Under the pieces are notes generated by a model. It searched no databases. It saw only the letters and a program-made list of their open reading frames with translations, and was not told the DNA's origin. Of a DNA stretch of 64,000 nucleotides, positions 1 through 64,000 are shown piece after piece. The position numbers and the translations under genes were made by a program. How positions within the stretch are numbered: the stretch's first letter is position 1; each line of letters opens with the position of its first letter. Source of the stretch: a virus; IMG/VR virus record IMGVR_UViG_3300047550_001767, positions 1-64,000 of that record. One strand, given 5' to 3'.

Positions 1-476
1 TCGCTAGACTTACCATCGTACTTAGCCTCGTACAATGCGGGCACAGTTTTAATAAATTCGCCAACCTTGTGACGTTTCAAGTCAGCATTGACCGCATAGT
101 CATTTGCGATATTAAAGATTTGCGGGTCACGATCACCGCGACGGCCCATGTGATCATAGACAACATGCAACACTTCATGCGCTACAAGAAATTCAACTTC
201 TTTAACCTTGAGCAACATGATAAATCGTGAATTATAATAAAACTTGCGGCCATCGGTTGCAGCAGTTGCACACCAATCGTCAGCATTAACCAATTGTAAT
301 CTAGTAGCAAGATTACCGAAAAATGAATGACGTAAAAGTAGACCAACGCGGGCAGTAATCAATCGCTCACGTGCCTGCGTATCAATTTTCTTATCAGTAG
401 GACCAATAAGATTGTCAAACTTTTTATTGCGTTTAGACTTTTTGTTGCCTTTAGTGCCTGGGATTACATCTGACAT
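1..476 (-). CDS. HExxH metallopeptidase-like protein (DUF2201/vWA-associated type), N-terminal part; runs off the window
   Basis: Manual translation from ATG at 476: MSDVIPGTKG...TAATDGRKFYYN...FLVAHEVLHVVYDHMGRR...NIANDYAVN. No stop before base 1. This family typically accompanies MoxR-like ATPases. Confidence 0.8.
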   Translation of the reverse strand, partial: MSDVIPGTKGNKKSKRNKKFDNLIGPTDKKIDTQARERLITARVGLLLRHSFFGNLATRLQLVNADDWCATAATDGRKFYYNSRFIMLLKVKEVEFLVAHEVLHVVYDHMGRRGDRDPQIFNIANDYAVNADLKRHKVGEFIKTVPALYEAKYDGKSS

Positions 477-506
477 ATTGATTACCTGAGAGTTCATCAT
501 ATGTAT

Positions 507-535
507 ATTATAGTATATATCGGTGTCAAAGTCAA
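507..535 (-). promoter_or_regulatory. sigma70-type early promoter
   Basis: TTGACT(535-530)-17 nt-TATAAT(512-507) upstream of the ATG at 476. Confidence 0.8.
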
Positions 536-551
536 TTACTATATGAGTATG

Positions 552-564
552 TAAGTTATTGATA
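552..564 (-). promoter_or_regulatory. Putative IHF binding site
   Basis: TATCAATAACTTA matches WATCAANNNNTTR, 16 nt upstream of the -35 box. Confidence 0.55.
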
Positions 565-567
565 TTA

Positions 568-1320
568 TTAAGATTTCTTAAAAACGGGTATAGGCATCAT
601 TTTGTGTAAATTTCTACTACGTATTTGCCTGTATTTTTCTAGATTGTTTTTAGCCTTTTTACTTTTCGGGACAGTACCATTTTCATCGTATAGCATGGCT
701 TCCTCAAGACTAGGATAATCCATACCAAGTTGGTCCTCGTCAGTCCTTCCATCGCTCCACAATCCGTCAGTAGGTTTAGCGTCGATGATATCCTGTAGTA
801 TACCCAAATCACGACCTAATTGCCAAACTTCAGTTTTCATCAAGTCAGCAATTGGACTGATATCGACACCGCCATCACCATACTTGGTAAAGAATCCTAC
901 TCCAAAATCTTCTACCTTGTTACCAGTACCTACCACAATACCATTTACACTTTGTGCAACTTGGTATAGTGCCATCATGCGAATACGGCTACGTGAATTG
1001 GCAAATCCAAGTTCGCTATTAAAATTTGGCAAACTTAATGCACTATCAAAAACGTCATAGGTTCTAGTCAAATCAATATTAATATGTTTGACATTTTTAA
1101 AATTGTGTGTGAGCCATTGTGCGTGACGCACACTCAAACTATGTGTTTGTTCACTTTGACGAATTGGCATCGTGAGAGCATACGTTTTTAATTTGGTATG
1201 TGCGCAAAGTGTACTCACTACACTACTATCAATACCACCGCTTACACCTACAACCAACGCTTTAATATTATTACGTTTGGCGTAGTCTTTAATCCATTTT
1301 GGAATTTGATTAGACAACAT
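568..1320 (-). CDS. nadE: NH3-dependent NAD+ synthetase
   Basis: VSGGIDSS PP-loop, N-x-x-S-R-x-R-M, GTGNKVE, GFFTKYGDGGVD, DLMKTEV, PTDGLW, DEDQLG; no glutaminase domain. Confidence 0.93.
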   Translation of the reverse strand: MLSNQIPKWIKDYAKRNNIKALVVGVSGGIDSSVVSTLCAHTKLKTYALTMPIRQSEQTHSLSVRHAQWLTHNFKNVKHINIDLTRTYDVFDSALSLPNFNSELGFANSRSRIRMMALYQVAQSVNGIVVGTGNKVEDFGVGFFTKYGDGGVDISPIADLMKTEVWQLGRDLGILQDIIDAKPTDGLWSDGRTDEDQLGMDYPSLEEAMLYDENGTVPKSKKAKNNLEKYRQIRSRNLHKMMPIPVFKKS

Positions 1321-1328
1321 TTAAAGTA

Positions 1329-1384
1329 CCTGCTTGATAGTCACTAGTAGACTCTCACATTTACTTAGTAGACTACCAAGCAGG
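1329..1384 (-). promoter_or_regulatory. Long imperfect hairpin covering the nadE ribosome-binding site, with a late-promoter-like CTAAGTA inside
   Basis: Arms CCTGCTTGGTAGTC / GACTATCAAGCAGG; CTAAGTA at 1368-1362; the SD-like CAGGT lies in the 3' arm. Confidence 0.6.
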
Positions 1385-1395
1385 ATTTTTTTTAA

Positions 1396-2490
1396 TTAGT
1401 TTGATTGATCAACAATGTATCGACCATACTTTTGATGGAAGTCATCAAAGTTCTTCAACTGACTGGGTTCGATGGGCAACTTGAAAGTCTTGAGTGCAAC
1501 CTTAGCACCCATAACAACCAGTTCAGTCTCAAAGTTAGCCATCATGTAACTAAAGAAATTGTCACACATAGTGTGGAACTTCTTCATATCAACCTTGTTT
1601 TCAATAGCATCACGCAATTCGTAACACATTGAAGTAGTCAACGAATACATTGCCGAAATTTCTTTCACATTAAGGTCCTTGACCTTACCGTTGAGAATGT
1701 CAGTAGGGTTGGGCAACTTGCCTACATGTTTACGGTGAGCCATAAACTTGACTGCAAGACCCTCGCCTACAGCACCTGCGACAAGATTAAACATCGTGTC
1801 GTTATCGGTGTCTGCTTCATCTTCAAGCAATTGCGAAACGAATGTCCAACTACGCGGGGTAGCGAATGCGCGGCTAGCACCCTTACTGTCAAAGTCATAC
1901 AAGTCATTTTTAGCAAACGACAAGTAACCCACAACGTCAGTATGAATACCTGCATTCACAGCCCAATTCTGCCATGACGTAAAATCAGCTCGCATTTCAA
2001 TATGCAAGAAACGATTAGCAAGAGGCATGGGCATACGATACGTGACACCTTTGTCAGACTCACGGTTACCCGCAGCGACAATAACGACATTATCGGGCAG
2101 TCGATATTTGCCTACAGCACGATTGAGTACCAACTGATAACCTGCAGCCTGTACAGCAGGTGCAGCACTATTCATTTCGTCGAGAAACAATACGATGACG
2201 GGATACTTGCTAGCAAGTTCATCATCGGGCAGATCGATAGGCGGAGCCCAGTCCATCTTGCCAACATCTTTATTGTAGTAGGGGATACCACGCAAGTCAG
2301 TAGGCTCCATTTGCGCCATGCGCAAGTCAATCATGTAGCCACCAAGTTCATTCGTAATTTCTTGAACGACCTCAGACTTGCCGATGCCGGGAGGGCCCCA
2401 GAGAAACACGGGACGTTTCGCCTTGAATGCCTTCAGCAACGCCTTGCGTGCCTGAACGCTAGTAACAGTCAAATTATCAGAAATAGCCAT
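1396..2490 (-). CDS. MoxR-like AAA+ ATPase
   Basis: Walker A GPPGIGKS, Walker B LFLDEMN, AAGNR, LANRF, TPRSW. Start placed at MAISD (2490) after AGGAG. Confidence 0.88.
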   Translation of the reverse strand: MAISDNLTVTSVQARKALLKAFKAKRPVFLWGPPGIGKSEVVQEITNELGGYMIDLRMAQMEPTDLRGIPYYNKDVGKMDWAPPIDLPDDELASKYPVIVLFLDEMNSAAPAVQAAGYQLVLNRAVGKYRLPDNVVIVAAGNRESDKGVTYRMPMPLANRFLHIEMRADFTSWQNWAVNAGIHTDVVGYLSFAKNDLYDFDSKGASRAFATPRSWTFVSQLLEDEADTDNDTMFNLVAGAVGEGLAVKFMAHRKHVGKLPNPTDILNGKVKDLNVKEISAMYSLTTSMCYELRDAIENKVDMKKFHTMCDNFFSYMMANFETELVVMGAKVALKTFKLPIEPSQLKNFDDFHQKYGRYIVDQSN

Positions 2491-2521
2491 GTGAGAGTCT
2501 CCTATCAATTAATGTATAGAC

Positions 2522-2550
2522 AGCCTATACGATATCACACCTGTTGTCAA
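2522..2550 (-). promoter_or_regulatory. sigma70-type early promoter
   Basis: TTGACA(2550-2545)-17 nt-TAGGCT(2527-2522). Confidence 0.6.
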
Positions 2551-2822
2551 GCCCGATATCGCTCATAATTGCGAATTGGGCTATAACGATTGGTGTGCTT
2601 CTCCTTGAGTTTCACACCAATAGTACGATCACCAAGCGCCGTGAGCAATGTACCGAGGTCCATGTCCTCTTCAAGGTACACCGTCAGACCTTTCTGATAA
2701 GAGTATTCCGAAATCTTATCAGCGATACCCAGGTCGTGCAGCATCTTGCGCTTGACCGCAACCCAGCCATGACCGGGGTCGGCATAGAATTTAAGAGTAA
2801 TCAACTTTTCTTGCTGAAACAT
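2547..2822 (-). CDS. Small phage early protein (DPGHGW...YLEED motif), function unknown
   Basis: 91-aa ORF with GGAG RBS and its own promoter. Confidence 0.8.
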   Translation of the reverse strand: MFQQEKLITLKFYADPGHGWVAVKRKMLHDLGIADKISEYSYQKGLTVYLEEDMDLGTLLTALGDRTIGVKLKEKHTNRYSPIRNYERYRA

Positions 2823-2852
2823 TTTGTTGCTCCGTAACTCAACGATATAGAT

Positions 2853-2881
2853 ATGGTATCACCAATCGTTCCCAATGTCAA
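2853..2881 (-). promoter_or_regulatory. sigma70-type early promoter
   Basis: TTGACA(2881-2876)-17 nt-TACCAT(2858-2853). Confidence 0.7.
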
Positions 2882-2884
2882 GCC

Positions 2885-3142
2885 TTATGAAAATTCGTAA
2901 AACTTGATATTGGAATCGAGGGACATAAGTTCCCTAGCAGCCGTCGTCAATTCACGATGACGGGCCTGAACCTGACTGCGGGGTAACTCGCCATCGCAGG
3001 TAAGATTCTCTGGGCTGAGGTCGCTAGAAATACGGTCAGCGACACGTTGACGGCCCTTAGAAGTCTGGACCTCATACTGCTCGCCCTTGAAAAGAGCATT
3101 CCAGCGATTCATTTGGTCAATGTATGCTTGCAACGTTTTCAT
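2885..3142 (-). CDS. Small phage early protein (LSPENLTCDGE motif), function unknown
   Basis: 85-aa ORF with GGAG RBS and its own promoter. Confidence 0.8.
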   Translation of the reverse strand: MKTLQAYIDQMNRWNALFKGEQYEVQTSKGRQRVADRISSDLSPENLTCDGELPRSQVQARHRELTTAARELMSLDSNIKFYEFS

Positions 3143-3171
3143 ATCAATCTCCGTAACTCGACTATATGTTA

Positions 3172-3200
3172 ATTATGAACCCAAACGCTCCCAAAGTCAA
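3172..3200 (-). promoter_or_regulatory. sigma70-type early promoter
   Basis: TTGACT(3200-3195)-17 nt-CATAAT(3177-3172), with an A-tract upstream. Confidence 0.75.
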
Positions 3201-3218
3201 GCCTTTTTTGAGGGTGTG

Positions 3219-3231
3219 TAAGTTGTTGATT
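3219..3231 (-). promoter_or_regulatory. Putative IHF binding site
   Basis: AATCAACAACTTA matches WATCAANNNNTTR, 18 nt upstream of the -35 box. Confidence 0.55.
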
Positions 3232-3234
3232 CTA

Positions 3235-3360
3235 TTAGGGTTTATTATAGTCTGTGGCCTGTGATGCTAGATAACCTAGCAGGCCTGCTAGCATAGCAAA
3301 GGCGAAAGTAAAGCCCAGACTCATTAGAATTCCAATTATTACCTGTAATTCTATGCTCAT
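3235..3360 (-). CDS. 41-aa single-pass membrane protein (absent from the ORF track)
   Basis: MSIELQVIIGILMSLGFTFAFAMLAGLLGYLASQATDYNKP*; ATGA overlap with the stop of the upstream gene. Confidence 0.7.
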   Translation of the reverse strand: MSIELQVIIGILMSLGFTFAFAMLAGLLGYLASQATDYNKP

Positions 3361-3617
3361 TGTGTGAGCCTCAATATCAATAGCATCTTTTCACAATAGT
3401 CTATGGCATTTGCCAATTCTTCACGTGGCTTGTTGGCTAGATAGGGCTTGTGTAATTGTCTGGCACGTACTTCAGCACTACCTAATACCCCTACTAATTT
3501 TTGGGCATTCTTTATTAATTTACGTAAATCGCTATTAAAATTTAGGCTACGTGCCTGTTTATCAAGGTCATCAACAATATAACTAGCATCTAGTGCTGTT
3601 TCAAATCTACGATGCAC
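3357..3617 (-). CDS. Hypothetical helical protein
   Basis: ORF track 3357..3695; GTG at 3617, just after the upstream stop, is the likelier start. Confidence 0.65.
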   Translation of the reverse strand: MHRRFETALDASYIVDDLDKQARSLNFNSDLRKLIKNAQKLVGVLGSAEVRARQLHKPYLANKPREELANAIDYCEKMLLILRLTQ

Positions 3618-3618
3618 G

Positions 3619-4409
3619 TTACTTGAGTCCCATCTCCTTACGGATTTTTGTTGCACTGATTGAGTGTGTCGCATCGTCAAAAACCTCTTGTTCAATTTTG
3701 TAACCTACATCACGCCCATATGTAATGTTTACAATATTGGGCACTACCTGTATAGTATACATGCCTTGATAGAGAGGGTCAAGATCGTGGCGAATACGAT
3801 CCATAACTTGATCGATAGCAAATGGGTTACTATCATTCCAACCCTGGCAGTCACGTATCATTATACATACCTGACCCGTTTTTGCCAACGCACGTTCAAA
3901 CAATGCACGATGACCTGCATGCCATGGTTGCCAGCGACCTAACATCTGTACCGTTTCTTTACGCCAATCAAATATTGGTCTACGGTTATCTCTTAATATA
4001 TGTTCGGCAACATATGTTGCCCAGTATTCTCCCTTTTGCTCATTGATGCGAAAATCATAAACTGTAGGAGGGATGAATACTTTATTAGTATCTTCAAAGC
4101 GTCCTTTTTCAATAGTGTCTATCCATATTGTCCAGTCAGCCTTAAAGTTGTTGCGCATTTCTACAAGCGGTGCAACAAAATCGCAAATTACATAATCGGC
4201 TTTACTCTTTTCAGCAAGTTCATACATTCTATGTGATTGTCTAATACGACCTTCGTGACTAAAATCCCAATCGTTAAATTGTTTTCTAACATCGTCAGCA
4301 TTAAACCATTCAACGGTTACGCCAATAATTGCTTCTAATTCTTTTTTCAATAAGTTTGAAAAATAAGTTTTGCCTGAACCGGGTAATCCCATTACTAAAA
4401 TTTTTTCAT
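3619..4409 (-). CDS. APS-kinase-like P-loop kinase fused to an HxGH nucleotidyltransferase; 5' end apparently frameshifted
   Basis: GLPGSGKT, NADDVR..DFS.EGR.RQ and CDFVAP (CysC-like); GRWQPWHAGH and ISATKIR (HIGH family). The coupled ATG at 4409 is out of frame; the in-frame ATG is at 4392. Confidence 0.8.
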
Positions 4410-7075
4410 TATTTCCTCAATAAAGGTGGTCTGCCGTCTCTACTTACACTAAAACCAAATGCCTTAGCATTTTTTTTGATGCTATCTGGCTTAACGTCCA
4501 CAGTTAGAGCGGTCTTAAATCGTGGATCGTTCTTTTCTTTCTCACTAGGTATATAACCACTTGCTTCTTTGGTTACTTTTTTAATAGGACTGTATAACAT
4601 GAACACGCCTTGGCTATTTGGACCTACTGATTTCCAACCTGGTAAACTAGGCAGTAATCTTTTTACCAACGCTGAATATAATTTAATGCGACTATCTTCT
4701 GCTGCTTGGAAATACAGATATGTTGCTTTCTTTTTCTTAACAAATTGCAGTATACCATTAGTCACTATGCCAAACACTTCTGCTGCTGCGCCTGTACCTT
4801 CTATACCTTGCTTACCCTTCTTCCATGGACTGCGCTTGCTTTTTTGTTCAAATTCTACAAAATATCCATTATCATAATATTGATCGCTAGCGTTTGGTAA
4901 CATTTCATATGGATCAATTTGTTCTGGGGCAAGTCCTACATCTAAGAAACTAAGTTCATATGGTTGTCCATTACTAGCAACAAAGTCTAATGTCATCATG
5001 CTAGGGTCATCAAAATACCACTCTGCTTTATTAGTCTTGCCTGGCTTTGTGTCTAATACTTCTTTCACTACTTTTCCCTGCACAGCAGTTGTTTTAGTTG
5101 GTTCAGGAGCAGTTGATTTTTTGGCATTCGGCATGAATTTGTTTATGGATTGTAATGTAAGAGGTCCTAATACCCCATCAACATCTAGGTTAGCATTATA
5201 CTTTTTGTTTAGAAACTTTTGTATCTTACGTACTGCTTCTGCTTTTGATTCCATTAATGGGCTTTCGCCTTTATAATCACGTATAACACCTCTGCCGTCC
5301 CACTTAGCACAGCACATACGCTCAGTCACCCAATCGTTAATATCTTTATGGAAGCAAAACCCTTTTTCTTTTACAGTATCTTTGCCAGGCAGTGTAACTA
5401 AATCAACACGCTTGCTCATAGCGATGTATTCTTTGTTAGGTGGTTTTAATCCACCATACTTGTTTAGTTCATCTTTGCCTACAGGTTTTTCGCTATCTTT
5501 TTTCCACCATACACAATTTTTACAATTGGTACCTTCAATAAACTTTACACTTTCTTTCACTTTTTTAGACCCTACTTTTTGTAATAGGAACGGGGTGTCG
5601 CCTCTGTTAAGTATAATTGAACTTACAGGTTTTGGAATAGTATCGGGATCAATTTGCTTATATCCAAACTTACTAGCAAAACGATTTACAAAAGCCTGAT
5701 ACAACTTTGCACGGCTAGGTTCTTTAGCACCAAACATTAAAAATTTAGTTTTATGTTTGTTTAAATATTCTTCAATTGTTTTTACTAATGTAGCAAATAC
5801 TGTATATTGATCGCCGGCATTGTCAATACCAAAATTGTCTCCCCAAGGCCCAACTGCTCTGCTAAATTCAATAGCAGTCAAATCATGTTTTGGAAAATTA
5901 TAAAAATTATATTTTAGTATATTTTTGTTTTTATCTTGTGCTGCCGCTGTATACAAAGTATACATTTGACTGACTGGTGCATCAGTCATATAGTTATCCT
6001 GACTCCAATAAACTTTAGCAGCACTTTTTTTATCTAATATTTCATTCACATTGTAAGTAGGATCTACCTTTTGTCTTGGCATGCCTTTAGGCTGTTTAGG
6101 ATCAACAGGATCAATGTCTGTAGTATCAAGACCTAATTTCTTTAATGCTTGAATATATTTGTGTTCAATATCTTCGTCGCCAAACGCCATGATAGTACTA
6201 GGTGGACCTTTACCAAATTTACTTTTATCTGCTCTGTCAAGGTTACTAATAGTCTGACCTAATTTATACCAATCGTATACGTCACTTACATCGACACGCA
6301 CTGTACCCTGTGGCATTGTAGGCTTAAACTCTGGTCCTGGTGGTGTATCGTTTGGGTGATAATCCTCTAAACTTAATTCATTACTATGTAATTCATTTTT
6401 TAAATCATATAGTTTTTTTATCATTCCTGTTTTACGCAGGGCTTTGAATGCTAAGTTTTCCGGACCAAATTCTCCAGTTCGCTCTAAGCCTGCTTGACGA
6501 TAACGTTTAATGATATCCTGTACTTTCTTAATACGTGAAAGGCTTCGTGTTTTAATTGCTAACTCTATTAATTCACCTAACTTTTCATATTTTAATTTTG
6601 TTGAAATTTGATCAAAATTGGCTCGGCGCTTTACTGGTATTTTTAACCAATCTTTTTTTAAAACACTATATTCGCCCAAACTATGATGGGGTTGATTACT
6701 ATCCTGTACGTATAGTTCTACAGGCACACCATGAACTTTTAAATTGTGTGTATCATTATAAACTGTTTTTTTGGCATTAAACAATTCTTTGTAAATTTCA
6801 TCGTCTGGTAATTTTTTAAAATCAACGATAATATGTAAATCTAAATCGCTATGGGGAGTATATGAATATGCTGCATTACTACCTGAAATCGTAATATCTT
6901 CTACTTTTAAACTGCTTAATCCTAATTCTGACATAAAGTCTTTAGCAATTTCCATTAATTTGTCATGTACTTCAGGGTCAAGGTGTGCCTTCTCAGTCCA
7001 TAACGCAGGATTAAGTTTATCGTGAAACTTTACAGCATCACTTAGTTTAAAACTTTCAAGTTCTTTAATATCCAT
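4409..7075 (-). CDS. 888-aa multidomain protein: Pol-beta-type nucleotidyltransferase, two paralogous domains, a Cys-rich domain and a peptidoglycan-binding-like domain
   Basis: GSNAAY...SDLDLH...VELY; duplicated SR(A/I)KLY domain; CKNC...GFC...CCAKW; IQKFLN...LDVDGVLGPLT. Confidence 0.75.
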   Translation of the reverse strand: MDIKELESFKLSDAVKFHDKLNPALWTEKAHLDPEVHDKLMEIAKDFMSELGLSSLKVEDITISGSNAAYSYTPHSDLDLHIIVDFKKLPDDEIYKELFNAKKTVYNDTHNLKVHGVPVELYVQDSNQPHHSLGEYSVLKKDWLKIPVKRRANFDQISTKLKYEKLGELIELAIKTRSLSRIKKVQDIIKRYRQAGLERTGEFGPENLAFKALRKTGMIKKLYDLKNELHSNELSLEDYHPNDTPPGPEFKPTMPQGTVRVDVSDVYDWYKLGQTISNLDRADKSKFGKGPPSTIMAFGDEDIEHKYIQALKKLGLDTTDIDPVDPKQPKGMPRQKVDPTYNVNEILDKKSAAKVYWSQDNYMTDAPVSQMYTLYTAAAQDKNKNILKYNFYNFPKHDLTAIEFSRAVGPWGDNFGIDNAGDQYTVFATLVKTIEEYLNKHKTKFLMFGAKEPSRAKLYQAFVNRFASKFGYKQIDPDTIPKPVSSIILNRGDTPFLLQKVGSKKVKESVKFIEGTNCKNCVWWKKDSEKPVGKDELNKYGGLKPPNKEYIAMSKRVDLVTLPGKDTVKEKGFCFHKDINDWVTERMCCAKWDGRGVIRDYKGESPLMESKAEAVRKIQKFLNKKYNANLDVDGVLGPLTLQSINKFMPNAKKSTAPEPTKTTAVQGKVVKEVLDTKPGKTNKAEWYFDDPSMMTLDFVASNGQPYELSFLDVGLAPEQIDPYEMLPNASDQYYDNGYFVEFEQKSKRSPWKKGKQGIEGTGAAAEVFGIVTNGILQFVKKKKATYLYFQAAEDSRIKLYSALVKRLLPSLPGWKSVGPNSQGVFMLYSPIKKVTKEASGYIPSEKEKNDPRFKTALTVDVKPDSIKKNAKAFGFSVSRDGRPPLLRK

Positions 7076-7080
7076 ATCTG

Positions 7081-7087
7081 TATTTAG
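7081..7087 (-). promoter_or_regulatory. T4-like late promoter
   Basis: CTAAATA 5 nt before the ATG at 7075. Confidence 0.6.
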
Positions 7088-7567
7088 TTATTCCAATATC
7101 TCAAAGGTAAGATGTATTCTAGGGCTAGTACCAGCATTTACAAACGTATGGGGGCGACCATTGTTAACAATGTATACACTACCGTCTGCAGGCATACTAA
7201 AACACCGATGTTCGTATACAAACCAGCAGCCAGGATTAGTAATTAATGGAATATGAAAGCATAATTGTCCAACATCTACATGCCAATTATAAGCAGTATT
7301 TGGCATTATACTACGATAGGTTATACTATTAAAATCAAATATTTTCTTAATATCATCTGCAACTTCCAGCGTATATGATAATTGTGTTTTTTCATTGGCC
7401 CATTCATTACATTTAAGTACGTGAAACTTTTTCTGCACAAGCACTTGATTACCATGATTGCTGACATCTAGTAATTTGTCTTGAACCGTATAATATTCTT
7501 GTAATAAGGTAGATAAATTTGCTTTGATATTAGGAAATTTGTCAAGAAAAGGCACAGTTGCTTTCAT
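7088..7567 (-). CDS. 2OG-Fe(II) oxygenase (Asp/Asn beta-hydroxylase-like)
   Basis: WHVD...FHIPLITN...PHTFVNAG..PRIHL facial-triad pattern. Start placed at MKATV (7567) because the longer ORF runs into the tmRNA and terminator. Confidence 0.75.
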   Translation of the reverse strand: MKATVPFLDKFPNIKANLSTLLQEYYTVQDKLLDVSNHGNQVLVQKKFHVLKCNEWANEKTQLSYTLEVADDIKKIFDFNSITYRSIMPNTAYNWHVDVGQLCFHIPLITNPGCWFVYEHRCFSMPADGSVYIVNNGRPHTFVNAGTSPRIHLTFEILE

Positions 7568-7572
7568 CAAAA

Positions 7573-7580
7573 TATTTATA
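7573..7580 (-). promoter_or_regulatory. T4-like late promoter
   Basis: Exact TATAAATA 5 nt before the ATG at 7567. Confidence 0.65.
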
Positions 7581-7606
7581 AAAAGAAAGGTCCCGTAGGA
7601 CCTTTC
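7580..7606 (-). terminator. Intrinsic terminator at the end of the tmRNA coding piece
   Basis: GAAAGGTCC-TACG-GGACCTTTC, a perfect 9-bp stem followed by TTTTT. Confidence 0.85.
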
Positions 7607-7926
7607 CTGACTATTGGTTAATAAGGGTGTCACCCCCATCTAGTGTGCCCTTAGGCTGCTAGAGCAAATGTTTCATCATTTGCGTTTACTTTGTTTTACG
7701 CTAATTACGTTAGTCGTCTTTCGGACTGTCTGTTTGGGTACTACTTGCCCTGTCGAAACTAGTCATCCCCTCTGGAGGATTTCCCCATCCTACTAATCTA
7801 GACCATTCACGTTCTGTATAGAACAAATTTCGTGGGCTATCTACTAATTTGGTGGAGATGGTGGGATTCGCACCCACGTCCAAAACATTTTTCCCGTCAC
7901 TTCCTACAGTCATATCAACCTCTACT
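7585..7926 (-). ncRNA. ssrA: Circularly permuted (two-piece) tmRNA; tag ANDETFALAA*
   Basis: The acceptor piece ends GGAC-GTGGG-TGCGAAT-CCCAC-CATCTCC-A-CCA at 7850. After a 79-nt spacer the coding piece starts GGGGATG at 7770, giving a 7-bp acceptor stem with G3-U70. The tag frame 7683-7651 reads GCA AAT GAT GAA ACA TTT GCT CTA GCA GCC TAA. The 5' boundary is approximate. Confidence 0.95.
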
Positions 7927-7931
7927 ATAGG

Positions 7932-7938
7932 TATTTAT
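7932..7938 (-). promoter_or_regulatory. T4-like late promoter for the tmRNA
   Basis: ATAAATA immediately upstream of the acceptor piece. Confidence 0.55.
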
Positions 7939-8159
7939 TCGGCATTGCTTACAAACTCATTGAGTTTCTTTGCTTCTAGAATAATATCTTCTGTAGTCGG
8001 TGCTTTGGGCATTGGTGGAAACGGTGCATTAGGATTTACATCCCGTGCAGCATTCCATTGCATTTCCAAATTTGATCTTTCGTAAAAGTATGGCTCAAAG
8101 ATGCTTTCCTTGGCCAGTCTTAATAGATCCAGACGGATCTCGTATGGTGATTTGCTCAT
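7935..8159 (-). CDS. Small phage protein (PYEIRLDLL...A..L..FVS), function unknown
   Basis: 74 aa, strong AGGAGG RBS preceded by a CA-rich leader, TTAAATA at 8206-8200. Confidence 0.8.
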   Translation of the reverse strand: MSKSPYEIRLDLLRLAKESIFEPYFYERSNLEMQWNAARDVNPNAPFPPMPKAPTTEDIILEAKKLNEFVSNAE

Positions 8160-8202
8160 AATTACCTCCTGTGTGTATGTGTGTTTTTATAAGCAAATGT
8201 AT

Positions 8203-9258
8203 TTAATCATTAAAATTCGTTTTTAAAAAATTTAATCTATCACTTGTTTTTATTAATAACGGATCTATATGATTGTTTTTTACAAAGTTGGGTATAAAAT
8301 TTTCATCATATGCCAATTTAATAGCGTGGTTTCTATTATACAAAATTTTATCTCTAATAGTATCTTGCACTTTACCTAAATCTTGTAAGGGAGTACCTAC
8401 AATTCTTTTCATACCTAAGCACATTTGATTATACCTTAACTCAGTATTTTCTGTGCTATCAAAACTATAATCAAATAATTCATCATATAACTCAAACCCT
8501 AAATCTTTAATAAACTTGTTACTACCCGCACAACCTGCTATTAAAAAGGGTTTGCCTAAAAGTAACGGGGCTATAGTTTTTTCTGTGATGAAAATTGCTC
8601 TATCTGTTGTTTCACTTACAAGTTGAAAAAAAGAGTTATAATATGCTAGAGGAAAAAATCCTTGATCTTTTTCTGTAGTAAATCTTTCATCTATTACACT
8701 CAATCTATCATCATAATATTTAAATTGATATGAATCTTCAGGTCTATTATAATAATATTTGTGCCAAGAATATACACTATGCTCTAATAAGTTGTGTTTA
8801 CATACTGTGTCTATTAAAAGCCTTCTATGATTGTGACCTTTATTATTAAAAAAGATAAAGTGATGATCAAAGTTTTTCTGATATAAATCTGCCAAAACTT
8901 GACTACTAGATTTAATACCTCTTTTTTCTAGGTGATAAGGATGAAAAAATTGTTCAAATGCTTCTCTGAAAAAAACTTCTGGCCAATAAATCACTTCAAC
9001 ATTTTTTGGCTTAATTAGTTCTTCAGGATAAAATGTAAACGAACTATGACATCCTACTATTGCATAGATTTTTAAATTTTGTTTATTTGCCGCTCTTATT
9101 ATTTTATCATAGTATCGTATACGAAAATATTCAAACTCAGGATGGCAAAAAAGAATTATGCCATCAAAATTCTCATTGTATATTCTATCTATTTTTTGAT
9201 TATAGGTATGGTCATCTATATAATTAGCCTCCCATACATTCATGTGCCAGAAGTTCAT
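8203..9258 (-). CDS. Glycosyltransferase-like protein (ET...(T/S)EK..P...PF...GF...D.S(Y/F)D family)
   Basis: VSETT..IFITEKTIAPLLLGKPF...GFELYDELFDYSFD; paralogous to three genes in the 21-32 kb region. Confidence 0.55.
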   Translation of the reverse strand: MNFWHMNVWEANYIDDHTYNQKIDRIYNENFDGIILFCHPEFEYFRIRYYDKIIRAANKQNLKIYAIVGCHSSFTFYPEELIKPKNVEVIYWPEVFFREAFEQFFHPYHLEKRGIKSSSQVLADLYQKNFDHHFIFFNNKGHNHRRLLIDTVCKHNLLEHSVYSWHKYYYNRPEDSYQFKYYDDRLSVIDERFTTEKDQGFFPLAYYNSFFQLVSETTDRAIFITEKTIAPLLLGKPFLIAGCAGSNKFIKDLGFELYDELFDYSFDSTENTELRYNQMCLGMKRIVGTPLQDLGKVQDTIRDKILYNRNHAIKLAYDENFIPNFVKNNHIDPLLIKTSDRLNFLKTNFND

Positions 9259-9363
9259 TAATAAAATATACCGTAGGCTACACACCAAACTTCAAGTAAC
9301 AATTTATATGCTACATAACTAGCCAAATAGGCTAAAATTATCTTAAGTATTAACTCTTTTGTA

Positions 9364-10635
9364 TTAATCATAAAATTTAAACAACCTCTCTGTATTTAGA
9401 TATTGATTATTGTTCTTACGGAAAACCCATATAGGTTCAATGAATACACTATTCTTTTCTGCTTCTACAATAGCATGTGGTCTAGCCTGCATACGCATAC
9501 CAATTTTACCTAAGTAATGTGCGTTAGGATAAGTCAATATATCATCAACCATATCGTCACATAGATTTAATCTAGTACCCTTAGCGATTCTTGGCTCAAT
9601 GATGTTAATCATCATAAAAGCATTATCAGTTAGTGTATCCCATACTTTACGATTGACCTTGAAGAAAAAGTCATTCTTCCAACTATCAAATGATGGATAT
9701 CTAACCCAACTCTGTGTACTACTGTTGTTTGCTGCATATCGCTCAGTTTCGTAATAGGGAGGACTTGTAAAGTAGAAGTCAAATGTATTTTCATATTGCT
9801 TCCAGTTTACATCTTCACTAGGCAAATTATAGATAACAACCTTCTTTGTTCCTATACAAACAAAGTGGTCTCCATTGTCTTGTAATACTGCACTATCACA
9901 TCCTAATAGATTTTCGTACTCAAGACATTGATCCTTATATGTCTCATAGACTTCAGGATTAGGATCACAGCCTACATATAGTTTAGTACCATATGTGGCA
10001 TAAAAGCCTGCTAGTCTATCACCCCAACCACAACTTGTATCAAGTATCTTACGTGCGTAGTGCTTTTCGTATAATGCCTTTGCTACGCTTGGTTTAAATT
10101 GCGTAGCAGTATATGTACCAATACGAAATGCGCTACGAAAGGCACTGTCGTCAATATCGCTACTACCTAATGCACCCTCACGCCAAAAATGCCAATTCAT
10201 CTTTGTTAGTTTATCTTTACTATGCCATATATCCCAAGGACTATCAACAAGATTGCTACCGCACTTCATGCGATTAGTTTGTTGAAAGTAATTGCTAACA
10301 CTATTATAGACATGTGACTTGTCTATTACTCCTAATGGTTTATCTTTGTAGGAGTACTTATAGTCTACCTTTTCAAGCACATTGTCAAAATTTCTATATT
10401 CATCTAACATACTTGTTTTGCTAAATTTTTCAAATAAATCTACAAGATCAGCATATGAAATTTTACGTAGTGGAAATGCTATTTTATTTGATGTTATATA
10501 CTCAGCAAGACTTTCCTTTACATCATCAACTTGTTTATCTACAATAAACTTTTTCCATTCATTGTTTGGAACATAGGGTATCCCACGACTGTCGCTGTGA
10601 AATGTAAAGAATTTTATAATGTTTGGATCAACCAT
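9364..10635 (-). CDS. SAM-dependent amino-methyltransferase, probably DNA m6A/m4C
   Basis: Motif I ILDTSCGWGDR, motif IV FTSPPYY. Confidence 0.8.
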   Translation of the reverse strand: MVDPNIIKFFTFHSDSRGIPYVPNNEWKKFIVDKQVDDVKESLAEYITSNKIAFPLRKISYADLVDLFEKFSKTSMLDEYRNFDNVLEKVDYKYSYKDKPLGVIDKSHVYNSVSNYFQQTNRMKCGSNLVDSPWDIWHSKDKLTKMNWHFWREGALGSSDIDDSAFRSAFRIGTYTATQFKPSVAKALYEKHYARKILDTSCGWGDRLAGFYATYGTKLYVGCDPNPEVYETYKDQCLEYENLLGCDSAVLQDNGDHFVCIGTKKVVIYNLPSEDVNWKQYENTFDFYFTSPPYYETERYAANNSSTQSWVRYPSFDSWKNDFFFKVNRKVWDTLTDNAFMMINIIEPRIAKGTRLNLCDDMVDDILTYPNAHYLGKIGMRMQARPHAIVEAEKNSVFIEPIWVFRKNNNQYLNTERLFKFYD

Positions 10636-10641
10636 CTAATG

Positions 10642-10670
10642 ATTATAACAGATGATTTGGATAATGTAAA
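10642..10670 (-). promoter_or_regulatory. sigma70-type promoter, probably giving a leaderless methyltransferase mRNA
   Basis: TTTACA(10670-10665)-17 nt-TATAAT(10647-10642), 6 nt before the ATG, no SD. Confidence 0.75.
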
Positions 10671-10846
10671 GTTTCGCTTCGGCTTGGATTCGAACCTTGT
10701 CCTAGTCTTGTCGATCTGCACTTCCCACAGTACTGACCGAAGCTGTTTTTCTGGTTTATCTCTAGCACCTGCAGAGTGCCTTGATCCTTAAACTAAGCCA
10801 TCGCTATGCGACAAACACTACACCAGAAGGTTGTGCGGCTGTGAGA
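10671..10846 (-). ncRNA. Candidate structured ncRNA, family unassigned
   Basis: Non-coding, relatively GC-rich gap after an exact TATAAATA (10855-10848), with multiple complementary segments and a GGTTCGAATCC T-loop motif. Confidence 0.55.
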
Positions 10847-10859
10847 TTATTTATACTTT

Positions 10860-11234
10860 TTATTCTAAAGGCAGTTCAATAAGTTTATTTTCACGATCCA
10901 AATACTTCATCTCAATCTTGACCGGATGAAAATCACGTAATGCTTCTACTACGTCATATGGGTCAAGATACCCGCAAGTATAAACGTCAAGTTGTACTAG
11001 GGCGGGCTTGTCCTCGTCCCAAATATGTAGTGCGATATGACTGGTTTCAATAATTGCTACAGCAGTAAGACCACGATTGCCTTCTACGTTTAAATACTTA
11101 GCGTATGGGCCCATCATGACCTTCATGCCAATCTTGTCTACAAGTTTGTTCATCCATTCAATAGCAACATTTTCGTCAGTAATGGGCTTGCCGACTTCTG
11201 CACGAATTATAAGATGTTTATGTACTACTGCCAT
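10860..11234 (-). CDS. speD: S-adenosylmethionine decarboxylase proenzyme family (pyruvoyl-dependent)
   Basis: HKHLII, GLTAVAIIETSHIALHIW, QLDVYTCG. Confidence 0.85.
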   Translation of the reverse strand: MAVVHKHLIIRAEVGKPITDENVAIEWMNKLVDKIGMKVMMGPYAKYLNVEGNRGLTAVAIIETSHIALHIWDEDKPALVQLDVYTCGYLDPYDVVEALRDFHPVKIEMKYLDRENKLIELPLE

Positions 11235-11240
11235 ATATCC

Positions 11241-14200
11241 TCACTTGTATTTTTTTCTGTAATATTCTTTTAACCAAGTCCATTCATAAGACTTCTTAAG
11301 TTCTTCAATATCACCCATTACTTGATCGTAGTATTCTACAGCGTCTAGTGCTCCTTGTATACTGTATTCGGAAAATTCCCCTTCTCCTACAGTTAACCAA
11401 GTTGATAATCTATCACTGGCTATGTCGCTGTAATCACTTTTTAGTTTGATGACTTCTCTAAAGGCAGTTCTCCAAGTACTATAAGGATCAGTATTAAATG
11501 TTGCAACACCACTTAGTATATCAACACTTTCATGCGGGTCATCTAGCGTAAAGTCAAGACCCTTACCCGTATTGGCTAATGTTAATTTTTTATTATAGGC
11601 AATTAACGCTTGGTGTCCATATACTAATCCGTTTACAGGATTTTTCGCATTAAAAATATAATGTTTTGGTATTTGTAATCTGTCTGGTTGCCAACCCCAA
11701 TCAAATTTATTATTGACCTTTAACTTAGCAAATACAGTAAATGCCCAAGGTGTTTGACTTGCTTCTAATGCTGCATGATAACCTTGTACACGACCGTCTA
11801 CGCCATCAACACGAACGATACGATTACTAATACCTTTAGTGACGGCTAACAGATGTTCGTAATTTTCGTCTGCGCATAGTTCACCGTTGCTGAGAAATAC
11901 GATGTCTAATGGCTTACTTTTACTTAATCTATTAGCCGTCTTGATATAAGGATAATCATACAACTCGTTCTTAACTATATCTTTTGCTTCTTTAGGAACA
12001 ATAATTCTTGAACAACCCGTACTTGTGATTACTAAATTTTTTGATTCTTTATCCCATAAACTTATTGGTTCGTCAACATAACTTGCAAAATCTTCTGTAG
12101 CAAAAATCATGTAAGGGAAACTAAAGTCAACATTTAAACTTCCAACATGAGTATCATTGTCTACACGCACAACCGGTGCTGATATTCTTTTTGCTTTTAC
12201 AGATGAATTATAAGTTACTTTTGGATACTTGCGTAAATCTTCTAATGAATTTATAATCTCTCTTGTTAGGTTTACATCAATCAAGAAAGTATCGCCAAAT
12301 TTTTGAGTTTCGCTGTAGAACACATGCAGATTATCTCTAGCAAACGGATCACATATATAACTAAAATCAAATTGTCCGTAATCGCAAATACTTGAACAGA
12401 TCCATAAGTAGTGATCTTTTTTAGTTGGTTGATTTTTTACAATAGTTTGTAAAGTTTCCAAATATGTATTATTATACTTTATAACACTTACTGTTTTGCC
12501 ATTACTTTTTAGTGTCAATAAATCTTTTACCTTGTCTGTGTCTTTATTATCATGATCAATTAATACTATATCATACAAATTATTTGTAGCAACTGCTCTA
12601 CGATCCTTGACGAAATTTAGGTTACTTAAATGCTCTATAATTTTAATATATTTTGTATCAATAGCAAATGTTTCACGATTAACTAAAAAGGTTGTGCCCC
12701 AGTGACTCCACTGTGTGCCAAACACATGTACCATTCTTGTTTGATATTGATTTGGATAATAATTAAAATTGAAGTTTGAATAATCTAATTCACTGTTTAG
12801 TATCCAGCATAGTTCTGTATTACTACGATTAATACAACGATTAATTGTATCTACCCAACTATTTAAGAAACGTGTTTTTTGTATATTAGGGAATTTTATT
12901 TTAAGTTTTTCAAAGCGATCTTTTGCTTCAATATTACCTTTGTCTACAAAGAACATATCATTAGGCTTAAAAAGTTTTGCTAGATATTCTTCATCAACAT
13001 TTGTATTTGGTTCAACATAGTTTAGGTCTGTAAATCCTTGACGATATAATGGTGCTGATACAAAGTAAGTCTGTGTTACATCATAGTCAGGACTGCCAAA
13101 TACCTGCACATAACGTGATTGATCAACAGTTGGACGCCAACTAAAATCAAAATTAGTATAATCAATATTTTCACGAACAGCCCAAAATGTTTCTTCGGGA
13201 TGTTCAAGTACTAAATCATCCAACGTTACTGTAATTGTATAAACAGGTACATATTTAATTTCTAAACGTGTAACTTCAGTTGTATTATTTTCCTTGACCT
13301 CAATCATCTCAACGATAGGTTCTTGAGTATTGCTTACATATACTCTAGGTAATTTTACAATTTCTCCCTTATTACCTGGTGCTACGTAGCGAGGACCGTC
13401 ATTCTCATTCTCAGATGTGCCAAATTGATAAATTTTTGGTTCGTATGTTGAATCAGGTAACCAACTAAAATCAAAATCAGAAACATCAACTCCGTCTGGT
13501 ATAATCCAGTTATTCATAGAAGGTTTAGTAGTTGCTCGTATAGCATCTATAAACTTTTTAAAGTTTGCTCCATCTACAGTATATATAGGACCATTACGTT
13601 GTATACCAACCATTACGTCCCATACTGTTGCAAATTCATAGATATAAGGAGGATCAGTATCATCCGGATGCCAACTAAAGTCAAAGTCTTTAATATTTTC
13701 AGGTATAGTCCAGTTATCTTTGTTAGGTAACTTTTTAGCCTTTAGCGTTGTATCATATTTGACATTAACTGCTCCGGCTACAACATAAGATGGGCCTCCC
13801 GTCTTTTGCCACTGAGTACCGAATTGATAAATCATTGGCGGGTCAGTATCGTCTGGATGCCAACTAAAGTCAAAATCTGCTATATCATTAGGTATAACCC
13901 AATTTTTATTACTTGGCAATTTAATTGCACCTTTAATATCAGTTACGTATTTGATTTCAGACGCTTCAGGCACTACATACTTTGGTCCGCCTGTCTTTTG
14001 CCATTGCGTTCCGAACTGATAAATGTAAGGTGGGGACTGTGGATGAGGTACCCAACTAAAATCAAAATTACTAGTATCTAATCCTTCTGGTATTTGCCAA
14101 TTAGACTTATCAACTTTAGTAGTTGCTTTAACATCTTCTACGTATTTGTTAAATACTGCTTCTGGTACAGTATACACCGGACCACCGCGACTATTCCATA

Positions 14201-17200
14201 CAGTGGCAAATTCATAGATATATGGTGGCTCTGTATCATCTGGGTGCCAACTATAATCAAAATCCTTAATGTTATCTGGTATAGTCCAGTTGTCCATACT
14301 AGGGAGTCTTACAGCCTTAACAGCATCTATATATTTGATTTCTATACCACCTTCTACAACATAACGAGGGCCTCCCGTTTTTTGCCATTGTGTACCGAAT
14401 TGATAAATGTACGGAGGGTCAGTATCGTCTGGATGCCAACTGTAATCAAAATCACCAATGTTTTCCGGTATACTATAATTATTCCTGTTAGGTAATTTAA
14501 TAGCACCTTTTACATCTGTTACATATGTAACTTCAGTTGCTCCCGGTACAACATATCTTGGACCACCTGTCTTTTGCCATTGTGTCCCAAATTGATAAAT
14601 GTAGGGAGGGGCTTGAGGATGCGGTACCCAACTAAAGTCAAAATTACTAGTATCAACATCATTGGGAATTTCCCAGTTATTTTTACTTGGTTTTAACGTT
14701 GCAGTTACATCTTCGATATATTTGTTAAACACTGCATCAGGCACAGTATACACCGGACCGCCGCGATTATTCCATTGAGTAGCAAACTCATAAATGTAAG
14801 GTGGTTCTGTATCGTCAGGGTGCCAACTGTAATCAAAATCTTTTATATTTTCAGGTACAGTCCAATTGTCTTTACTTGGCAATCTAGTTGCTTTTACTTT
14901 GTCAACATACTTAATATCGACAGCGCCATCTACGACATACTTTGGTCCACCCGTCTTTTGCCATTGTGTGCCGAACTGATAAATCATTGGTGGGTCAGTA
15001 TCGTCTGGATGCCAACTATAATCAAAGTTTGTAATGTTGTCAGGTATAATCCAATTCTTTTTAGTTGGTAATTTTATTGCACGTAATTGACTTACATAAT
15101 TTACGAATGTTGTGCTAGGATCAACACCGGGCGCTACATATCTTGGCCCGCCTGTTTTTTGATGTTGTGTACCAAATTGATAGACGTAAGGCGGTGCTGT
15201 ATTATCGGGGTGCCAACTAAAATCAAAACTATCAATATCTAACCCATCTGGAATTATCCAATTATCTCCTCGAGGCAGTGCCTTTGCTTTATTATCGCCG
15301 CCAACATAATTAATTTGCTTTGCACCAGGCACTTCAAATCTTATACCACCGTTATCTTGCCATTGTGTACCGAATTCATATATGTATGGAACTTCTGTGC
15401 TATCTGGATGCCAACTAAAGTCAAAGCCTGTGCTGTCAATATATTCAGGTATTACCCAACGCGGATCTTTACTGTTAGGTAAATATGTTGCTTTTTGCCA
15501 GTCAACATATTTAATTTCTGTTGCTCCGGTAACTGTATATGTAGGACCACCTGTCTTTTGCCACTGCGTACCAAATCTATAAACATAAGGCGGTTCTTTA
15601 GGACTTGGCTTCCAACTAAAATTAAACTTAGTTACATCTAAGTTTTTAGGTATAGACCAGTTGCGTCTATCTTGTCCTAATGTCGCTTTTATATGTGAAA
15701 TATATTTTTCATATATTGCACCCTCGACAACATACTTAACGGTTGGCATAATCTCTGCATCATGATACTGGTTTCCAAACAAGTAAATGTATGGAGGATC
15801 AGTATCATCCGGGTGCCAACTAAAATCAAATGATTCTATGTTATAATCATCAATAATTTCAAATTTAGATTTATTTGGTAGTGCTTGAACCTTTTGCTCA
15901 ATATATTGTGCGTGTGTCGCACCCTCAACAACATATTGAGGTCCACCTGTCTTTTGATGTTGTGTGCCTGCTATATAGATATATGGAGGGCTTGTGGGAT
16001 TAGGTACCCAACTATAATCAAACATACTATCATCAATATTTTCAGGTACTATCCAGCGAGGTTTGTTTGGGGCTAGTATTGCTTTAACACTATCAATGTA
16101 TTTGGTATGCATTGCTCCTTCAACAACATATTGTACTGTTGGCATAATTTCTGCTTCATAGAAATTGTTACCAAACTTATATACATATGGAGGGTCACTA
16201 TCATCAGGGTGCCAACTATAATCAAACTGTAGTACTGGCGCATCTATAATTTCAAACTTAGACTTATCTTCTAATTTTCTAACTTTCTTGTTAAGATACT
16301 TAATTTCATCTGCACCTTCAACTACATATTTAGGTCCACCAGTTTTTTGATGTTGTGTTCCTGTAACATAAATGTATGGTGGGTCTTTGGGGTTGGGCAC
16401 CCAACTATAATCAAACATACTATCATCAATGTTTTCTGGTACAAGCCAGCGTGGCTTATTAGGTGCTAATGTCGCTTTGATATCATTAATGTACTTGACA
16501 TACATTGCTCCTTCAACAACATATTGTACTGTTGGCATCATTTCTGCTTCGTGGAAATTATTTCCAAATTGATAAATGTATGGAGGATCGCTGTCGTCAG
16601 GATGCCAACTATAATCAAAATCACTTATTGGGGCATCTGTTATGATTTCAAATTTAGATTTATCTTCTAACTTTATAACTTTTTGTTTAAGGTATTTAAA
16701 TTCAGTAGCACCTTCTACTACAAATTTAGGACCGCCTGTCTTTTGATGCTGCGTACCTGTAACATAAATGTATGGTGGATCCTTTGGATTAGGTACCCAA
16801 CTATAATCAAATGTGCTATCGTCAATACTTTCTGGAATAATCCAGCGTGATTTATCTGATGTAAGTTTAGCCTTGACGTTATTAATATACTTGACGTACA
16901 TTGCACCTTCAACAGTATATTCTAGTGTTGGCATAATCTCTGCATCATACAATGTATTGCCAAACTGATAGATATATGGCGGATCAGTATCGTCTGGATG
17001 CCAACTATAATCAAAATCTTCTATTTCGTACTCAGTCAATTCTGCAAATTTAAGTTTGTTTGGCAGTTTCTTCACAGTCTTTTCTAGGTACTTTATTTGT
17101 GTAGCGCCGTCTACAACGTATCGCGGACCACCTGTCTTTTGATGCTGTGTACCTGCAACATAGATATATGGAGGTTCACTTGGTTTAGGTTTCCAACTAT

Positions 17201-19370
17201 AGTCAAAATCACTGTCATCAATGTCATCAGGCATAATCCATGCTGACTTATCTTGCGCAAGTGTTGCTATAACGTCATGTACGTATTTGTATTCAGTCGC
17301 TCCTTCTACCACATATTCAAGGGTAGGCATATTCTCAGCATCATAAAACTGATTGCCGAATCTATAGATATAAGGAGCATCTGTATCATCTGGATGCCAA
17401 CTATAATCAAAACTGTCAATTTTGTAATTATTAAAAATTGTAAACTTGTTCTTATTAGGCAACTTTGTTGCTTTTTGAACATCAATGTATTTTACTGGAC
17501 TATTATCATTTGCACCTACTGCATAATAACTTGGACCTCCGGTCTTTTGCCATTGCGTACCAAACTTATATACGTAGGGTTGATCTTCAATACTAGGATG
17601 CCAACTAAAATCAAAATTTTCAACATATACATCATTAGGAACTTTCCAACGTTCTAAATTCGGTACTGCTACAGCACTGATGTTTACATATTGAACTTCT
17701 GTTGCATTAGCAACCGTATATATAGGTCCACCTGATTTACCCCATTGTGTACCAAATTGATAGACATATGCCGGAGCAGTATTATCAGGATGCCAACTAA
17801 AATCAAAACTTGATTCATCAATATTATTTGGAATTTGCCAATTATTTTTATTAGGCAGTGTTTTAGCACGTTGTATGTCCATGTACTTTATTTCTGTTGC
17901 ACCTTCAACTACATACTTAGGACCGCCGTTATTCTGCCATTGTGTACCAAACTCATATACATAAGCAGGATCGTTGGGATTAGGTACCCAACTAAAATCA
18001 AAATCTGTAGTATCAATATGATCCGGTATGACCCAGTTATCCATTGATACGTCAAGTATGGCTACTACATCATGCACATACTTAATTTCTGTTGCCCCTT
18101 CTACTACATAACGTATAGTAGGCATATCTTCAGCACGATAAAAATTATTACCAAATACGTATATGTATGGTTGTTCTGTATTATCAGGATGCCAACTATA
18201 GTCAAATGATTTTACTTTAATATTTCCTATAATTTCAAATTTGTCAGGCTGTTGTTTAGTTTTTGCTTTTTGTAAATCAATATATTTTATTTCTGTTGCA
18301 CCGTCAATAATATATTTAGGCCCACCATTCTTTTGATGCTCAGTTGCAAACTCATAGATGTAGGGTGGGTCGTTAGGATTAGGGACCCATCTAAAATCAA
18401 ATGTTGAATCTTCTACGTTATCAGGTATGATCCAGTTTTCTTTGCTAGGTGCTAAAGTTCCCCAACAATCCTGTACATATTTCTTTTCAGTGGCTCCCGG
18501 TACGTGATACTCAACAGTTGGCATAGTAACAGCACTATAATACTGATTGCCGAACACATAGATATAGGGAGGTGATGTATTATCTGGATGCCAAGTATAA
18601 TCAAAATGCTCTAAGTTAATTCCTGGTAAAATTTGCCATCCGCTATCATTTTTTCTAGGTAATGCCCTAGCCCTTATACCGTCTACACATTTAATGTCTG
18701 TTGCACCCTCACAAACATATCTGGGTCCGCCGTTGCGTTGCCACTGTGTACCAAAATCATAAATCATTTCTGGTTCTCTAGGATCAGGTCTCCAAGAGAA
18801 ATCAAAAGTTGATAGGTCTATATAATCAGGTATTTGCCAACGTTCCCAGTCGGGTAATAATTCTACTACCGTTGACATATACTTTACTTCTTCTGCGCCA
18901 GGAACGATGTATTCCATGACATGTCCTAATTCTACAGGAAAATATCTGTTTCCCCAACGGTAAATGTAGGGAGGATCATTTGGATCAGGATGCCAACCGA
19001 AATCAAATTTTGATTCATCAACTTTATCAATCAAAACAAATTCTTTTGTTTTAATATTTTTTCTTTTTAATCTAGTAACATCTGACCTATAAATTTTAAC
19101 ATCACTATCGTTATTACAAACTAACCATGTGCCACTATCTTTTTGATATATGCTAGGCCATATATTAATATGATTTTCTGCCCAAACTTCATCATCTGAT
19201 AAAAATTCAAAGTCAAAGTCCCAATCAAATCCGGAGTAATCACAAAATTCGTTAATTATCCAAAAGTGTTCAGTTGTGGCTTGTTGCCTAGCATCATCTA
19301 GGTCTTGTGCAGGTCTTTCACGTGGATGAACGTTTGGCTTAGCGCCGTAATAAAAAACATCTCTCAGCAT
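11241..19370 (-). CDS. 2,709-aa tandem-repeat protein with degenerate glycosyltransferase-like terminal domains
   Basis: About 29 copies of FD(F/Y)SW(H/V)P...PYIY.FG...; the C-terminal domain is homologous to the 40698..41654 product (RVDGV.G...H.AA, N..NGL.YG, WR.(A/G)FRE..K). Confidence 0.85.
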   Translation of the reverse strand: MLRDVFYYGAKPNVHPRERPAQDLDDARQQATTEHFWIINEFCDYSGFDWDFDFEFLSDDEVWAENHINIWPSIYQKDSGTWLVCNNDSDVKIYRSDVTRLKRKNIKTKEFVLIDKVDESKFDFGWHPDPNDPPYIYRWGNRYFPVELGHVMEYIVPGAEEVKYMSTVVELLPDWERWQIPDYIDLSTFDFSWRPDPREPEMIYDFGTQWQRNGGPRYVCEGATDIKCVDGIRARALPRKNDSGWQILPGINLEHFDYTWHPDNTSPPYIYVFGNQYYSAVTMPTVEYHVPGATEKKYVQDCWGTLAPSKENWIIPDNVEDSTFDFRWVPNPNDPPYIYEFATEHQKNGGPKYIIDGATEIKYIDLQKAKTKQQPDKFEIIGNIKVKSFDYSWHPDNTEQPYIYVFGNNFYRAEDMPTIRYVVEGATEIKYVHDVVAILDVSMDNWVIPDHIDTTDFDFSWVPNPNDPAYVYEFGTQWQNNGGPKYVVEGATEIKYMDIQRAKTLPNKNNWQIPNNIDESSFDFSWHPDNTAPAYVYQFGTQWGKSGGPIYTVANATEVQYVNISAVAVPNLERWKVPNDVYVENFDFSWHPSIEDQPYVYKFGTQWQKTGGPSYYAVGANDNSPVKYIDVQKATKLPNKNKFTIFNNYKIDSFDYSWHPDDTDAPYIYRFGNQFYDAENMPTLEYVVEGATEYKYVHDVIATLAQDKSAWIMPDDIDDSDFDYSWKPKPSEPPYIYVAGTQHQKTGGPRYVVDGATQIKYLEKTVKKLPNKLKFAELTEYEIEDFDYSWHPDDTDPPYIYQFGNTLYDAEIMPTLEYTVEGAMYVKYINNVKAKLTSDKSRWIIPESIDDSTFDYSWVPNPKDPPYIYVTGTQHQKTGGPKFVVEGATEFKYLKQKVIKLEDKSKFEIITDAPISDFDYSWHPDDSDPPYIYQFGNNFHEAEMMPTVQYVVEGAMYVKYINDIKATLAPNKPRWLVPENIDDSMFDYSWVPNPKDPPYIYVTGTQHQKTGGPKYVVEGADEIKYLNKKVRKLEDKSKFEIIDAPVLQFDYSWHPDDSDPPYVYKFGNNFYEAEIMPTVQYVVEGAMHTKYIDSVKAILAPNKPRWIVPENIDDSMFDYSWVPNPTSPPYIYIAGTQHQKTGGPQYVVEGATHAQYIEQKVQALPNKSKFEIIDDYNIESFDFSWHPDDTDPPYIYLFGNQYHDAEIMPTVKYVVEGAIYEKYISHIKATLGQDRRNWSIPKNLDVTKFNFSWKPSPKEPPYVYRFGTQWQKTGGPTYTVTGATEIKYVDWQKATYLPNSKDPRWVIPEYIDSTGFDFSWHPDSTEVPYIYEFGTQWQDNGGIRFEVPGAKQINYVGGDNKAKALPRGDNWIIPDGLDIDSFDFSWHPDNTAPPYVYQFGTQHQKTGGPRYVAPGVDPSTTFVNYVSQLRAIKLPTKKNWIIPDNITNFDYSWHPDDTDPPMIYQFGTQWQKTGGPKYVVDGAVDIKYVDKVKATRLPSKDNWTVPENIKDFDYSWHPDDTEPPYIYEFATQWNNRGGPVYTVPDAVFNKYIEDVTATLKPSKNNWEIPNDVDTSNFDFSWVPHPQAPPYIYQFGTQWQKTGGPRYVVPGATEVTYVTDVKGAIKLPNRNNYSIPENIGDFDYSWHPDDTDPPYIYQFGTQWQKTGGPRYVVEGGIEIKYIDAVKAVRLPSMDNWTIPDNIKDFDYSWHPDDTEPPYIYEFATVWNSRGGPVYTVPEAVFNKYVEDVKATTKVDKSNWQIPEGLDTSNFDFSWVPHPQSPPYIYQFGTQWQKTGGPKYVVPEASEIKYVTDIKGAIKLPSNKNWVIPNDIADFDFSWHPDDTDPPMIYQFGTQWQKTGGPSYVVAGAVNVKYDTTLKAKKLPNKDNWTIPENIKDFDFSWHPDDTDPPYIYEFATVWDVMVGIQRNGPIYTVDGANFKKFIDAIRATTKPSMNNWIIPDGVDVSDFDFSWLPDSTYEPKIYQFGTSENENDGPRYVAPGNKGEIVKLPRVYVSNTQEPIVEMIEVKENNTTEVTRLEIKYVPVYTITVTLDDLVLEHPEETFWAVRENIDYTNFDFSWRPTVDQSRYVQVFGSPDYDVTQTYFVSAPLYRQGFTDLNYVEPNTNVDEEYLAKLFKPNDMFFVDKGNIEAKDRFEKLKIKFPNIQKTRFLNSWVDTINRCINRSNTELCWILNSELDYSNFNFNYYPNQYQTRMVHVFGTQWSHWGTTFLVNRETFAIDTKYIKIIEHLSNLNFVKDRRAVATNNLYDIVLIDHDNKDTDKVKDLLTLKSNGKTVSVIKYNNTYLETLQTIVKNQPTKKDHYLWICSSICDYGQFDFSYICDPFARDNLHVFYSETQKFGDTFLIDVNLTREIINSLEDLRKYPKVTYNSSVKAKRISAPVVRVDNDTHVGSLNVDFSFPYMIFATEDFASYVDEPISLWDKESKNLVITSTGCSRIIVPKEAKDIVKNELYDYPYIKTANRLSKSKPLDIVFLSNGELCADENYEHLLAVTKGISNRIVRVDGVDGRVQGYHAALEASQTPWAFTVFAKLKVNNKFDWGWQPDRLQIPKHYIFNAKNPVNGLVYGHQALIAYNKKLTLANTGKGLDFTLDDPHESVDILSGVATFNTDPYSTWRTAFREVIKLKSDYSDIASDRLSTWLTVGEGEFSEYSIQGALDAVEYYDQVMGDIEELKKSYEWTWLKEYYRKKYK
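13370..19040 (-). repeat. Coding tandem repeat array, ~29 units of ~63-68 codons with higher-order periodicity
   Basis: Recurring plus-strand strings such as ggatgccaactataatcaaa and cctgtcttttgccattg. Units counted by eye from the translation. Confidence 0.9.
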
Positions 19371-19379
19371 AATGTTTAC

Positions 19380-20861
19380 TTATGATACGACTTTTAGTTT
19401 GTATAATTTTTCAAAACGGTCAGCATCTGATCTATCATTGACCATGGGTTCACCGCGTATATTGAGTGATGTATTGAGCAGCATAGGACAGCCTGTTTTA
19501 GCATACCATGCTTCTAATAATTGTCGTATCCCAGATCCATCTTTTGGAACTGTCTGAACACGACTAGTGCCGTCGTGATGAACAATAGCAGGATAAAGGT
19601 CAGGATGCTTGCAAGTAGCGATGACTTGCATATACCTACTATCACGCCAACCACGAGGCATAGAAAAATACTCATTAACATACTCTTCCAGAATGACCGG
19701 TGCAAAGGGTCTAAATTTTTGTCTACGTTTGATTTCATTTACTTTATCTTTTATTTCTGGGCCTCTTGGGTCTGCTAATAAACTACGATTGCCAAGCGCC
19801 CTAGGGCCAAATTCTGCTTTACCGCTGGCAACACCTACCATCTTTTTCTTAATTAATTGTTTAATTACTTCTTTAACTGGATATGGACCTTTGATATCAG
19901 TACCTAAAAATGCATTAGTCCAATTAACTTTTTTGCCATAACCTAATGCTGCTGCACCAAGACTATTGCCAGCATCACCCGGGTTAGGCATAATCCATAT
20001 ATCATGCCAATACTTACCTAACAATCTATTAGCAAGACAGTTCAATGCCACACCACCACCATATACAAGATTAGTGCTACGACCTATGCGTTTGGCTCGC
20101 ATCATAACTTTTTCAATTAGTGTTTCACAAAGAACCTGTGCGCTTGCTGCGATGTCCATATCGTCTGCTTTATCTAAAAAATTATTAGACCCAAGTCCTA
20201 TATGTAAATTTTGTTTAAAATCTAAATTTTCTAAATTTTCAAGTAATTGACTTGCCATACGTGTAGCATGGCTAGGCTTTCCATATGCTGCCATACCCAT
20301 AAGGATATATTCTTCATCCATAGGACGTAAACCTACACGCTGTGTCATGGCACTATAGAACATACCTATGCTGTTAGGATATTTCTTGCTCCATAGTTTC
20401 TTATATTGTGCATAGCCGTTGTCATCATACCATGCGTCCCATATAGTAATACAGTCCATTTCACCTATAGCGTCTATGACTACCACTGTAGCATCTTCAA
20501 AGGGACTTGTTTGAAATCCTGCGGCTGCGTGTGTCTTGTGATGCACATGAGTTTTGATTGTCATATCATCAAACATTTCTACAAGGTCAGCACCTATAAT
20601 CTGTTTGACGCTTAATGGTCCAATCTTCTGTCCTGCACGAAATTGACGTATGGCCTTCAACCAAGGTTTTTCATAGTAATGAATTTGATATGTGTCATTT
20701 ACATACGACAACGCTTCTTTAATTATACCCTGACACAAATTTGCATCATGCTTCTGTTTACTGTAACGCTCACTATGGCCTGCAAATAGGATATTACCCG
20801 AGTCTGAAATAACAGTTATTCCTGCATCGTGAAATCCGCAACTTATTCCTATATGTGTCAT
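19380..20861 (-). CDS. O-carbamoyltransferase (NodU/CmcH/TobZ family)
   Basis: GFHDAG, HHKTHAA, IDAIGE, MGMAAYG, GGVALNC, PGDAG, EFGPRALGNRSLLADP, FRPFAP, LLNTSLN. Confidence 0.93.
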   Translation of the reverse strand: MTHIGISCGFHDAGITVISDSGNILFAGHSERYSKQKHDANLCQGIIKEALSYVNDTYQIHYYEKPWLKAIRQFRAGQKIGPLSVKQIIGADLVEMFDDMTIKTHVHHKTHAAAGFQTSPFEDATVVVIDAIGEMDCITIWDAWYDDNGYAQYKKLWSKKYPNSIGMFYSAMTQRVGLRPMDEEYILMGMAAYGKPSHATRMASQLLENLENLDFKQNLHIGLGSNNFLDKADDMDIAASAQVLCETLIEKVMMRAKRIGRSTNLVYGGGVALNCLANRLLGKYWHDIWIMPNPGDAGNSLGAAALGYGKKVNWTNAFLGTDIKGPYPVKEVIKQLIKKKMVGVASGKAEFGPRALGNRSLLADPRGPEIKDKVNEIKRRQKFRPFAPVILEEYVNEYFSMPRGWRDSRYMQVIATCKHPDLYPAIVHHDGTSRVQTVPKDGSGIRQLLEAWYAKTGCPMLLNTSLNIRGEPMVNDRSDADRFEKLYKLKVVS

Positions 20862-21703
20862 ATGCTTGACTCTTTATTTCTGTTTATACCATTAATTATC
20901 TTAATTATCTCTTTGGCTACAAAATCATGCACAGGTTGGCCAAAATGACCTCCCGGACAATGGATATTTTCATTGCCTAAACTGTAGGCAATTTTTAACA
21001 TGTCTACAGCAAAGGTTAAATTAGCATACTCTTTTAATATAATTAAGTCTTTATAATCAGTAAAATCTCGTTCCCAATATGCTAAATCTTGATGATTGTG
21101 TCTACATGCAATCCAGTTTATGGCTATGGCATTTACTTTACAAAACCCATTTAAAAAAATTACATTTTTATAAAAATTTATTAGGTTATGATAGTTTGTT
21201 TCATAAGTTATTTTATACTTAATGATTGAATCAAGAATTTCAGCGGTTGCGCTACGTTCTAAAATATTTAATAAATTATAACATTTCCAATATTCATTAT
21301 CTGTGGTATTATGTATTCCTAACTCAAATCTGTGTGGATTAGTTATACCTATAAATGCCTGTATAGGTATGTTTGGATTATTCTTTTTAATCTCAATTAA
21401 GTCAGTTACAGATGTGCGCACTATGCGATCCATACTGGAGCCACCTAGTCCTTTATTATAGGTTATAAACTTAGTTGCTTTAGCGACCTTTCCCGCAAAA
21501 CACCGTTCACGTTCGATTTTTGCCAGCTCTAAAACTCTTTTTTCTCTTTCACCTTGAACTTTTCCATACCATTTCCAATGAGCACCTTTAATATTAACAG
21601 TGAATGGATGAACAAAAGGTTTTAGTCCAGGATAATCTGGAAGAAGATCATCGGCTAATTCTGAGCCTGCAACAAAACTATCGCCATTAAAATACAGTAT
21701 CAT
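20858..21703 (-). CDS. SGNH/GDSL-like hydrolase or acyltransferase
   Basis: N-terminal FNGDSF, NKGLGGSS, C-terminal GHFGQPVH. Confidence 0.6.
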   Translation of the reverse strand: MILYFNGDSFVAGSELADDLLPDYPGLKPFVHPFTVNIKGAHWKWYGKVQGEREKRVLELAKIERERCFAGKVAKATKFITYNKGLGGSSMDRIVRTSVTDLIEIKKNNPNIPIQAFIGITNPHRFELGIHNTTDNEYWKCYNLLNILERSATAEILDSIIKYKITYETNYHNLINFYKNVIFLNGFCKVNAIAINWIACRHNHQDLAYWERDFTDYKDLIILKEYANLTFAVDMLKIAYSLGNENIHCPGGHFGQPVHDFVAKEIIKIINGINRNKESSI

Positions 21704-21712
21704 GCATAGAAC

Positions 21713-21814
21713 TTATTTGTAAATGAAAGGATCTCTCTTACGTAATTCTTTCAATCTTTTACGATATTGAATTTCACGCATTACTTTTTTCCATAAATTT
21801 TTAAAAAATTTCAT
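21713..21814 (-). CDS. 33-aa basic peptide (absent from the ORF track)
   Basis: MKFFKNLWKKVMREIQYRKRLKELRKRDPFIYK*; GAGGTG RBS and ATAAATA (21836-21830) upstream. Confidence 0.7.
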   Translation of the reverse strand: MKFFKNLWKKVMREIQYRKRLKELRKRDPFIYK

Positions 21815-21835
21815 ATAACACCTCTTGCTTATTTA

Positions 21836-23458
21836 TTAAGGACGTATTTTTGTTTTTAACAGTTTTTGATTGTAGGACAATATCGGCATCATACGCTCAT
21901 ATAATTCATTACATTGCGTAATTGTCATAGAATCAATTTCAGTAATTAAATCAAAAATTTTAACTAGACGTTTTTCATGGTTCTCTATATTGTCGTAACT
22001 TTCATCCCAAAATTCATTAAAAGTTTGAAATCCTTGTGACTTTAAATATTTTAAAGTATGGGGCGGACCTACTACAATAAATGGTTTGTAATAAGAAATT
22101 GCCTGATGTATTTTTTCACTATAAGTTGCCATGGGTTGAGCAAATCGTGTCTCGCAAATTATTTCGCAAAATATATTTTTATAATGTTCTTCTATGGCAA
22201 ATAAGTCAATTTTATGTATAACTCTATGTTGAGGGAAAGGATTTTTGAAATAATTGTGTTCAATTTGAGAACTTTCTGTAAAAGTAAAATCTAATAAAAA
22301 AGGACTTTTTTCATTAATAGTGTCTACACCTTTTTTAATACTATCTCTATACCTATCCCATATCGGTTTGTTTAAATTAAAGTATGGACCATAACTCATA
22401 TGTTCATACTCGCATTTAAAGTTCCAACTAATTTTACTATCTAAGTTACATAAAAATGAAACTACAAGATTTCTGTGAAATGTATATCTATAATTCAAAC
22501 TTAAAAATTTTATTGTATGTTTATAATCAAGATAATTTGGATCTATAATTTTTTTAAACCATCCACCCTTTAAACAAATATCATCAGTAATTAATTTTAA
22601 CTTGTCTTTATAATATGGAAAATATTTTTCTACATCATATTCATTAACATGGACTCTTACATCTATTGCCTTATTATTAGCAACAAATTTTAAAATACTG
22701 TCTAATTCATCACTACGCAAATTATCATAATTTACTTTATTAAATTCACTATAAAACCATTCTGTATGTTTGGTTCCCCCTTCTTGATAAATTTCTTGAT
22801 TTACTTGATATGCACACATAGGTTCGTACAAGTAAATATCTAATCCTTTTTCATTAATATCATTAAGTGATGCCTGACTATAAATTAAACTTTCTAATTG
22901 ATGTATATTTTCGTTTCCTAAATATATCATGCAGGGATTACCATAATTATGATGTATACTTTCTTTTAGTCGTTTAATTAAATGATTGTCTATAATCCAA
23001 GGTCTGTCATGTATGTTATATTCATATAATTTATTATTTTGATGATAAAGACTATTCAAAGGTTTAAGTTTTACATGCATTTTAAGTGTGTACTTAATGT
23101 CTAAACTATCTCCTATATTACTCTCCGCGTAGGGTAAATCAGACCTAAAAATGTAATAATCACCCGCATTCCAATTTATAATTCCTTCTTTATCAATTTC
23201 AATATAGTGGCCGGGTTTCCAATCTTGCAACATGACTAAAATTGTAACATCGTGTATGTTTTCTGATTTAGCCGGTACAATTTCTACTGCACTTAGTTTT
23301 TCTATTTTAAAATCATAATGTTCTATGTTGATAAAAATTTCTTTAAATTTTTCAACAAATTCTATATCATTCTTTTGTAATTGTTCAATAGTCCAAAAAG
23401 GAGTAAGGTGTCCGAAAACATAATTTAAATACCCTTGATTTAAATCAATACGAATCAT
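21836..23458 (-). CDS. Fusion of a degenerate oxygenase/cupin-like domain and a glycosyltransferase-like domain
   Basis: N-terminal LQDWKPGHY...WNAGD...SNIG; C-terminal ICETR...SEK...KPF...GFQTF..FWDESYD. Start at MIRID (TAATG overlap). Confidence 0.55.
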   Translation of the reverse strand: MIRIDLNQGYLNYVFGHLTPFWTIEQLQKNDIEFVEKFKEIFINIEHYDFKIEKLSAVEIVPAKSENIHDVTILVMLQDWKPGHYIEIDKEGIINWNAGDYYIFRSDLPYAESNIGDSLDIKYTLKMHVKLKPLNSLYHQNNKLYEYNIHDRPWIIDNHLIKRLKESIHHNYGNPCMIYLGNENIHQLESLIYSQASLNDINEKGLDIYLYEPMCAYQVNQEIYQEGGTKHTEWFYSEFNKVNYDNLRSDELDSILKFVANNKAIDVRVHVNEYDVEKYFPYYKDKLKLITDDICLKGGWFKKIIDPNYLDYKHTIKFLSLNYRYTFHRNLVVSFLCNLDSKISWNFKCEYEHMSYGPYFNLNKPIWDRYRDSIKKGVDTINEKSPFLLDFTFTESSQIEHNYFKNPFPQHRVIHKIDLFAIEEHYKNIFCEIICETRFAQPMATYSEKIHQAISYYKPFIVVGPPHTLKYLKSQGFQTFNEFWDESYDNIENHEKRLVKIFDLITEIDSMTITQCNELYERMMPILSYNQKLLKTKIRP

Positions 23459-24429
23459 TATTGTCTGTGTATGTCTAAGGTTACACAGTGAAAGCAACCA
23501 CCTAATGTTCTAGCATGTCTTAGCGGTAGTAATGCTGATTCTATGTTATGTTTCTCTAATAATCTTGCTAACTCAACCTGATGTTCTTCTATTACAACTA
23601 AATTTGGATTAATAGATAGCAAATTAACATTTACCCAGGGGCTTGAATTACAATAGCCAGGATAATAACCTATGTCATAGGGTTCAGGAGCATATATAAT
23701 CTCCCAAGATTGTAAAGGTTTAGGTAGCATATCAACTGACTTAATACGTTTAGGATTGCACAATATAAGACCCTCACGTAATAAGGCTATAGTGCTATCC
23801 AAATGCATATAACTATAAACCTTTTCTATAGTATGTACTTTTTTATTAGGAAACAACTGTCGTAAATATTCAGCGCCTTTTTTATTGCCGCTGTTGCTAA
23901 CAAGATAATATAAATCATCATTTGCTCTTACAATATTAGCAGCATCAAAGCATGGTTCAGTTTCATGCAGTGCCAAAATATCAGGATCTCCTAAACAATT
24001 AATATTGTATAATTCTGCTCTGTTGGGTTCAGGTGCTTCTATTACTTTAAAATCTTTAAAATGCTCCGACATGGCTTTGTATTCGCCAACTCTAGCAGTA
24101 AGCGCATTAGGTGTAGCTACTGCCACATCGTCCACAATTAATACTGTGTCTCTAGGGCAATAATTATAGTATTTAGGTTTGATGTTTTTATCCGGACGCA
24201 AAACTTCAACATGTTCTTTTCTCAAAAAATCACAGAAAATTTCTAAATCTTCATTAGATTCATCTATGACTTGTTGCGGATAAAGTCCATATGGTATTTC
24301 GTAACTATGAATTTTATCTGCGTAATTGACTAATTTTAAACTTATATCCGGAATAGGAATAGCAGCATCATCCGCTATACCAACAATTACTTTTTTCAGT
24401 GGATCCCATTCATTGCTGCTAAAGTTCAT
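23458..24429 (-). CDS. Amidinotransferase (StrB1/glycine amidinotransferase family)
   Basis: NEWDPLKKVIVG, YCPRD, DAANI, MHLDST, GGCFHCVTLD (Asp-His-Cys catalytic set). Confidence 0.9.
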   Translation of the reverse strand: MNFSSNEWDPLKKVIVGIADDAAIPIPDISLKLVNYADKIHSYEIPYGLYPQQVIDESNEDLEIFCDFLRKEHVEVLRPDKNIKPKYYNYCPRDTVLIVDDVAVATPNALTARVGEYKAMSEHFKDFKVIEAPEPNRAELYNINCLGDPDILALHETEPCFDAANIVRANDDLYYLVSNSGNKKGAEYLRQLFPNKKVHTIEKVYSYMHLDSTIALLREGLILCNPKRIKSVDMLPKPLQSWEIIYAPEPYDIGYYPGYCNSSPWVNVNLLSINPNLVVIEEHQVELARLLEKHNIESALLPLRHARTLGGCFHCVTLDIHRQ

Positions 24430-25019
24430 TATTCACCCTTAAAAACTTTCATTTTACTTATATCAGGATATTCTTGATATGTCCAATGTTTAGGCGGTAC
24501 ATCTTTAATTATAGGAAATTTTTTGATACCTAACTCTGCTGTTTCTGGCGGCATATAATAATGATATCCGATCGTATCAATATCTTGTACTCGCCATGGC
24601 TTACTTAAATCACGACCATCATAACGCATTTTGCTTAATTTATTATATTGTTCTTCATTGTCTAGTAGTATAACACCGCCTCGTATTAGATTTAAGTGTT
24701 TTTGAAACTGAAAACTAATACACATTAGTGTACCCGGTATGTATCCGTTCTCTTTCCAATACACTGCTGCGTCAACAATATTAGTGTTGTTTAAATAATA
24801 ATAATTTTCCCATAGTTCATCAGTCCAAACATAGGGTATTCCTAATTTTGTAAATGTCATAGGTATGCTTGGATACGTATGGCGAGGACAGCCTGTAGTT
24901 TGAGGTTTTATAAGTCTTAAACATAATTCTACCGCATGTGTACAACAATCTGTTGCTACTGCATATGGCGCATTAAAATATCCTGCAATTAATTTTTCAA
25001 AATCATGAACCGGCTTCAT
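24429..25019 (-). CDS. Short DegT/DnrJ/EryC1/StrS-family PLP aminotransferase
   Basis: AVATDCCTHA, VDAAV, SFQFQKHL..RGG, GYHYYM; only 196 aa. Confidence 0.8.
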   Translation of the reverse strand: MKPVHDFEKLIAGYFNAPYAVATDCCTHAVELCLRLIKPQTTGCPRHTYPSIPMTFTKLGIPYVWTDELWENYYYLNNTNIVDAAVYWKENGYIPGTLMCISFQFQKHLNLIRGGVILLDNEEQYNKLSKMRYDGRDLSKPWRVQDIDTIGYHYYMPPETAELGIKKFPIIKDVPPKHWTYQEYPDISKMKVFKGE

Positions 25020-27249
25020 TAGGCACCTTTGATTTAAATGATACTACTTGTTCTTTTGGTTTAGAGACTTCTAAAGTTTTTGGTTTTTTCCAAGTTTCGC
25101 CGCCGGGTACTTCAATTATATATTTTTCCCAGTCGCTCCAATCTCCTTCACCTTCCCATACGTGGTCAAATGTAAAATTAACACACTGATTCAATATTCT
25201 TTCTTCTTCAAGTAACCACATAAATTCTTCGTGGTTTCTCCCTGCATCGCCCCACTTAGGCTTAGCAAATATTCTACTGCGCTTTGCTGTGTTAATATCA
25301 TAACGGCTATAGTCCTGAGCAAAGAAAGGACTTCTACGTTCAAGTGGATCCGGAGGATTTACATTTGAAGGTGGTTGAATAAATTTGATCCAACTTTTAG
25401 CCTTCCATTTACCTTCATCTGTAATTTCAAAGGTATGTTCTGCCCACATAGGACCAGCGTTACGATTGCCCCATTCTTTCATGTCTAGGTCTTCGTCAAA
25501 TATCATAACTCCTTTAAAGCCGCCTCTGGTGCGCCATAACATACGCCAAAACGCAAACATTTCATTAAACATACTATCAGCAAAAGGACTGATATTAGGT
25601 TTGGCTATGTTGTAGTCAAACTTTTCATATTCAATTTCTTTAAACAAATGTGGATGATTAAAATCTATTTTATAATGAAATTTAGGCAAATTTGATCTAT
25701 TAGGTATGACTACCGGCTTATCAAATTTTATGTTTTGTAAAAACGCAGCGAACATTTTCATGCGTTTTACAACGTGCATTTTACTCAATTTAAAGTCTTT
25801 TGTAATCCAATTATCCATGTACATATGATCTAGTACATTAAATCTTTCTAAATTTTGTCCTACAATACTTGTCGGGCCTAATCCAAAACCAAATCCTGCA
25901 GCGATATTTACTATTGATGTATTTCTATTACGCCATAAGAATGTCATTGTATCAGCAAAGTCTTGGTGTTCTTCGGTAGGAAATCCAATTAACCAATTAG
26001 TAAAAGCACCTATATTTGTTGTTGCGCCATCACGTAGATTTTGCTCCATCTCTTTAATAGTAACACCTTTGCTCATATCGTTGAGAACTTTTTGACTACC
26101 TGACTCAATACCGTAATTAAGCATTCTACAGCCACCGGCTGCAAGGTCTTTAAAGTATTCAAGATCCATGCGACCATCACAACGAGCATAACCAGTCCAG
26201 TTTATTTTAAATCCCTTTGCTGCTACTGCCTTTACAAAGGCACGCAACTCATTTACGTTGCCATTAACTAGACTATCAATAAACCAATATACATCGGTAC
26301 CATAATTGTAGTATAGATGTTCAACTTCGCTTACAGCATCTATTGACTGACGCTGACGATAGCGCCAAAAGTGTGTTTCTTCACAGAATGTGCATTTGGC
26401 TGTACATCCGCGACTTAACTGACTACACACACCATTTGGAAAACGATACTCATTAAAATCAAAGTGACTATAATCGGGCAGAGGTAAATTACTAATGTTA
26501 ATACGTTGTTCTTCTGGTTGGCGACGTATTTGTACCTCATCGTATGTTACACCGTTTTCAATTTCATCTAATATATCTAAGAATATTTGTTCCCCTTCAC
26601 CATTACAAATATAATCATATATTTTAGTTCGTTGGGCTTCTTCAGTTAATCTGCCTATTTGATTATGAGTATTACTTCCGCCTATTAATATTTTAACATG
26701 CGGTAATCTTTTTCTAATTTCTTTACACATATATTTAATAGGCTCTTCATTGCAATAGTATTGACTGAAGCCTATCACATCAGGTGGGTTCTCACAAATT
26801 TTGTTAAGATGCTCGTTAAATAAAGGTTCTACGAAAGGATGAATATCAGTGTAATAGTTTGATGCTAGCCATTTCCATTCTCTAGTCCCGTCCCATGGAT
26901 CAAAGTCCATTATTCCAGTTTGAACGTGGTGTCGCAAATATCTATAGGCTTTAATGTTTAAATCTAGTGCGGTAGTCTCATAGCCTGCACGTTTTGCAAC
27001 AGCAGTTAAAAGTGCTGTGTTGTACGGCGGAAATTCTGGAGCCCATTCGGGCATCAATATCATTAGTATCTTTGTTTTTCTTGTAGCATAACTTACATCA
27101 ACATCAGTTACGTTTTTCTGTACACTATTTTTTGCATAGGGAGCAATTGCTTCCATCATTACAAGATGTTTAGCATCAGCAATATCAGGAGTTGGTTTTT
27201 CGTTGGGCTTCCATTCTTTTTTGGCTAATGCCATAAACTCTTGATACAT
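25003..27249 (-). CDS. Cobalamin-binding radical SAM enzyme (class B methyltransferase-like)
   Basis: B12-domain motifs (DLNI, DVIGFS, ILIGG, GEGE) followed by SRGCTAKCTFC, FIDSL, GIESGSQKVL, LIGFPTE. Confidence 0.88.
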   Translation of the reverse strand: MYQEFMALAKKEWKPNEKPTPDIADAKHLVMMEAIAPYAKNSVQKNVTDVDVSYATRKTKILMILMPEWAPEFPPYNTALLTAVAKRAGYETTALDLNIKAYRYLRHHVQTGIMDFDPWDGTREWKWLASNYYTDIHPFVEPLFNEHLNKICENPPDVIGFSQYYCNEEPIKYMCKEIRKRLPHVKILIGGSNTHNQIGRLTEEAQRTKIYDYICNGEGEQIFLDILDEIENGVTYDEVQIRRQPEEQRINISNLPLPDYSHFDFNEYRFPNGVCSQLSRGCTAKCTFCEETHFWRYRQRQSIDAVSEVEHLYYNYGTDVYWFIDSLVNGNVNELRAFVKAVAAKGFKINWTGYARCDGRMDLEYFKDLAAGGCRMLNYGIESGSQKVLNDMSKGVTIKEMEQNLRDGATTNIGAFTNWLIGFPTEEHQDFADTMTFLWRNRNTSIVNIAAGFGFGLGPTSIVGQNLERFNVLDHMYMDNWITKDFKLSKMHVVKRMKMFAAFLQNIKFDKPVVIPNRSNLPKFHYKIDFNHPHLFKEIEYEKFDYNIAKPNISPFADSMFNEMFAFWRMLWRTRGGFKGVMIFDEDLDMKEWGNRNAGPMWAEHTFEITDEGKWKAKSWIKFIQPPSNVNPPDPLERRSPFFAQDYSRYDINTAKRSRIFAKPKWGDAGRNHEEFMWLLEEERILNQCVNFTFDHVWEGEGDWSDWEKYIIEVPGGETWKKPKTLEVSKPKEQVVSFKSKVPNEAGS

Positions 27250-27251
27250 AA

Positions 27252-28403
27252 TTAATCCTCAAATAGACTATCGATGGGAGGTCCTACTCTATGATCTGTA
27301 AGACTCAAAAGATATTTATAGTTATATTCCACTATAGGTTTAATATTTTTTTGCCATTCTAACCACTCATTTTTTGTAAATTTTTCCAAACGTTTAATTT
27401 CCTTTACTATCATATCAAATCTTTTATCCGGGTCCTGTTCGTTGTCATAACTTTCGTCTATATATGGGTGAAAAGTTTTATAGCCTCTTTGTTGTAACAC
27501 CTTAAGTGTTCCATGCCAGGCTATTGCTATAAAAGGATGTTTAAGTGCTAATGGTTTATAAATCTTTTCACTTAGGAAAAGTGTGTCCATATAATCAAAA
27601 AACGGACTCTTTTTTGAATCGTAAGGTTCATAAAGAGTTTCTGCGACTACGCTGAAATAACTTTCTTGATGGTAAATTAAATCATCGGGGCAAACATCAA
27701 CTGGATTATGTCTACTTTCAGTAATGTTTAATCTAAGAGGAAGTTTGTCTTTAATAGACAATATTTGTTTATATTCTTCATCTGAAATTAAGGGTAATTT
27801 ACTGTAGTTTTCGGGTTCCAACCAACCGGGAAATTGTCCTTCAAAACTAAAAAAAGATTTTTTAAGCCAATCATTTTTAATGGCTGCTGCTAAAAAGCGT
27901 AATCTATGATGTCTGTGAAGTTTATTAAAACATACAAATAATTTTTCTTTTTCTTTTATTTCATATGGTTGATTCAAATCAGGTTGATGTAGCGTATGCC
28001 AATATATAGTTTGTTCAAAATGATGTGCTCCTATAACGGTAAGTCTGTTATCCCAACCATATTTTTCACAAATTTGATCATAAAATTCTTGAGCGTGGGG
28101 TACGCCTACTGTAAAAATTAAATCTTTTTTGGGTATTTCTTTACATAGTTCAGCAATAGTTTGAACTTTAAATAATACTGAAAACAAAAAAGTTTCGCTA
28201 CTGTTAAAGAAAATAATTTTCTTTACAGGTTTTTTACTAGGTGTACCATGATATGCATCACGTACTTCCTTAACTAACTCTAATGTACTTCTTGAAACTA
28301 TACTATGGTCTACAAACGTAGAAGCATAGACCATGTAAAATTCGTCTTGCCAATATTTTAATTCAGGAAAACTACGTAAAGTGGCTTTAAGAGGACCAGA
28401 CAT
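27252..28403 (-). CDS. Glycosyltransferase-like protein (same family as 8203..9258)
   Basis: CFNK..R.HR, VVAET...FLSEKIYKP...HPF...GYKTFHPYIDESYD. Confidence 0.55.
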   Translation of the reverse strand: MSGPLKATLRSFPELKYWQDEFYMVYASTFVDHSIVSRSTLELVKEVRDAYHGTPSKKPVKKIIFFNSSETFLFSVLFKVQTIAELCKEIPKKDLIFTVGVPHAQEFYDQICEKYGWDNRLTVIGAHHFEQTIYWHTLHQPDLNQPYEIKEKEKLFVCFNKLHRHHRLRFLAAAIKNDWLKKSFFSFEGQFPGWLEPENYSKLPLISDEEYKQILSIKDKLPLRLNITESRHNPVDVCPDDLIYHQESYFSVVAETLYEPYDSKKSPFFDYMDTLFLSEKIYKPLALKHPFIAIAWHGTLKVLQQRGYKTFHPYIDESYDNEQDPDKRFDMIVKEIKRLEKFTKNEWLEWQKNIKPIVEYNYKYLLSLTDHRVGPPIDSLFED

Positions 28404-28435
28404 AAAATCTGATCCTGCTATAGTAGTATACTTGT

Positions 28436-29644
28436 TTAAGGATTTAATTTTTTTTTTCTGGTGTCGCCGTAATGAATAATTTCAGCATTACATTGATCTT
28501 TTTCTAGTTTGCGCCAAGGATCAACTACTGTTACATAACTAGGTAGTGAGCCAATAAGTCCCTGAGTCCATTTATCCCAGTATCCTATAAGATATACATT
28601 TGCCCACTGTGGGTCAAGTTCTAGATCATTTGTATTTTGATCATAATATCTTACTTGTCCGCCGTGTTTTTCAATGTAGTGTCCGACAAGCATACTTGCG
28701 CTACCATTAGTATAAGGCACTGCAGGCTTATATGCCTTACCAATTATAACAACTCTTGTTCCGTACTTTAAACATGCCAAAGCCATGCGCTCTGCTTGTT
28801 TCTCTCTTGCTGTCATAATAGCATCAAATAAATCATAACCTAAATCAAGACGCTCTGCAAGATAGCGCAATGCTATATTGTCACGTGGATGACAAGCGCC
28901 GGCGTCTCCTAAGGCTGCCTTCATGTATGCAGGGCCCATAATTCGATGTGTTGATTTTGCTAATGCATTTGTTACAACATCAACATTCATGTTGCCGTTA
29001 GTCTCAGCAACATCTTGTATCATATTAACTAATGCTAACTTTGTGCTTATAAATGTATTATAGAAAATCTTAATTGCCTCTGCTTCATCCCAGGTACCTA
29101 CTTCATAACGAGGGTTATTTTCCATAAACGGTTTATAAAACTCTATCAATTCTTGTGCATCACCGGTAAGGCTACCATCTTCAGTACCAATAATTACCAT
29201 TTCAGGATTTACCATATCCCATTTTACAGTACCCATAGCGATCAAATATGGATTATAAATGAATCTAGCATTGGTTATATGTTGCACTAAATGATTTCTA
29301 ACTGTGCCAGGTAAAACTGTAGAAATTAGTACTACCAATTTTTCTTTAGTGGCATACTTATTAACTTCTTTCAATATTTCTACTACAGTACTATAATCAA
29401 AATCTTTATTGGGTAAGTGACTAGTAGGAGTCTCTCCGCCATAAATCGGGTCATGTGGAGTAGGGGCGGCAATGAATATAATATCGCCGTGGCCTACTGC
29501 TTCTTCTATGCTTTTACACATGCCGAATCTAGGTTCAACTACAGGATTAACATCGTATCCCATAACGATATAATGTTCAGACATGACTTGGGCACAATCT
29601 TTACCCAACTTACCTACACCAATCATTGTTACTCTTTTAATCAT
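28436..29644 (-). CDS. UDP-glucose/GDP-mannose 6-dehydrogenase family
   Basis: GVGKLG, AAPTP, STVLPGT, AEAIKIFYN, GACHPRD, GKAYKP. Confidence 0.88.
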   Translation of the reverse strand: MIKRVTMIGVGKLGKDCAQVMSEHYIVMGYDVNPVVEPRFGMCKSIEEAVGHGDIIFIAAPTPHDPIYGGETPTSHLPNKDFDYSTVVEILKEVNKYATKEKLVVLISTVLPGTVRNHLVQHITNARFIYNPYLIAMGTVKWDMVNPEMVIIGTEDGSLTGDAQELIEFYKPFMENNPRYEVGTWDEAEAIKIFYNTFISTKLALVNMIQDVAETNGNMNVDVVTNALAKSTHRIMGPAYMKAALGDAGACHPRDNIALRYLAERLDLGYDLFDAIMTAREKQAERMALACLKYGTRVVIIGKAYKPAVPYTNGSASMLVGHYIEKHGGQVRYYDQNTNDLELDPQWANVYLIGYWDKWTQGLIGSLPSYVTVVDPWRKLEKDQCNAEIIHYGDTRKKKLNP

Positions 29645-29689
29645 GAATTCCTCAAATTTAGTTTTATTTATTTGGATAAAATATGTAGG

Positions 29690-30538
29690 TTAAATTAAAT
29701 GTAAATTATGAAAATAATTACTATTACTTTCTACTATATTATTAAACCATTTTTCAATTACTGTCCTTTCTTTTAAATCTAAAAGTTCAGTATTATACTG
29801 TAGGACTTTCTCTGCGTTTTTGTCTGAAATATTGAATCCTAAATTTTTTAAATATTCCATATACATTTTTGGATTAGGATGATAATCTTGGAATGGCGTT
29901 TTCCATGAGGAATATGATATAGATGTCCAGTGATATTGATGCCCATTTATCCAACCGCCCTTGCCGTCTTTAACAAATTCATATAGACAATTTGGCATGT
30001 CAAATATCACATCTCTATATAAATCAACTACATCATCTAATCCTACATCTCCTGTATAATATCTTATGTCATATATAGGATCGACTGCTTTTAAAACAAC
30101 TGCGTGACATGGTAAATATCGTAACGAATTCATCGTGGTAGACATTAAACCTAAATCTCTAATAATATAACCGCGTACACAAGTATATTTTTTAATAAAT
30201 TCTTTAGAATAAAAATCTTGTGTCCAAATGTTTCCAGGAGTTTGCCAACCGTTTTCAATATAACGATCTTCTCTGCTAAACGTGCTCCACATAATCAGTA
30301 CTAAATCTTTGTCTGTAAATCTATACTTTTGATTAGCACTTGATATACGCTCAGTAATATAGAGATTGCCTGCCCCCGAACTACCAAAATTGTATATTAA
30401 TGTATCCTCATTTGTCTCCATAGATAGAATATTTGCCCAAGTAGGCCAAGTATAGTGTGTAAAACTACAACCAAAAATGAACACGCGGCTATAAGATTTA
30501 AAATCTATGTCTTTATAATTCCTAAAGTCTAAAATCAT
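29690..30538 (-). CDS. SGNH-like protein
   Basis: IFGCSFT..W.TW, NFGSSGAGN, DYHP. Confidence 0.6.
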   Translation of the reverse strand: MILDFRNYKDIDFKSYSRVFIFGCSFTHYTWPTWANILSMETNEDTLIYNFGSSGAGNLYITERISSANQKYRFTDKDLVLIMWSTFSREDRYIENGWQTPGNIWTQDFYSKEFIKKYTCVRGYIIRDLGLMSTTMNSLRYLPCHAVVLKAVDPIYDIRYYTGDVGLDDVVDLYRDVIFDMPNCLYEFVKDGKGGWINGHQYHWTSISYSSWKTPFQDYHPNPKMYMEYLKNLGFNISDKNAEKVLQYNTELLDLKERTVIEKWFNNIVESNSNYFHNLHLI

Positions 30539-31773
30539 AAAAGTTTTCTCACAAAGTTCTTATGGAGTAATTCGCATTTAGGATCATCTCCCCTTAAAAA
30601 TGGGGCAGTCTTACTAATAATCATTTTTTGATTGTGTTCACAAATAGGTTTTACATTGTCTATAAAAGTTTGTATCTCGTCATTATTGTAATTGCAAATT
30701 TTTTCGATCTCTTTAATTATTTTTTTAAGTCTTTCACAATCATCAAATTCATTATCGTAACTTTCATCTATATAAGGATGAAACGTTTTATATCCTATTT
30801 CTCGTAATAATTCTAAACTTTTCGGTACGGTAACAAATATAAAAGGGTGACCTACGGCGATAGGTTTGAATATCTTTTCACTTAGAAATCTTGCCTCATT
30901 CATTCCTTCCCCATGATAAAATGTAGTTTCAGTAACTACACTTACTAAACTATTAAGGTATAGATAAAGACTTTTGCCTTCTAGATGCGGTTTATTTTCT
31001 ACTAATTCATCAGTATCTAGATAAAGTTCTGGCATATTTAATATGCTTTGCTCATTGTCGGTTAAGAGTTTAGAAATTTCTGCATCTTTACTATGATGTC
31101 CTTTAATCCACCACCAAATATCATTCCATCCTCGACAATCATCACTACGTGCTAAACTTACATATCCTTGTGGAAGCAAATTTTTAGCATGTAATAATGC
31201 GACTAATGTAGGCCTGTGTAGGCGCCATCTACGATTAAAATTCAAGAATCGTTTCGGGTATGGTTGATATGTTAATACTTTGCTATAATCAACACTTATT
31301 TGTTGCGCTTCTATGCTTATTGATTCTTCAAACTCCAATAACCATTCTACGTTCATATACTCAAAATTATTTTCATCAGCATATTTTTTAACTGCTTTAC
31401 CTAAATCTGCTGCTTCATTTGCTATGTAAATTTTATGAGCTGGAATACCGGCATCAACAACTAATGATTGATAAAGGGGTTCAACTATGTCTAAAAAAGC
31501 CTCATGTGTATTTGCCAAATACAAATATGTTCTACTATCTGTTTTTATTTTATCCAAAATAACTTCAGGCATTACAGAGTCTATAGGAAAGACATCAAAT
31601 GCGTCACCGTGAAAAAATTCAATATACCAGTAATCTTTATCATCCCAAGTTCTTAACAACCATATTAAACAACCGTCGGCCTCATGACGTATCCAGTTAT
31701 CATTTTCATTACCAGTTCTAGAGGTATGTAAATATTTAAAGCCCAATTTATATTGTTTATTGAGTAAAGCCAT
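30535..31773 (-). CDS. Glycosyltransferase-like protein (same family as 8203..9258)
   Basis: LNFNRRWRLHR, VVTET...FLSEKIFKP...HPF...GYKTFHPYIDESYD. Confidence 0.55.
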   Translation of the reverse strand: MALLNKQYKLGFKYLHTSRTGNENDNWIRHEADGCLIWLLRTWDDKDYWYIEFFHGDAFDVFPIDSVMPEVILDKIKTDSRTYLYLANTHEAFLDIVEPLYQSLVVDAGIPAHKIYIANEAADLGKAVKKYADENNFEYMNVEWLLEFEESISIEAQQISVDYSKVLTYQPYPKRFLNFNRRWRLHRPTLVALLHAKNLLPQGYVSLARSDDCRGWNDIWWWIKGHHSKDAEISKLLTDNEQSILNMPELYLDTDELVENKPHLEGKSLYLYLNSLVSVVTETTFYHGEGMNEARFLSEKIFKPIAVGHPFIFVTVPKSLELLREIGYKTFHPYIDESYDNEFDDCERLKKIIKEIEKICNYNNDEIQTFIDNVKPICEHNQKMIISKTAPFLRGDDPKCELLHKNFVRKLL

Positions 31774-31776
31774 ATA

Positions 31777-32487
31777 TTAAAAATTAATTTCTACCATTTT
31801 TCCCGGTTTGTAATTGTCTATGCATTCAATTATAGCATTCGCTAATAACTTATGCATTTTAAGTGATAAATGGCATTCTCTAGTTTCATTTGATAAATTT
31901 TGAGGCCACTCGTCCTTTCTGCTCAAAAGCATTAAAGGAGGTCTTACTTCTGCACAATTTTCAAAACGATGAAAGTATTTAATATCTTTAAAGTTCACTG
32001 AATCATAAATTTCCCATTTATTAAGTGGTACCTGCGAGAAAACATGTAAGTTAATAAATTTTACTGATGGAAAATCAAGAACCATATGATCATACATGTT
32101 CATTAGTGCAGACATTTCAATATCTGGTTTTTCAGTAAGGGCAAAGTGTTTATAATAGTTGATTGCGGCTTTATACACAGGGTTGTTAATATCTGTTGTA
32201 TCGGTAACTTTTCTATTTGCTATGCTCTCATTTAAAACAGGCATAAAATTATTGTATAATCTATTAATATCAGACCAAACAAATATAACAACATCTGGCA
32301 CAGATTCATTTTTCATGTAATCAAGAAAATTAAAAAATGCTGACCACGGACCAGTTCCGCTCACCCCTCTGAAATCGACATCAGCATTATACTTTGATCT
32401 TAGAATACCTTCATAGACCTGTGGTATTAAAGGATTACCCTGTTGTAATCTTAATATAAAACTATCTCCAAAACCTACAATTTTCAT
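31777..32487 (-). CDS. SGNH-like protein
   Basis: GFGDSF, G.SGTGPW, RECHL...H; tandem paralog of 32484..33257. Confidence 0.6.
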   Translation of the reverse strand: MKIVGFGDSFILRLQQGNPLIPQVYEGILRSKYNADVDFRGVSGTGPWSAFFNFLDYMKNESVPDVVIFVWSDINRLYNNFMPVLNESIANRKVTDTTDINNPVYKAAINYYKHFALTEKPDIEMSALMNMYDHMVLDFPSVKFINLHVFSQVPLNKWEIYDSVNFKDIKYFHRFENCAEVRPPLMLLSRKDEWPQNLSNETRECHLSLKMHKLLANAIIECIDNYKPGKMVEINF

Positions 32488-33257
32488 TTTGTCACTAATT
32501 TGGTTAAATAAGGTTTATCCATCTTATAGGATTCTATTTCTACTAATAAACCAGGTTCATACTTATCTATACAATTTATAATTGCTTCGGCTACAATTAT
32601 ATGCATAGCCTCTGTTAAATGGCAAGTCCGCGTTTCTAAATGCATTTTGTTACCGCCGGGCCAACCATCTCTGCGACTCATCCACATTAATGCTGGTCTA
32701 ACCTCTGCACAATTTATAAATCTATGATGATAGTCTAATTGTTTTGGTCCTAGTTTATCATAGTGATCCCACCATTGAAAACGCTTTAAATAAGAAAAGT
32801 TATGTAAATTAATAAATTTTATGTTAGGATAATTAAAGACAAATTTATCAAAATACATCATTAAAGAACGCAATTCATAATTTTCTTTTTTATGATCCGC
32901 TATATATAATCCATAATCTAAAGCTGCCTGGTAAATTTCTGAATTAATATGGTTTTCTTGTATTTTATTCTTGCAGGTACCCCGTGTAGTATCAAGGATG
33001 TTAGGATGATATAAGGATCTGCACGCCTCACTCCAGCCGAATAAAACAACATCAGGTAGAACCTCTGCTTCTTTAAGGTAGTTTCTGCACTTTATAAACG
33101 CATGCCATGGACCAGAACCAGGATCGCCATAAAATTCTACGTTAGTTTCGTCAGCCTTATAATTTTTTAATAATAAGCCCTGATAACATGCAAATTCATA
33201 ACTCGATAAATTGTGAACATCATGTTGAAAACTATCCCCGAAAGCAACTATTTTCAT
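32484..33257 (-). CDS. SGNH-like protein
   Basis: AFGDSF, GDPGSGPW, RTCHL...H; shares HRF.NCAEVRP.LM..SR.D.WP with 31777..32487. Confidence 0.6.
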   Translation of the reverse strand: MKIVAFGDSFQHDVHNLSSYEFACYQGLLLKNYKADETNVEFYGDPGSGPWHAFIKCRNYLKEAEVLPDVVLFGWSEACRSLYHPNILDTTRGTCKNKIQENHINSEIYQAALDYGLYIADHKKENYELRSLMMYFDKFVFNYPNIKFINLHNFSYLKRFQWWDHYDKLGPKQLDYHHRFINCAEVRPALMWMSRRDGWPGGNKMHLETRTCHLTEAMHIIVAEAIINCIDKYEPGLLVEIESYKMDKPYLTKLVTK

Positions 33258-34510
33258 TCAAATACCCAAAATTCTTTCATATATGGTAAATAATCAAATA
33301 TCTTTCTGTTTCTATATTTATCCAGTGGTTCAACAAAATCACGCATCCTGCGCCAATGAGCGAGACGTATTTTTTCATCTACCTTAGCCTTTAACACATT
33401 TGTTCTAATATTTTCAATAGCAGGTAACCACTTATCTTCAAGGTTAACTGTTTTTAAATAATTTTGTAGATCATCCAACATGATTGCTGTTTTATTTTTT
33501 AATTCTATTGGAGCATAAGCAGGATTAAAATAACTAGGATTGTTTACGCATTGTACGTGCGGCAACGATTTTAATATTCCGCATCCTTCATCAGCAACCT
33601 GTGTTTCCCACCATTTAACAATATCACCAAATGTTAATAGATTCAATGATGTTACTGTATGACTTAAATTAATATAATAATCGCCGTTTTGTTTAGCAAT
33701 ATTTTTTATACTATCTAATTGACTAGTTACTTTTTTCCATGTAAAGGGATATCGTATGTATTCGTTTACTTTTCCTACACCATCAATACTGACTGTTATG
33801 TGTTTAGTGCTAAATTGACTCCACAGTTCTAGCATCTCATCACTTATACCTGTTAAATTAGTAACAAATCCCAATGTAATATCTTTGCTACGTCCTTGTT
33901 CTATTAACCTTTTTAACAGATAGGTAACAGCATCATTGATTGTAGGCTCGCCGCCCGCAAACTGCACTGCTTTTAAGTTAGTCAACTTATCTAATATTGG
34001 TGCAATATTTTCTTCTTTAAACCAATTTAAGTTTGGATGATTCCATACAAACCCTGTAATATCTTCTTGCTCTTTAGCCCATAGTGAACTGGCTGAACTA
34101 TTGCACATCAAACATGCACTATTACACTTGTTCCCTGTAGTAACATCTAATAAAAAGATTTTACTAAAGTCTGTAACTTCAGGATTATCTACACGCCAAC
34201 TTTGTCCGGTTTTTTCTTCCACACCAGCAAGCGTGTGATTAAAGATTTGTCTTGTGCTTGCTTGTCCAACATCTTCACGTATCTTACATAAATTACATAT
34301 AGGATTCCATTTGCCTTCTAACATGTCTTTACGTAATTTAACCATGTTTTCATTGTTAAACCATGTAGGCAAATGATTTCTATAATCTGCTAATTGATGG
34401 TCTGTTTCACGCCAAAAATATGTATCAACAGCGCAGCAAGGTCTGCTTCCGCCATGTGGGCCAAAACTTACTGAGTTAAATGCTAATGAGCAATATAAAT
34501 CTTTAGGCAT
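33254..34510 (-). CDS. Radical SAM enzyme with an N-terminal SPASM/twitch-like domain
   Basis: YC...PCC...CNLC then CNSACLMC, AGGEP, VTN, SIDG. Confidence 0.88.
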   Translation of the reverse strand: MPKDLYCSLAFNSVSFGPHGGSRPCCAVDTYFWRETDHQLADYRNHLPTWFNNENMVKLRKDMLEGKWNPICNLCKIREDVGQASTRQIFNHTLAGVEEKTGQSWRVDNPEVTDFSKIFLLDVTTGNKCNSACLMCNSSASSLWAKEQEDITGFVWNHPNLNWFKEENIAPILDKLTNLKAVQFAGGEPTINDAVTYLLKRLIEQGRSKDITLGFVTNLTGISDEMLELWSQFSTKHITVSIDGVGKVNEYIRYPFTWKKVTSQLDSIKNIAKQNGDYYINLSHTVTSLNLLTFGDIVKWWETQVADEGCGILKSLPHVQCVNNPSYFNPAYAPIELKNKTAIMLDDLQNYLKTVNLEDKWLPAIENIRTNVLKAKVDEKIRLAHWRRMRDFVEPLDKYRNRKIFDYLPYMKEFWVFE

Positions 34511-35489
34511 TTTGTTTTACCGGTGCACGTTTACTTATTATAATGTCAGTGCCGCAAGTACATTGCATTTTTTTACAGATGACTGGACGTGACATAAGTT
34601 GTATATCTTCATATATATTGCCTAATATGGGGCCCTGTCCACAACTCGCTGCTGTAGTATGTCCGGCACTGTTAATAAACAACGCTTCATCTACATTACA
34701 TTCCCAACCAGTAAAGAAGTTTCTGCGTTCTGCGACTATACGGTTTCCGTTTAAGGGTTGTTCTAATCCAGATTCATAAACTTCTTTACTAGCGCACTGC
34801 CACTTACTGCCTTGTGGTTTGTCTATTGTAGTTTTACTTTCAAAGGTATGAGTTTTGAAAAATTCATGCATCCAAGGTTCGCTATAGTCCCATGGTGCAA
34901 CATTAATATCAATATCGCTAAACAATGGTACCCATTCTAGGTTATAGTTTTGTAATGTTGATTTTACTTTTTCGCCAAATTCCATAACTTCTCTAAATCT
35001 ATCTTCTTGCATCATCATGCGACTACAGAGATAATTTACTTTATCCTGCAAAAATATTAGATTGTCAAGGTATCTGTCACGATTAGCAAAGTCAATATGA
35101 AAACTTGCTACTACATCGTGAAACAAATGATAATGCTCTTTCCACCATTGCGTACTACGGCTTAAATTAGTATTGATACCAATATGAGGATCATCAATAC
35201 GTTCTTTCAACCATTTAATTAGAGGTATCAAAAATGGCCAAACAGTTGGTTCGCCACCACTGAAATAAAACTTATAACCCTTCGTACCCTTACGTTCAAA
35301 CTGTGTGATAATTTTATCTAAGTTAAATTTAATTCTATCAAAATCTTCTGGTTTTCCATGTTTAGGGCCTAATCCTGCCCAATTACCCGGATTGCAGTAC
35401 TTACATTTAAAGTTACAAAAATCATTAACCTGCCAAGTGATATTGACATATGGATGATACATTGGTTTAATTTCAATTAACTTATCCAT
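34503..35489 (-). CDS. Radical SAM enzyme with a C-terminal Cys-rich domain
   Basis: CNFKCKYC, SGGEPT, NTNLS, ASFH; C-terminal WEC...ASC...CKKMQCTC. Confidence 0.88.
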   Translation of the reverse strand: MDKLIEIKPMYHPYVNITWQVNDFCNFKCKYCNPGNWAGLGPKHGKPEDFDRIKFNLDKIITQFERKGTKGYKFYFSGGEPTVWPFLIPLIKWLKERIDDPHIGINTNLSRSTQWWKEHYHLFHDVVASFHIDFANRDRYLDNLIFLQDKVNYLCSRMMMQEDRFREVMEFGEKVKSTLQNYNLEWVPLFSDIDINVAPWDYSEPWMHEFFKTHTFESKTTIDKPQGSKWQCASKEVYESGLEQPLNGNRIVAERRNFFTGWECNVDEALFINSAGHTTAASCGQGPILGNIYEDIQLMSRPVICKKMQCTCGTDIIISKRAPVKQNA

Positions 35490-36864
35490 GTTTTGCTCTA
35501 TAACCGTCTAAAAATTTCTTATAATTTTTAAATTGATTACTATAAGTTTCGTTATAAGGAATATTGATAATTGAATTTTCTAGTGCAGCCATTGTGTCTT
35601 TGTTCACAGTAAAATATTTTAAACCACTATCATGCTGTCTTGCCTTTTCTCTAATTCTAGGTATACACTTCATACGATCCTCATTTGGTATTGATGCTAA
35701 ACCCAAATATAAAGGATATGATAATGTAATAGGCCACCATTCAACACGCTTCTGATATTGCTCTGCTTCTTTTGCTAGCAAATCCCATATTTCTGTAACA
35801 TACTGATAATTTAAGGCCTGTAAAACCGTGTAGCAAAGTATACGCCAGTTAGGACGAGTACTCGCCATTTCAAATACTTTCTTAATATTTTCACGCACTA
35901 CGTCCCACTTAGTACCATAGCGTATGTATTCTGCTACACCACCAATACCGTCAATACTCATCTGTATTTCAACGTTATCAAAATTACTTAAAGCCTCATA
36001 GAATTTTGGATTCCATGTTGTCATATTGGTCGTAAATTCAATCTTACAGTTTCTATTTCCTGCTGCAATTAATTCTTCAAACATCTTATAGTTTGCTTTA
36101 ATAAGTGTTGGCTCGCCTCCCGTCGTGTATAGGCGTCGCAATTTAGGTGCCATACGTCTAAAGTTTTTATAAAACATTTCTGTTTCATACCATTCAGTAA
36201 TTTCGCTTTTTTCTACAAGATCGTAATCATCTTGCCACTTATCCTGTAACCAATCTAGTTTTTGTTCTTTTAGCACGCCTGATTTTAAAATCTCTTTACG
36301 CTCATCTTGAATAAGTGAACTACTCATGCCCCAACATGTTATACATTTTAAATTACATTGATTGCCCAAACGTAACTCAAGGCTTAAAGGTAGCATGTCT
36401 AACACGCTATACATCTTTTTGTTTATACCATCATATTCTGTAATACTGTTTAAATGATTTGATAATTCATTATCATTTTCTTGTCTTATCAACCACATTT
36501 TATTTTGTCCTTTTCTAGGACTGTGGCCACTTACTTTTTCCATTTTATAACAATCTAAACAATCTCCAGATCCATTATTTTGTCTATGTAGATCACGCAC
36601 GTTTTGCATATGATCTGAATTCCAGATTGTGTCGATATCATCATATCCTAAATTAAAAGGCTTTGCAGGTTTACCATAACCTACAAAATAATCCATAGCG
36701 ATACTACAACATAATTTGACATTACCGTTTGGATTCGTATTAAGATTGAGCCATGGCAGTACACAAAACTTCTTCATGTTTCCTGCTAGCCAATTAATTT
36801 TTTTATCGCTTGGTACGTCTTCAGGAACTTTAGGTACAGCGTGAACTACCCAATTTAAATCCAT
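35482..36864 (-). CDS. Radical SAM enzyme with an N-terminal SPASM/twitch-like domain
   Basis: FCVLPW...LCC...CLDC then CNLKCITC, TGGEP, TTN, SIDG. Confidence 0.88.
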   Translation of the reverse strand: MDLNWVVHAVPKVPEDVPSDKKINWLAGNMKKFCVLPWLNLNTNPNGNVKLCCSIAMDYFVGYGKPAKPFNLGYDDIDTIWNSDHMQNVRDLHRQNNGSGDCLDCYKMEKVSGHSPRKGQNKMWLIRQENDNELSNHLNSITEYDGINKKMYSVLDMLPLSLELRLGNQCNLKCITCWGMSSSLIQDERKEILKSGVLKEQKLDWLQDKWQDDYDLVEKSEITEWYETEMFYKNFRRMAPKLRRLYTTGGEPTLIKANYKMFEELIAAGNRNCKIEFTTNMTTWNPKFYEALSNFDNVEIQMSIDGIGGVAEYIRYGTKWDVVRENIKKVFEMASTRPNWRILCYTVLQALNYQYVTEIWDLLAKEAEQYQKRVEWWPITLSYPLYLGLASIPNEDRMKCIPRIREKARQHDSGLKYFTVNKDTMAALENSIINIPYNETYSNQFKNYKKFLDGYRAKHG

Positions 36865-38066
36865 AGTGGTTTTAACTCCGGAAATGTTATTGTTAAATTT
36901 TCATTTCTTAAATTGTCGATTGTAGTTATCACTGCCTTAAATTCAGGAATCAATTCTCTATGATCTGCGCTATCCATATAATCTAGTATACCCTTTACGG
37001 CGTGTATTGTTTGTGGCCAAGCATTATTATCAGTTAACCACTGTATATACTTTTCATATAATTTGTGTACTTCCTTTTTTTGCTCTGGGGTTAACATTGT
37101 AATACTAAAGTAACGCGGATGTGTTAATATGTTAACACGAATGTTATTGATATTCAAGAGTCCTTCTTCGACCCAAGTTCTGTGAAAATCAAAAAGGCTA
37201 TATACACTGAATATACTTACTGTGGGGGTTATTTCAAAATAAACATCTGGGCAACTTTCAATCATCTGTCTACGATTCTTTACAATACGATCCCAGTCTG
37301 TGCCTTTACGACTATATTCTGCACGATCTCCATATGTATCTAAACTTGCTGCGACACGTACATCCTTAAACATTTTCCAATAATCTAATATTGACTTCTC
37401 TTTTAATTTTAAGGCACTAAAGTTAGTAGTATAACGTAGACGTACATCTGTTCTGCCCTTTTCTAACCAATAGTCTAATACTTGGTAGTGTTGCGGTGTG
37501 ATTAATGCTTCGCCACCAGCAAAGTAAACTTCTTCAACATAATCTAAATGCTGTTTTAAATCATCCATAAAAAATGGATTATTCTTTAAATCAATAAACT
37601 TAGATTTGGACCAAGTGGGGAACATCTTTACTTGATCGTCGTACCAACTGCTACTTAAATCAGGGCCGCACGTTCTACAGCGCATGTTGCATAAATTACT
37701 AAAACGTATATCCATATAATACATTTTGTAATCATTTATACTACCATCGTCATTTGTCTTGTCAAACAAATCCATATGATTACTAAAACTTTCTAAACTA
37801 TTTTTTCTTAATGTCCAACTATCTGCGCTTGTCTCTAATTCGTAACAACGCATACATGCTTTTGGTTTTTCGCCATTTAGCATTTGTCTGCGCAGTTCTT
37901 TAAATTTTTCATTATTGATTAATTTGTTAATATCTTCCTTATAGACATTACCAAATACCTCGCTACTATCGCTCATACAGCAAGGAAATGTATTTCCATT
38001 TGGCCATATATGCATATGCATCCAAGGCATTAAACATACAACATTTTTATCTATTGATTTACTCAT
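36855..38066 (-). CDS. Radical SAM enzyme with an N-terminal SPASM/twitch-like domain
   Basis: CLMPW...PCC...CMRC then CNMRCRTC, AGGE, TTN, SLD. Confidence 0.88.
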   Translation of the reverse strand: MSKSIDKNVVCLMPWMHMHIWPNGNTFPCCMSDSSEVFGNVYKEDINKLINNEKFKELRRQMLNGEKPKACMRCYELETSADSWTLRKNSLESFSNHMDLFDKTNDDGSINDYKMYYMDIRFSNLCNMRCRTCGPDLSSSWYDDQVKMFPTWSKSKFIDLKNNPFFMDDLKQHLDYVEEVYFAGGEALITPQHYQVLDYWLEKGRTDVRLRYTTNFSALKLKEKSILDYWKMFKDVRVAASLDTYGDRAEYSRKGTDWDRIVKNRRQMIESCPDVYFEITPTVSIFSVYSLFDFHRTWVEEGLLNINNIRVNILTHPRYFSITMLTPEQKKEVHKLYEKYIQWLTDNNAWPQTIHAVKGILDYMDSADHRELIPEFKAVITTIDNLRNENLTITFPELKPLWI

Positions 38067-39298
38067 GTTATTAATTCTTCTAGTTCCGGAAATACATTTG
38101 CAAATTGTTCTTCACGTAAATTATCTAAATGTGATGTTTCCTTCTGAAATTGCTCTTTATGTCTTTCCCAAGTGTTATCTGCTAAAACCCATTTTTTAGC
38201 ATCAACTAATGGCTGTACATGATGTGGTTTAAACCCCATCATTTTCATACGTGTAATCACAGTTTCAATACCTTCTATCCCCTGTATTTTAAGATGTACA
38301 GGTAATGCCAATGCTGCTATATGTTCAGGGCTTATCATGTTGTAAATGGTGTTTGATCTATCTTCAGGGGTATAAAAATTCTTATTTAAGAGATAATGAT
38401 AGAAAGTACTAAAGGTAACAAAGTTAAAAATGCTTAATACACTGTTTATTTGTGTAGCAACATAGGGAACACTTTTTACTTTTTTAAAGTTTTCTTCAAT
38501 TTGTTTCCAGTCTGTGCCTTTGCGCATGTATTCTGCTCTTGATCCATAATGATCTAGGCTAGCATAAACTTCTATCTTTTTAGTAAAGTGACTCCACAAA
38601 TCTAATAGGTCTTTATTTTTAAATTTTAAATTACTCAAGTTAGTATTATATCTTAATCTAACATCAGTACGTCCCTGACGTATCATTTCTTCAAGCATAA
38701 TATAATGTTCTTCTGTAATTAATGGTTCTCCGCCTGCAAAATATGCCATTGTTATATGTGGAATCTGTTGTAGTACATCATCTACATATTTGCTACGGTT
38801 ATCTTTATCAATTGTTATAATTGTTCGACCTTGCTTTGCATCTTCATTTTCCCATTGACTACTATAATGACTATTACAAGTTCTACATTTCATATTACAT
38901 ATATTGCTTAAACGCAAATCAAAATAGCGCATTTTAAATTTGCCTATTTCTCCTGTAATATCGGTCGATGCTAATGCTTCGTCAAAAAATTGACCAAACA
39001 TCTGTTCTTCGTTCATATTATTTCTAAAACTATAAATGCCTTGTTCTTCATGTCTATGACAGGCTTTACAAATAGGATTTTTTATACCTTCTAGCATATC
39101 TCTACGCAATTCTTTCATTGCTTCGCTATTCACTAATTCTATTAGTGATTTTTCGTTTGCGTTTCCTACAGGATATAATTGATTACCAATGCAACAAGGA
39201 GTGCCTACACCAACAGGAGTAACATGCATACTAACCCAGGGAAGCATACAAAAACTTCCGTTTTTAGTTAATAACTCTTCTTCTGGTGTATACTTCAT
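38063..39298 (-). CDS. Radical SAM enzyme with an N-terminal SPASM/twitch-like domain
   Basis: FCMLPW...PCC...CKAC then CNMKCRTC, AGGEP, NTN, SLD. Confidence 0.88.
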   Translation of the reverse strand: MKYTPEEELLTKNGSFCMLPWVSMHVTPVGVGTPCCIGNQLYPVGNANEKSLIELVNSEAMKELRRDMLEGIKNPICKACHRHEEQGIYSFRNNMNEEQMFGQFFDEALASTDITGEIGKFKMRYFDLRLSNICNMKCRTCNSHYSSQWENEDAKQGRTIITIDKDNRSKYVDDVLQQIPHITMAYFAGGEPLITEEHYIMLEEMIRQGRTDVRLRYNTNLSNLKFKNKDLLDLWSHFTKKIEVYASLDHYGSRAEYMRKGTDWKQIEENFKKVKSVPYVATQINSVLSIFNFVTFSTFYHYLLNKNFYTPEDRSNTIYNMISPEHIAALALPVHLKIQGIEGIETVITRMKMMGFKPHHVQPLVDAKKWVLADNTWERHKEQFQKETSHLDNLREEQFANVFPELEELIT

Positions 39299-40698
39299 TG
39301 CAATGGATTCAATCTATTTGTTTCTTGGCAAATTCTATAAAAATTTAAAAGTTCAGGAAATATTTCAAGCATATTTGTGTCTCTGCGCTCATCCAACTCA
39401 TTGAACCAATTATAGAAATCTCTACGTCCTTCTATTAATTTATCTTCATCATATTGAGTTTCACGCATATAATCAACCACACGTTTAAACTTTTCATATT
39501 CAATCGTGCTAAATTTTTTGCTTGACTTATCATCTACATTTTCTTTCATAAAATCTAATGCTTCTTCCATAAAAGGCATAAACTCGCCTTTGGGTAAAAT
39601 ATTCATGTCATACTGGAGTGGCTCACGTAGATAAGGAGTATCAAATCTTACGCGGTGTTGTGGGTTGATGGGGTCATCATACCAATCATACATATTACGC
39701 CACTCCAATATTTTTTGTAGTAATAATTTAAAAGATGTTACACTAAACAAATTAAATGTAATCATAAAGGTTACAGGACTGTTTGTGATACTCAAATATG
39801 TGTGCAAGTTTTTTTCCCATAATTCTATATCAAGGCCTGTACGATTATATTCTGCTCTTGGGCCCCAAGTATCGATACTTGAGAAAAGTTTAAATGCTCT
39901 AATTTTCCCTTCGTCACTTAACTTTCTAACCGCCTTACTCATTTTTTCTACAAGTGCAGTCTTTGTACCTAAATTGCTATTAATGTTAAGTTCAAGCCAG
40001 GGCATAGGATCTTTATCAATTTCATCAAGCACTTGATATGTACTTCTATGCATAGTAGGCTCACCACCAGTTATACGCATGATGTTTAATGTCTTGCGTA
40101 ACTCAGGCCACCATTTCCAGAACGCATCAACGTAAGGGTTTTCTTCTTCACGCTGATATAGTTTCATCCAGTCAATATCACAGCGGTGATTTTTTACGCT
40201 TGTGACAGGACCATGTTCTTTGATTTCTTGATAGAAACGTGTTGAATATTTTGGATGACAGTACCCGCATTTGAAGTTACATTCATTACCGAAATTAATT
40301 TCAAGGTATTCTGGATTAATATTTTGTTCGTGACTACCCTTAGCACATTGATTAAAACGTTCATCTGTAAAAATACTTGCATTTCTAATGTGGCGGTCGC
40401 TTACGTAATCAGGACCCATATCCTCTACGTTCCAACAATATTGACAGCCAGAAGGACGTTTGCCCTCTAACATCATTTTTCGTTCTTCTTTTTTCTCTTT
40501 AGTATTGTGTAATGCTGACGGATTGTCTACTAATTCCTCTAGTGGAATCTTATGAGGGCGGGGGTGATAGCAACTATGTGTCTCACCCGATTGTAAGTAC
40601 ATAGTGACATGATGCCACTTTGCTAAACAAAAAGTTGACGTTGCTTGATTTTCAACTACTACTTTTATTTCTTTAATTCTGTCAATCTCATAACTCAT
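39295..40698 (-). CDS. Radical SAM enzyme with an N-terminal Cys-rich domain
   Basis: FCLAKW...SCYH...CQYC then CNFKCGYC, TGGEP, NSN, SID. Confidence 0.88.
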   Translation of the reverse strand: MSYEIDRIKEIKVVVENQATSTFCLAKWHHVTMYLQSGETHSCYHPRPHKIPLEELVDNPSALHNTKEKKEERKMMLEGKRPSGCQYCWNVEDMGPDYVSDRHIRNASIFTDERFNQCAKGSHEQNINPEYLEINFGNECNFKCGYCHPKYSTRFYQEIKEHGPVTSVKNHRCDIDWMKLYQREEENPYVDAFWKWWPELRKTLNIMRITGGEPTMHRSTYQVLDEIDKDPMPWLELNINSNLGTKTALVEKMSKAVRKLSDEGKIRAFKLFSSIDTWGPRAEYNRTGLDIELWEKNLHTYLSITNSPVTFMITFNLFSVTSFKLLLQKILEWRNMYDWYDDPINPQHRVRFDTPYLREPLQYDMNILPKGEFMPFMEEALDFMKENVDDKSSKKFSTIEYEKFKRVVDYMRETQYDEDKLIEGRRDFYNWFNELDERRDTNMLEIFPELLNFYRICQETNRLNPLQ

Positions 40699-41654
40699 TA
40701 CCAGCCCTCTATTTTTCTTATGACATCCATTTCTTTTACTAATGGGCCTAAGTTATGTTTGTCGGAGTTATAGTGTCGTTTAAAAAACTTACTTTGTTCT
40801 GCATCAAGTGTGCATATAGGTAAATCTAATTTATTCTGTAAAATATCGCCCAATCGGTCACTTTCGGTAACCGGACGCATATGCTTAAAAATACCATCCC
40901 ACATTTTTTGTAAGTTGTCGAACCACATTACATTTTTATGATCCCAAATTGTCAACATAGTCATGTAAGTACCAAGACGTGCGCCATATATAGCCCAATC
41001 TCCGTTCTCTACATCCATGCCAACATTATGCCATATAGTTAAATTATTGAGGTTACGTGATGCTACTCTTGTTTTAAATTCGTCAACTGTTGGTCTAGCG
41101 CCGGCGTCTAAACACATTTTAACTCCCTCACGAAATCCTGCACGCCATGCTTGAAATGGTGTACCATTGGGGTAAGTAGTACTATAACAATCGTACATAG
41201 CCCAATAAAGATTGTCTGCACTATCCATACAAAAATCTACTTGTGTGGCCGAACTACCGTCTGTATGTTCATGTGTACGCATGTTAAACACATATTCTTT
41301 TGTCCAACTGCTCATGCCACCGTTGCCGTAACGTAATCCATTAATATTATTTGTAGCCTTCCAGCGAAACTGTGCTTTTTTATAAATTGGATCAAGACCA
41401 GTAAAGTCAAGTTGAATATTGAAAAAATCAGGTGTAGGTAAATTGTCGCCGTCAATTAATATAAAACGATCAGTCTCACTTGCTTCTGCTGCTGCTTTAT
41501 GTGCGGCATCACTACCCTTTACGCCATCAACACGTTTAGCATATGGGCATAATTCATTTTTTATTTTATGCCAAAAATGTTCTTTTTGTGGCTCATCATA
41601 ACTTAGATATATGCAATCTAAGTCAACAACATCTACTATGTCATCCCAACTCAT
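40698..41654 (-). CDS. GT-A-fold glycosyltransferase-like protein
   Basis: IYLSYDEP, RVDGVKG..AAHKAAA, FILIDGDN (DxD), WRAGFREGVK. Confidence 0.65.
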   Translation of the reverse strand: MSWDDIVDVVDLDCIYLSYDEPQKEHFWHKIKNELCPYAKRVDGVKGSDAAHKAAAEASETDRFILIDGDNLPTPDFFNIQLDFTGLDPIYKKAQFRWKATNNINGLRYGNGGMSSWTKEYVFNMRTHEHTDGSSATQVDFCMDSADNLYWAMYDCYSTTYPNGTPFQAWRAGFREGVKMCLDAGARPTVDEFKTRVASRNLNNLTIWHNVGMDVENGDWAIYGARLGTYMTMLTIWDHKNVMWFDNLQKMWDGIFKHMRPVTESDRLGDILQNKLDLPICTLDAEQSKFFKRHYNSDKHNLGPLVKEMDVIRKIEGW

Positions 41655-41994
41655 ATGTTATTAACACCCATTGGGTAATTTCAATACTACCATCATCAAC
41701 TATAATACTAATATCTTCTTTAGCACATTTATTGCCTAAAAGACTGTCTGGTTGTAACTTGCTTATAATTGCAGAAGGATTTACTGTTGATAAGCGACCG
41801 TTGATAACTCTAACATCAGGGCGAGCTGTAGCAAAAGTAATAGCATCAATAACTATGTATTTGCCTTCAGGTTTCTCGCAGGTATAAAATAATACTTTAC
41901 CGTTTTCTTCTTCGTAATATAAACGAAATTCGGGAGCCTCAATTTTAGGTGCCTCAAACAATAAGACATAATCTTCTGTTTCATCTTGATTCAT
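41641..41994 (-). CDS. Hypothetical protein
   Basis: 117-aa ORF overlapping both neighbours. Confidence 0.7.
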   Translation of the reverse strand: MNQDETEDYVLLFEAPKIEAPEFRLYYEEENGKVLFYTCEKPEGKYIVIDAITFATARPDVRVINGRLSTVNPSAIISKLQPDSLLGNKCAKEDISIIVDDGSIEITQWVLITYELG

Positions 41995-42785
41995 ATAGAC
42001 TTCTCTATTTCATAGGCAAATTTTTTCACATGATAGTGAAAAGGATACATTTGCGGTACGGTATTTATACGTAAAGTATGAGGTAATATTTCATAAATTA
42101 AAACGTCTGTCCAATCTTCACTAGGCGTGCCATTAATATGTTGCTTCATGTGCACCATAGACATTTCTGGATAATTAGGTAATGTTGTATGTTCTATTCC
42201 TATGATGTGCGCTGCTATCGCATATGCCCAGTCAGTAGTAACAGGCTCAGTAGGACTGCATTTAAGCATAGCACGAAATTCAGGCCAGTTTTCAAAAACC
42301 ATTCTAACGATTTTAAAAAATGTTTCAGCAACATTACTTTTCTTAAAGTATGTTATAGCGTTATAAACATTAGGTAGTTTATTATCTTCAATAAACCGAC
42401 GATAAAATTTCTGTTTACTAATTTCTTGCTTAAAATCTCTTATGTGTGTGCTTACCACTAAATCTTTATGCTTTAAAATATCCCACCAAGGTTCTATTGA
42501 TTTTGGCAAATACAAATCTGCTTCAAGTTTAATAGTATATTCATAAGGACTTGCTTCATAAACTTGCCAGTCATTGATAAGTTTCCAGTTACCGCCTTTA
42601 TCCAAATCTCCATATGGCAAGGCTATCACGCTATCAAAATAACTTGCATCATCTACTTCATCACTAATTAAAGAAACTTTTGCGTCTGGCATATGTTTTT
42701 TAATACTATAAGCCAGCATTTCAGCACATTTAACATAGTTAACAAACTCTGTGTTTTGTGCTAAGATTACAAATCCTTTATCCAT
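41991..42785 (-). CDS. GT-A (GT8-like) glycosyltransferase-like protein
   Basis: A..LAYSIK, SPYEYTIKLEADL (ExD variant), VHMK; paralog of 42778..43605. Confidence 0.55.
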   Translation of the reverse strand: MDKGFVILAQNTEFVNYVKCAEMLAYSIKKHMPDAKVSLISDEVDDASYFDSVIALPYGDLDKGGNWKLINDWQVYEASPYEYTIKLEADLYLPKSIEPWWDILKHKDLVVSTHIRDFKQEISKQKFYRRFIEDNKLPNVYNAITYFKKSNVAETFFKIVRMVFENWPEFRAMLKCSPTEPVTTDWAYAIAAHIIGIEHTTLPNYPEMSMVHMKQHINGTPSEDWTDVLIYEILPHTLRINTVPQMYPFHYHVKKFAYEIEKSI

Positions 42786-43605
42786 TTTTAATTAACTCCA
42801 CATAAATGTCTTTATTCATTACGTGAAAATCCATATCTTTTATAGTAATAAATTCTTTTCTTATTTTACCACGCTGCCAATTGTCAAACAATACAGTATA
42901 TTCTGTATTGTAAGGAGAGTTACTTGCTGCGATAACATTAGTATTTTTACCTACGTGCATTAAATTCCATGGTATAATATCTTGAGGTGCTATAGTATGA
43001 CCATTTACTATACGTAATGCTAAAGTTAATGCATAATCATTTCTAAAAATATTTGCTAAAAAGTGATGCATGTTTGCGTAGTGACCAAAATTATTTTGTA
43101 TCATTTCAATACAATTGAAGATTTGTTCTGCACGTTCTGTTTTTTTAAAAGCAACTACTGTTGCCCATAATGTTTTATAACTGTATACACTTAATACTTC
43201 TTGCGGTAATCTAGGCTGCATGAAATACTCTGTGTTGTCATGGCAACAAAAATCATCGTACAAATCAAAACATTTTAACAACTTGTCGCTATTAACAACA
43301 TAATCAACATCAAGTAATAAAGTTTCTTTATAAGGACTTAATTTATAGGCTTGATATCTTCCTTTATTAATCCAAGGCGCGCCGTCTCTATTATTATTTT
43401 TATCTGCCGTGACTAATTTTACTTTATCAAATTTATAATCTGAAATGGCGCTATTTAAAGTCTCTTTATCAGTAACTAATGTAACTGGCAAATTTAAAAA
43501 ATGATTTATACGCTGGGCAGTATGAACTGCCATGTCATAATAATTATACTTGGTATTGTTAAATGCAAAAAGTATCGCACCGCGACTTTTCTTTCCGCGT
43601 TTCAT
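42778..43605 (-). CDS. GT-A (GT8-like) glycosyltransferase-like protein
   Basis: SPYKETLLLDVDY (DxD), WATVVAFKK, FRND, HVMNK. Confidence 0.6.
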   Translation of the reverse strand: MKRGKKSRGAILFAFNNTKYNYYDMAVHTAQRINHFLNLPVTLVTDKETLNSAISDYKFDKVKLVTADKNNNRDGAPWINKGRYQAYKLSPYKETLLLDVDYVVNSDKLLKCFDLYDDFCCHDNTEYFMQPRLPQEVLSVYSYKTLWATVVAFKKTERAEQIFNCIEMIQNNFGHYANMHHFLANIFRNDYALTLALRIVNGHTIAPQDIIPWNLMHVGKNTNVIAASNSPYNTEYTVLFDNWQRGKIRKEFITIKDMDFHVMNKDIYVELIKNG

Positions 43606-43907
43606 CTCTTTGCCTCTAACTCATTCCATTCTTTTAACCACTCAGTCATAGTCTGTTGATAAACAGATTTTAATTTATGTAGTAAATCTTCTCTATTAAT
43701 TTTAACGGGATTATTAAAGGTATCCATAACGACTATTTCATCGTCATCAAAAGAATTTAATAAAGTTATAGTTTGCTGATCTGCTTTCCATAAGCCACCT
43801 TGATCAGCCAAAGTTAGTCTACTATCATATTTTTCTTTTAAGTAGGCTTTCGCTGAATTGTGACTAAATCTAGCCTTTGATTCGGCTAATAAAGTTTTGA
43901 CATCCAT
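43602..43907 (-). CDS. Hypothetical protein
   Basis: 101 aa, AAGGAG RBS, CTAAATA at 43950-43944. Confidence 0.75.
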   Translation of the reverse strand: MDVKTLLAESKARFSHNSAKAYLKEKYDSRLTLADQGGLWKADQQTITLLNSFDDDEIVVMDTFNNPVKINREDLLHKLKSVYQQTMTEWLKEWNELEAKR

Positions 43908-43975
43908 TTTATACTCCTTGAAGGCGCTAATGCTCCTTGCGAGTATTTAGATTTAAAAAATGGAACGATTAAAAA

Positions 43976-44911
43976 TTATGCGCCTGTAACTGAACCAGCA
44001 AGTGTAATTGTACCCCAAGTGTTTGACAAATTAGTTGTCTCTGGAGCCTGTGCTGTTAGTGTAGTTGCAGAACCAGTTGATACAGAATATCCATCTGGAA
44101 CTTCGTCCCAAACTGTATATAGTGTTACTACTGAAGGTGAGGCGTTTGAATTTACTGCGCCTATTACACGAATAAATGTGCTTTGATATGCTGCTGGACC
44201 TGTACTTGCTGTTTGTGTAAATAGGGTAGTATTTGCAGTAGTCAATGCATAGAAACCTGAATTAGTTGAAATAGTTGGTGTTGATCCACCACCGCCTACT
44301 TTAGTTACACCATTGTAAGATACTGATGCAACTGTAATTGATCCTGATACAGGAGCACTCAATACTACTGTGCCTACGTTACTTGCTAGGTTGTTGAACA
44401 ATAAGTCTATGTTTACGCCTGCTGGGTGTGAACAAGTAATTTTTAATGAGCCACCTGCATTGAAGAAATAACGTGCGGCATCTGCGTTAGCAAATGTAGC
44501 AGTATGTGTAAATGTTAAAGCGGCACTCCACGCACCTGAACGTGTGGCAGTATTTGCTGTGGTGCTGCCTACTGTTTGTGCATTTAATCTATTTGTATAG
44601 ATAGTTTGTAAATTAGTTGGTACTGCCGATACGTATGTTATAAGGCCGCCAGAAACAGGTGCTGAAACAGAAGTTATGCTTGAACCTTGGTGTGTAGCGG
44701 CGTTTGAGGTTCTGTTTACTAGATTAGCCCATGTTGTTGCGCTCACAGTATCGCCCACTGCAACGTTTGCCAAAGCAGTTTGACCATAACCTGCATTGCC
44801 GCTGCCTGTAGCCCAAGTCGCATTTAATGTATTTGCTGTTGTTGAGGTAGGACCGCCTGTAAGATTGTTATAATCAGTTGCTTGGACTAATCCAAATTGT
44901 GCATAAGTCAT
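43976..44911 (-). CDS. Ser/Thr/Gly/Ala-rich virion structural protein (tail-associated)
   Basis: GSGNAGYGQ and A.AARYFFNAGG motifs, very few charged residues, ATAAATA at 44945-44939. Confidence 0.65.
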   Translation of the reverse strand: MTYAQFGLVQATDYNNLTGGPTSTTANTLNATWATGSGNAGYGQTALANVAVGDTVSATTWANLVNRTSNAATHQGSSITSVSAPVSGGLITYVSAVPTNLQTIYTNRLNAQTVGSTTANTATRSGAWSAALTFTHTATFANADAARYFFNAGGSLKITCSHPAGVNIDLLFNNLASNVGTVVLSAPVSGSITVASVSYNGVTKVGGGGSTPTISTNSGFYALTTANTTLFTQTASTGPAAYQSTFIRVIGAVNSNASPSVVTLYTVWDEVPDGYSVSTGSATTLTAQAPETTNLSNTWGTITLAGSVTGA

Positions 44912-44949
44912 GTTTTTAACCCTATATTACGTATACAGTATTTATCAAA

Positions 44950-45879
44950 TTATCTAATAATTACTATGGCCTCTAATAGACCCTCGCCCTCAGAGTTTTT
45001 ATTCTCAAGGGCTCTACCAATAGTATTAAAGGCAGTAGCCTCTCCCTCGTCTGCTCCACGTGCTAATCCGTCTCCTGCACTTACTAAACGCTGCCCCTTA
45101 AGTACCTTTCCTGTAACCTTTACTTTAACACGGCCTGACATAGCAACAGCGGGATGTGTTTTATCTGTACCTGCTCTAGCATTCATTAGATAGCCAGCAG
45201 AGTTAGAAATTACGCCAAATACATCTTCGGACAAATCATATCTGACTTTTCTAATTTCTTTTTGCCCGCCCAATTCAACTACGGTTCCAGGGTCTAATTC
45301 TGTGTCAGCAGCAAAGCGTTCAGCCAAGTCAGCATAAGTTGAATTTAAACGTGAACCGCCTGTTAATGTCCAATTTCCTGTAATAGTTCCTGGATTGCCT
45401 GAACTGCCTGTTGATATAACAGCAGTGTTTAAATTTCCTATGTTTGCTGTAGTAATATTAGCATTTCCAGATACACTTATGTTTATACAGGCTATATTAG
45501 AAGTAGTAATAGAGTTTGTGATAGTGGCATTGTTAGCAGTAAGATTACCTGTAACCGTAACTGCACCGAAAGTTGTTGTACCCTCACTACTTGTGCTTGC
45601 TAATTCTGACCAATTTGCTGCAACTGTTTCCCCATCACTTGGACATACATATAATGTATTATTATTTGTGTTGTACCATAATTGACCTCTTAGAGGATTT
45701 GGGGGAGGGGTACTATCAGCAAAATTTTCAGTTAAATGTGTGAAGTTAGTATCTAAAATTTGACCATAACCAGCATAGTTACGACCGGGTAATCCCAATG
45801 AAGTACTATCTGTATTAACTTGGCCATCAGGAATTGTTGTTAAAACAGTTCCGTCACTTTTTAAAATCGTATATGCCAT
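44950..45879 (-). CDS. Tail fibre/appendage protein with a C-terminal autocleaving chaperone-like domain (Peptidase G2-like)
   Basis: N-terminal L.L.GRNYAGYG...L.ENFA...P.NPLRGQLWY; C-terminal YADLAERF...PGTVV...GVIS...VAMSGRVKVKV.G. Confidence 0.7.
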   Translation of the reverse strand: MAYTILKSDGTVLTTIPDGQVNTDSTSLGLPGRNYAGYGQILDTNFTHLTENFADSTPPPNPLRGQLWYNTNNNTLYVCPSDGETVAANWSELASTSSEGTTTFGAVTVTGNLTANNATITNSITTSNIACINISVSGNANITTANIGNLNTAVISTGSSGNPGTITGNWTLTGGSRLNSTYADLAERFAADTELDPGTVVELGGQKEIRKVRYDLSEDVFGVISNSAGYLMNARAGTDKTHPAVAMSGRVKVKVTGKVLKGQRLVSAGDGLARGADEGEATAFNTIGRALENKNSEGEGLLEAIVIIR

Positions 45880-45909
45880 AGAATCATAACTCCGCTAATT
45901 TATTTATCT

Positions 45910-46524
45910 TTAAAGTGTTATCTGATTTGTGAGGCTCTGTATTCTCACAGTATAATCTATCTGTATCTGACGGTTAAGTGACTTCTGTACGGGGTGGAAT
46001 ATAACATGCGTTAATAGTCTTGTAATTACATTTCCATCATTGTCAGTTCCGTAATTAGCAAGAAGTCCTAATTCATCAAAAATAAAACTTGAATCTGTTT
46101 CTGTACTGTTGTCAAATGCCATTTGACCCGGGGGTTCACCGTAATCTAGTAAACACTGCACTAAAATGTCTGTATACAATTTTCCACTAGTATGGTTTAC
46201 TGTCATTTTGTTACGTGTTGGATCAGTATTTGATACACTTGTATCATCTACAATTTTAGCATAAGTTTCATTATACAAAGCAGCGTTGGTGCCTGTAACG
46301 TTAGGAGGCAAGTATGTAATAATACCGGTCTCATCAACACTGGCGCCTCCATTACCAAAAGCCATTTGGTAGATTTCGCCAATACCACGGTTACTAAGCG
46401 TGTCTGCTAGGGCTTCGCTCATGTTTTCGTAATTGATAGCATTCTTTTTATCTACGAATACTTCTAATGTATTAGGATCGTAAATTTTTAAGAATCCATC
46501 AATTTTATATGATAATGTAATCAT
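45910..46524 (-). CDS. Virion structural protein (tail collar/baseplate-like)
   Basis: G.LKI.D, MAFGNGG, FDELGL, THVIFHPVQKS..R...IDYTVRI; lies among structural genes. Confidence 0.6.
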   Translation of the reverse strand: MITLSYKIDGFLKIYDPNTLEVFVDKKNAINYENMSEALADTLSNRGIGEIYQMAFGNGGASVDETGIITYLPPNVTGTNAALYNETYAKIVDDTSVSNTDPTRNKMTVNHTSGKLYTDILVQCLLDYGEPPGQMAFDNSTETDSSFIFDELGLLANYGTDNDGNVITRLLTHVIFHPVQKSLNRQIQIDYTVRIQSLTNQITL

Positions 46525-46688
46525 TAATCGTCAGCCCTCTTTTGTAACAACACTTCTTTAGTATTAGGATCAAAAATTTTTAAATGTGAAGATATATATA
46601 CCCCATTATTTTCATTGGGTTTTTTACTATTATCTGCGTCCTTTTTTTCTTCAGATTTAACTTCTTTTCCTATAAAATTATTTATCAT
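46524..46688 (-). CDS. 54-aa protein (absent from the ORF track)
   Basis: MINNFIGKEV...SSHLKIFDPNTKEVLLQKRADD*; abuts the upstream stop and overlaps the downstream start (TAATG). Confidence 0.7.
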   Translation of the reverse strand: MINNFIGKEVKSEEKKDADNSKKPNENNGVYISSHLKIFDPNTKEVLLQKRADD

Positions 46689-49600
46689 TTAGGTTACATC
46701 CATATTTAAGAAATCAGGGGCTATACCTGATGCTATTTGCAAAGGGTCGCCCTTAGTTGTATTATATACACCGGGAATTGGATTCCAAGTTTGATTATAG
46801 TAAGTATTACTCATTTTATTAGCAGTAAGTAATCCATATATCGTTGTATATTTAGGTATTATGCTATTTACAGGCGATCCTTGTGCTCCGCGCTGAACAT
46901 TTATAATATGGTTATTTAAGTCAACATTAATAATGTTCATATATTCGCCTTTTACATATAGTGTCTTGCCTTCTAGGATAATGATAGTCAATTCGTCGCC
47001 GGTCTCTATCCAACTTCCAGATTCAATACTGATGTAGGGTCCTATTCCAAAAACTTCTAATTTCAAGTAGTCTTGGTCAATATACCCTAGTCTTGCAGGA
47101 TTGTTATTGAAAACACGTACCTGTAATATATCAAAACGTTTTACCAACAAGCCAATACTATGATAACCTAATACAGCAGCAGGGGTAGTATTGTTTTGTG
47201 TTGTTGTGTCAACAAGTTTTGTTACATCATGTACAACTATATTAGTATCATACTCGCCCACAGTGTCGGCTAACCAAGTTCTAGTATCTGTATTTGCTCT
47301 GTAGACTTTACCTTGATTATCTTTATCAACTATATTAATATATGTTTGAGCGTTTGGAGTTGCGCTTGGCATCATGCTTGTAATTACAACTTCATCCGAA
47401 CTTGAAATTTCTGTTAATATACCAATTTGGTTACCTTCGTAAATCACTAAGTTATTTGAGTTGACACGTTTGCCGGCTACTGTTACCCACAATCTGTCAG
47501 TATTTGTTTGTTCCCATTGTGTAACACGGATATTAATTAATGCCTGACTTGATAGTGTTAATGCTGCTCCATCTAATGTTGCACTTATTGTAAACTCATT
47601 TGTAAATTCATTTATACCTTTAATATAATACTTTTGTCCTGCTATGACTTGTGGTACAGATGTTGGATCTCCCAATTCAATATTATCCTCAGTAAAGTAT
47701 ACTGGGGTACCTGCAACTAATCCATCTACCTCAGATACATTTAATGTCCATTGTTCTGTAAGTGCGTTATAACCTGATGAAGTTACATACATGTTTTCAA
47801 TTATGTAAGTGGTATCTATCCATACATAACCACCGCTTATATAAGTATCAATATATTGAATTGGCGCTGACGTATTGTAAGTTTGACCTGGGATATACTC
47901 GTATAATGCTATAGTTGTATTTGTTAATTTTTGAACTATAAATCTATCATTATTCAATTGAGTTGCCCCAACACATCCATCAATGCGTATTACATCATTG
48001 TTAACTAAATTATGATTTGTACTTGTAGTGACTACTACAGGGCTTGCAAGTGTATTAATGCTAGTAATGGCACTTGTTGTGTTATTTGTAAATGTATTTG
48101 TAAACAAATATTGTCTTTCAGTATCATTAAATGTTGTAACAGCAATATTATCTGTTATATTTGGTGATATTGAAACAAAAGTTATTTCTTGTCCAGCAAA
48201 GTTTATTCCGTATTGATCAGGGGTTAAACGTAATCCATTTATTTCTACAATAGCATTTTGTGGGTTATCTCCCCCAATAAAATTATCTAGTGTGTAGGGT
48301 CCCTGTGTTCCGTCACCATTAAATGTTTGAGTTTGTGGCAATGTATATCCATATTGCAACGGTTCTGTTTTGCCAAAAAATGAATAAGAAATATAATCAC
48401 CTGCAATATCGTAATCTTTTGCAAATACAATCTTAGCATTAATTTGATTATCTGCTAACATTGCTGCATAATCATTAGTAATAAAGATGGCTGTGCCTGA
48501 ACCGTTTGTCAAAACTACTACGTTGCCATATTGATCTTCAATTGTAAATTCAGTAGCACTTAAAATTTCATGTATATAATAAGTTTCTCCATGAGTTATA
48601 CCACCAAAAATAGTATTTGAGAAAACAATTGGTTGATCAACAATTAGTCCTGATGTTGAGAACGTTACTATACTATTATTTGAACTCTTAGTGCTAATGA
48701 CATAATTAGTTAAACCAGAATTTAGTTTGATGCCATTACAGAAAACTGCAGGTTCAGTATAGAATTGTCCTGAAGTTTTTTGTATTACTACAATCATAGA
48801 CCCTGTATCAGTGCTTAAGTCAAATGTTGGACCTGCTACACCCGAAATTAATGTGTCGCTAATAGTAATAGCTTTTCTGACTTCATTAATTGATTTGACA
48901 TAATAAGGTACATTTGCTACGACTCCGCCAAATACTGCTCCCACAAATGTAATTTCATCGTTAACTGTAAACTGAGAAATGTCTGTGCAAATTATATAGT
49001 CATTACCGCTGTCTGTTTCGGTCGCCTCAACGCTTATTGGATAAGAGTCAGGTTGAACAATACCGTTACCATTAAAATCAAGTCTTGTATAGTTGCAATC
49101 AAGTGCTATTTCACTAAACCCTGTAACTTCATTTAGTTCAATAGGATCTTCGTCAGTGCTTGATTTTACAAGTTGATCACCATTGCCAACTTGATATACG
49201 TCAATTCTTAATTGTTCTCCTGCTAAAAGAATATCATTCAGAGTTACAGTTTTATTTACCCAGTCTACTGTATAATCAAGTGTGTCGTATAGGCTTATGC
49301 CTACTCCATCTGTAACTTTAAATACGCTAATATATGCAGGGGTTTGTACAATATTCGCAAAAGTATACTCATTTTCTGTGTTTAGATCATAAATCGTTGA
49401 AACAACATCATAACCTACATGCGCATACTCTACAGCAGGCCAATTAGTACCTGCTCTAGTGTTTACTATTATTGTCACATTATCATCAACATTGCCTGGA
49501 ACCATTTCTTCTGGACCATAACCTGCTTGGAAAGGATCTCCTACTACAGTATATTTTGGTTGAGGGCCTGTAAATATTTGAGTATTATCCCAAGTAATTG

Positions 49601-52600
49601 TAGGTGCTGTTATATTTGTAGTTTGTAATACTGTGTTATTATTACCAACTATAGTCCATTCTCCCTTTTCAGAGACATATGAAATACCATTTAATGTTTC
49701 TGTAGTACCTGTAGTTTTTTGTACGAATGTGTTACCGTCTGTGCTGACTAATAATAGTCCATTCTCGCCTACAGCAACTAATGTATTATCAGCAAATAGT
49801 ATATCATTTAATCTACCTGAAGTAGGAGTATTGACTTGAATCCAATTTATTCCATCTGTAGATTTAGCAATTATATTAAAGTTGCCTACCACATAAATGT
49901 TATTAAAGCCGCTAGTTGCTGCGTACCAAGAGTACACTATACCAGAAGGTGTGGTGTTTTCCCAATTTAAACCATCTTCGCTAATTAAAATTAATCCTGC
50001 TGCGCCGTTTTTTCCAACTGTAATATATCCATCAAAGTCGGCACTGGTTACATATTGTACGTCAAAAAGTTCTTGAGTACTTGCTAGTACACCTCTTTCA
50101 AACCACAACGTACCATTAGCACTAGTGACAACTTTATTTCCTGCGGCTACATAAAGATTGTTATGATATACAACAGAATTTAATTCTAAACCGCTTGCTA
50201 TTAAACGAACCTTATCAAACTCAATACTGTTTGCAGGAGTACCTAATGGTACTATGTAACCATTAGTGTTCCAGTTAACCTGATCTGAACTAATAAGTAT
50301 TGGGGTAGGTTTATTTGTTGATGTTACAACATATAGATTCTGTACTTTTATAATGTCAGTAAAGTCTAAAGTTTGATTTGCAAGCACAGAAATTGCCCAG
50401 TCATCTGTAACTTCAAGGTCTGCAACCATACCTGAATATGCAGGGGTGTTTATAGGACCAATATAATTTGTACCGTTGAATACTACCTTAGGAATGTTTA
50501 TGTGTGTAATATCGAACGGTCTATCAACAAGTTGTGTATCTAACGCAAATTGTTGATCAGGTTCAAACTTATTTCCTTTATAAGTTGCATTTGGATAAGT
50601 CAAACCTGTAAATAATTGAGGCAAGTCTAATCCTGGCATATTCACAGTAGGTCTATACCATCCTACTGCTCTATCTAGTGCGTTTAACTTACGATTTCCA
50701 CTGTTTAATTCTTCCCATTTACCAAACATAAACTCACTGTCATTGTTTGATACTATACACATCCATACACGATTATTGTATTTGACGATGCTAGGATTAA
50801 AGTAGAAGGGTTCAGATAGTAAAGCAAAACTACCCGCTTTAGCAACTACAGGTCCTTCACCTGGCAAATATGAACCTGATACGGGAATGGTCACTGAAGA
50901 AATAGATATAACGCTACCTCCAGGATTATCACTTACACGTATTGTATTACCAGATTTATAAACAATATAATACTTTGATCCTTCTTCTATAGTGAATCCA
51001 CTGTCATTTAATTCTGTGAATACTATTGCGTCATTAATATCTAAATTCGTTGCGTCATACAAATTAATATCGTTTGTAGAAGATACAACGTTAGCGATTG
51101 TTGTTTGAGTAATACCCTCGTAAGGTAGTGTTAAGCCGCTTACCGGTATAGTTAATAGTGGATCACTATATAATTTAAATGTATTTTCTCCATCAACCTT
51201 AACAAAGTAATTAGAAGTTAAACCAATTGGCGTTCCACTTGCAATTACTTTTGTTATAATTCCATTTGATTCTTCAGGTAATGACCAACTATAAGTCCCT
51301 GATACTAATGCATTAATTCTTGAGACTGTCAATATTAAATCATTGTCTGGTGTGAGTCCACCTAACGCAGTGCCTGGAATAGTTATAGTATTATTTTGAG
51401 TAAATCCTAAACCGCCGTCATTTATTATTACATTATAACCACCTAGTACATAACCAACGTCAAATGTAGGACTTTGAATAATTTCTTGATTTAATTTAAC
51501 TGTGCTAATATCATCAGTAAGTACTACAGTTGCTTGACCGTTACCTGTTTGTGGGCTTGATGTGCAAGTAAAATCTATTTTAAAGGCTGTACCATCTAGA
51601 ACGCTGCTCATTGTTGATGAAACCTCAGCGTAAATGATGTCATTTTGTGCTACAGTTACATTAGTGCCGGCTACAACACTCCAAAATAGATTACTTGTAG
51701 TATTAGTGTCATTAATAATGTAGTAATTTCCTGCTACAACTGAAGCAGTTGTGCCAACACCGCCGCCATATAATACATATGTGGCACCCAAAGACTGCCA
51801 AGTTGCTTCGTCAGTCGTTCCTAAATTTTTAATTTCGTACTGGTCGCCGTCTATTAATGTGCCAACTGGTAAGTAAACTTTTGCTGAATTGCTACCTGTG
51901 CCCAACATATTACCGTTGCCGATAGTTGTGACTGTAGCCCCCTCCATTAAGACTTCACTTACTGTAAATGTAGTGCTGTTAATAATATATCTTACATAGT
52001 ATGTAAAGTTAGGTACTAGATTTCCAAACACTACTGCGCCCGAAAATTTAATTGGCATACCTTCATATATCATATCAGTAGTATAATCGTCTGCCAAAGT
52101 AAGTACACCTGATTGACTTTCAGCATCAGTGGTCGTTACAGGTACAAAGTAAATTTTGTTGACAGTATATGTACCTACTCCACCTGATCCAGTTCCATAA
52201 CTTACGATGTAAGTATTTTCTTCAACTCCTGTTCCTGTAATTAAACTGCCCGGATATAGTGTGGGTGTTCCGCCAGTAATACTGGTTACATTCATTTCAT
52301 CCCCAGTAAAAGTTGCTTCAAAACTTGTAGTTTCAGCAGTTGTAGTTTTAATATAAACTTGAATTTTACTTACATCATATGCGTAATATGTTTTACCTGT
52401 CTGTAAAGTAGAAATATTTGCATCTACAGTAAATGGGAAATTAGTATACATGCCCTTTATGCTTTCTACAGAAATTATATTAGTTGACGCAAGGGCTGCA
52501 TTAATGTTAGTTTGAATTAAATTACCGTATACCAAGTTGGCTCCAGTAATATTAGCAAAGTTTTGACTAGTTGGGTAGAAAGTTAATTGTTGTCCGTTTA

Positions 52601-55600
52601 CTTGTCCTGGACTTACAGGTAGAGATAAAGTTACTGTACCATTAAATGATGAATTGGTTAAAGTTTTTGCTGTAGTTTGACTTGTAATATAGCAATAATT
52701 ACCTGATGATTCTGTTACAACTCCAGTTGTAAATACAGGTCCGCCCTTTGTTTCACTTATTGTAATTTCATTAACACCTATAGTTAAAATATAATAAATT
52801 TTTTGCTTTTCTATATTTCCAAATGTATTACTTGATGAACCATTAATAGATATGCTATCAAACACAATAGGATCATCTATTGCCAAACCATTAGTGTTTT
52901 GTACAAACAGTTGGTTAGCAAGATTAGTAGATGTAACTATTACAGTAATAGGAGTGTCATTTTCACTTACACTAAATGATTCTGATCCTAACAATGATAA
53001 GACATAATAAACTCTTCCGTCCTCAAGGCCGCCGCCTAATGTACCACTAAATGTAACTGGTAATTTTTGATACATTCCAGTAGTACCAGCAGAACTTATT
53101 TCAGTAAGAGGTATGGTAACAGTATTGTTAGATGCACTAGTGCCTGTAATTTCTCTTATACCATTATATTCAGTAGTAATTATAGCCGTATCCGTTACTT
53201 TTGCTGTGTAGCAAGTTAGTGATACATTAGCATTTGGAGCTAATACTTTTGTTGGGCCTAATTCTGTTTCACTAATTTTGAATGAATTTAAATCATCTAT
53301 TTCACTTACATAATAAGTAACTCCTGCAGTAATATTTGTTCCTACATTTCCAGTAAACTTAACTGGCATACCTATTGTAAATCCTACAGTAGATCCTGAA
53401 GGGTATAAGTCATCAATTGATGAAGTATAAGATAACGTTATATTATTGTTTGCACCTATTGAATTTCCTGTACGTTCAAATGACGACCAATCTAATTGTC
53501 TGTCATTTGACACATTAAATATTGGGAATACAGTACCTTCAGCACTAGCCTGCAATATGTTAATATCAGGTTGTACGGAGGCTAAACTTAAACTAGTGCT
53601 TGATGAGTTTAAGTAATACCCTACAAATTCACTACCGTAAAATGTATTTGGAGTCCAATCTGTAATTTGACTAGTGTATGAAGTTCTGTCAAAACGTATA
53701 GTTATATTATTTTCTCTGACAGGACTTGATGAAGTTATTGGAATTGCTCTTGCTCCAATATCAAATTTTTGTGTGCCTGACCCCTGAGATAGTAATTTTA
53801 CACGATTTGTATCGTTGATACTATCACTATAACTATTATACAAAGCTAAAATAGTTGTTGGGTTAGAATCTAAAACATTGATGTAGTAATATTCTTTGTT
53901 TGACAACCCGCCAATGTTAATATTGCCTTCTATGTATCTTACCAAATCGCCAGTGGCTAATACAGGAGCATAAATTTCAATAGTGTTAGTTAAAATGTTT
54001 ACATTGCTGCTATTAAATTCAAAACTATCGCTAGGATCAATTACAATTTCTGGGGTAATGGCGTAGCCTTGTCCTGGATCTATAATATTAATACCAATAA
54101 CACTTCCTGCACTCATTTCTGCTTCTAGTACCGCTTCAACTTTTGGCGCAGGATATTGTCCTAAATCTATTTGCGCTAAAACTCTAGGAGGATTTGCGTA
54201 ATTTCTTCCGGTTTCTAGCAATACAACACCCGGTAAATTTATAAAAATTTGTGCTCCGGGTAAGTGATTTGTGACTACAGTTTGGTTTACGCCTCTTGTT
54301 AGTCCAGTTATATAACCACTTAAACGATCTACTGATGCATAACTTATATTTTCTTCGCCTATAGTAATAGTGCCGTTGGCTGGGAAACTCTCAATGTTGC
54401 TTACAAAAATTACTTCACTTATAGTAGTGACGTAAGTTTTAATTGTAGAGATAGGATAATTATCTTGTCCTGCTAGTGATAGTCCATAGTTATTATACCA
54501 TTCGCTATATTCCTGTTCTTGCCATACAGGGCTATCTGGCAAAAACTCATAATCATTATTAACTTGTTGATAGACTAATTGAGGGCTTACAAATTTATTT
54601 ATAGTGCTATCCCAAACAGCAGGCAAGTCAAAGTCTGTTAATGTTCCTGGATAGACGTTTGTTCCTGTATAATCAAATAAAAATTCTTTTACGACGACAT
54701 GGTAAGGTTTAGTTTCGTTTACATAACCTTCTAAAAACTGCTCATTGTCGCTAACAAAGTTTTCAAGTTCTTTTAACTCACGTACTTTATGAGATACATC
54801 TACTAAAGAAGTTTTATTTAACCAAGGCAAATAATTTTGATTTTCAACAGTTTCTTCCTGAATGTACTCAAATAATAAGATTAAACTTTTATTTCTAAAA
54901 ATTAACAATTCGTTTGTATAAATTTGTTCATTAAGGGCTCGCATTATCCAGCGTGTTTCTTCGCTTGGATATATATCATAACTGTCTGTGTCGTAGAATG
55001 TACCACCAAATCCGTAACCTGCAGCCTGATAGTCGAACAAATCACTATTAAACTGTATGGTTCCGTTTTCTACACCGATTCTTACCCATGATCCTATAAC
55101 GCCTGTATAAGGTTCCCAATAATTTACATCGGTAGGGAAAACATTAGGTGGAACATCTTTTAATGAGATATAATTGGTATAATTATATGTTACAACCTTT
55201 TTAGCCAAATACGAACTTCTTGATAGATAATTGCCTTGATAATTTTCAATACTGTCATAACGATAGGTTTCTGTAGAACCCTTGTTGTTCATAGCAACGT
55301 TAACTATAGTGCCGTTGGCTACGTTTAGGGTAGATAAATCGGCATAAATTTGTACCTGTAACACTGGTTTAGTGCTATCGTCATAGCCAGGAGCCCACCA
55401 GTTTACATACTTCCAATAATTAGTTGTATTATAATAAGTTCCTTCTTTATTCAAATAATTGAAAGTTCGCATTTCAGCGATAGGATAAATTTTCATTATA
55501 CTATTAGCATACTGCAAATAATTTTGCATTGCTTTAAATCTATTATAGAAGAAACTTTGTCTTGGACGTGCTAATATTCCTGATTGTACTGCTTTAGGTA

Positions 55601-58600
55601 AGAAAGGATTTGGTACAGTAGCACCGCCTTCATCTACGCCTGCCATACTATCAAGCAATCTATCATATAAACTTTCAGGTTGTGTTATGTTAAATGATCC
55701 CGGTACGCCTGGCAAAAAGTCATCTGCATAGTTTGTTCTAATTAAGTCATATTGTGAATGACCAGGATTATCTTGCTGCCCAGTTACATATCCAATATGT
55801 AACACGCTGTCATTAGCATTAATATATGGTTTACAATTATAAATTGCAAAAGTATCTTGTGCGAGTGGAGCAAAATAACTTATACCGCTAGATTGCGGAT
55901 TAGCAATATATCCTGCTATACTTACATCGGCTAAAGTTTTGTTACCAAATATTATTCCTGAGTTACGGACCCAAAAGAAATATACAGGAGTTACAGTATT
56001 ACTACTGTTAATTACAGTCTGAACTGTATATGCAGTTACATCTTTTGGTATGCCAGCACCTTGATATTGTAGTGGGGGGACGGAACTACCTATCCAAGTA
56101 TATACCGCTACATCACTTCCTGGGAATAATTGGCCCCAATATCTGCTATTATAAACATTATCATTTTGATGATAATTCAAATAACGTATGTTAGAAGTGT
56201 CAAACCAAATAGTGCCAACCTGCGCTGAACCCCATACTATGCCTCTAATATTAGCAACATTATTATAACTTGCAGGGTCAGTATTTCCAACAATATCGAG
56301 ATTTTGTCTTACTGCTCCTAAAATTTTACCTTGCAATGGATCTATATAATCTAAATTTATAAGTGTGTTATTTGTTTCTGCACTAAAGATTTGTATATTT
56401 TCAACTTTATTGATATCAACAATAGGATTACTTTGTCTATGTACCACCCAGTTGTTGGTACCAGTTACGTTTTTATAAATTATAACTTGACCATCAAACA
56501 ATGTTTGTGAGAAATAAGGAGAACCAACTATTATTTTGTTGTCGTGCCAGTCAATAGCAAAACCATATTTTGGTTGACTACCATAAACTAGACTTTGTGA
56601 GTTGACACTTTGAGCGAATGTATAAGCACCGATATTGGTTAATGATTCATGGAAGTTACCTAAATAATCAAATGTATATACCGCACCTGCATTATTAAAT
56701 GAATCTAAAAACTGTGTAGAGTTATTATCAAAAATAGTGTCGTTATTATAATTTGCATCATCAGTAAAATCAAATGTTGTTAATGCATAGCGTGTAGCGA
56801 CAGGTGCGCTAACAGCAACACTGTTGTGTTCATTAAATTTTACTGTAGTACCAAATTGGCTTGCTCCAGCCTGGTTTGGATTTTGTATAATTTGTGTTAA
56901 TTTATATACTTCTAGTCCTAATTCTGTAAATGTATCTGGGTCAGGGGCACTTAGCAATAACTCTTGATTTACATTTGCTATATCTTGATTGGCTAAACCT
57001 ATCATAAGTTTGCCGTCAACTGCGCTAGCAACTATATTAGTAATTTTGGCTGAATTGATTACAGCGGCTGCTTGATCTGCATCACCAGCAAGAATTTCAA
57101 CCAAATAACCGTTAATCAATAATTGTCTTGTTGTTGTAACGTCAACATCAGTATCGCCAACTATGTATCCAAAACGTGCGCTACCATAAGTATATCTGAA
57201 TACTCCGCCCTCAATATTTTGTGAATCTAAGTAGAACGGAGCACCAATTAAGATTTCAGTTCCAAATGTATTTGTGTCTAAACTATAACCAAATTTGACA
57301 CCCGTTCTAGGGGTTTGTTGATTAGTGAATGTTTGTATTAATACAAACTCATCGCCGCTTACTGTGATAATATCACCGTACTGGAATTCCCCTGAATATT
57401 CTAAAATTGATCCTACAAAACTATAATTGGAACTATCTACAACTATTCCGTTTTTAGTAACTGTTGTAAATGTAGAATTTGGTGTCCATGCTAAGTTGAA
57501 TGCTGCCGGCTCAAGTGAATTATATGCTTGATTAATTTCTATATTTTGAACCAGTCTATCATAAACATATGCATTACCGTAATTTTCTACAATGTCTGTA
57601 TCTACATGAGGAGCACCAACCACCAAAGTTGTTCCGTAATAATTTGTTGCTATGGATTGACCATACAAATCAGGTGAAGTTGACCCACTATTAATTGTTT
57701 TACAATACTGATAATCGCATTGTGTTGCAATTCCGTCACCAGAACCAACACCTTCAGCAATAAAGTATATTCCAACTTCATTTGATACTGCCCCGACAGT
57801 TGTAAAGTCTGTCGTTCCTATGCTTGTAATCTGGTATGTTGCACCTATTGTGAAACTACCTGCGCTAGTTAAAGTATTGTTTCTATGGTAAACATGAACT
57901 TTATTTCGAGCAGTAGGAGTTGCTTCATTGTAATCACTAATAAACAACCAATTCAAATCCCCAGATAGCGCAGTGGCACTACCAAAATTAGTTGATCCAG
58001 ATGTAGCAACATTACTTGCAGCAGTAATTGTTTGATAAGGTATTATATTATCGCTTACTGTAGTATTATTGACTGTGTACAAGAATACTGTAGGATTAGT
58101 TGTTGGTTGTGAAATGGCGTAAATATTTTGTTCGTGTGTTATTGAACTACCAAAACTTACATCATTTGTTAGTGTTTGATCTTCTTCATAAGTTTCAGTG
58201 AAACTATCATACTGATAGCGTATTACTTTACCCAATGGTGCATCACCAATCAAATAATCACTTAATTTGGTATAGGCAACGCTTGTTCCAAATTCTATAC
58301 TATTTGTTCTTGCAAACTCAACATCAAATTTGTAAGCAATATTTTTACGATAAACTGCCCAATCGCCATCAGTATTAGTATCTACCCAAACTGTGTTTTT
58401 AACAAATTGACTATTTTGTAATGGTAAATTTTGAATGTCGCTTGGTTGTGCAACTCTTTGTGTAGCAAACTTTAATCCTATTCCTTGTCCAGTTAGAATT
58501 GTGGTTGAATTAGGTAATGTTAGATTTATTAATACTTCTCTAGGATTTATAATTTGAGTAGCAACATAATAACCATTAACTGAACTATCAAAATTAATTA

Positions 58601-61600
58601 TTGAAAAAATATCGTACTGAGTCAGGTTGTGATTTTTGTTAAATGTTACTACACAAGTATTATTAATATTACTGCGTACCTGAACTACTTGACCTATTGA
58701 AGTAGGTGTTAATATCTGCCATGAAGATTGATAATCTGCAAGCCATACATAATCTCCCACATATAAATTACCAATTGGGACAATTATATTGTTCTTATTA
58801 ACTGCTGTTGGTAAATTACTGTAAAAATATGCACTCATTTTTACATCATCTAAATTTACATATCCAGCATTTGGATAAACTTGATTTGGTGTATCTTTAG
58901 GTAGTAAAGGTAATACATATGCGCTATCAAGCGGTCTACCATAATTAAACAATGAATAAAGCGGAGTTAATTGCTGCGCCCCCTCAACATTATTACCGTC
59001 TGTTAATCCTATGATTGCAGGGTTGCCAGTCAATAGATTTTCATATAGTTTTAATTCTAAAAAGTTTGCATTTAGAACGCCACCAAATGTACCTTGCAAG
59101 ATAGCCCAATTTTCGTAAACATCGTAATCAATTCCACCTTGTGGTAGATTTGCACCCTTAAATGCTTTCATCGCATTCAATGTACCTTTTTGTTTAATTA
59201 GATTTTTATAAACGTTAACCTGAGTAATATCTGTAAGGTCTGCGCTAGCCATATACTCTCTAGGTCTAAACCCTATTAAACTAAAACTTAATAAATCGGC
59301 GTCATTTTCAAGATTGGCTTCATCAGCATTATAATATAATGTGCTTTCGTAACTTCTTGTACTGCTATTTGGTAATAAACCTTTTTGTAGTTCATCATAA
59401 TCAGTTACACGCCATTCGTTCTGTTTAAATTCTTTACCTGGTTGAACGATTGTTAATGCTGTAAAAAATTTATTTTTATACTTGACCACAGAGCCCCTGG
59501 TGTATTTTACCTCAGGGTTCCATTGTTCCACATTATCCTGATTATATATAAAGCCACTTGCGAACATAGTGCCGTTCCATTCTGCACTCTTAGTTCCTCG
59601 GACGTAAATACGATTCTGTTTTAAACCAGAAACAAGATTATAGATAACATCATTAAACAGAGTTGTATTTTGAAACACTATGCCATGTTCTATGTTGCTT
59701 AAATTAAATTGCCCATAAGATATAGCATCCCCTGCATTTAATGCAGTAACACTAAACTTATTACTATCTCTTACTATGTTTAAATCTTTATTTTGAATTG
59801 GATATAAATTGTTATTTAAAACAAAATTTGTTTGTGCATATGTTAAAGGCTCAACCACTAAACTTTCTTTGTCTATGGTTAGTTTACTTGCTGCTGGATT
59901 TAGTGTAAGTACGCTTCCTACACTCCAACCAGTCTGACTCCAATACAAGAATTCTGCTACCATTTGTGACCAATTTATAACGATATTTTGTACTTGATCG
60001 TCAAATACAGCGCCCTTACTTGTTAAGTATGCTCCGTAACTTAGTAAAAATTGACTTACTTCTGTTATAGTATAGAAAATAGTTCCATATGGTACTATTT
60101 CTTCATCGGTACTATATGTGGTACATACATTTACTACCGCATCTTGAACATCAATTTTTTCTTTTGGTCCATTTACTATTGGTTTTAAAATTTTAAAATA
60201 TGCATTAGTTTGGTTATTTCCAAATACAGCATATCCAGTACTTGTTAATTGAACTATTACTCCACTATAAACTATACGAGCTTCAGGTACATTTTGATAT
60301 AATAATACTTGATAACTCTCATCAGGAATCATTAATGAACTGTTTCTACTATCTGGTGTACTCTTTTCAACAAAGAATTTTAACAATGTTTTATCGCTAA
60401 ATCCTGCAAGGCGGAATACAAGTCTTACGTCAAGATTAGAAAGTAGTTTTGTGATGTTTGCTGTAGCATCAACTCCTAATTGCTTTTCATAATCTACGAT
60501 CCAGTTTATATAAGATGTTTTGGCAACTCCGTTACCATAAATTTGTATTTGATCGGGTATAAGGTGTGTTCTACCATTAACTAAAAATTGATCAAACTCA
60601 ACATTATATTTGTAATTGTCTAAATCAGCGCCTAAGTTATAGAATTCTGCTGGCTTTAATAAAGATTGAAGTCTTATTAAATCAAACGGATATGTTGAAC
60701 TCTTACGATAAGAATATTCAACTGGCGCATCATCGCCAACTCTCCAACTTCTTTGAAATGTTAAATTATTGTAATTTGATATTACAGCGTCAAGTGGCTG
60801 ACGTAAGTTGCCGTCGCTATCTACAGGTATTACGCCTGGCCAACTTGTTTCTGGGTTAGGCATTAAGCCTGGCTGACCATCACGTTTTCTCTTGTAAAGA
60901 GTTCTGATAACTGGAACCCCATTATTGTAATCGTAGCCATCTTCCATATCTTGCCATAACAATAGGTTGTCGCTTGTATATGGTGCTGGGCCATAACGAT
61001 CTTCCCACCAATCTGGTTTATTGGAATAGCCAATCATAGCCCATGGTGTTAAGTTAGGTGTTGATGTGTCATATAGATAAGTGTAAATACCGCGCCAATT
61101 ACCTTGAAGTACTAAAGAATTTTCTAACTTTAATGTACTTTCTCTATAATTGTAAGTGTAGGGATCATTTGATTTATAAAGTTGCACTTTATAATCTAGT
61201 CTATTTTGTCCAACCCAATCTAAGAAATTTTTACTGTATATAGATGTCCACTCTGCATAGTCTAATGCTGTGTCTCTAAAGTATCCAGGAATAGTCTCTG
61301 CTAAATTAAACGGCAACGTTCTACTTAACTTAAGGTTGTTATAAATTCTAGTTTCAAACTCTAATAGAATCTGATCTCTAAAATCAATTAACATACCTAA
61401 TGTTTCATTGTAATCACCATAAAGTTTATTATATGAACCGTCATGCCCTTGTATAAAATATGTTGGCTGGCTATAAGTGGTATCTAATACTACTGATGGG
61501 ACATATGCAGGATACAACCCAAGTTTAGTAGGAGTGTTTGGAACATATGATCCATATGTTTGATTATATTCTTTGATTATAACTTTATCGCCACGCAATA

Positions 61601-64000
61601 AATCTTTTGTGATAGTTAAACTTGGACTATCAGTGCTTACGTTATAATCAATATCTATAATAAGTTGTTTTACAGTTACAACTCCTTGTATTGTTCTTTG
61701 AATATAAACTAATAAGCCATAATAATTAGCACTTGTAAAATCATAAACTCTACTTAATGGGAAAATACTAGTATCCGAATCATTAGCAAAAGTGTAAACG
61801 TTGCTTATATATGCGGCTTTATTAGGCAACATGTCGGACCAAAAGAATGGTTGCTCTTGATTTTTTGTTGCGGTGATGTCAGCGATTGCCTCATCTAATA
61901 GTAGCGATGGATCAAACTTTTGATCATTAGCAATTCTGTTAATAGCATCAACTAGTAGAGTTTTATATTTTATATACTCTCTACTATTAAACAATAATGA
62001 GTCTGATAAATTAAATCTAGGCTCACGTAAAAACGCTCCAGGCAATACTAAACTTGCACTATTTTGTATTATCTTAGTCCCCCATGGAACTAAATTACCT
62101 AAATCTCTATAATTGTTTGAACCAAAAACTTGTCCAGTAGTATCTGGGTTATTATCAAAAATACTTTGGTATTGGCCACGTATGTCTCCAATATCAACAC
62201 TAACTGGATCTTCATTAAAAGGATTGTTAGATAAGTTAATTGGAATAGTGTAGTAAGCGTTAGAACTTGTTTTATCGCTTAAAATTAAAACTTGTATAGG
62301 GGTATCAACATCCTTGTTTAATTTTACCGTTATGATTGTAGAACTGCTAGTATTTTCAACTGTATAGTCAACACCTTCAGTTAAAATTTCATTATTATTG
62401 TATACTAGTAAACTTGGCCATATTGTTTTATCTACATTTAATTGGGGTATGTCTACCGTAAATGTATAGTCAAAAGTTTCGTCTGGTGTTAATACAAGAG
62501 GCGTAATATTTGCAGTATAATTAAACAAAAATGCTTGATATTGTGTGCTTGGCGCAACTGCTGTTTGCCATCCTGTTAATCTTACAAACTCATTTGATGT
62601 GAGGTAATTGTGTACAAATCCATTTTTAACAGTTGATGTAATTGAATTACCATTATCGATATAGTCAAATGTTTCTGTATTCAAATACACTTGGAAACTA
62701 ATGTCTCCGACATTGTTAATTGAACTATAACTTATAGGAAAACCTAATATAGTATCGTCTACGCCAACTCCCAATTTATAATTAAAGAGTTTGTTGCCTT
62801 TAAATGTTGTTGATTGGTAGACTGCTTTATTACCATAACTACGTCCATTTTCATCAAATAAATCAAACAATGGAGCCTGATTAACTATTTGTTTTTGTTG
62901 TGCTTGAATGTATTCTGTACCGTCGTAGTAGAAACTAAAACCTTTATAATTAAATCCACGAGAAACATAAAATTGATCGTTTTCTACAATAGGACTATCA
63001 AATGCTTCTGTTAAATTAATAACTGGGAAAGGTTCACTTCCAGTATTGTTAAAATTGACAACAAATATTTTATTACGTGTTTGGCTATCTGTATCACCAG
63101 CAAAAACTATTCTTGCCCCTGCAAATACTTGTAAATCTGTATTATCTTTAGTGCTGGATACAAAACTTGCATTACTTATTGTAGCAAGTACGTCTGTAGG
63201 TATAGGCCAATATACTGTTAATACATAATAAGAATAATAATTGTTGTCGATAGACAGAATTCTTGTACCAGTTGGTAATCTGCTTTGTTCATTTATTATT
63301 AGGTCGTTAATCCAAGCACCTTGACTAAATGTTCCGGTTACAATATCATCAGCCGGAATAGAAATTGTTGTTACTGTTTTTGATTTTGCTGTACCATCAC
63401 CTTGAATTGCTGTGCCGGTGCCGAAAGCACTACCTGTCGCTGTAAATATTTCACCTACAGTAGGAGTTGCGCTGGCTCCTATATTTTGCCATTGTGTAGT
63501 TCCTAAAGTAATGATAGTATATTGATTACCTGCAACCAATGATTGCGATTCTGTAATTCCAGTTCCAGTAGACTTAAATAAAGTTTTAAGTGCTGTACCA
63601 CCACCGCCGCCTGCTCCCGGATAAGCACAAGTAAAGATGCTCTCAACATTGTACGTTACTGCTGTGGTACCTGCGATTGCATTCCATTCTGCTTGTGTTA
63701 ATGTACCTAAGTCGGTAATAATATACTCAACTCCCACTTCAAATCCGCCATCGCTATCCTGTTCACTACCTAATGCAATCCATGTGTTTGGAGTTGTTAA
63801 ACCTAAACTTAAAATTTGGTAATATTGATTTGATAGTATGCCTTCTAATGTAACATTAGGAGGAGTATAAATGGTTCCTGTATATTTGGTATAAGTTTCT
63901 ACGTCTGGATAATAATTTTGCTGACCTTCTACTAGATTGAAGGCATCTGTTGTTCTATAATCAATAAAGTCTATACCTTGTTTACCTACAGAACCACTAT
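46689..64000 (-). CDS. Giant virion protein (baseplate wedge/adhesin-like), >5,700 aa, 5'-truncated by the window
   Basis: The frame stays open from 63737 to 64000 (checked codon by codon). It contains FG-GAP-like, BNR/Asp-box-like and G.P(V/I).F...G..YYV repeats, a KPYH motif, and is Thr/Asn/Ser-rich. Confidence 0.8.
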   Translation of the reverse strand, partial: SGSVGKQGIDFIDYRTTDAFNLVEGQQNYYPDVETYTKYTGTIYTPPNVTLEGILSNQYYQILSLGLTTPNTWIALGSEQDSDGGFEVGVEYIITDLGTLTQAEWNAIAGTTAVTYNVESIFTCAYPGAGGGGGTALKTLFKSTGTGITESQSLVAGNQYTIITLGTTQWQNIGASATPTVGEIFTATGSAFGTGTAIQGDGTAKSKTVTTISIPADDIVTGTFSQGAWINDLIINEQSRLPTGTRILSIDNNYYSYYVLTVYWPIPTDVLATISNASFVSSTKDNTDLQVFAGARIVFAGDTDSQTRNKIFVVNFNNTGSEPFPVINLTEAFDSPIVENDQFYVSRGFNYKGFSFYYDGTEYIQAQQKQIVNQAPLFDLFDENGRSYGNKAVYQSTTFKGNKLFNYKLGVGVDDTILGFPISYSSINNVGDISFQVYLNTETFDYIDNGNSITSTVKNGFVHNYLTSNEFVRLTGWQTAVAPSTQYQAFLFNYTANITPLVLTPDETFDYTFTVDIPQLNVDKTIWPSLLVYNNNEILTEGVDYTVENTSSSTIITVKLNKDVDTPIQVLILSDKTSSNAYYTIPINLSNNPFNEDPVSVDIGDIRGQYQSIFDNNPDTTGQVFGSNNYRDLGNLVPWGTKIIQNSASLVLPGAFLREPRFNLSDSLLFNSREYIKYKTLLVDAINRIANDQKFDPSLLLDEAIADITATKNQEQPFFWSDMLPNKAAYISNVYTFANDSDTSIFPLSRVYDFTSANYYGLLVYIQRTIQGVVTVKQLIIDIDYNVSTDSPSLTITKDLLRGDKVIIKEYNQTYGSYVPNTPTKLGLYPAYVPSVVLDTTYSQPTYFIQGHDGSYNKLYGDYNETLGMLIDFRDQILLEFETRIYNNLKLSRTLPFNLAETIPGYFRDTALDYAEWTSIYSKNFLDWVGQNRLDYKVQLYKSNDPYTYNYRESTLKLENSLVLQGNWRGIYTYLYDTSTPNLTPWAMIGYSNKPDWWEDRYGPAPYTSDNLLLWQDMEDGYDYNNGVPVIRTLYKRKRDGQPGLMPNPETSWPGVIPVDSDGNLRQPLDAVISNYNNLTFQRSWRVGDDAPVEYSYRKSSTYPFDLIRLQSLLKPAEFYNLGADLDNYKYNVEFDQFLVNGRTHLIPDQIQIYGNGVAKTSYINWIVDYEKQLGVDATANITKLLSNLDVRLVFRLAGFSDKTLLKFFVEKSTPDSRNSSLMIPDESYQVLLYQNVPEARIVYSGVIVQLTSTGYAVFGNNQTNAYFKILKPIVNGPKEKIDVQDAVVNVCTTYSTDEEIVPYGTIFYTITEVSQFLLSYGAYLTSKGAVFDDQVQNIVINWSQMVAEFLYWSQTGWSVGSVLTLNPAASKLTIDKESLVVEPLTYAQTNFVLNNNLYPIQNKDLNIVRDSNKFSVTALNAGDAISYGQFNLSNIEHGIVFQNTTLFNDVIYNLVSGLKQNRIYVRGTKSAEWNGTMFASGFIYNQDNVEQWNPEVKYTRGSVVKYKNKFFTALTIVQPGKEFKQNEWRVTDYDELQKGLLPNSSTRSYESTLYYNADEANLENDADLLSFSLIGFRPREYMASADLTDITQVNVYKNLIKQKGTLNAMKAFKGANLPQGGIDYDVYENWAILQGTFGGVLNANFLELKLYENLLTGNPAIIGLTDGNNVEGAQQLTPLYSLFNYGRPLDSAYVLPLLPKDTPNQVYPNAGYVNLDDVKMSAYFYSNLPTAVNKNNIIVPIGNLYVGDYVWLADYQSSWQILTPTSIGQVVQVRSNINNTCVVTFNKNHNLTQYDIFSIINFDSSVNGYYVATQIINPREVLINLTLPNSTTILTGQGIGLKFATQRVAQPSDIQNLPLQNSQFVKNTVWVDTNTDGDWAVYRKNIAYKFDVEFARTNSIEFGTSVAYTKLSDYLIGDAPLGKVIRYQYDSFTETYEEDQTLTNDVSFGSSITHEQNIYAISQPTTNPTVFLYTVNNTTVSDNIIPYQTITAASNVATSGSTNFGSATALSGDLNWLFISDYNEATPTARNKVHVYHRNNTLTSAGSFTIGATYQITSIGTTDFTTVGAVSNEVGIYFIAEGVGSGDGIATQCDYQYCKTINSGSTSPDLYGQSIATNYYGTTLVVGAPHVDTDIVENYGNAYVYDRLVQNIEINQAYNSLEPAAFNLAWTPNSTFTTVTKNGIVVDSSNYSFVGSILEYSGEFQYGDIITVSGDEFVLIQTFTNQQTPRTGVKFGYSLDTNTFGTEILIGAPFYLDSQNIEGGVFRYTYGSARFGYIVGDTDVDVTTTRQLLINGYLVEILAGDADQAAAVINSAKITNIVASAVDGKLMIGLANQDIANVNQELLLSAPDPDTFTELGLEVYKLTQIIQNPNQAGASQFGTTVKFNEHNSVAVSAPVATRYALTTFDFTDDANYNNDTIFDNNSTQFLDSFNNAGAVYTFDYLGNFHESLTNIGAYTFAQSVNSQSLVYGSQPKYGFAIDWHDNKIIVGSPYFSQTLFDGQVIIYKNVTGTNNWVVHRQSNPIVDINKVENIQIFSAETNNTLINLDYIDPLQGKILGAVRQNLDIVGNTDPASYNNVANIRGIVWGSAQVGTIWFDTSNIRYLNYHQNDNVYNSRYWGQLFPGSDVAVYTWIGSSVPPLQYQGAGIPKDVTAYTVQTVINSSNTVTPVYFFWVRNSGIIFGNKTLADVSIAGYIANPQSSGISYFAPLAQDTFAIYNCKPYINANDSVLHIGYVTGQQDNPGHSQYDLIRTNYADDFLPGVPGSFNITQPESLYDRLLDSMAGVDEGGATVPNPFLPKAVQSGILARPRQSFFYNRFKAMQNYLQYANSIMKIYPIAEMRTFNYLNKEGTYYNTTNYWKYVNWWAPGYDDSTKPVLQVQIYADLSTLNVANGTIVNVAMNNKGSTETYRYDSIENYQGNYLSRSSYLAKKVVTYNYTNYISLKDVPPNVFPTDVNYWEPYTGVIGSWVRIGVENGTIQFNSDLFDYQAAGYGFGGTFYDTDSYDIYPSEETRWIMRALNEQIYTNELLIFRNKSLILLFEYIQEETVENQNYLPWLNKTSLVDVSHKVRELKELENFVSDNEQFLEGYVNETKPYHVVVKEFLFDYTGTNVYPGTLTDFDLPAVWDSTINKFVSPQLVYQQVNNDYEFLPDSPVWQEQEYSEWYNNYGLSLAGQDNYPISTIKTYVTTISEVIFVSNIESFPANGTITIGEENISYASVDRLSGYITGLTRGVNQTVVTNHLPGAQIFINLPGVVLLETGRNYANPPRVLAQIDLGQYPAPKVEAVLEAEMSAGSVIGINIIDPGQGYAITPEIVIDPSDSFEFNSSNVNILTNTIEIYAPVLATGDLVRYIEGNINIGGLSNKEYYYINVLDSNPTTILALYNSYSDSINDTNRVKLLSQGSGTQKFDIGARAIPITSSSPVRENNITIRFDRTSYTSQITDWTPNTFYGSEFVGYYLNSSSTSLSLASVQPDINILQASAEGTVFPIFNVSNDRQLDWSSFERTGNSIGANNNITLSYTSSIDDLYPSGSTVGFTIGMPVKFTGNVGTNITAGVTYYVSEIDDLNSFKISETELGPTKVLAPNANVSLTCYTAKVTDTAIITTEYNGIREITGTSASNNTVTIPLTEISSAGTTGMYQKLPVTFSGTLGGGLEDGRVYYVLSLLGSESFSVSENDTPITVIVTSTNLANQLFVQNTNGLAIDDPIVFDSISINGSSSNTFGNIEKQKIYYILTIGVNEITISETKGGPVFTTGVVTESSGNYCYITSQTTAKTLTNSSFNGTVTLSLPVSPGQVNGQQLTFYPTSQNFANITGANLVYGNLIQTNINAALASTNIISVESIKGMYTNFPFTVDANISTLQTGKTYYAYDVSKIQVYIKTTTAETTSFEATFTGDEMNVTSITGGTPTLYPGSLITGTGVEENTYIVSYGTGSGGVGTYTVNKIYFVPVTTTDAESQSGVLTLADDYTTDMIYEGMPIKFSGAVVFGNLVPNFTYYVRYIINSTTFTVSEVLMEGATVTTIGNGNMLGTGSNSAKVYLPVGTLIDGDQYEIKNLGTTDEATWQSLGATYVLYGGGVGTTASVVAGNYYIINDTNTTSNLFWSVVAGTNVTVAQNDIIYAEVSSTMSSVLDGTAFKIDFTCTSSPQTGNGQATVVLTDDISTVKLNQEIIQSPTFDVGYVLGGYNVIINDGGLGFTQNNTITIPGTALGGLTPDNDLILTVSRINALVSGTYSWSLPEESNGIITKVIASGTPIGLTSNYFVKVDGENTFKLYSDPLLTIPVSGLTLPYEGITQTTIANVVSSTNDINLYDATNLDINDAIVFTELNDSGFTIEEGSKYYIVYKSGNTIRVSDNPGGSVISISSVTIPVSGSYLPGEGPVVAKAGSFALLSEPFYFNPSIVKYNNRVWMCIVSNNDSEFMFGKWEELNSGNRKLNALDRAVGWYRPTVNMPGLDLPQLFTGLTYPNATYKGNKFEPDQQFALDTQLVDRPFDITHINIPKVVFNGTNYIGPINTPAYSGMVADLEVTDDWAISVLANQTLDFTDIIKVQNLYVVTSTNKPTPILISSDQVNWNTNGYIVPLGTPANSIEFDKVRLIASGLELNSVVYHNNLYVAAGNKVVTSANGTLWFERGVLASTQELFDVQYVTSADFDGYITVGKNGAAGLILISEDGLNWENTTPSGIVYSWYAATSGFNNIYVVGNFNIIAKSTDGINWIQVNTPTSGRLNDILFADNTLVAVGENGLLLVSTDGNTFVQKTTGTTETLNGISYVSEKGEWTIVGNNNTVLQTTNITAPTITWDNTQIFTGPQPKYTVVGDPFQAGYGPEEMVPGNVDDNVTIIVNTRAGTNWPAVEYAHVGYDVVSTIYDLNTENEYTFANIVQTPAYISVFKVTDGVGISLYDTLDYTVDWVNKTVTLNDILLAGEQLRIDVYQVGNGDQLVKSSTDEDPIELNEVTGFSEIALDCNYTRLDFNGNGIVQPDSYPISVEATETDSGNDYIICTDISQFTVNDEITFVGAVFGGVVANVPYYVKSINEVRKAITISDTLISGVAGPTFDLSTDTGSMIVVIQKTSGQFYTEPAVFCNGIKLNSGLTNYVISTKSSNNSIVTFSTSGLIVDQPIVFSNTIFGGITHGETYYIHEILSATEFTIEDQYGNVVVLTNGSGTAIFITNDYAAMLADNQINAKIVFAKDYDIAGDYISYSFFGKTEPLQYGYTLPQTQTFNGDGTQGPYTLDNFIGGDNPQNAIVEINGLRLTPDQYGINFAGQEITFVSISPNITDNIAVTTFNDTERQYLFTNTFTNNTTSAITSINTLASPVVVTTSTNHNLVNNDVIRIDGCVGATQLNNDRFIVQKLTNTTIALYEYIPGQTYNTSAPIQYIDTYISGGYVWIDTTYIIENMYVTSSGYNALTEQWTLNVSEVDGLVAGTPVYFTEDNIELGDPTSVPQVIAGQKYYIKGINEFTNEFTISATLDGAALTLSSQALINIRVTQWEQTNTDRLWVTVAGKRVNSNNLVIYEGNQIGILTEISSSDEVVITSMMPSATPNAQTYINIVDKDNQGKVYRANTDTRTWLADTVGEYDTNIVVHDVTKLVDTTTQNNTTPAAVLGYHSIGLLVKRFDILQVRVFNNNPARLGYIDQDYLKLEVFGIGPYISIESGSWIETGDELTIIILEGKTLYVKGEYMNIINVDLNNHIINVQRGAQGSPVNSIIPKYTTIYGLLTANKMSNTYYNQTWNPIPGVYNTTKGDPLQIASGIAPDFLNMDVT

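Follow-up and report, generated by a model that had tools for sequence, protein, structure and literature searches.

The permuted tmRNA gene

The window analysed here is a stretch of 64,000 nt, part of an 88,673-nt IMG/VR record (IMGVR_UViG_3300047550_001767), and carries an RNA gene on its minus strand. ARAGORN made a single gene call in it, a permuted tmRNA at 7560-7942 (minus strand) with the tag ANDETFALAA*. The Rfam model beta_tmRNA (RF01850) aligned with the gene over the full length (7582-7967, minus strand) with 124.1 bits and E = 2.5e-37, the gathering cut-off of this model being 84 bits, and tmRNA_permuted (RF04321) scored 128.9 bits vs a cut-off of 47. Beta_tmRNA was the best-scoring model of its clan; lower scores were given by alpha_tmRNA (54.6 bits), cyano_tmRNA (50.5 bits, under its cut-off) and the one-piece tmRNA model (28 bits). 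An earlier note on this DNA had called a circularly permuted, phage-borne tmRNA and had named ARAGORN and the Rfam alpha_, beta_ and cyano_tmRNA models as checks; both programs agree with that call. The parts of the gene are as follows.

7850..7911, minus strand: acceptor piece (tRNA-like 3' half), from Rfam alignments, pair counts and a per-sequence check
7911-7906, minus strand: 5' strand of the outer helix, GACUGU, in the acceptor piece
7887-7881, minus strand: 5' strand of P2a, UGUUUUG, in the acceptor piece
7877-7861, minus strand: T-arm GUGGG/CCCAC with the loop UGCGAAU at 7872-7866, in the acceptor piece
7860-7854, minus strand: 3' strand of the acceptor stem, CAUCUCC, followed by A73 and CCA at 7853-7850
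7771..7849, minus strand: intervening segment of 79 nt with two hairpins predicted by folding
7582..7770, minus strand: coding piece, from the full-length beta_tmRNA alignment and covariation
7770-7764, minus strand: 5' strand of the acceptor stem, GGGGAUG, in the coding piece
7763-7752, minus strand: D-loop analogue ACUAGUUUCGAC, in the coding piece
7752-7746, minus strand: 3' strand of P2a, CAGGGCA, in the coding piece
7729-7724, minus strand: 3' strand of the outer helix, ACAGUC, in the coding piece
7713-7701, minus strand: hairpin CUAA-CGUAA-UUAG before the tag, covarying (CUAA/UUAG vs CUGA/UCAG)
7651..7683, minus strand: tag frame GCA AAU GAU GAA ACA UUU GCU CUA GCA GCC UAA (ANDETFALAA*), from ARAGORN
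7608..7637, minus strand: candidate H-type pseudoknot 3' of the tag, spotted by eye
7637-7634 with 7626-7623, minus strand: pseudoknot stem S1, GGGG with CCUU
7632-7629 with 7611-7608, minus strand: pseudoknot stem S2, UGAC with GUCA
7580..7606, minus strand: intrinsic terminator GAAAGGUCC-UACG-GGACCUUUC followed by UUUUU; its 9-bp GC-rich hairpin (7606-7585) matches the terminal hairpin of beta_tmRNA and is present in the minimum free energy (MFE) fold

The order of the parts is that of a permuted gene: on the minus strand, the CCA (7850) of the tRNA-like 3' half lies upstream of the G1 (7770) of the 5' half. These two ends and the 79-nt spacer had been given correctly in the earlier note, as is seen on reading the sequence. 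The same holds for the two inter-piece helices, UGUUUUG/CAGGGCA and GACUGU/ACAGUC, for the alanine determinant G3-U70, which is found in an acceptor stem with 7/7 pairs and A73, for the tag (frame 7683-7651) and the terminator with its U run, and for the non-canonical T-loop UGCGAAU closed by the stem GUGGG/CCCAC.

Conservation of the structure was assessed on a MAFFT alignment of 16 phage and three bacterial copies (alignment A1). The outer helix, P2a and the T-arm are paired in 97%, 97% and 99% of cases, with four, five and three pairs changed on both sides, respectively. The covariation score equals 0.331 vs 0.178 for shuffles (none of 500 reached the observed value) and 0.085-0.131 for slid partners. 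In this alignment the columns of the acceptor stem were shifted by one, hence this stem was checked sequence by sequence; 7/7 pairs with G3-U70 were found in all 42 parsable permuted tmRNAs, which contain at least seven covarying variants. The gene is thus far beyond chance, given the E-value and the covariation across homologues. The tag frame has an alanine resume codon, a hydrophobic end with the AA degron and a stop codon, and the UAAAC context upstream of it is invariant in alignment A1.

A pseudoknot downstream of the tag is plausible from the sequences, with partial support. Stem S1 is paired in 89.5% of cases in A1; for S2 the value is 44.7% in a region that MAFFT aligned poorly, and compensating changes are seen there, e.g., UCCAGGU/ACCUGGA in the homologue L015. 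The fold of the precursor is more stable than that of shuffled sequences (z = −3.67). The acceptor stem was not recovered in the single-sequence MFE fold, and simple scans listed neither the terminator nor a sigma-70 promoter of the gene.

Carrier phage and transcription of the locus

The record containing the window is a real fragment of a T4-like phage. Its last 24 kb encode a gp6-like baseplate wedge protein, a gp5-like hub/lysozyme, virion proteins, a gp55-like late sigma factor (L003:13474-14406) and gp46/47-like SbcCD proteins. The CheckV completeness of the record is 26%, and related contigs are as long as 326-332 kb. The genes adjoining the tmRNA are auxiliary and encode an NAD synthase, a MoxR-type ATPase, a kinase, a hydroxylase-like protein and an AdoMet decarboxylase. 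The gene order p423-p74-tmRNA-hydroxylase-p888-kinase-MoxR-NAD synthase is common to the window, the contigs L036/37, the L008 group and L016; therefore the tmRNA is a stable resident of a phage group and not an assembly accident. Metagenomes of freshwater, sediment and aquaculture origin contain DNA of the locus; if RNA runs are counted, there are 20 such runs in 13 studies. The 88.7-kb record contains no tRNA genes. No match to SmpB (PF01668) was found in it either, this record being about 26% of the genome, so the function would depend on SmpB of the host or on the unseen part of the genome. The lack of SmpB in the record is compatible with membership of the gene among tmRNAs, SmpB being presumably that of the host.

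Upstream of the tmRNA lie an ORF of 74 aa, further referred to as p74, and two promoter-like elements.

7932..7939, minus strand: box AATAAATA resembling a T4-type late promoter, 20 nt before the first tmRNA helix, overlapping the TAA stop of p74 (7937-7935)
7935..8159, minus strand: p74, with a strong SD sequence, probably co-transcribed with the tmRNA
8183-8160, minus strand: conserved CA-rich leader with the ribosome-binding site AGGAGG
8184..8193, minus strand: promoter-like element GCTTATAAAA(A) before p74, with the box TATAAAAA at 8191-8184

In 38 viral loci, a homologue of p74 (30-86% identity) adjoins a permuted tmRNA; strands could be compared in 36 of these loci and agreed in all of them. 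The p74 gene is located 165-313 nt upstream of the tmRNA, immediately downstream, or approximately 1 kb downstream. Protein-based retrieval from IMG/VR yielded at least 577 stretches encoding p74. Among the best 80 of these loci, there are 23 in which a permuted tmRNA lies on the p74 strand at a distance of no more than 3 kb; it typically stops some 24 nt ahead of the ATG. The AF2 model of p74 is a confident helix-loop-helix (pLDDT 93), and the protein has a conserved C-terminal LNxFVS motif. No matches to p74 were found in Pfam, PHROG or among PDB sequences, the confident model had no Foldseek match, and a tblastn search of INPHARED gave no real match. In the phage Melnitz, ssrA lies directly upstream of a late ‘transcription coactivator’ gene (PMC9004378). 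The idea taken from that gene order, that p74 is a gp33-like late co-activator, was left unsupported by sequence and fold searches.

The earlier note had placed the tmRNA under a late promoter. The motif NATAAATA is the late-promoter box of T4-like phages. The 88.7-kb record contains 19 copies of it, 11 of them within the approximately 5% of the DNA that is intergenic, and the intergenic copies typically lie 19-70 nt before gene starts, including those of the baseplate wedge and virion protein genes. Together with (C/T)CTATAG, the motif is kept in four lineages, with 20 to about 165 nt separating it from the tmRNA. Two features of a T4-type late promoter are present, namely a TATAAATA-like box upstream of the gene and a phage-encoded sigma factor of the gp55 type. 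The late-promoter argument is weakened because the box overlaps the stop codon of p74; moreover, RNA-library contigs of a relative, described below, start farther upstream. The note's claim is thus retained in part: the box is conserved, but the contigs begin before p74. The element GCTTATAAAA(A), the leader and AGGAGG differ very little between the window, L036/37, the L008 group and L016. A candidate sigma-70 promoter, TTGTAA-N19-TATAGT, was rejected, given that its spacing is wrong and it is not kept in L036. Textbook TTGACA-17-TAnnAT promoters are found in the more distant homologues L007, L010 and L040.

In four lake metatranscriptome runs, the locus is covered by contigs of a relative that is about 92% identical. 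The contigs span 7614-8181 in two runs, with Illumina adapter sequence abutting both ends, and 7611-8175 and 7615-7976 plus 8016-8197 in the others. They comprise p74, the acceptor piece, the unprocessed spacer and the coding piece to within a few bases of the terminator, so the precursor region is present in RNA libraries. Their upstream ends at approximately 8181 and 8175 lie beside the box TATAAAAA, about 240 nt upstream of the tmRNA box, and not at 7926. None of these contigs aligned over 7300-7610, where the relative is perhaps too diverged, and this gap is given no weight here. Contigs of about 570 nt that span both genes suggest a p74-tmRNA co-transcript of that length; being assembled contigs of a relative, they carry no information on strand, level, timing or mature ends and may include carried-over DNA.

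Relatives, tags and the elbow pair

Scanning IMG/VR for the tag-coding pattern yielded 34 contigs, in 29 of which ARAGORN found a permuted tmRNA with the identical tag; the tested members all belong to beta_tmRNA by Rfam (99-187 bits). At least 120 bacterial genomes from several families, including Burkholderiaceae, Neisseriaceae and Colwelliaceae, also carry the exact tag. All 115 genes recovered from them are one-piece tmRNAs, from Paraburkholderia, Burkholderia, Caballeronia, Pandoraea, Eikenella, Kingella, Colwellia, Thalassotalea, Thiomicrospira, Francisella and other genera. Hence the resemblance to beta- and gammaproteobacterial tags pointed out in the earlier note is an exact identity. 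Since so many genomes of several families share the tag, it does not fix the host, and host assignment from it was rejected. More generally, the variation of tags among phage copies is host-like, and the tags, which copy those of bacterial tmRNAs, may help to assign hosts of uncultured giant phages.

Permuted genes of the beta type are rare in the GTDB order searched, with three carriers among 151 sampled genomes. They were also found in four of the 61 genomes of one family, and in 9/9 genomes of one low-GC genus with genome sizes of 1.8-2.7 Mb, where the loci have 40-45% GC and the tag is ANDESYALAA. In the low-GC bacterial carriers overall (36-45% GC at the loci), the tag is ANDESYALAA or ANDENFALAA. 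No claim made here depends on the unpublished genome G030. The closest nucleotide match to the window gene among the sampled bacterial copies has about 73% identity over 128 nt, or 73-81% over approximately 125 nt. On the tree, the window falls into a sub-clade with L036, L008/9 and L014 (support 99/98), whose sister is L016 (100/100). Of 18 distinct phage sequences, 16 stand apart from the sampled bacteria with weak support. Monophyly of the phage copies is not rejected (p-AU 0.39), in a test that is biased because this first phage set was selected by tag. The independent phage lineage proposed in the earlier note thus stands in part: most tag-selected copies are apart from the sampled bacteria and the elbow variant described below was seen on viral contigs only, with monophyly neither shown nor rejected.

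In tRNA, G18 pairs with pseudouridine 55; the canonical T-loop has U54-U55-C56 and pairs with GG of the D-loop. The T-loop of the window gene has G at position 55, where tRNAs and tmRNAs carry U55 (pseudouridine), and its D-loop analogue has AG instead of GG; the T-arm stem is paired at 5/5 positions and covaries. In a census of T-arms, U55 was found in approximately 146 bacterial cases and G55 solely in the window and nine viral contigs. An IMG/VR scan for the G55-type tRNA-like end then gave at least 119 contigs. The 103 genes that ARAGORN called on these contigs are all permuted tmRNAs, with about 47 different tags and spacers of 4-176 nt. Almost every tag has AA at its end, in most cases as ALAA, so selection on the degron is implied. 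Rfam was applied to 12 G55 members; alpha_tmRNA was the best model in ten and beta_tmRNA in two, hence the variant is present on both body types.

The D-loop analogue reads AG-N-(U/A)UCGAC in every G55 copy vs GG-N-UUCGAC in U55 copies. Tabulated together, positions 18 and 55 are G/U in 145 molecules (112 bacterial one-piece, 14 bacterial two-piece and 19 viral) and A/G in 116, all viral; the one exception in the table is a parsing artefact. The A18/G55 pair is absent from the 126 parsed bacterial tmRNAs. A narrower exact pattern of the G55 end, GGGTGCGAWTCCC...CTCCACCA, is absent from 401 genomes sampled across Pseudomonadota, and blastn searches of INPHARED with the 40-nt tRNA-like end and with two other G55 members found nothing like it. 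Two other G55 molecules were seen in RNA libraries, one with ACCA followed directly by the terminator and one with ACCA-CUAC-GGGG; their exact patterns are absent from IMG/VR.

On a tree of 119 distinct sequences built with these positions masked, the state requires five changes, three of which are forced by well-supported branches, and the D-loop base follows at each switch. A sign test on the elbow covariation cannot reach significance because there are only three to five independent switches. The change in the T-loop and D-loop is a coupled departure and not a loss, and by analogy with tRNA it looks like a coupled change of the tertiary pair. We found no description of the A18/G55 variant in the literature, which is not proof that it is undescribed.

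Proposed function of the RNA and comparison with known systems

Most probably, the window gene is an ssrA gene that is functional and belongs to a giant, T4-like, uncultured phage from freshwater; it is predicted to yield a two-piece tmRNA of the betaproteobacterial type; we put the probability of this reading at roughly 0.84. Transcription would give one precursor, at least partly shared with p74, and would probably start at T4-type late promoter(s). Enzymes of the host that process tRNAs would then remove the spacer (7771..7849), with RNase P cutting at G1 (7770) and the 3' end trimmed back to CCA (7850), leaving an acceptor piece of approximately 62-77 nt and a coding piece of approximately 165-190 nt, which would remain joined through the acceptor stem, P2a and the outer helix. 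Charged with alanine via G3-U70/A73, the complex could enter stalled ribosomes with host SmpB and EF-Tu and append ANDETFALAA as a ClpXP-type degron, so that ribosomes would be freed during infection. To our knowledge, nobody has shown what benefit a phage draws from its own ribosome-rescue RNA. Phage tmRNAs are known yet unexplained, and the window locus belongs to a large viral group of them, given the IMG/VR contigs (at least 119) and tags (about 47) counted above. Against the proposed mechanism, position 55 is G and not the near-universal U or pseudouridine, and the D-loop has AG and not GG.

It is possible, though we rate it as unlikely, that A18/G55 marks a virus-specific branch of trans-translation that uses both alpha and beta bodies, has arisen or been exchanged several times, is often accompanied by p74, and is an adaptation by which the phage RNA is distinguished from host tmRNA. 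If so, trans-translation has a branch that is not a borrowed host gene, and the elbow might serve to evade a host factor or an attack that the phage directs at the tmRNA of the host, or to attract a phage partner. The pair is in any case a concrete experimental handle at a contact that is invariant in the bacterial tmRNAs examined here; if the elbow is neutral, the window gene is one more member of a published class.

It is less likely still that the RNA, instead of being a plain rescue factor, mainly modulates or competes with host trans-translation, e.g., by titrating SmpB or replacing host tmRNA, with the elbow distinguishing the phage molecule. The restriction of A18/G55 to viral contigs in the sets described above is in line with it, and the three to five switches on the tree hint at recurrent selection or module exchange among phages. 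All bacterial genes recovered with the exact tag being one-piece, the architecture of the phage RNA may not be that of the host RNA; furthermore, PMC4131195 and PMC11915505 cite work in which a phage molecule (DS6A) that consists of the tRNA-like domain only inhibits tmRNA in E. coli. However, a pure decoy would not need a complete conserved tag frame, an ALAA degron and a resume-codon context, and the host-like variation of tags is as expected if tagging matters. Resistance to toxins that cleave tmRNA or tRNA, raised in the earlier note, is speculative.

That the gene is a captured host ssrA, or the remains of an attachment site, and plays no part in infection is very improbable. Genes of tmRNA are common integration sites, with fragments found in prophages (PMC9004378), and the adjoining genes are auxiliary metabolic and not core. 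Yet this is a complete gene with a terminator of its own and a fixed position in several diverged phage contigs, and it shows compensatory changes, the covariation already demonstrating purifying selection; the sampled bacteria have no close counterpart (73-81% at best, as given above), the phage is T4-like and the locus is present in RNA libraries. A chimeric contig or misclassified cellular DNA with a bacterial tmRNA can be practically dismissed: the RNA gene, with a GC content of 0.43-0.44, exceeds the mean of the contig (about 0.35) and many neighbour genes are metabolic, but raised GC is usual in structured RNAs, the contig also carries T4-type structural and late-transcription genes, all genes share one strand and one composition, and the same neighbourhood is found in at least ten independent IMG/VR contigs from different samples.

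The reading as a functional two-piece tmRNA of a phage can be compared with four known systems. The first is beta_tmRNA (RF01850), the two-piece tmRNA of betaproteobacteria (Sharkady & Williams 2004, as cited in PMC9004378). The window gene has the same order of acceptor piece, spacer and coding piece, the same plan of P2a, outer helix, T-arm and acceptor stem, a tag of the ANDExFA(L/I)AA type and the terminal hairpin. Its carrier is a T4-like phage and not a betaproteobacterium, the spacer equals 79 nt vs 24-45 nt in 14 bacterial copies (4-176 nt in phage copies), the elbow is G55/AG vs U55/GG, and the linker that follows the acceptor stem has 1 nt less.

The second is the two-piece tmRNA reported by Buchholz et al. 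2022 in Melnitz, a T4-like phage of OM43, and in pelagimyophages (PMC9004378). In 18,146 phage genomes the same study counted 53 different permuted tmRNAs, of which 50 are aquatic, and its supplement lists 53 ‘Permuted’ phage tmRNAs without tags or sequences. Both Melnitz and the carrier of the window gene are T4-like aquatic myophages with a complete permuted ssrA. The tmRNA of Melnitz is reported to be of the alphaproteobacterial type, marine, and to have an early promoter and a glutamine riboswitch (PMC9004378), whereas that of the window is of the beta type, from freshwater, with late-type motifs and no match to the glnA riboswitch in Rfam. A blastn search of INPHARED with the whole window gene gave no real match among the records of cultured phages.

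The third is the two-piece tmRNA of Caulobacter crescentus, which was shown by experiment to work (Keiler, Shapiro & Williams 2000, as cited in PMC9004378). There, too, the gene is permuted, and the precursor is cut by tRNA-processing enzymes into two paired RNAs that are charged with alanine and perform tagging; that RNA is alpha-type and cellular, while the window RNA is known as a prediction. The fourth comprises the one-piece ssrA genes of large phages, known since the mycobacteriophages of the Bxz1 group and also found in Bacillus phage G (PMC4131195). Like the window gene they are encoded by large phages, and unlike it they have the standard non-permuted form. The tmRNA database of 2025 holds 97,179 sequences, of which 79 are from phages and 11,946 are permuted (PMC11915505).

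The window gene is therefore not a new kind of element, given that two-piece tmRNAs of phages have been published (PMC9004378; PMC11915505) and that it strongly matches a known Rfam family over the full length; it is a member of that family in a known kind of carrier, and the novelty suggested in the earlier note for a permuted phage tmRNA is withdrawn, as the note itself had foreseen for such a match. What goes beyond the published picture is the large G55/A18 permuted group, so far on uncultured viral contigs only, together with the bacterial-like tags, the recurrent link to p74 and the hints of late co-transcription.

Genes and RNA elements around the tmRNA

The following features of the window are considered here:

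7573–7580 (−), exact copy of the T4-type late-promoter-like box TATAAATA
7935–8159 (−), p74, an ORF of 74 aa upstream of the tmRNA
8160–8183 (−), CA-rich leader of p74, ACACACAUACACACAGGAGGUAAUU
8203–9288 (−), ORF of 361 aa
10796–10840 (−), COG2908 RNA motif
10855, exact TATAAATA immediately upstream of the COG2908 motif

The p74 family, with a predicted helix-loop-helix fold, is represented in at least 577 IMG/VR stretches (the window and loci L323–L402 among them). P5, E7, R9, W35, two prolines and the C-terminal LNxFVS are invariant in the family. Phage permuted tmRNAs recurrently adjoin genes of this family, on the same strand and in three distinct arrangements. The p74 leader is near-identical across four lineages, while the coding sequences of the same lineages have diverged to 59–86%; this pattern of conservation suggests that the leader acts as a translational enhancer or an RNA element.

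The 361-aa ORF, for which no family match was found, is located between p74 and p423, an ORF of 423 aa further upstream. It is missing from this position in the related viral contigs (L036/37, the L008 group and L016), which implies either an insertion specific to the phage of the window or a loss in the others.

The COG2908 RNA motif (RF02939) is matched at full length both in the window (73 bits) and in L036 at 6183–6227 (−) (65.7 bits), the cut-off being 58.7 bits. In the phage it is flanked by the gene for AdoMet decarboxylase and the 423-aa ORF, and is a candidate cis-regulatory element.

The TATAAATA box at 7573–7580 ends 5 nt ahead of the ATG (7567) of a hydroxylase-like gene, with no Shine-Dalgarno sequence between them. 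The same layout, also without a Shine-Dalgarno sequence, is seen in L008 at about 2395–2410. From such spacing one would expect a late mRNA that is leaderless or nearly so, unless the start is miscalled.

G55-type molecules in RNA libraries

A contig from a lake RNA library (run X20, record 7; aligned to 7850–7887 of the window) contains a tmRNA with the G55 T-loop variant, in which the spacer from ACCA to GGGGAUGAAC is just 4 nt (CUAC). Spacers of this length, the shortest among the matches listed, also occur in three IMG/VR G55 loci. Another RNA-library contig (run X17, record 5; on 7848–7882) has high coverage (depth 151). It shares the G55 T-arm and acceptor end, and a terminator hairpin directly follows ACCA-AA, a pattern absent in this exact form from IMG/VR. 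It may represent a molecule with the tRNA-like domain only, a one-piece G55 tmRNA or an acceptor piece that is transcribed on its own.

Permuted tmRNAs in other phages and in bacteria

A permuted tmRNA with the window's tag, ANDETFALAA, occurs in a different phage group (L015, L021, L024, L028, L029, L034 and L039), on contigs some 97 kb long with a GC fraction near 0.42, where it lies mid-array among 11–18 tRNA genes.

Within the GTDB order searched, all nine species of one low-GC genus with small genomes of 1.8–2.7 Mb (G179, G213–G220; loci L196–L206) have a beta-type permuted tmRNA with the tag ANDESYALAA. The same tag is encoded by several phage G55 tmRNAs (e.g. L305, L353, L365), a match that may point to a host link.

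What the first reader, a model, noticed from the sequence alone, without database searches (positions are those of the whole stretch)
11241..43907. A ~33-kb phage-encoded pathway combining aminoglycoside-type tailoring chemistry with glycosyltransferases, directly behind the tail genes
Seen: about 25 co-oriented, mostly overlapping genes. They encode three GT-A-like proteins, three of a second GT-like family, six radical SAM enzymes, a B12 radical SAM enzyme, an NDP-sugar dehydrogenase, a DegT aminotransferase, an amidinotransferase, a carbamoyltransferase, four SGNH-like proteins and a giant repeat protein, with TAAATA late-promoter motifs in several gaps. Established: these families tailor sugars and cyclitols in aminoglycoside pathways (StrS/StrB1 amination and amidination, TobZ carbamoylation, GenK/GenD1 B12 methylation, BtrN/NeoN radical dehydrogenation and epimerisation). 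Inference: the phage builds a heavily modified (guanidinylated, carbamoylated, methylated, acylated) glycan late in infection, most plausibly to decorate the virion. Alternatives are host-surface remodelling, DNA hypermodification or a small molecule. I know of no characterised phage pathway with this enzyme set.
Basis: partly seen in the sequence, partly recalled or inferred. Interest (0 to 1): 0.88.

Follow-up and report, generated by a model that had tools for sequence, protein, structure and literature searches.

The report
Jumbo-phage radical-SAM glycan-tailoring operon
An uncultured freshwater giant phage carries, directly after its tail-fibre genes, a 33-kb late operon of soluble sugar-transferring and sugar-editing enzymes, including a streptomycin-type amidinotransferase and six radical SAM enzymes; it most likely builds an unusual glycan, but neither the product nor its target has been identified.

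Summary
The observation largely holds. Window 11241-43907 (minus strand) has 24 co-oriented genes plus a 33-codon micro-ORF, and 17 of 23 junctions overlap.

Confirmed here:
- five N-terminal-twitch radical SAM enzymes (NCBIfam NF033640) plus a sixth radical SAM enzyme
- a B12-radical SAM enzyme
- an NDP-sugar dehydrogenase
- a 196-aa mini-DegT
- a StrB1-like amidinotransferase (E 1e-64 to PDB 1BWD)
- a NodU/TobZ-type carbamoyltransferase
- a 2709-aa repeat protein
- GT-A and GT-B folds, by structure prediction, for two of the three glycosyltransferase (GT)-like families. The third is GT8-like by language-model similarity only.

The four "SGNH" proteins rest on a GDS motif alone.

No cluster protein has a transmembrane helix. 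The core (two small proteins, three GT-A-like genes, first radical SAM) sits behind the fibre genes in all 80 related IMG/VR loci and in cultured Ralstonia phage RsoM2USA. Everything after it is a hypervariable enzyme cassette.

Best reading: a cytoplasmic, late-expressed pathway builds and edits a glycan on a soluble acceptor, probably virion fibre proteins. The target is inferred, not shown. DNA hypermodification, a small molecule and protein cross-linking remain open.

This scan has already reported the same operon type in many other phage genomes. The additions here are the StrB1/mini-DegT pair and the pseudo-GT repeat giant.

The parts
43976..46524 (-). Three fibre-type structural genes just upstream of the operon: g45910 (phrog_11259), g44950 (fibre N-terminus plus Peptidase_G2 intramolecular-chaperone C-terminus) and g43976 (29% Ser+Thr). 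They are candidate glycan acceptors.
   Evidence: conserved in 50-79 of 80 related loci
43602..43907 (-). First gene of the operon, a 101-aa soluble protein of unknown function. It is preceded by a CTAAATA motif in the 68-nt gap.
   Evidence: present in 79/80 loci
41991..43605 (-). Two paralogous GT-A-like (GT8/Nucleotid_trans-like) genes, g42778 and g41991. A D-x-D Asp, two His and a Lys are invariant across both.
   Evidence: homologues are RsoM2USA gp353 and gp352
41641..41994 (-). 117-aa conserved core protein of unknown function.
40698..41654 (-). GT-A-fold transferase with an IDGDN motif and a helical C-terminal domain. It is the most conserved enzyme of the operon (72-85% identity in 199 IMG/VR contigs).
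33254..40698 (-). Six tandem radical SAM genes. Five are NF033640 N-terminal-twitch enzymes (39295, 38063, 36855, 35482, 33254). The sixth is 328 aa with a C-terminal Cys-rich tail (34503).
31777..33257 (-). Two paralogues (43% identical) that begin MKIV(A/G)FGDSF. They are putative SGNH-type esterases or acyltransferases, on motif evidence only.
   Evidence: no HMM or PDB support
30535..31773 (-). Family C GT-B-fold glycosyltransferase, copy 1.
29690..30538 (-). GCSF-motif protein, a distant relative of the putative SGNH set.
28436..29644 (-). NDP-sugar dehydrogenase (UDP-Glc/GDP-Man dehydrogenase family), preceded by AATAAATA.
27252..28403 (-). Family C GT-B-fold glycosyltransferase, copy 2. 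This is the copy that was modelled (pLDDT 82).
25003..27249 (-). B12-binding radical SAM enzyme (class B, probably a methylase) with a roughly 300-aa C-terminal extension of unknown function.
24429..25019 (-). 196-aa mini-DegT (PLP sugar-aminotransferase family). It keeps the SFxxxK lysine motif and the DAA aspartate and lacks the C-terminal domain.
   Evidence: 52-54% identical 195-197-aa homologues in a cyanophage and IMG/VR loci
23458..24429 (-). StrB1-type amidinotransferase.
21836..23497 (-). Family C GT-B-fold domain (C-terminal half) with an N-terminal extension of unknown function. Copy 3.
21713..21814 (-). 33-codon micro-ORF with its own Shine-Dalgarno sequence and the invariant motif YRKR.K...KRDPFIY. 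In four other loci it lies directly upstream of the carbamoyltransferase.
20858..21703 (-). GDSF-motif protein, a putative SGNH-like enzyme on motif evidence only.
19380..20861 (-). NodU/CmcH/TobZ-family carbamoyltransferase.
11241..19370 (-). 2709-aa protein with about 30 tandem 63-68-aa units (FD[FY]SWHPD..PPYIY.FG.Q). The units resemble the segment after the DxD motif of g40698. It ends in g40698-like domains that have lost DxD.
8203..9288 (-).

Best explanation
The block is a late-expressed, entirely soluble glycan-assembly and glycan-editing operon of a Rak2/GAP32-related freshwater jumbo myophage.

Proposed scheme:
1. A conserved core lays down and first modifies a short core glycan on a cytoplasmic acceptor. 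The core is two small proteins, two GT8-like and one GT2-like GT-A enzymes, and the first N-twitch radical SAM enzyme.
2. A hypervariable cassette then extends and edits that glycan. Here it holds four or five more radical SAM enzymes, three or four GT-B enzymes, an NDP-sugar dehydrogenase, a B12 radical SAM methylase, a mini-DegT aminotransferase, a StrB1-type amidinotransferase, a carbamoyltransferase with its micro-peptide, and putative esterases or acyltransferases.
3. The predicted product is uronic, aminated then guanidinylated, carbamoylated and C-methylated.
4. The acceptor is most likely a virion protein made at the same time, meaning the adjacent Ser/Thr-rich fibre proteins or the giant fibre.
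5. The operon ends with a giant protein made of repeated, catalytically dead GT-A pieces. This may bind or carry the glycan.

What is shown: the enzyme families and folds, their solubility, the synteny, the hypervariability and the promoter-like motifs.

What is inferred: the order of steps, the chemistry of the radical SAM enzymes, and the acceptor.
For: Folds and families:
- GT-A, GT-B and GT8-like.
- NDP-sugar dehydrogenase, DegT and carbamoyltransferase.
- StrB1 homology at E 1e-64.

Related cassettes in the same slot carry these NDP-sugar genes:
- a NTP_transf_3 plus APH kinase fusion
- a sugar C-methyltransferase (Methyltransf_14)
- a mannose-6-P-isomerase-like cupin
- a HAD phosphatase

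In other phages, family C is fused to NDP-sugar epimerase/dehydratase or methyltransferase domains.

Solubility: no protein of the cluster has a hydrophobic 19-mer above KD 1.6. I recognised no flippase, polymerase or polyprenyl-phosphate transferase.

Synteny:
- The core follows the fibre genes in 80/80 IMG/VR loci.
- It does the same in cultured RsoM2USA, gp353-348. The homologue there of the upstream giant protein (ORF361) is a virion protein by mass spectrometry (PMC8504454).
- The downstream content is hypervariable between otherwise similar phages, as in surface-glycan loci.

Expression signals: late-promoter-like NATAAATA in the gaps and a gp55 late sigma factor on the contig.

Against the DNA route: complete relatives have one canonical ThyA (354-360 bits) and no TET/JBP gene over the family cut-off.

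Precedent for virus-encoded virion glycosylation: mycobacteriophages (Freeman 2023, as cited in PMC12619734) and PBCV-1 A64R, which is among the fold hits.
Against: - No glycan, glycoprotein or acceptor site has been observed, and no expression data exist.
- The fold matches are modest (Foldseek E 1e-4 to 1e-2, VIA Z about 8). For g40698 they do not separate GT-A from nucleotidyltransferases except through the DGD motif.
- The NF033640 family has no characterised member. SPASM/twitch enzymes are better known from peptide maturation.
- DNA glycans are also added late, before packaging (PMC13326640), so late promoters do not exclude DNA as the target.
- In cyanophage S-SCSM2R the mini-DegT and amidinotransferase pair sits among auxiliary metabolic genes near psbA, not by fibre genes.
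- No sugar-1-phosphate nucleotidyltransferase is present in this particular cassette, so the donors would have to come from the host.
Confidence: 0.5

Rival explanations
1. DNA hypermodification: the transferases glycosylate a modified base in phage DNA before packaging, and the tailoring enzymes edit the DNA-bound sugar to block host nucleases.
For: - Phage GT-A and GT-B enzymes do build diverse glycans on 5hmC (bioRxiv 10.1101/2023.12.21.572611).
- Such transfers occur late (PMC13326640).
- TarP, a structural neighbour of the DNA GT-A enzymes, is a weak fold hit of g40698.
- Hypervariability would fit an arms race with restriction systems.
- An amino-methyltransferase with an SPPY motif lies just downstream at 9364-10635.
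Against: - Known DNA-glycan clusters sit next to a C5-methyltransferase plus 5mYOX/TET pair, or next to a ThyA-like hydroxymethylase.
- Four near-complete relatives have a single ThyA scoring 354-360 bits, as a canonical enzyme would. None has a TET/JBP match over cut-off.
- The operon is embedded in the fibre/baseplate module, not the replication module.
- A 2709-aa repeat protein has no place in such a pathway.
Confidence: 0.13
2. Small-molecule (aminoglycoside-like or other guanidino-glycoside) biosynthesis: the phage makes a diffusible or host-directed metabolite during infection.
For: - The amidinotransferase is closer to StrB1 of streptomycin biosynthesis than to glycine amidinotransferases.
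- DegT, carbamoyltransferase, B12 radical SAM and radical SAM tailoring enzymes are typical of aminoglycoside and nucleoside antibiotic clusters (established knowledge).
- The authors of S-SCSM2R called the homologous pair 'antibiotic synthesis genes' (PMC12801897).
- All the enzymes are soluble.
Against: - I recognised no cyclitol synthase, inositol dehydrogenase, exporter or resistance gene in the cluster.
- Seven glycosyltransferase-fold genes are far more than such molecules need.
- The fixed position behind the fibre genes, the late-type promoters and a terminal giant structural-looking protein fit poorly with a secreted metabolite.
Confidence: 0.12
3. Protein or peptide maturation by the radical SAM array (RiPP-like cross-linking, epimerisation or methylation of a virion protein or of the giant repeat protein), with glycosylation secondary.
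For: - SPASM/twitch radical SAM enzymes and the best sub-threshold matches of the B12 enzyme (RiPP C-methyltransferase, ApyD) are peptide maturases.
- SunS and ThuS, which are peptide S-glycosyltransferases, are among the best fold matches of g40698. They share its GT-A plus helical-domain layout.
- A repeat protein with near-invariant Ser, Trp and His per unit ends the operon.
- A conserved micro-peptide is present.
Against: - The five enzymes fit NF033640, not any peptide-maturase model. All those scores are far below cut-off.
- No RRE-like domain or Cys-rich precursor was seen. The repeat protein has 12 Cys in 2709 residues.
- The remaining enzymes are sugar enzymes.
- In bacterial metagenome-assembled genomes (MAGs), tandem arrays of the family occur without the repeat protein.
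Confidence: 0.1
4. Remodelling of the host cell surface (LPS, capsule or peptidoglycan) during infection, for example for superinfection exclusion.
For: - Phage glycosyltransferases and acetyltransferases commonly alter O-antigens (established knowledge).
- The hypervariable content resembles O-antigen loci.
Against: - No transmembrane segment occurs in any of the 25 products, and I recognised no flippase, polymerase or lipid-carrier transferase.
- The phage looks strictly lytic, T4-like.
- Late expression shortly before lysis gives little time for surface change to matter.
Confidence: 0.07

Closest known systems
Mycobacteriophage virion glycosylation (Che8/Corndog/Myrna type; Freeman et al. 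2023, PMC10527164, as cited in PMC12619734)
   Same: Phage-encoded soluble glycosyltransferases sit next to structural genes. They act in the cytoplasm on virion proteins made late.
   Different: Those systems have a few GTs and at most methyl or acetyl tailoring. They have no radical SAM array, amidinotransferase, carbamoyltransferase or repeat giant. No sequence relationship was tested here, and glycosylated virions are not shown for this phage.
Chlorovirus PBCV-1 capsid glycosylation (A64R and partners) and giant-virus fibril glycans (PMC9614988)
   Same: A virus encodes its own cytoplasmic, host-independent glycan machinery, including sugar-nucleotide tailoring. The A64R GT-A domain is a structural neighbour of g40698.
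   Different: Those are eukaryotic viruses. Similarity is at fold level only (10-20% identity over about 140 residues), and radical SAM chemistry is absent there.
Streptomycin pathway pair StsC (DegT-type aminotransferase) and StrB1 (inosamine-phosphate amidinotransferase, PDB 1BWD)
   Same: The amidinotransferase is a full-length StrB1 homologue with the catalytic Cys motif. It is adjacent to, and overlaps, a DegT-family gene, which suggests amination followed by amidination.
   Different: The DegT is a 196-aa truncated form. No cyclitol-forming or inosamine-kinase gene is present, and the context is a glycan operon in a phage. The substrate is unknown and is more conservatively an amino sugar.
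NCBIfam NF033640, N_Twi_rSAM (twitch domain-containing radical SAM protein)
   Same: Five of the six radical SAM proteins match end to end, well above cut-off.
   Different: The family is defined by sequence only, and I found no characterised member. None of 14 model genomes has one.
Phage DNA glycan hypermodification clusters (Pyle et al., bioRxiv 10.1101/2023.12.21.572611; PMC13326640)
   Same: These are phage GT-A and GT-B enzymes with variable sugar chemistry that act late on a soluble macromolecule.
   Different: Those clusters are anchored on a C5-MT plus 5mYOX pair or on a ThyA-like hydroxymethylase. Neither was found in relatives. The papers do not mention radical SAM, carbamoyl or amidino enzymes.
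Ralstonia phage RsoM2USA gp353-gp348 (MG752970)
   Same: Orthologous minimal version in a cultured phage, in the same position after the giant virion protein and the fibre genes. It has two GT8-like genes, a small gene, a g40698 orthologue (42%), an N-twitch radical SAM gene (35%) and a second DGD-bearing g40698 paralogue.
   Different: It has only one radical SAM gene, no variable cassette and no repeat giant. All six genes are annotated as hypothetical and are unstudied.

Membership tests
NF033640 N_Twi_rSAM | Full-length match to the family HMM above the curated cut-off (170 bits) | tested here: met
   Scores are 398, 349, 312, 278 and 266 bits for g36855, g38063, g39295, g33254 and g35482. 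g34503 scores only 48 bits and is not a member.
NF033640 N_Twi_rSAM | N-terminal Cys-rich twitch/SPASM-like domain followed by a radical SAM core with CX3CX2C | tested here: met
   Pfam SPASM matches residues about 11-106 ahead of Radical_SAM in three of the five. The Cys columns and the CX3CX2C motif are invariant in the five paralogues.
Radical SAM enzymes of aminoglycoside pathways (BtrN, NeoN, GenK, GenD1, AprD4) | Sequence membership in the corresponding curated models | tested here: not met
   No BtrN, NeoN or GenK model appears among the hits. AprD4 (NF033070) scores 22 bits against a cut-off of 500 for the B12 enzyme. The best B12 hits are RiPP C-methyltransferase and PhpK models, both below cut-off.
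Amidinotransferase (StrB1/AGAT, pentein superfamily) | Full-length homology to solved amidinotransferases and the C-terminal catalytic Cys in a GGxFHC motif | tested here: met
   E 1.4e-64 to 1BWD over residues 5-322. E about 1e-41 to AGAT. GGCFHCVT aligns with GGGFHCAT.
DegT/DnrJ/EryC1/StrS aminotransferase | Complete fold-type-I PLP enzyme of about 360-400 aa with the Schiff-base Lys | tested here: inconclusive
   Pfam scores 41 bits (cut-off 19.8) but covers only profile positions 163-235 of 360. The protein is 196 aa. The SFQFQK lysine motif and the DAA Asp are present by eye. The short form is conserved in other phages. Activity is untested.
NodU/CmcH/TobZ carbamoyltransferase | Carbam_trans_N plus Carbam_trans_C domains above cut-off | tested here: met
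   115 and 164 bits against cut-offs of 24 and 27. It is not an equivalog of NodU itself: 128 bits against a cut-off of 1000.
GT-A fold glycosyltransferase (g40698) | Nucleotide-diphospho-sugar transferase fold with a DxD motif after the fourth strand | tested here: met
   AF2 model pLDDT 76. Foldseek top hits are GT2 enzymes (PcManGT, SunS, RmlT, HAS, A64R) at E 2e-4 to 1e-2. VIA Z is 7-8.5 over residues about 7-165. These values are modest, and nucleotidyltransferases score equally. The DGD motif is at least 90% conserved in 30 orthologues. No CAZy family assignment is possible: Pfam Glyco_tranf_2_2 gives E 0.098.
GT8 / Nucleotid_trans GT-A (g42778, g41991) | Family HMM match or GT-A fold with DxD and a C-terminal HxxxxK motif | tested here: inconclusive
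   No Pfam or PDB profile match. ESM-Atlas feature similarity is 0.96 to clusters carrying PF03407 and PF01501. Invariant residues are D101, H217, H261 and K265.
GT-B fold glycosyltransferase (family C) | Two Rossmann-like domains matching solved GT-B enzymes over the whole chain | tested here: met
   AF2 model pLDDT 82, pTM 0.83. All top Foldseek hits are GT-B enzymes (BshA, SPS, VldE, OtsA, TarM, SdgB, phage HY126 GT) with probability 0.96-1.0 and 350-420 aligned columns. The GT10 assignment is a lead only, 0.79.
SGNH/GDSL hydrolase | Blocks I (GDS), II (G), III (GxND) and V (DxxH), or a family HMM or fold match | tested here: inconclusive
   Block I, a Gly block and a late His are visible. 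Block III is not evident. There is no Pfam, PHROG or PDB-profile match.
Phage DNA-glycan hypermodification system | Co-occurring C5-MT plus 5mYOX/TET pair, or a ThyA-like pyrimidine hydroxymethylase | tested here: not met
   No Tet_JBP match reaches the cut-off in four near-complete relatives. Each has one ThyA at 354-360 bits. The window's own genome is only about 26% complete, so this rests on relatives.
Lipid-linked polysaccharide (Wzx/Wzy or ABC) pathway | Membrane initiating transferase, flippase or polymerase, or transporter | tested here: not met
   No hydrophobic 19-residue segment above KD 1.6 occurs in any cluster protein, and there are no such Pfam families.

The most novel reading that the evidence does not exclude
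A widespread clade of freshwater jumbo phages decorates its own fibres with a guanidinylated, carbamoylated, C-methylated glycan. The glycan backbone is rewritten by an array of N-twitch radical SAM enzymes, which would be a new class of oxygen-independent carbohydrate-editing catalysts. The cassette is swapped between strains like an O-antigen locus. A giant protein made of about 30 dead GT-A acceptor subdomains serves as the glycan carrier or reader on the virion.
Probability: 0.25. Interest if true: 0.9.

Novelty: new variant of a known kind. Interest (0 to 1): 0.72.

Why it matters
Virus-encoded glycosylation is known from chloroviruses, giant viruses, a few mycobacteriophages and phage DNA. 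None of these uses radical SAM chemistry, amidination or carbamoylation.

Here a very common group of freshwater phages devotes up to a tenth of a roughly 340-kb genome to such a pathway. At least 199 IMG/VR contigs carry it, and near-identical DNA occurs in about 10 independent studies. The group keeps a fixed core and shuffles the rest.

If the product is on the virion, three things follow:
- Glycan coats would be a general and diversifying feature of large phages. That would bear on adsorption, stability and grazing or immune recognition.
- The untested NF033640 family would get its first substrate class.
- New enzymes for anaerobic sugar editing and for making guanidino-sugars would become available.

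A cultured phage, RsoM2USA, carries the minimal core, so the central question can be tested directly.

Tried and rejected
- Megablast of the cluster against cultured phages: no match.
- Profile searches of families A, C and g40698 against PDB sequences: nothing meaningful.
- Profile and per-member Pfam search of the GDS-motif proteins: nothing. SGNH therefore stays unverified.
- Relaxed Pfam scan (E up to 10) of ten unexplained proteins and the micro-peptide: only noise, plus Glyco_tranf_2_2 at E 0.098 for g40698. My recollection that the micro-peptide resembles SxtK/DUF5989 peptides next to carbamoyltransferases is not supported by Pfam. It is a lead from memory only.
- Complex prediction of the carbamoyltransferase with the 33-aa peptide: no verdict, score 0.00. 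This is not evidence either way.
- The look-up of sequencing runs: no RNA holder listed. Two 'RNA-Seq' metagenome runs are probably DNA, so there is no expression evidence.
- Bacterial context of N-twitch radical SAM arrays:
  - The first genome-contig scan found nothing.
  - The second found 287 relatives.
  - Three neighbouring bacterial proteins checked against PDB gave only a PhoX phosphatase and two blanks, which was uninformative.
- An alignment of the five paralogues was too divergent to seed a scan.
- Exact TATAAATA as operon promoter: only five copies in the window, none in the cluster's gaps. The gap motifs are the looser NATAAATA/CTAAATA.
- Literature: no paper on NF033640 function or on this operon in jumbo phages. 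The 'moraphage' lineage paper concerns a different clade.

Full report
**What the DNA is**

The window is the first 64 kb of an 88.7-kb linear viral contig. CheckV-type completeness is about 26%.

Beyond the window the contig encodes several T4-type proteins:
- a gp6-like baseplate wedge (phrog_10646, E 5e-257)
- gp25-like and gp5-like baseplate proteins
- a gp55-type late sigma factor
- gp47/gp46 nuclease subunits

The wedge protein is 31-35% identical to those of the Rak2/GAP32/121Q/Atu_ph07 group of 340-490-kb jumbo myophages. Near-identical DNA is present in freshwater, sediment and reservoir metagenomes of about ten studies.

**Anatomy of the finding**

All genes run on the minus strand. 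Transcription passes in this order:
1. a 6569-aa fibre-like protein (46689-66398)
2. three fibre-type genes: g45910, g44950 with a Peptidase_G2 intramolecular-chaperone C-terminus, and g43976 with 29% Ser+Thr
3. the block 43907 to 11241

That block holds 24 ORFs plus a 33-codon micro-ORF. By the coordinates, 17 of 23 junctions overlap.

Gaps longer than about 30 nt carry NATAAATA or CTAAATA. These sites lie before g45910, g44950, g43976, g43602, g28436 and the micro-ORF, and further down before 10635 and 7075. The gaps make up about 2% of the sequence but hold about 9 of the 39 minus-strand TAAATA. Exact TATAAATA is depleted in the window, 5 found against 16 expected.

**Families that are solid**

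- Six radical SAM genes lie in an unbroken array, all with CX3CX2C.
  - Five have the auxiliary Cys-rich domain at the N-terminus.
  - They match NCBIfam NF033640 (N_Twi_rSAM) end to end at 266-398 bits against a cut-off of 170.
  - They are old paralogues, 20-36% identical to each other.
- g25003 is a B12-binding radical SAM enzyme. Its best matches, all below cut-off, are RiPP C-methyltransferase and PhpK-type methylases.
- g28436 is an NDP-sugar dehydrogenase.
- g19380 is a NodU/CmcH/TobZ-family carbamoyltransferase.
- g23458 is invisible to Pfam. It is nevertheless a full-length homologue of StrB1, the inosamine-phosphate amidinotransferase of streptomycin biosynthesis (E 1.4e-64, catalytic GGxFHC conserved). 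It is closer to StrB1 than to glycine amidinotransferases.
- g24429 overlaps g23458 and is a DegT-family protein of only 196 aa.
  - It keeps the SFxxxK lysine and the DAA aspartate.
  - The same short form, 52-54% identical, sits beside the same amidinotransferase (55-62%) in cyanophage S-SCSM2R and in other IMG/VR phages.

**The unannotated families**

All-against-all BLAST defines three families. None hits Pfam, PHROG function or PDB by sequence profile.

- g40698 was modelled with 30 orthologues (pLDDT 76).
  - It has an N-terminal nucleotide-diphospho-sugar transferase (GT-A) domain followed by a helical domain.
  - Its neighbours are GT2 enzymes: PcManGT, the peptide S-glycosyltransferases SunS and ThuS, RmlT, hyaluronan and cellulose synthases, and the PBCV-1 capsid-glycosylating A64R.
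  - The scores are modest (E 2e-4 to 1e-2, Z 7-8.5). Cytidylyltransferases of the same superfamily score alike.
  - The nearly invariant IDGDN motif favours a glycosyltransferase.
- Family C (g30535, g27252, g21836, and g8203 outside the stated range) models well (pLDDT 82).
  - It aligns over its whole length with GT-B glycosyltransferases only.
  - In other phages the same fold is fused to NDP-sugar epimerase/dehydratase or methyltransferase domains.
- Family A (g42778, g41991) is GT8/Nucleotid_trans-like by ESM-Atlas features (0.96). It has an invariant Asp of a DxD and a His...His..Lys pattern. I could not fold it.
- The four 'SGNH-like' proteins begin with GDSF or GCSF and share a Gly block and a late His. 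Nothing else supports the assignment.

**The giant protein**

g11241 has about 30 units of 63-68 aa, FD[FY]SWHPD..PPYIY.FG.Q...GGP.Y.V.

Its last roughly 220 residues are homologous to g40698 (E 7e-5) and to RsoM2USA gp348 (E 6e-17). The DGD and YGNGG motifs are replaced, and the same replacement is found in the homologue of another phage. By eye, the repeat unit resembles the segment that follows DxD in g40698.

The family has at least 338 members of 1.5-3.3 kaa in metagenomes, all unnamed. None occurs in cultured phages.

**Comparative evidence**

- g40698 has 199 relatives at 72-85% identity in IMG/VR, on contigs up to 361 kb.
- In the 80 loci fetched, the stretch g45910...g39295 is present in essentially all, in the same order.
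- Everything after the first radical SAM gene differs between phages. It ranges from one to five further radical SAM genes, with or without the B12 enzyme. It can also hold carbamoyltransferase, family C copies or entirely different genes.
- In relatives those different genes include:
  - a nucleotidyltransferase plus APH-type kinase fusion
  - an NDP-sugar C-methyltransferase
  - a mannose-6-P-isomerase-like cupin
  - a HAD phosphatase
  - a shikimate-dehydrogenase-like protein
  - DUF6071 and DUF7796 proteins
- Several loci end with a g11241-like protein.
- Cultured Ralstonia phage RsoM2USA has the minimal version, gp353-348, behind its 2541-aa virion protein and fibre genes. That giant protein is in the virion by mass spectrometry. 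The six genes are unstudied (PMC8504454).
- The particular cassette of this window is real. Contigs from other studies cover 20.5-37 kb of it with 0-11 differences per piece.

**What it most likely does**

- The enzyme set is that of sugar activation, transfer and tailoring.
- No product has a transmembrane segment, and I recognised no lipid-carrier, flippase or polymerase function. Assembly must therefore occur on a soluble acceptor in the cytoplasm.
- Three features point to virion proteins as acceptor, as in mycobacteriophages and chloroviruses: the fixed position after the fibre genes, the late-type promoter motifs with a gp55 sigma factor, and O-antigen-like hypervariability.
- Chemically I infer the following steps:
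  - a uronic acid step (dehydrogenase)
  - keto-sugar amination (mini-DegT), then amidination to a guanidino group (StrB1-like enzyme)
  - O- or N-carbamoylation
  - C-methylation (B12 enzyme)
  - several H-abstraction-initiated edits by the N-twitch enzymes (epimerisation, dehydration, oxidation or C-C bond formation)
- None of these steps is shown.

**Rivals**

- DNA hypermodification is the main rival.
  - Phage GT-A and GT-B enzymes do build glycans on DNA, and late.
  - Those clusters are anchored on C5-MT/5mYOX or ThyA-like hydroxymethylases. Four near-complete relatives have only one canonical ThyA and no TET/JBP.
- A small guanidino-glycoside is suggested by StrB1 and by the cyanophage authors. 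It lacks cyclitol, export and resistance genes, and seven GT-fold genes are too many for it.
- Peptide maturation is suggested by the SPASM-like domains and the SunS-like fold. The five enzymes fit no maturase model, however.
- Host-surface remodelling is disfavoured because there are no membrane parts.

**Extra observations**

- A 33-aa peptide (MKFFKNLWKKVMREIQYRKRLKELRKRDPFIYK) has its own ribosome-binding site. Its C-terminal motif is invariant where it lies directly before the carbamoyltransferase in three other phages and, in a fourth (L064), at the end of the fetched stretch. Here an inserted GDS-motif gene separates the two. A complex prediction gave no verdict.
- N-twitch radical SAM genes also form tandem arrays of up to eight in bacterial MAGs of Bacteriovoracaceae, Bacteroidota and Elusimicrobia, without the phage GT core. 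Some 'MAG' contigs with the full phage module are probably mis-binned phages.

**Relation to earlier scan notes**

- This scan has reported the same operon type many times in other genomes. Earlier follow-ups reached the same 'glycan decoration, target unknown' reading. They flagged the micro-peptide and the RsoM2USA core, and I re-checked both here.
- New in this window:
  - the StrB1-type amidinotransferase with its mini-DegT, which links it to cyanophage clusters
  - fold evidence for GT-A and GT-B
  - the DxD-less repeat giant as the conserved terminal gene
  - the absence of TET or hydroxymethylase genes in complete relatives

**Verdict**

A glycan pathway is likely, the virion target is plausible but unproven, and the aminoglycoside analogy is valid only for the amination/amidination pair.
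- This is a new variant of virus-encoded glycosylation. It is widespread, unstudied and testable in a cultured relative.

Noticed in passing
window 7582-7967 (-): Phage-encoded two-piece (circularly permuted) tmRNA with tag ANDETFALAA. It matches Rfam tmRNA_permuted (129 bits) and beta_tmRNA (124 bits). The betaproteobacterial type, together with the Ralstonia-phage kinship, hints at a betaproteobacterial freshwater host.
   Followed up: partly
window 10796-10840 (-): Rfam COG2908 RNA motif (73 bits, gathering score 58.7). It lies just downstream of an exact TATAAATA (10848-10855), in the 224-nt gap between speD and the SPPY-motif methyltransferase gene. Its role in a phage is unknown.
   Followed up: no
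window 21713-21814 (-): Unannotated 33-codon ORF with an invariant C-terminal YRKR.K...KRDPFIY motif, conserved next to carbamoyltransferase genes in other phages. From memory it resembles SxtK/DUF5989 small proteins found beside bacterial carbamoyltransferases, but without their membrane helix. Pfam did not confirm this.
   Followed up: partly
window 46689-64000 and on to 66398 of the contig (-): A single 6569-aa ORF follows the baseplate wedge gene. It is distantly similar to the 2541-aa virion protein ORF361 of RsoM2USA.
   Followed up: no
window 3-4392 (-): NAD-salvage and other auxiliary genes: NadE-type NAD synthase (568-1320), a kinase plus HxGH nucleotidyltransferase fusion resembling a rearranged NadR (3619-4392), a MoxR-type AAA ATPase (1396-2508) and DUF2201_N (3-500).
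   Followed up: no
window 7088-7639, 9364-10635 and 10860-11234 (-): Just past the operon lie an Asp/Asn-hydroxylase-type cupin oxygenase, an SPPY-motif amino-methyltransferase (weak match to a PHROG DNA methyltransferase) and SpeD. Whether the first two act on the same product as the operon is unknown.
   Followed up: no
L100, L120, L128, L142 (bacterial MAG contigs): Tandem arrays of 5-8 N-twitch radical SAM genes occur in Bacteriovoracaceae, Halobacteriovoraceae and Elusimicrobia MAGs. Some are fused to large extra domains (681-1078 aa in L120). They lack the phage GT core.
   Followed up: partly
L098 (Haliscomenobacter MAG contig, 148 kb): Carries the full phage-type module: g41991, g41641, g40698 at 61%, several radical SAM genes, GT-B copies and a carbamoyltransferase at 61%. 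It is probably a jumbo-phage contig binned into a bacterial MAG.
   Followed up: no
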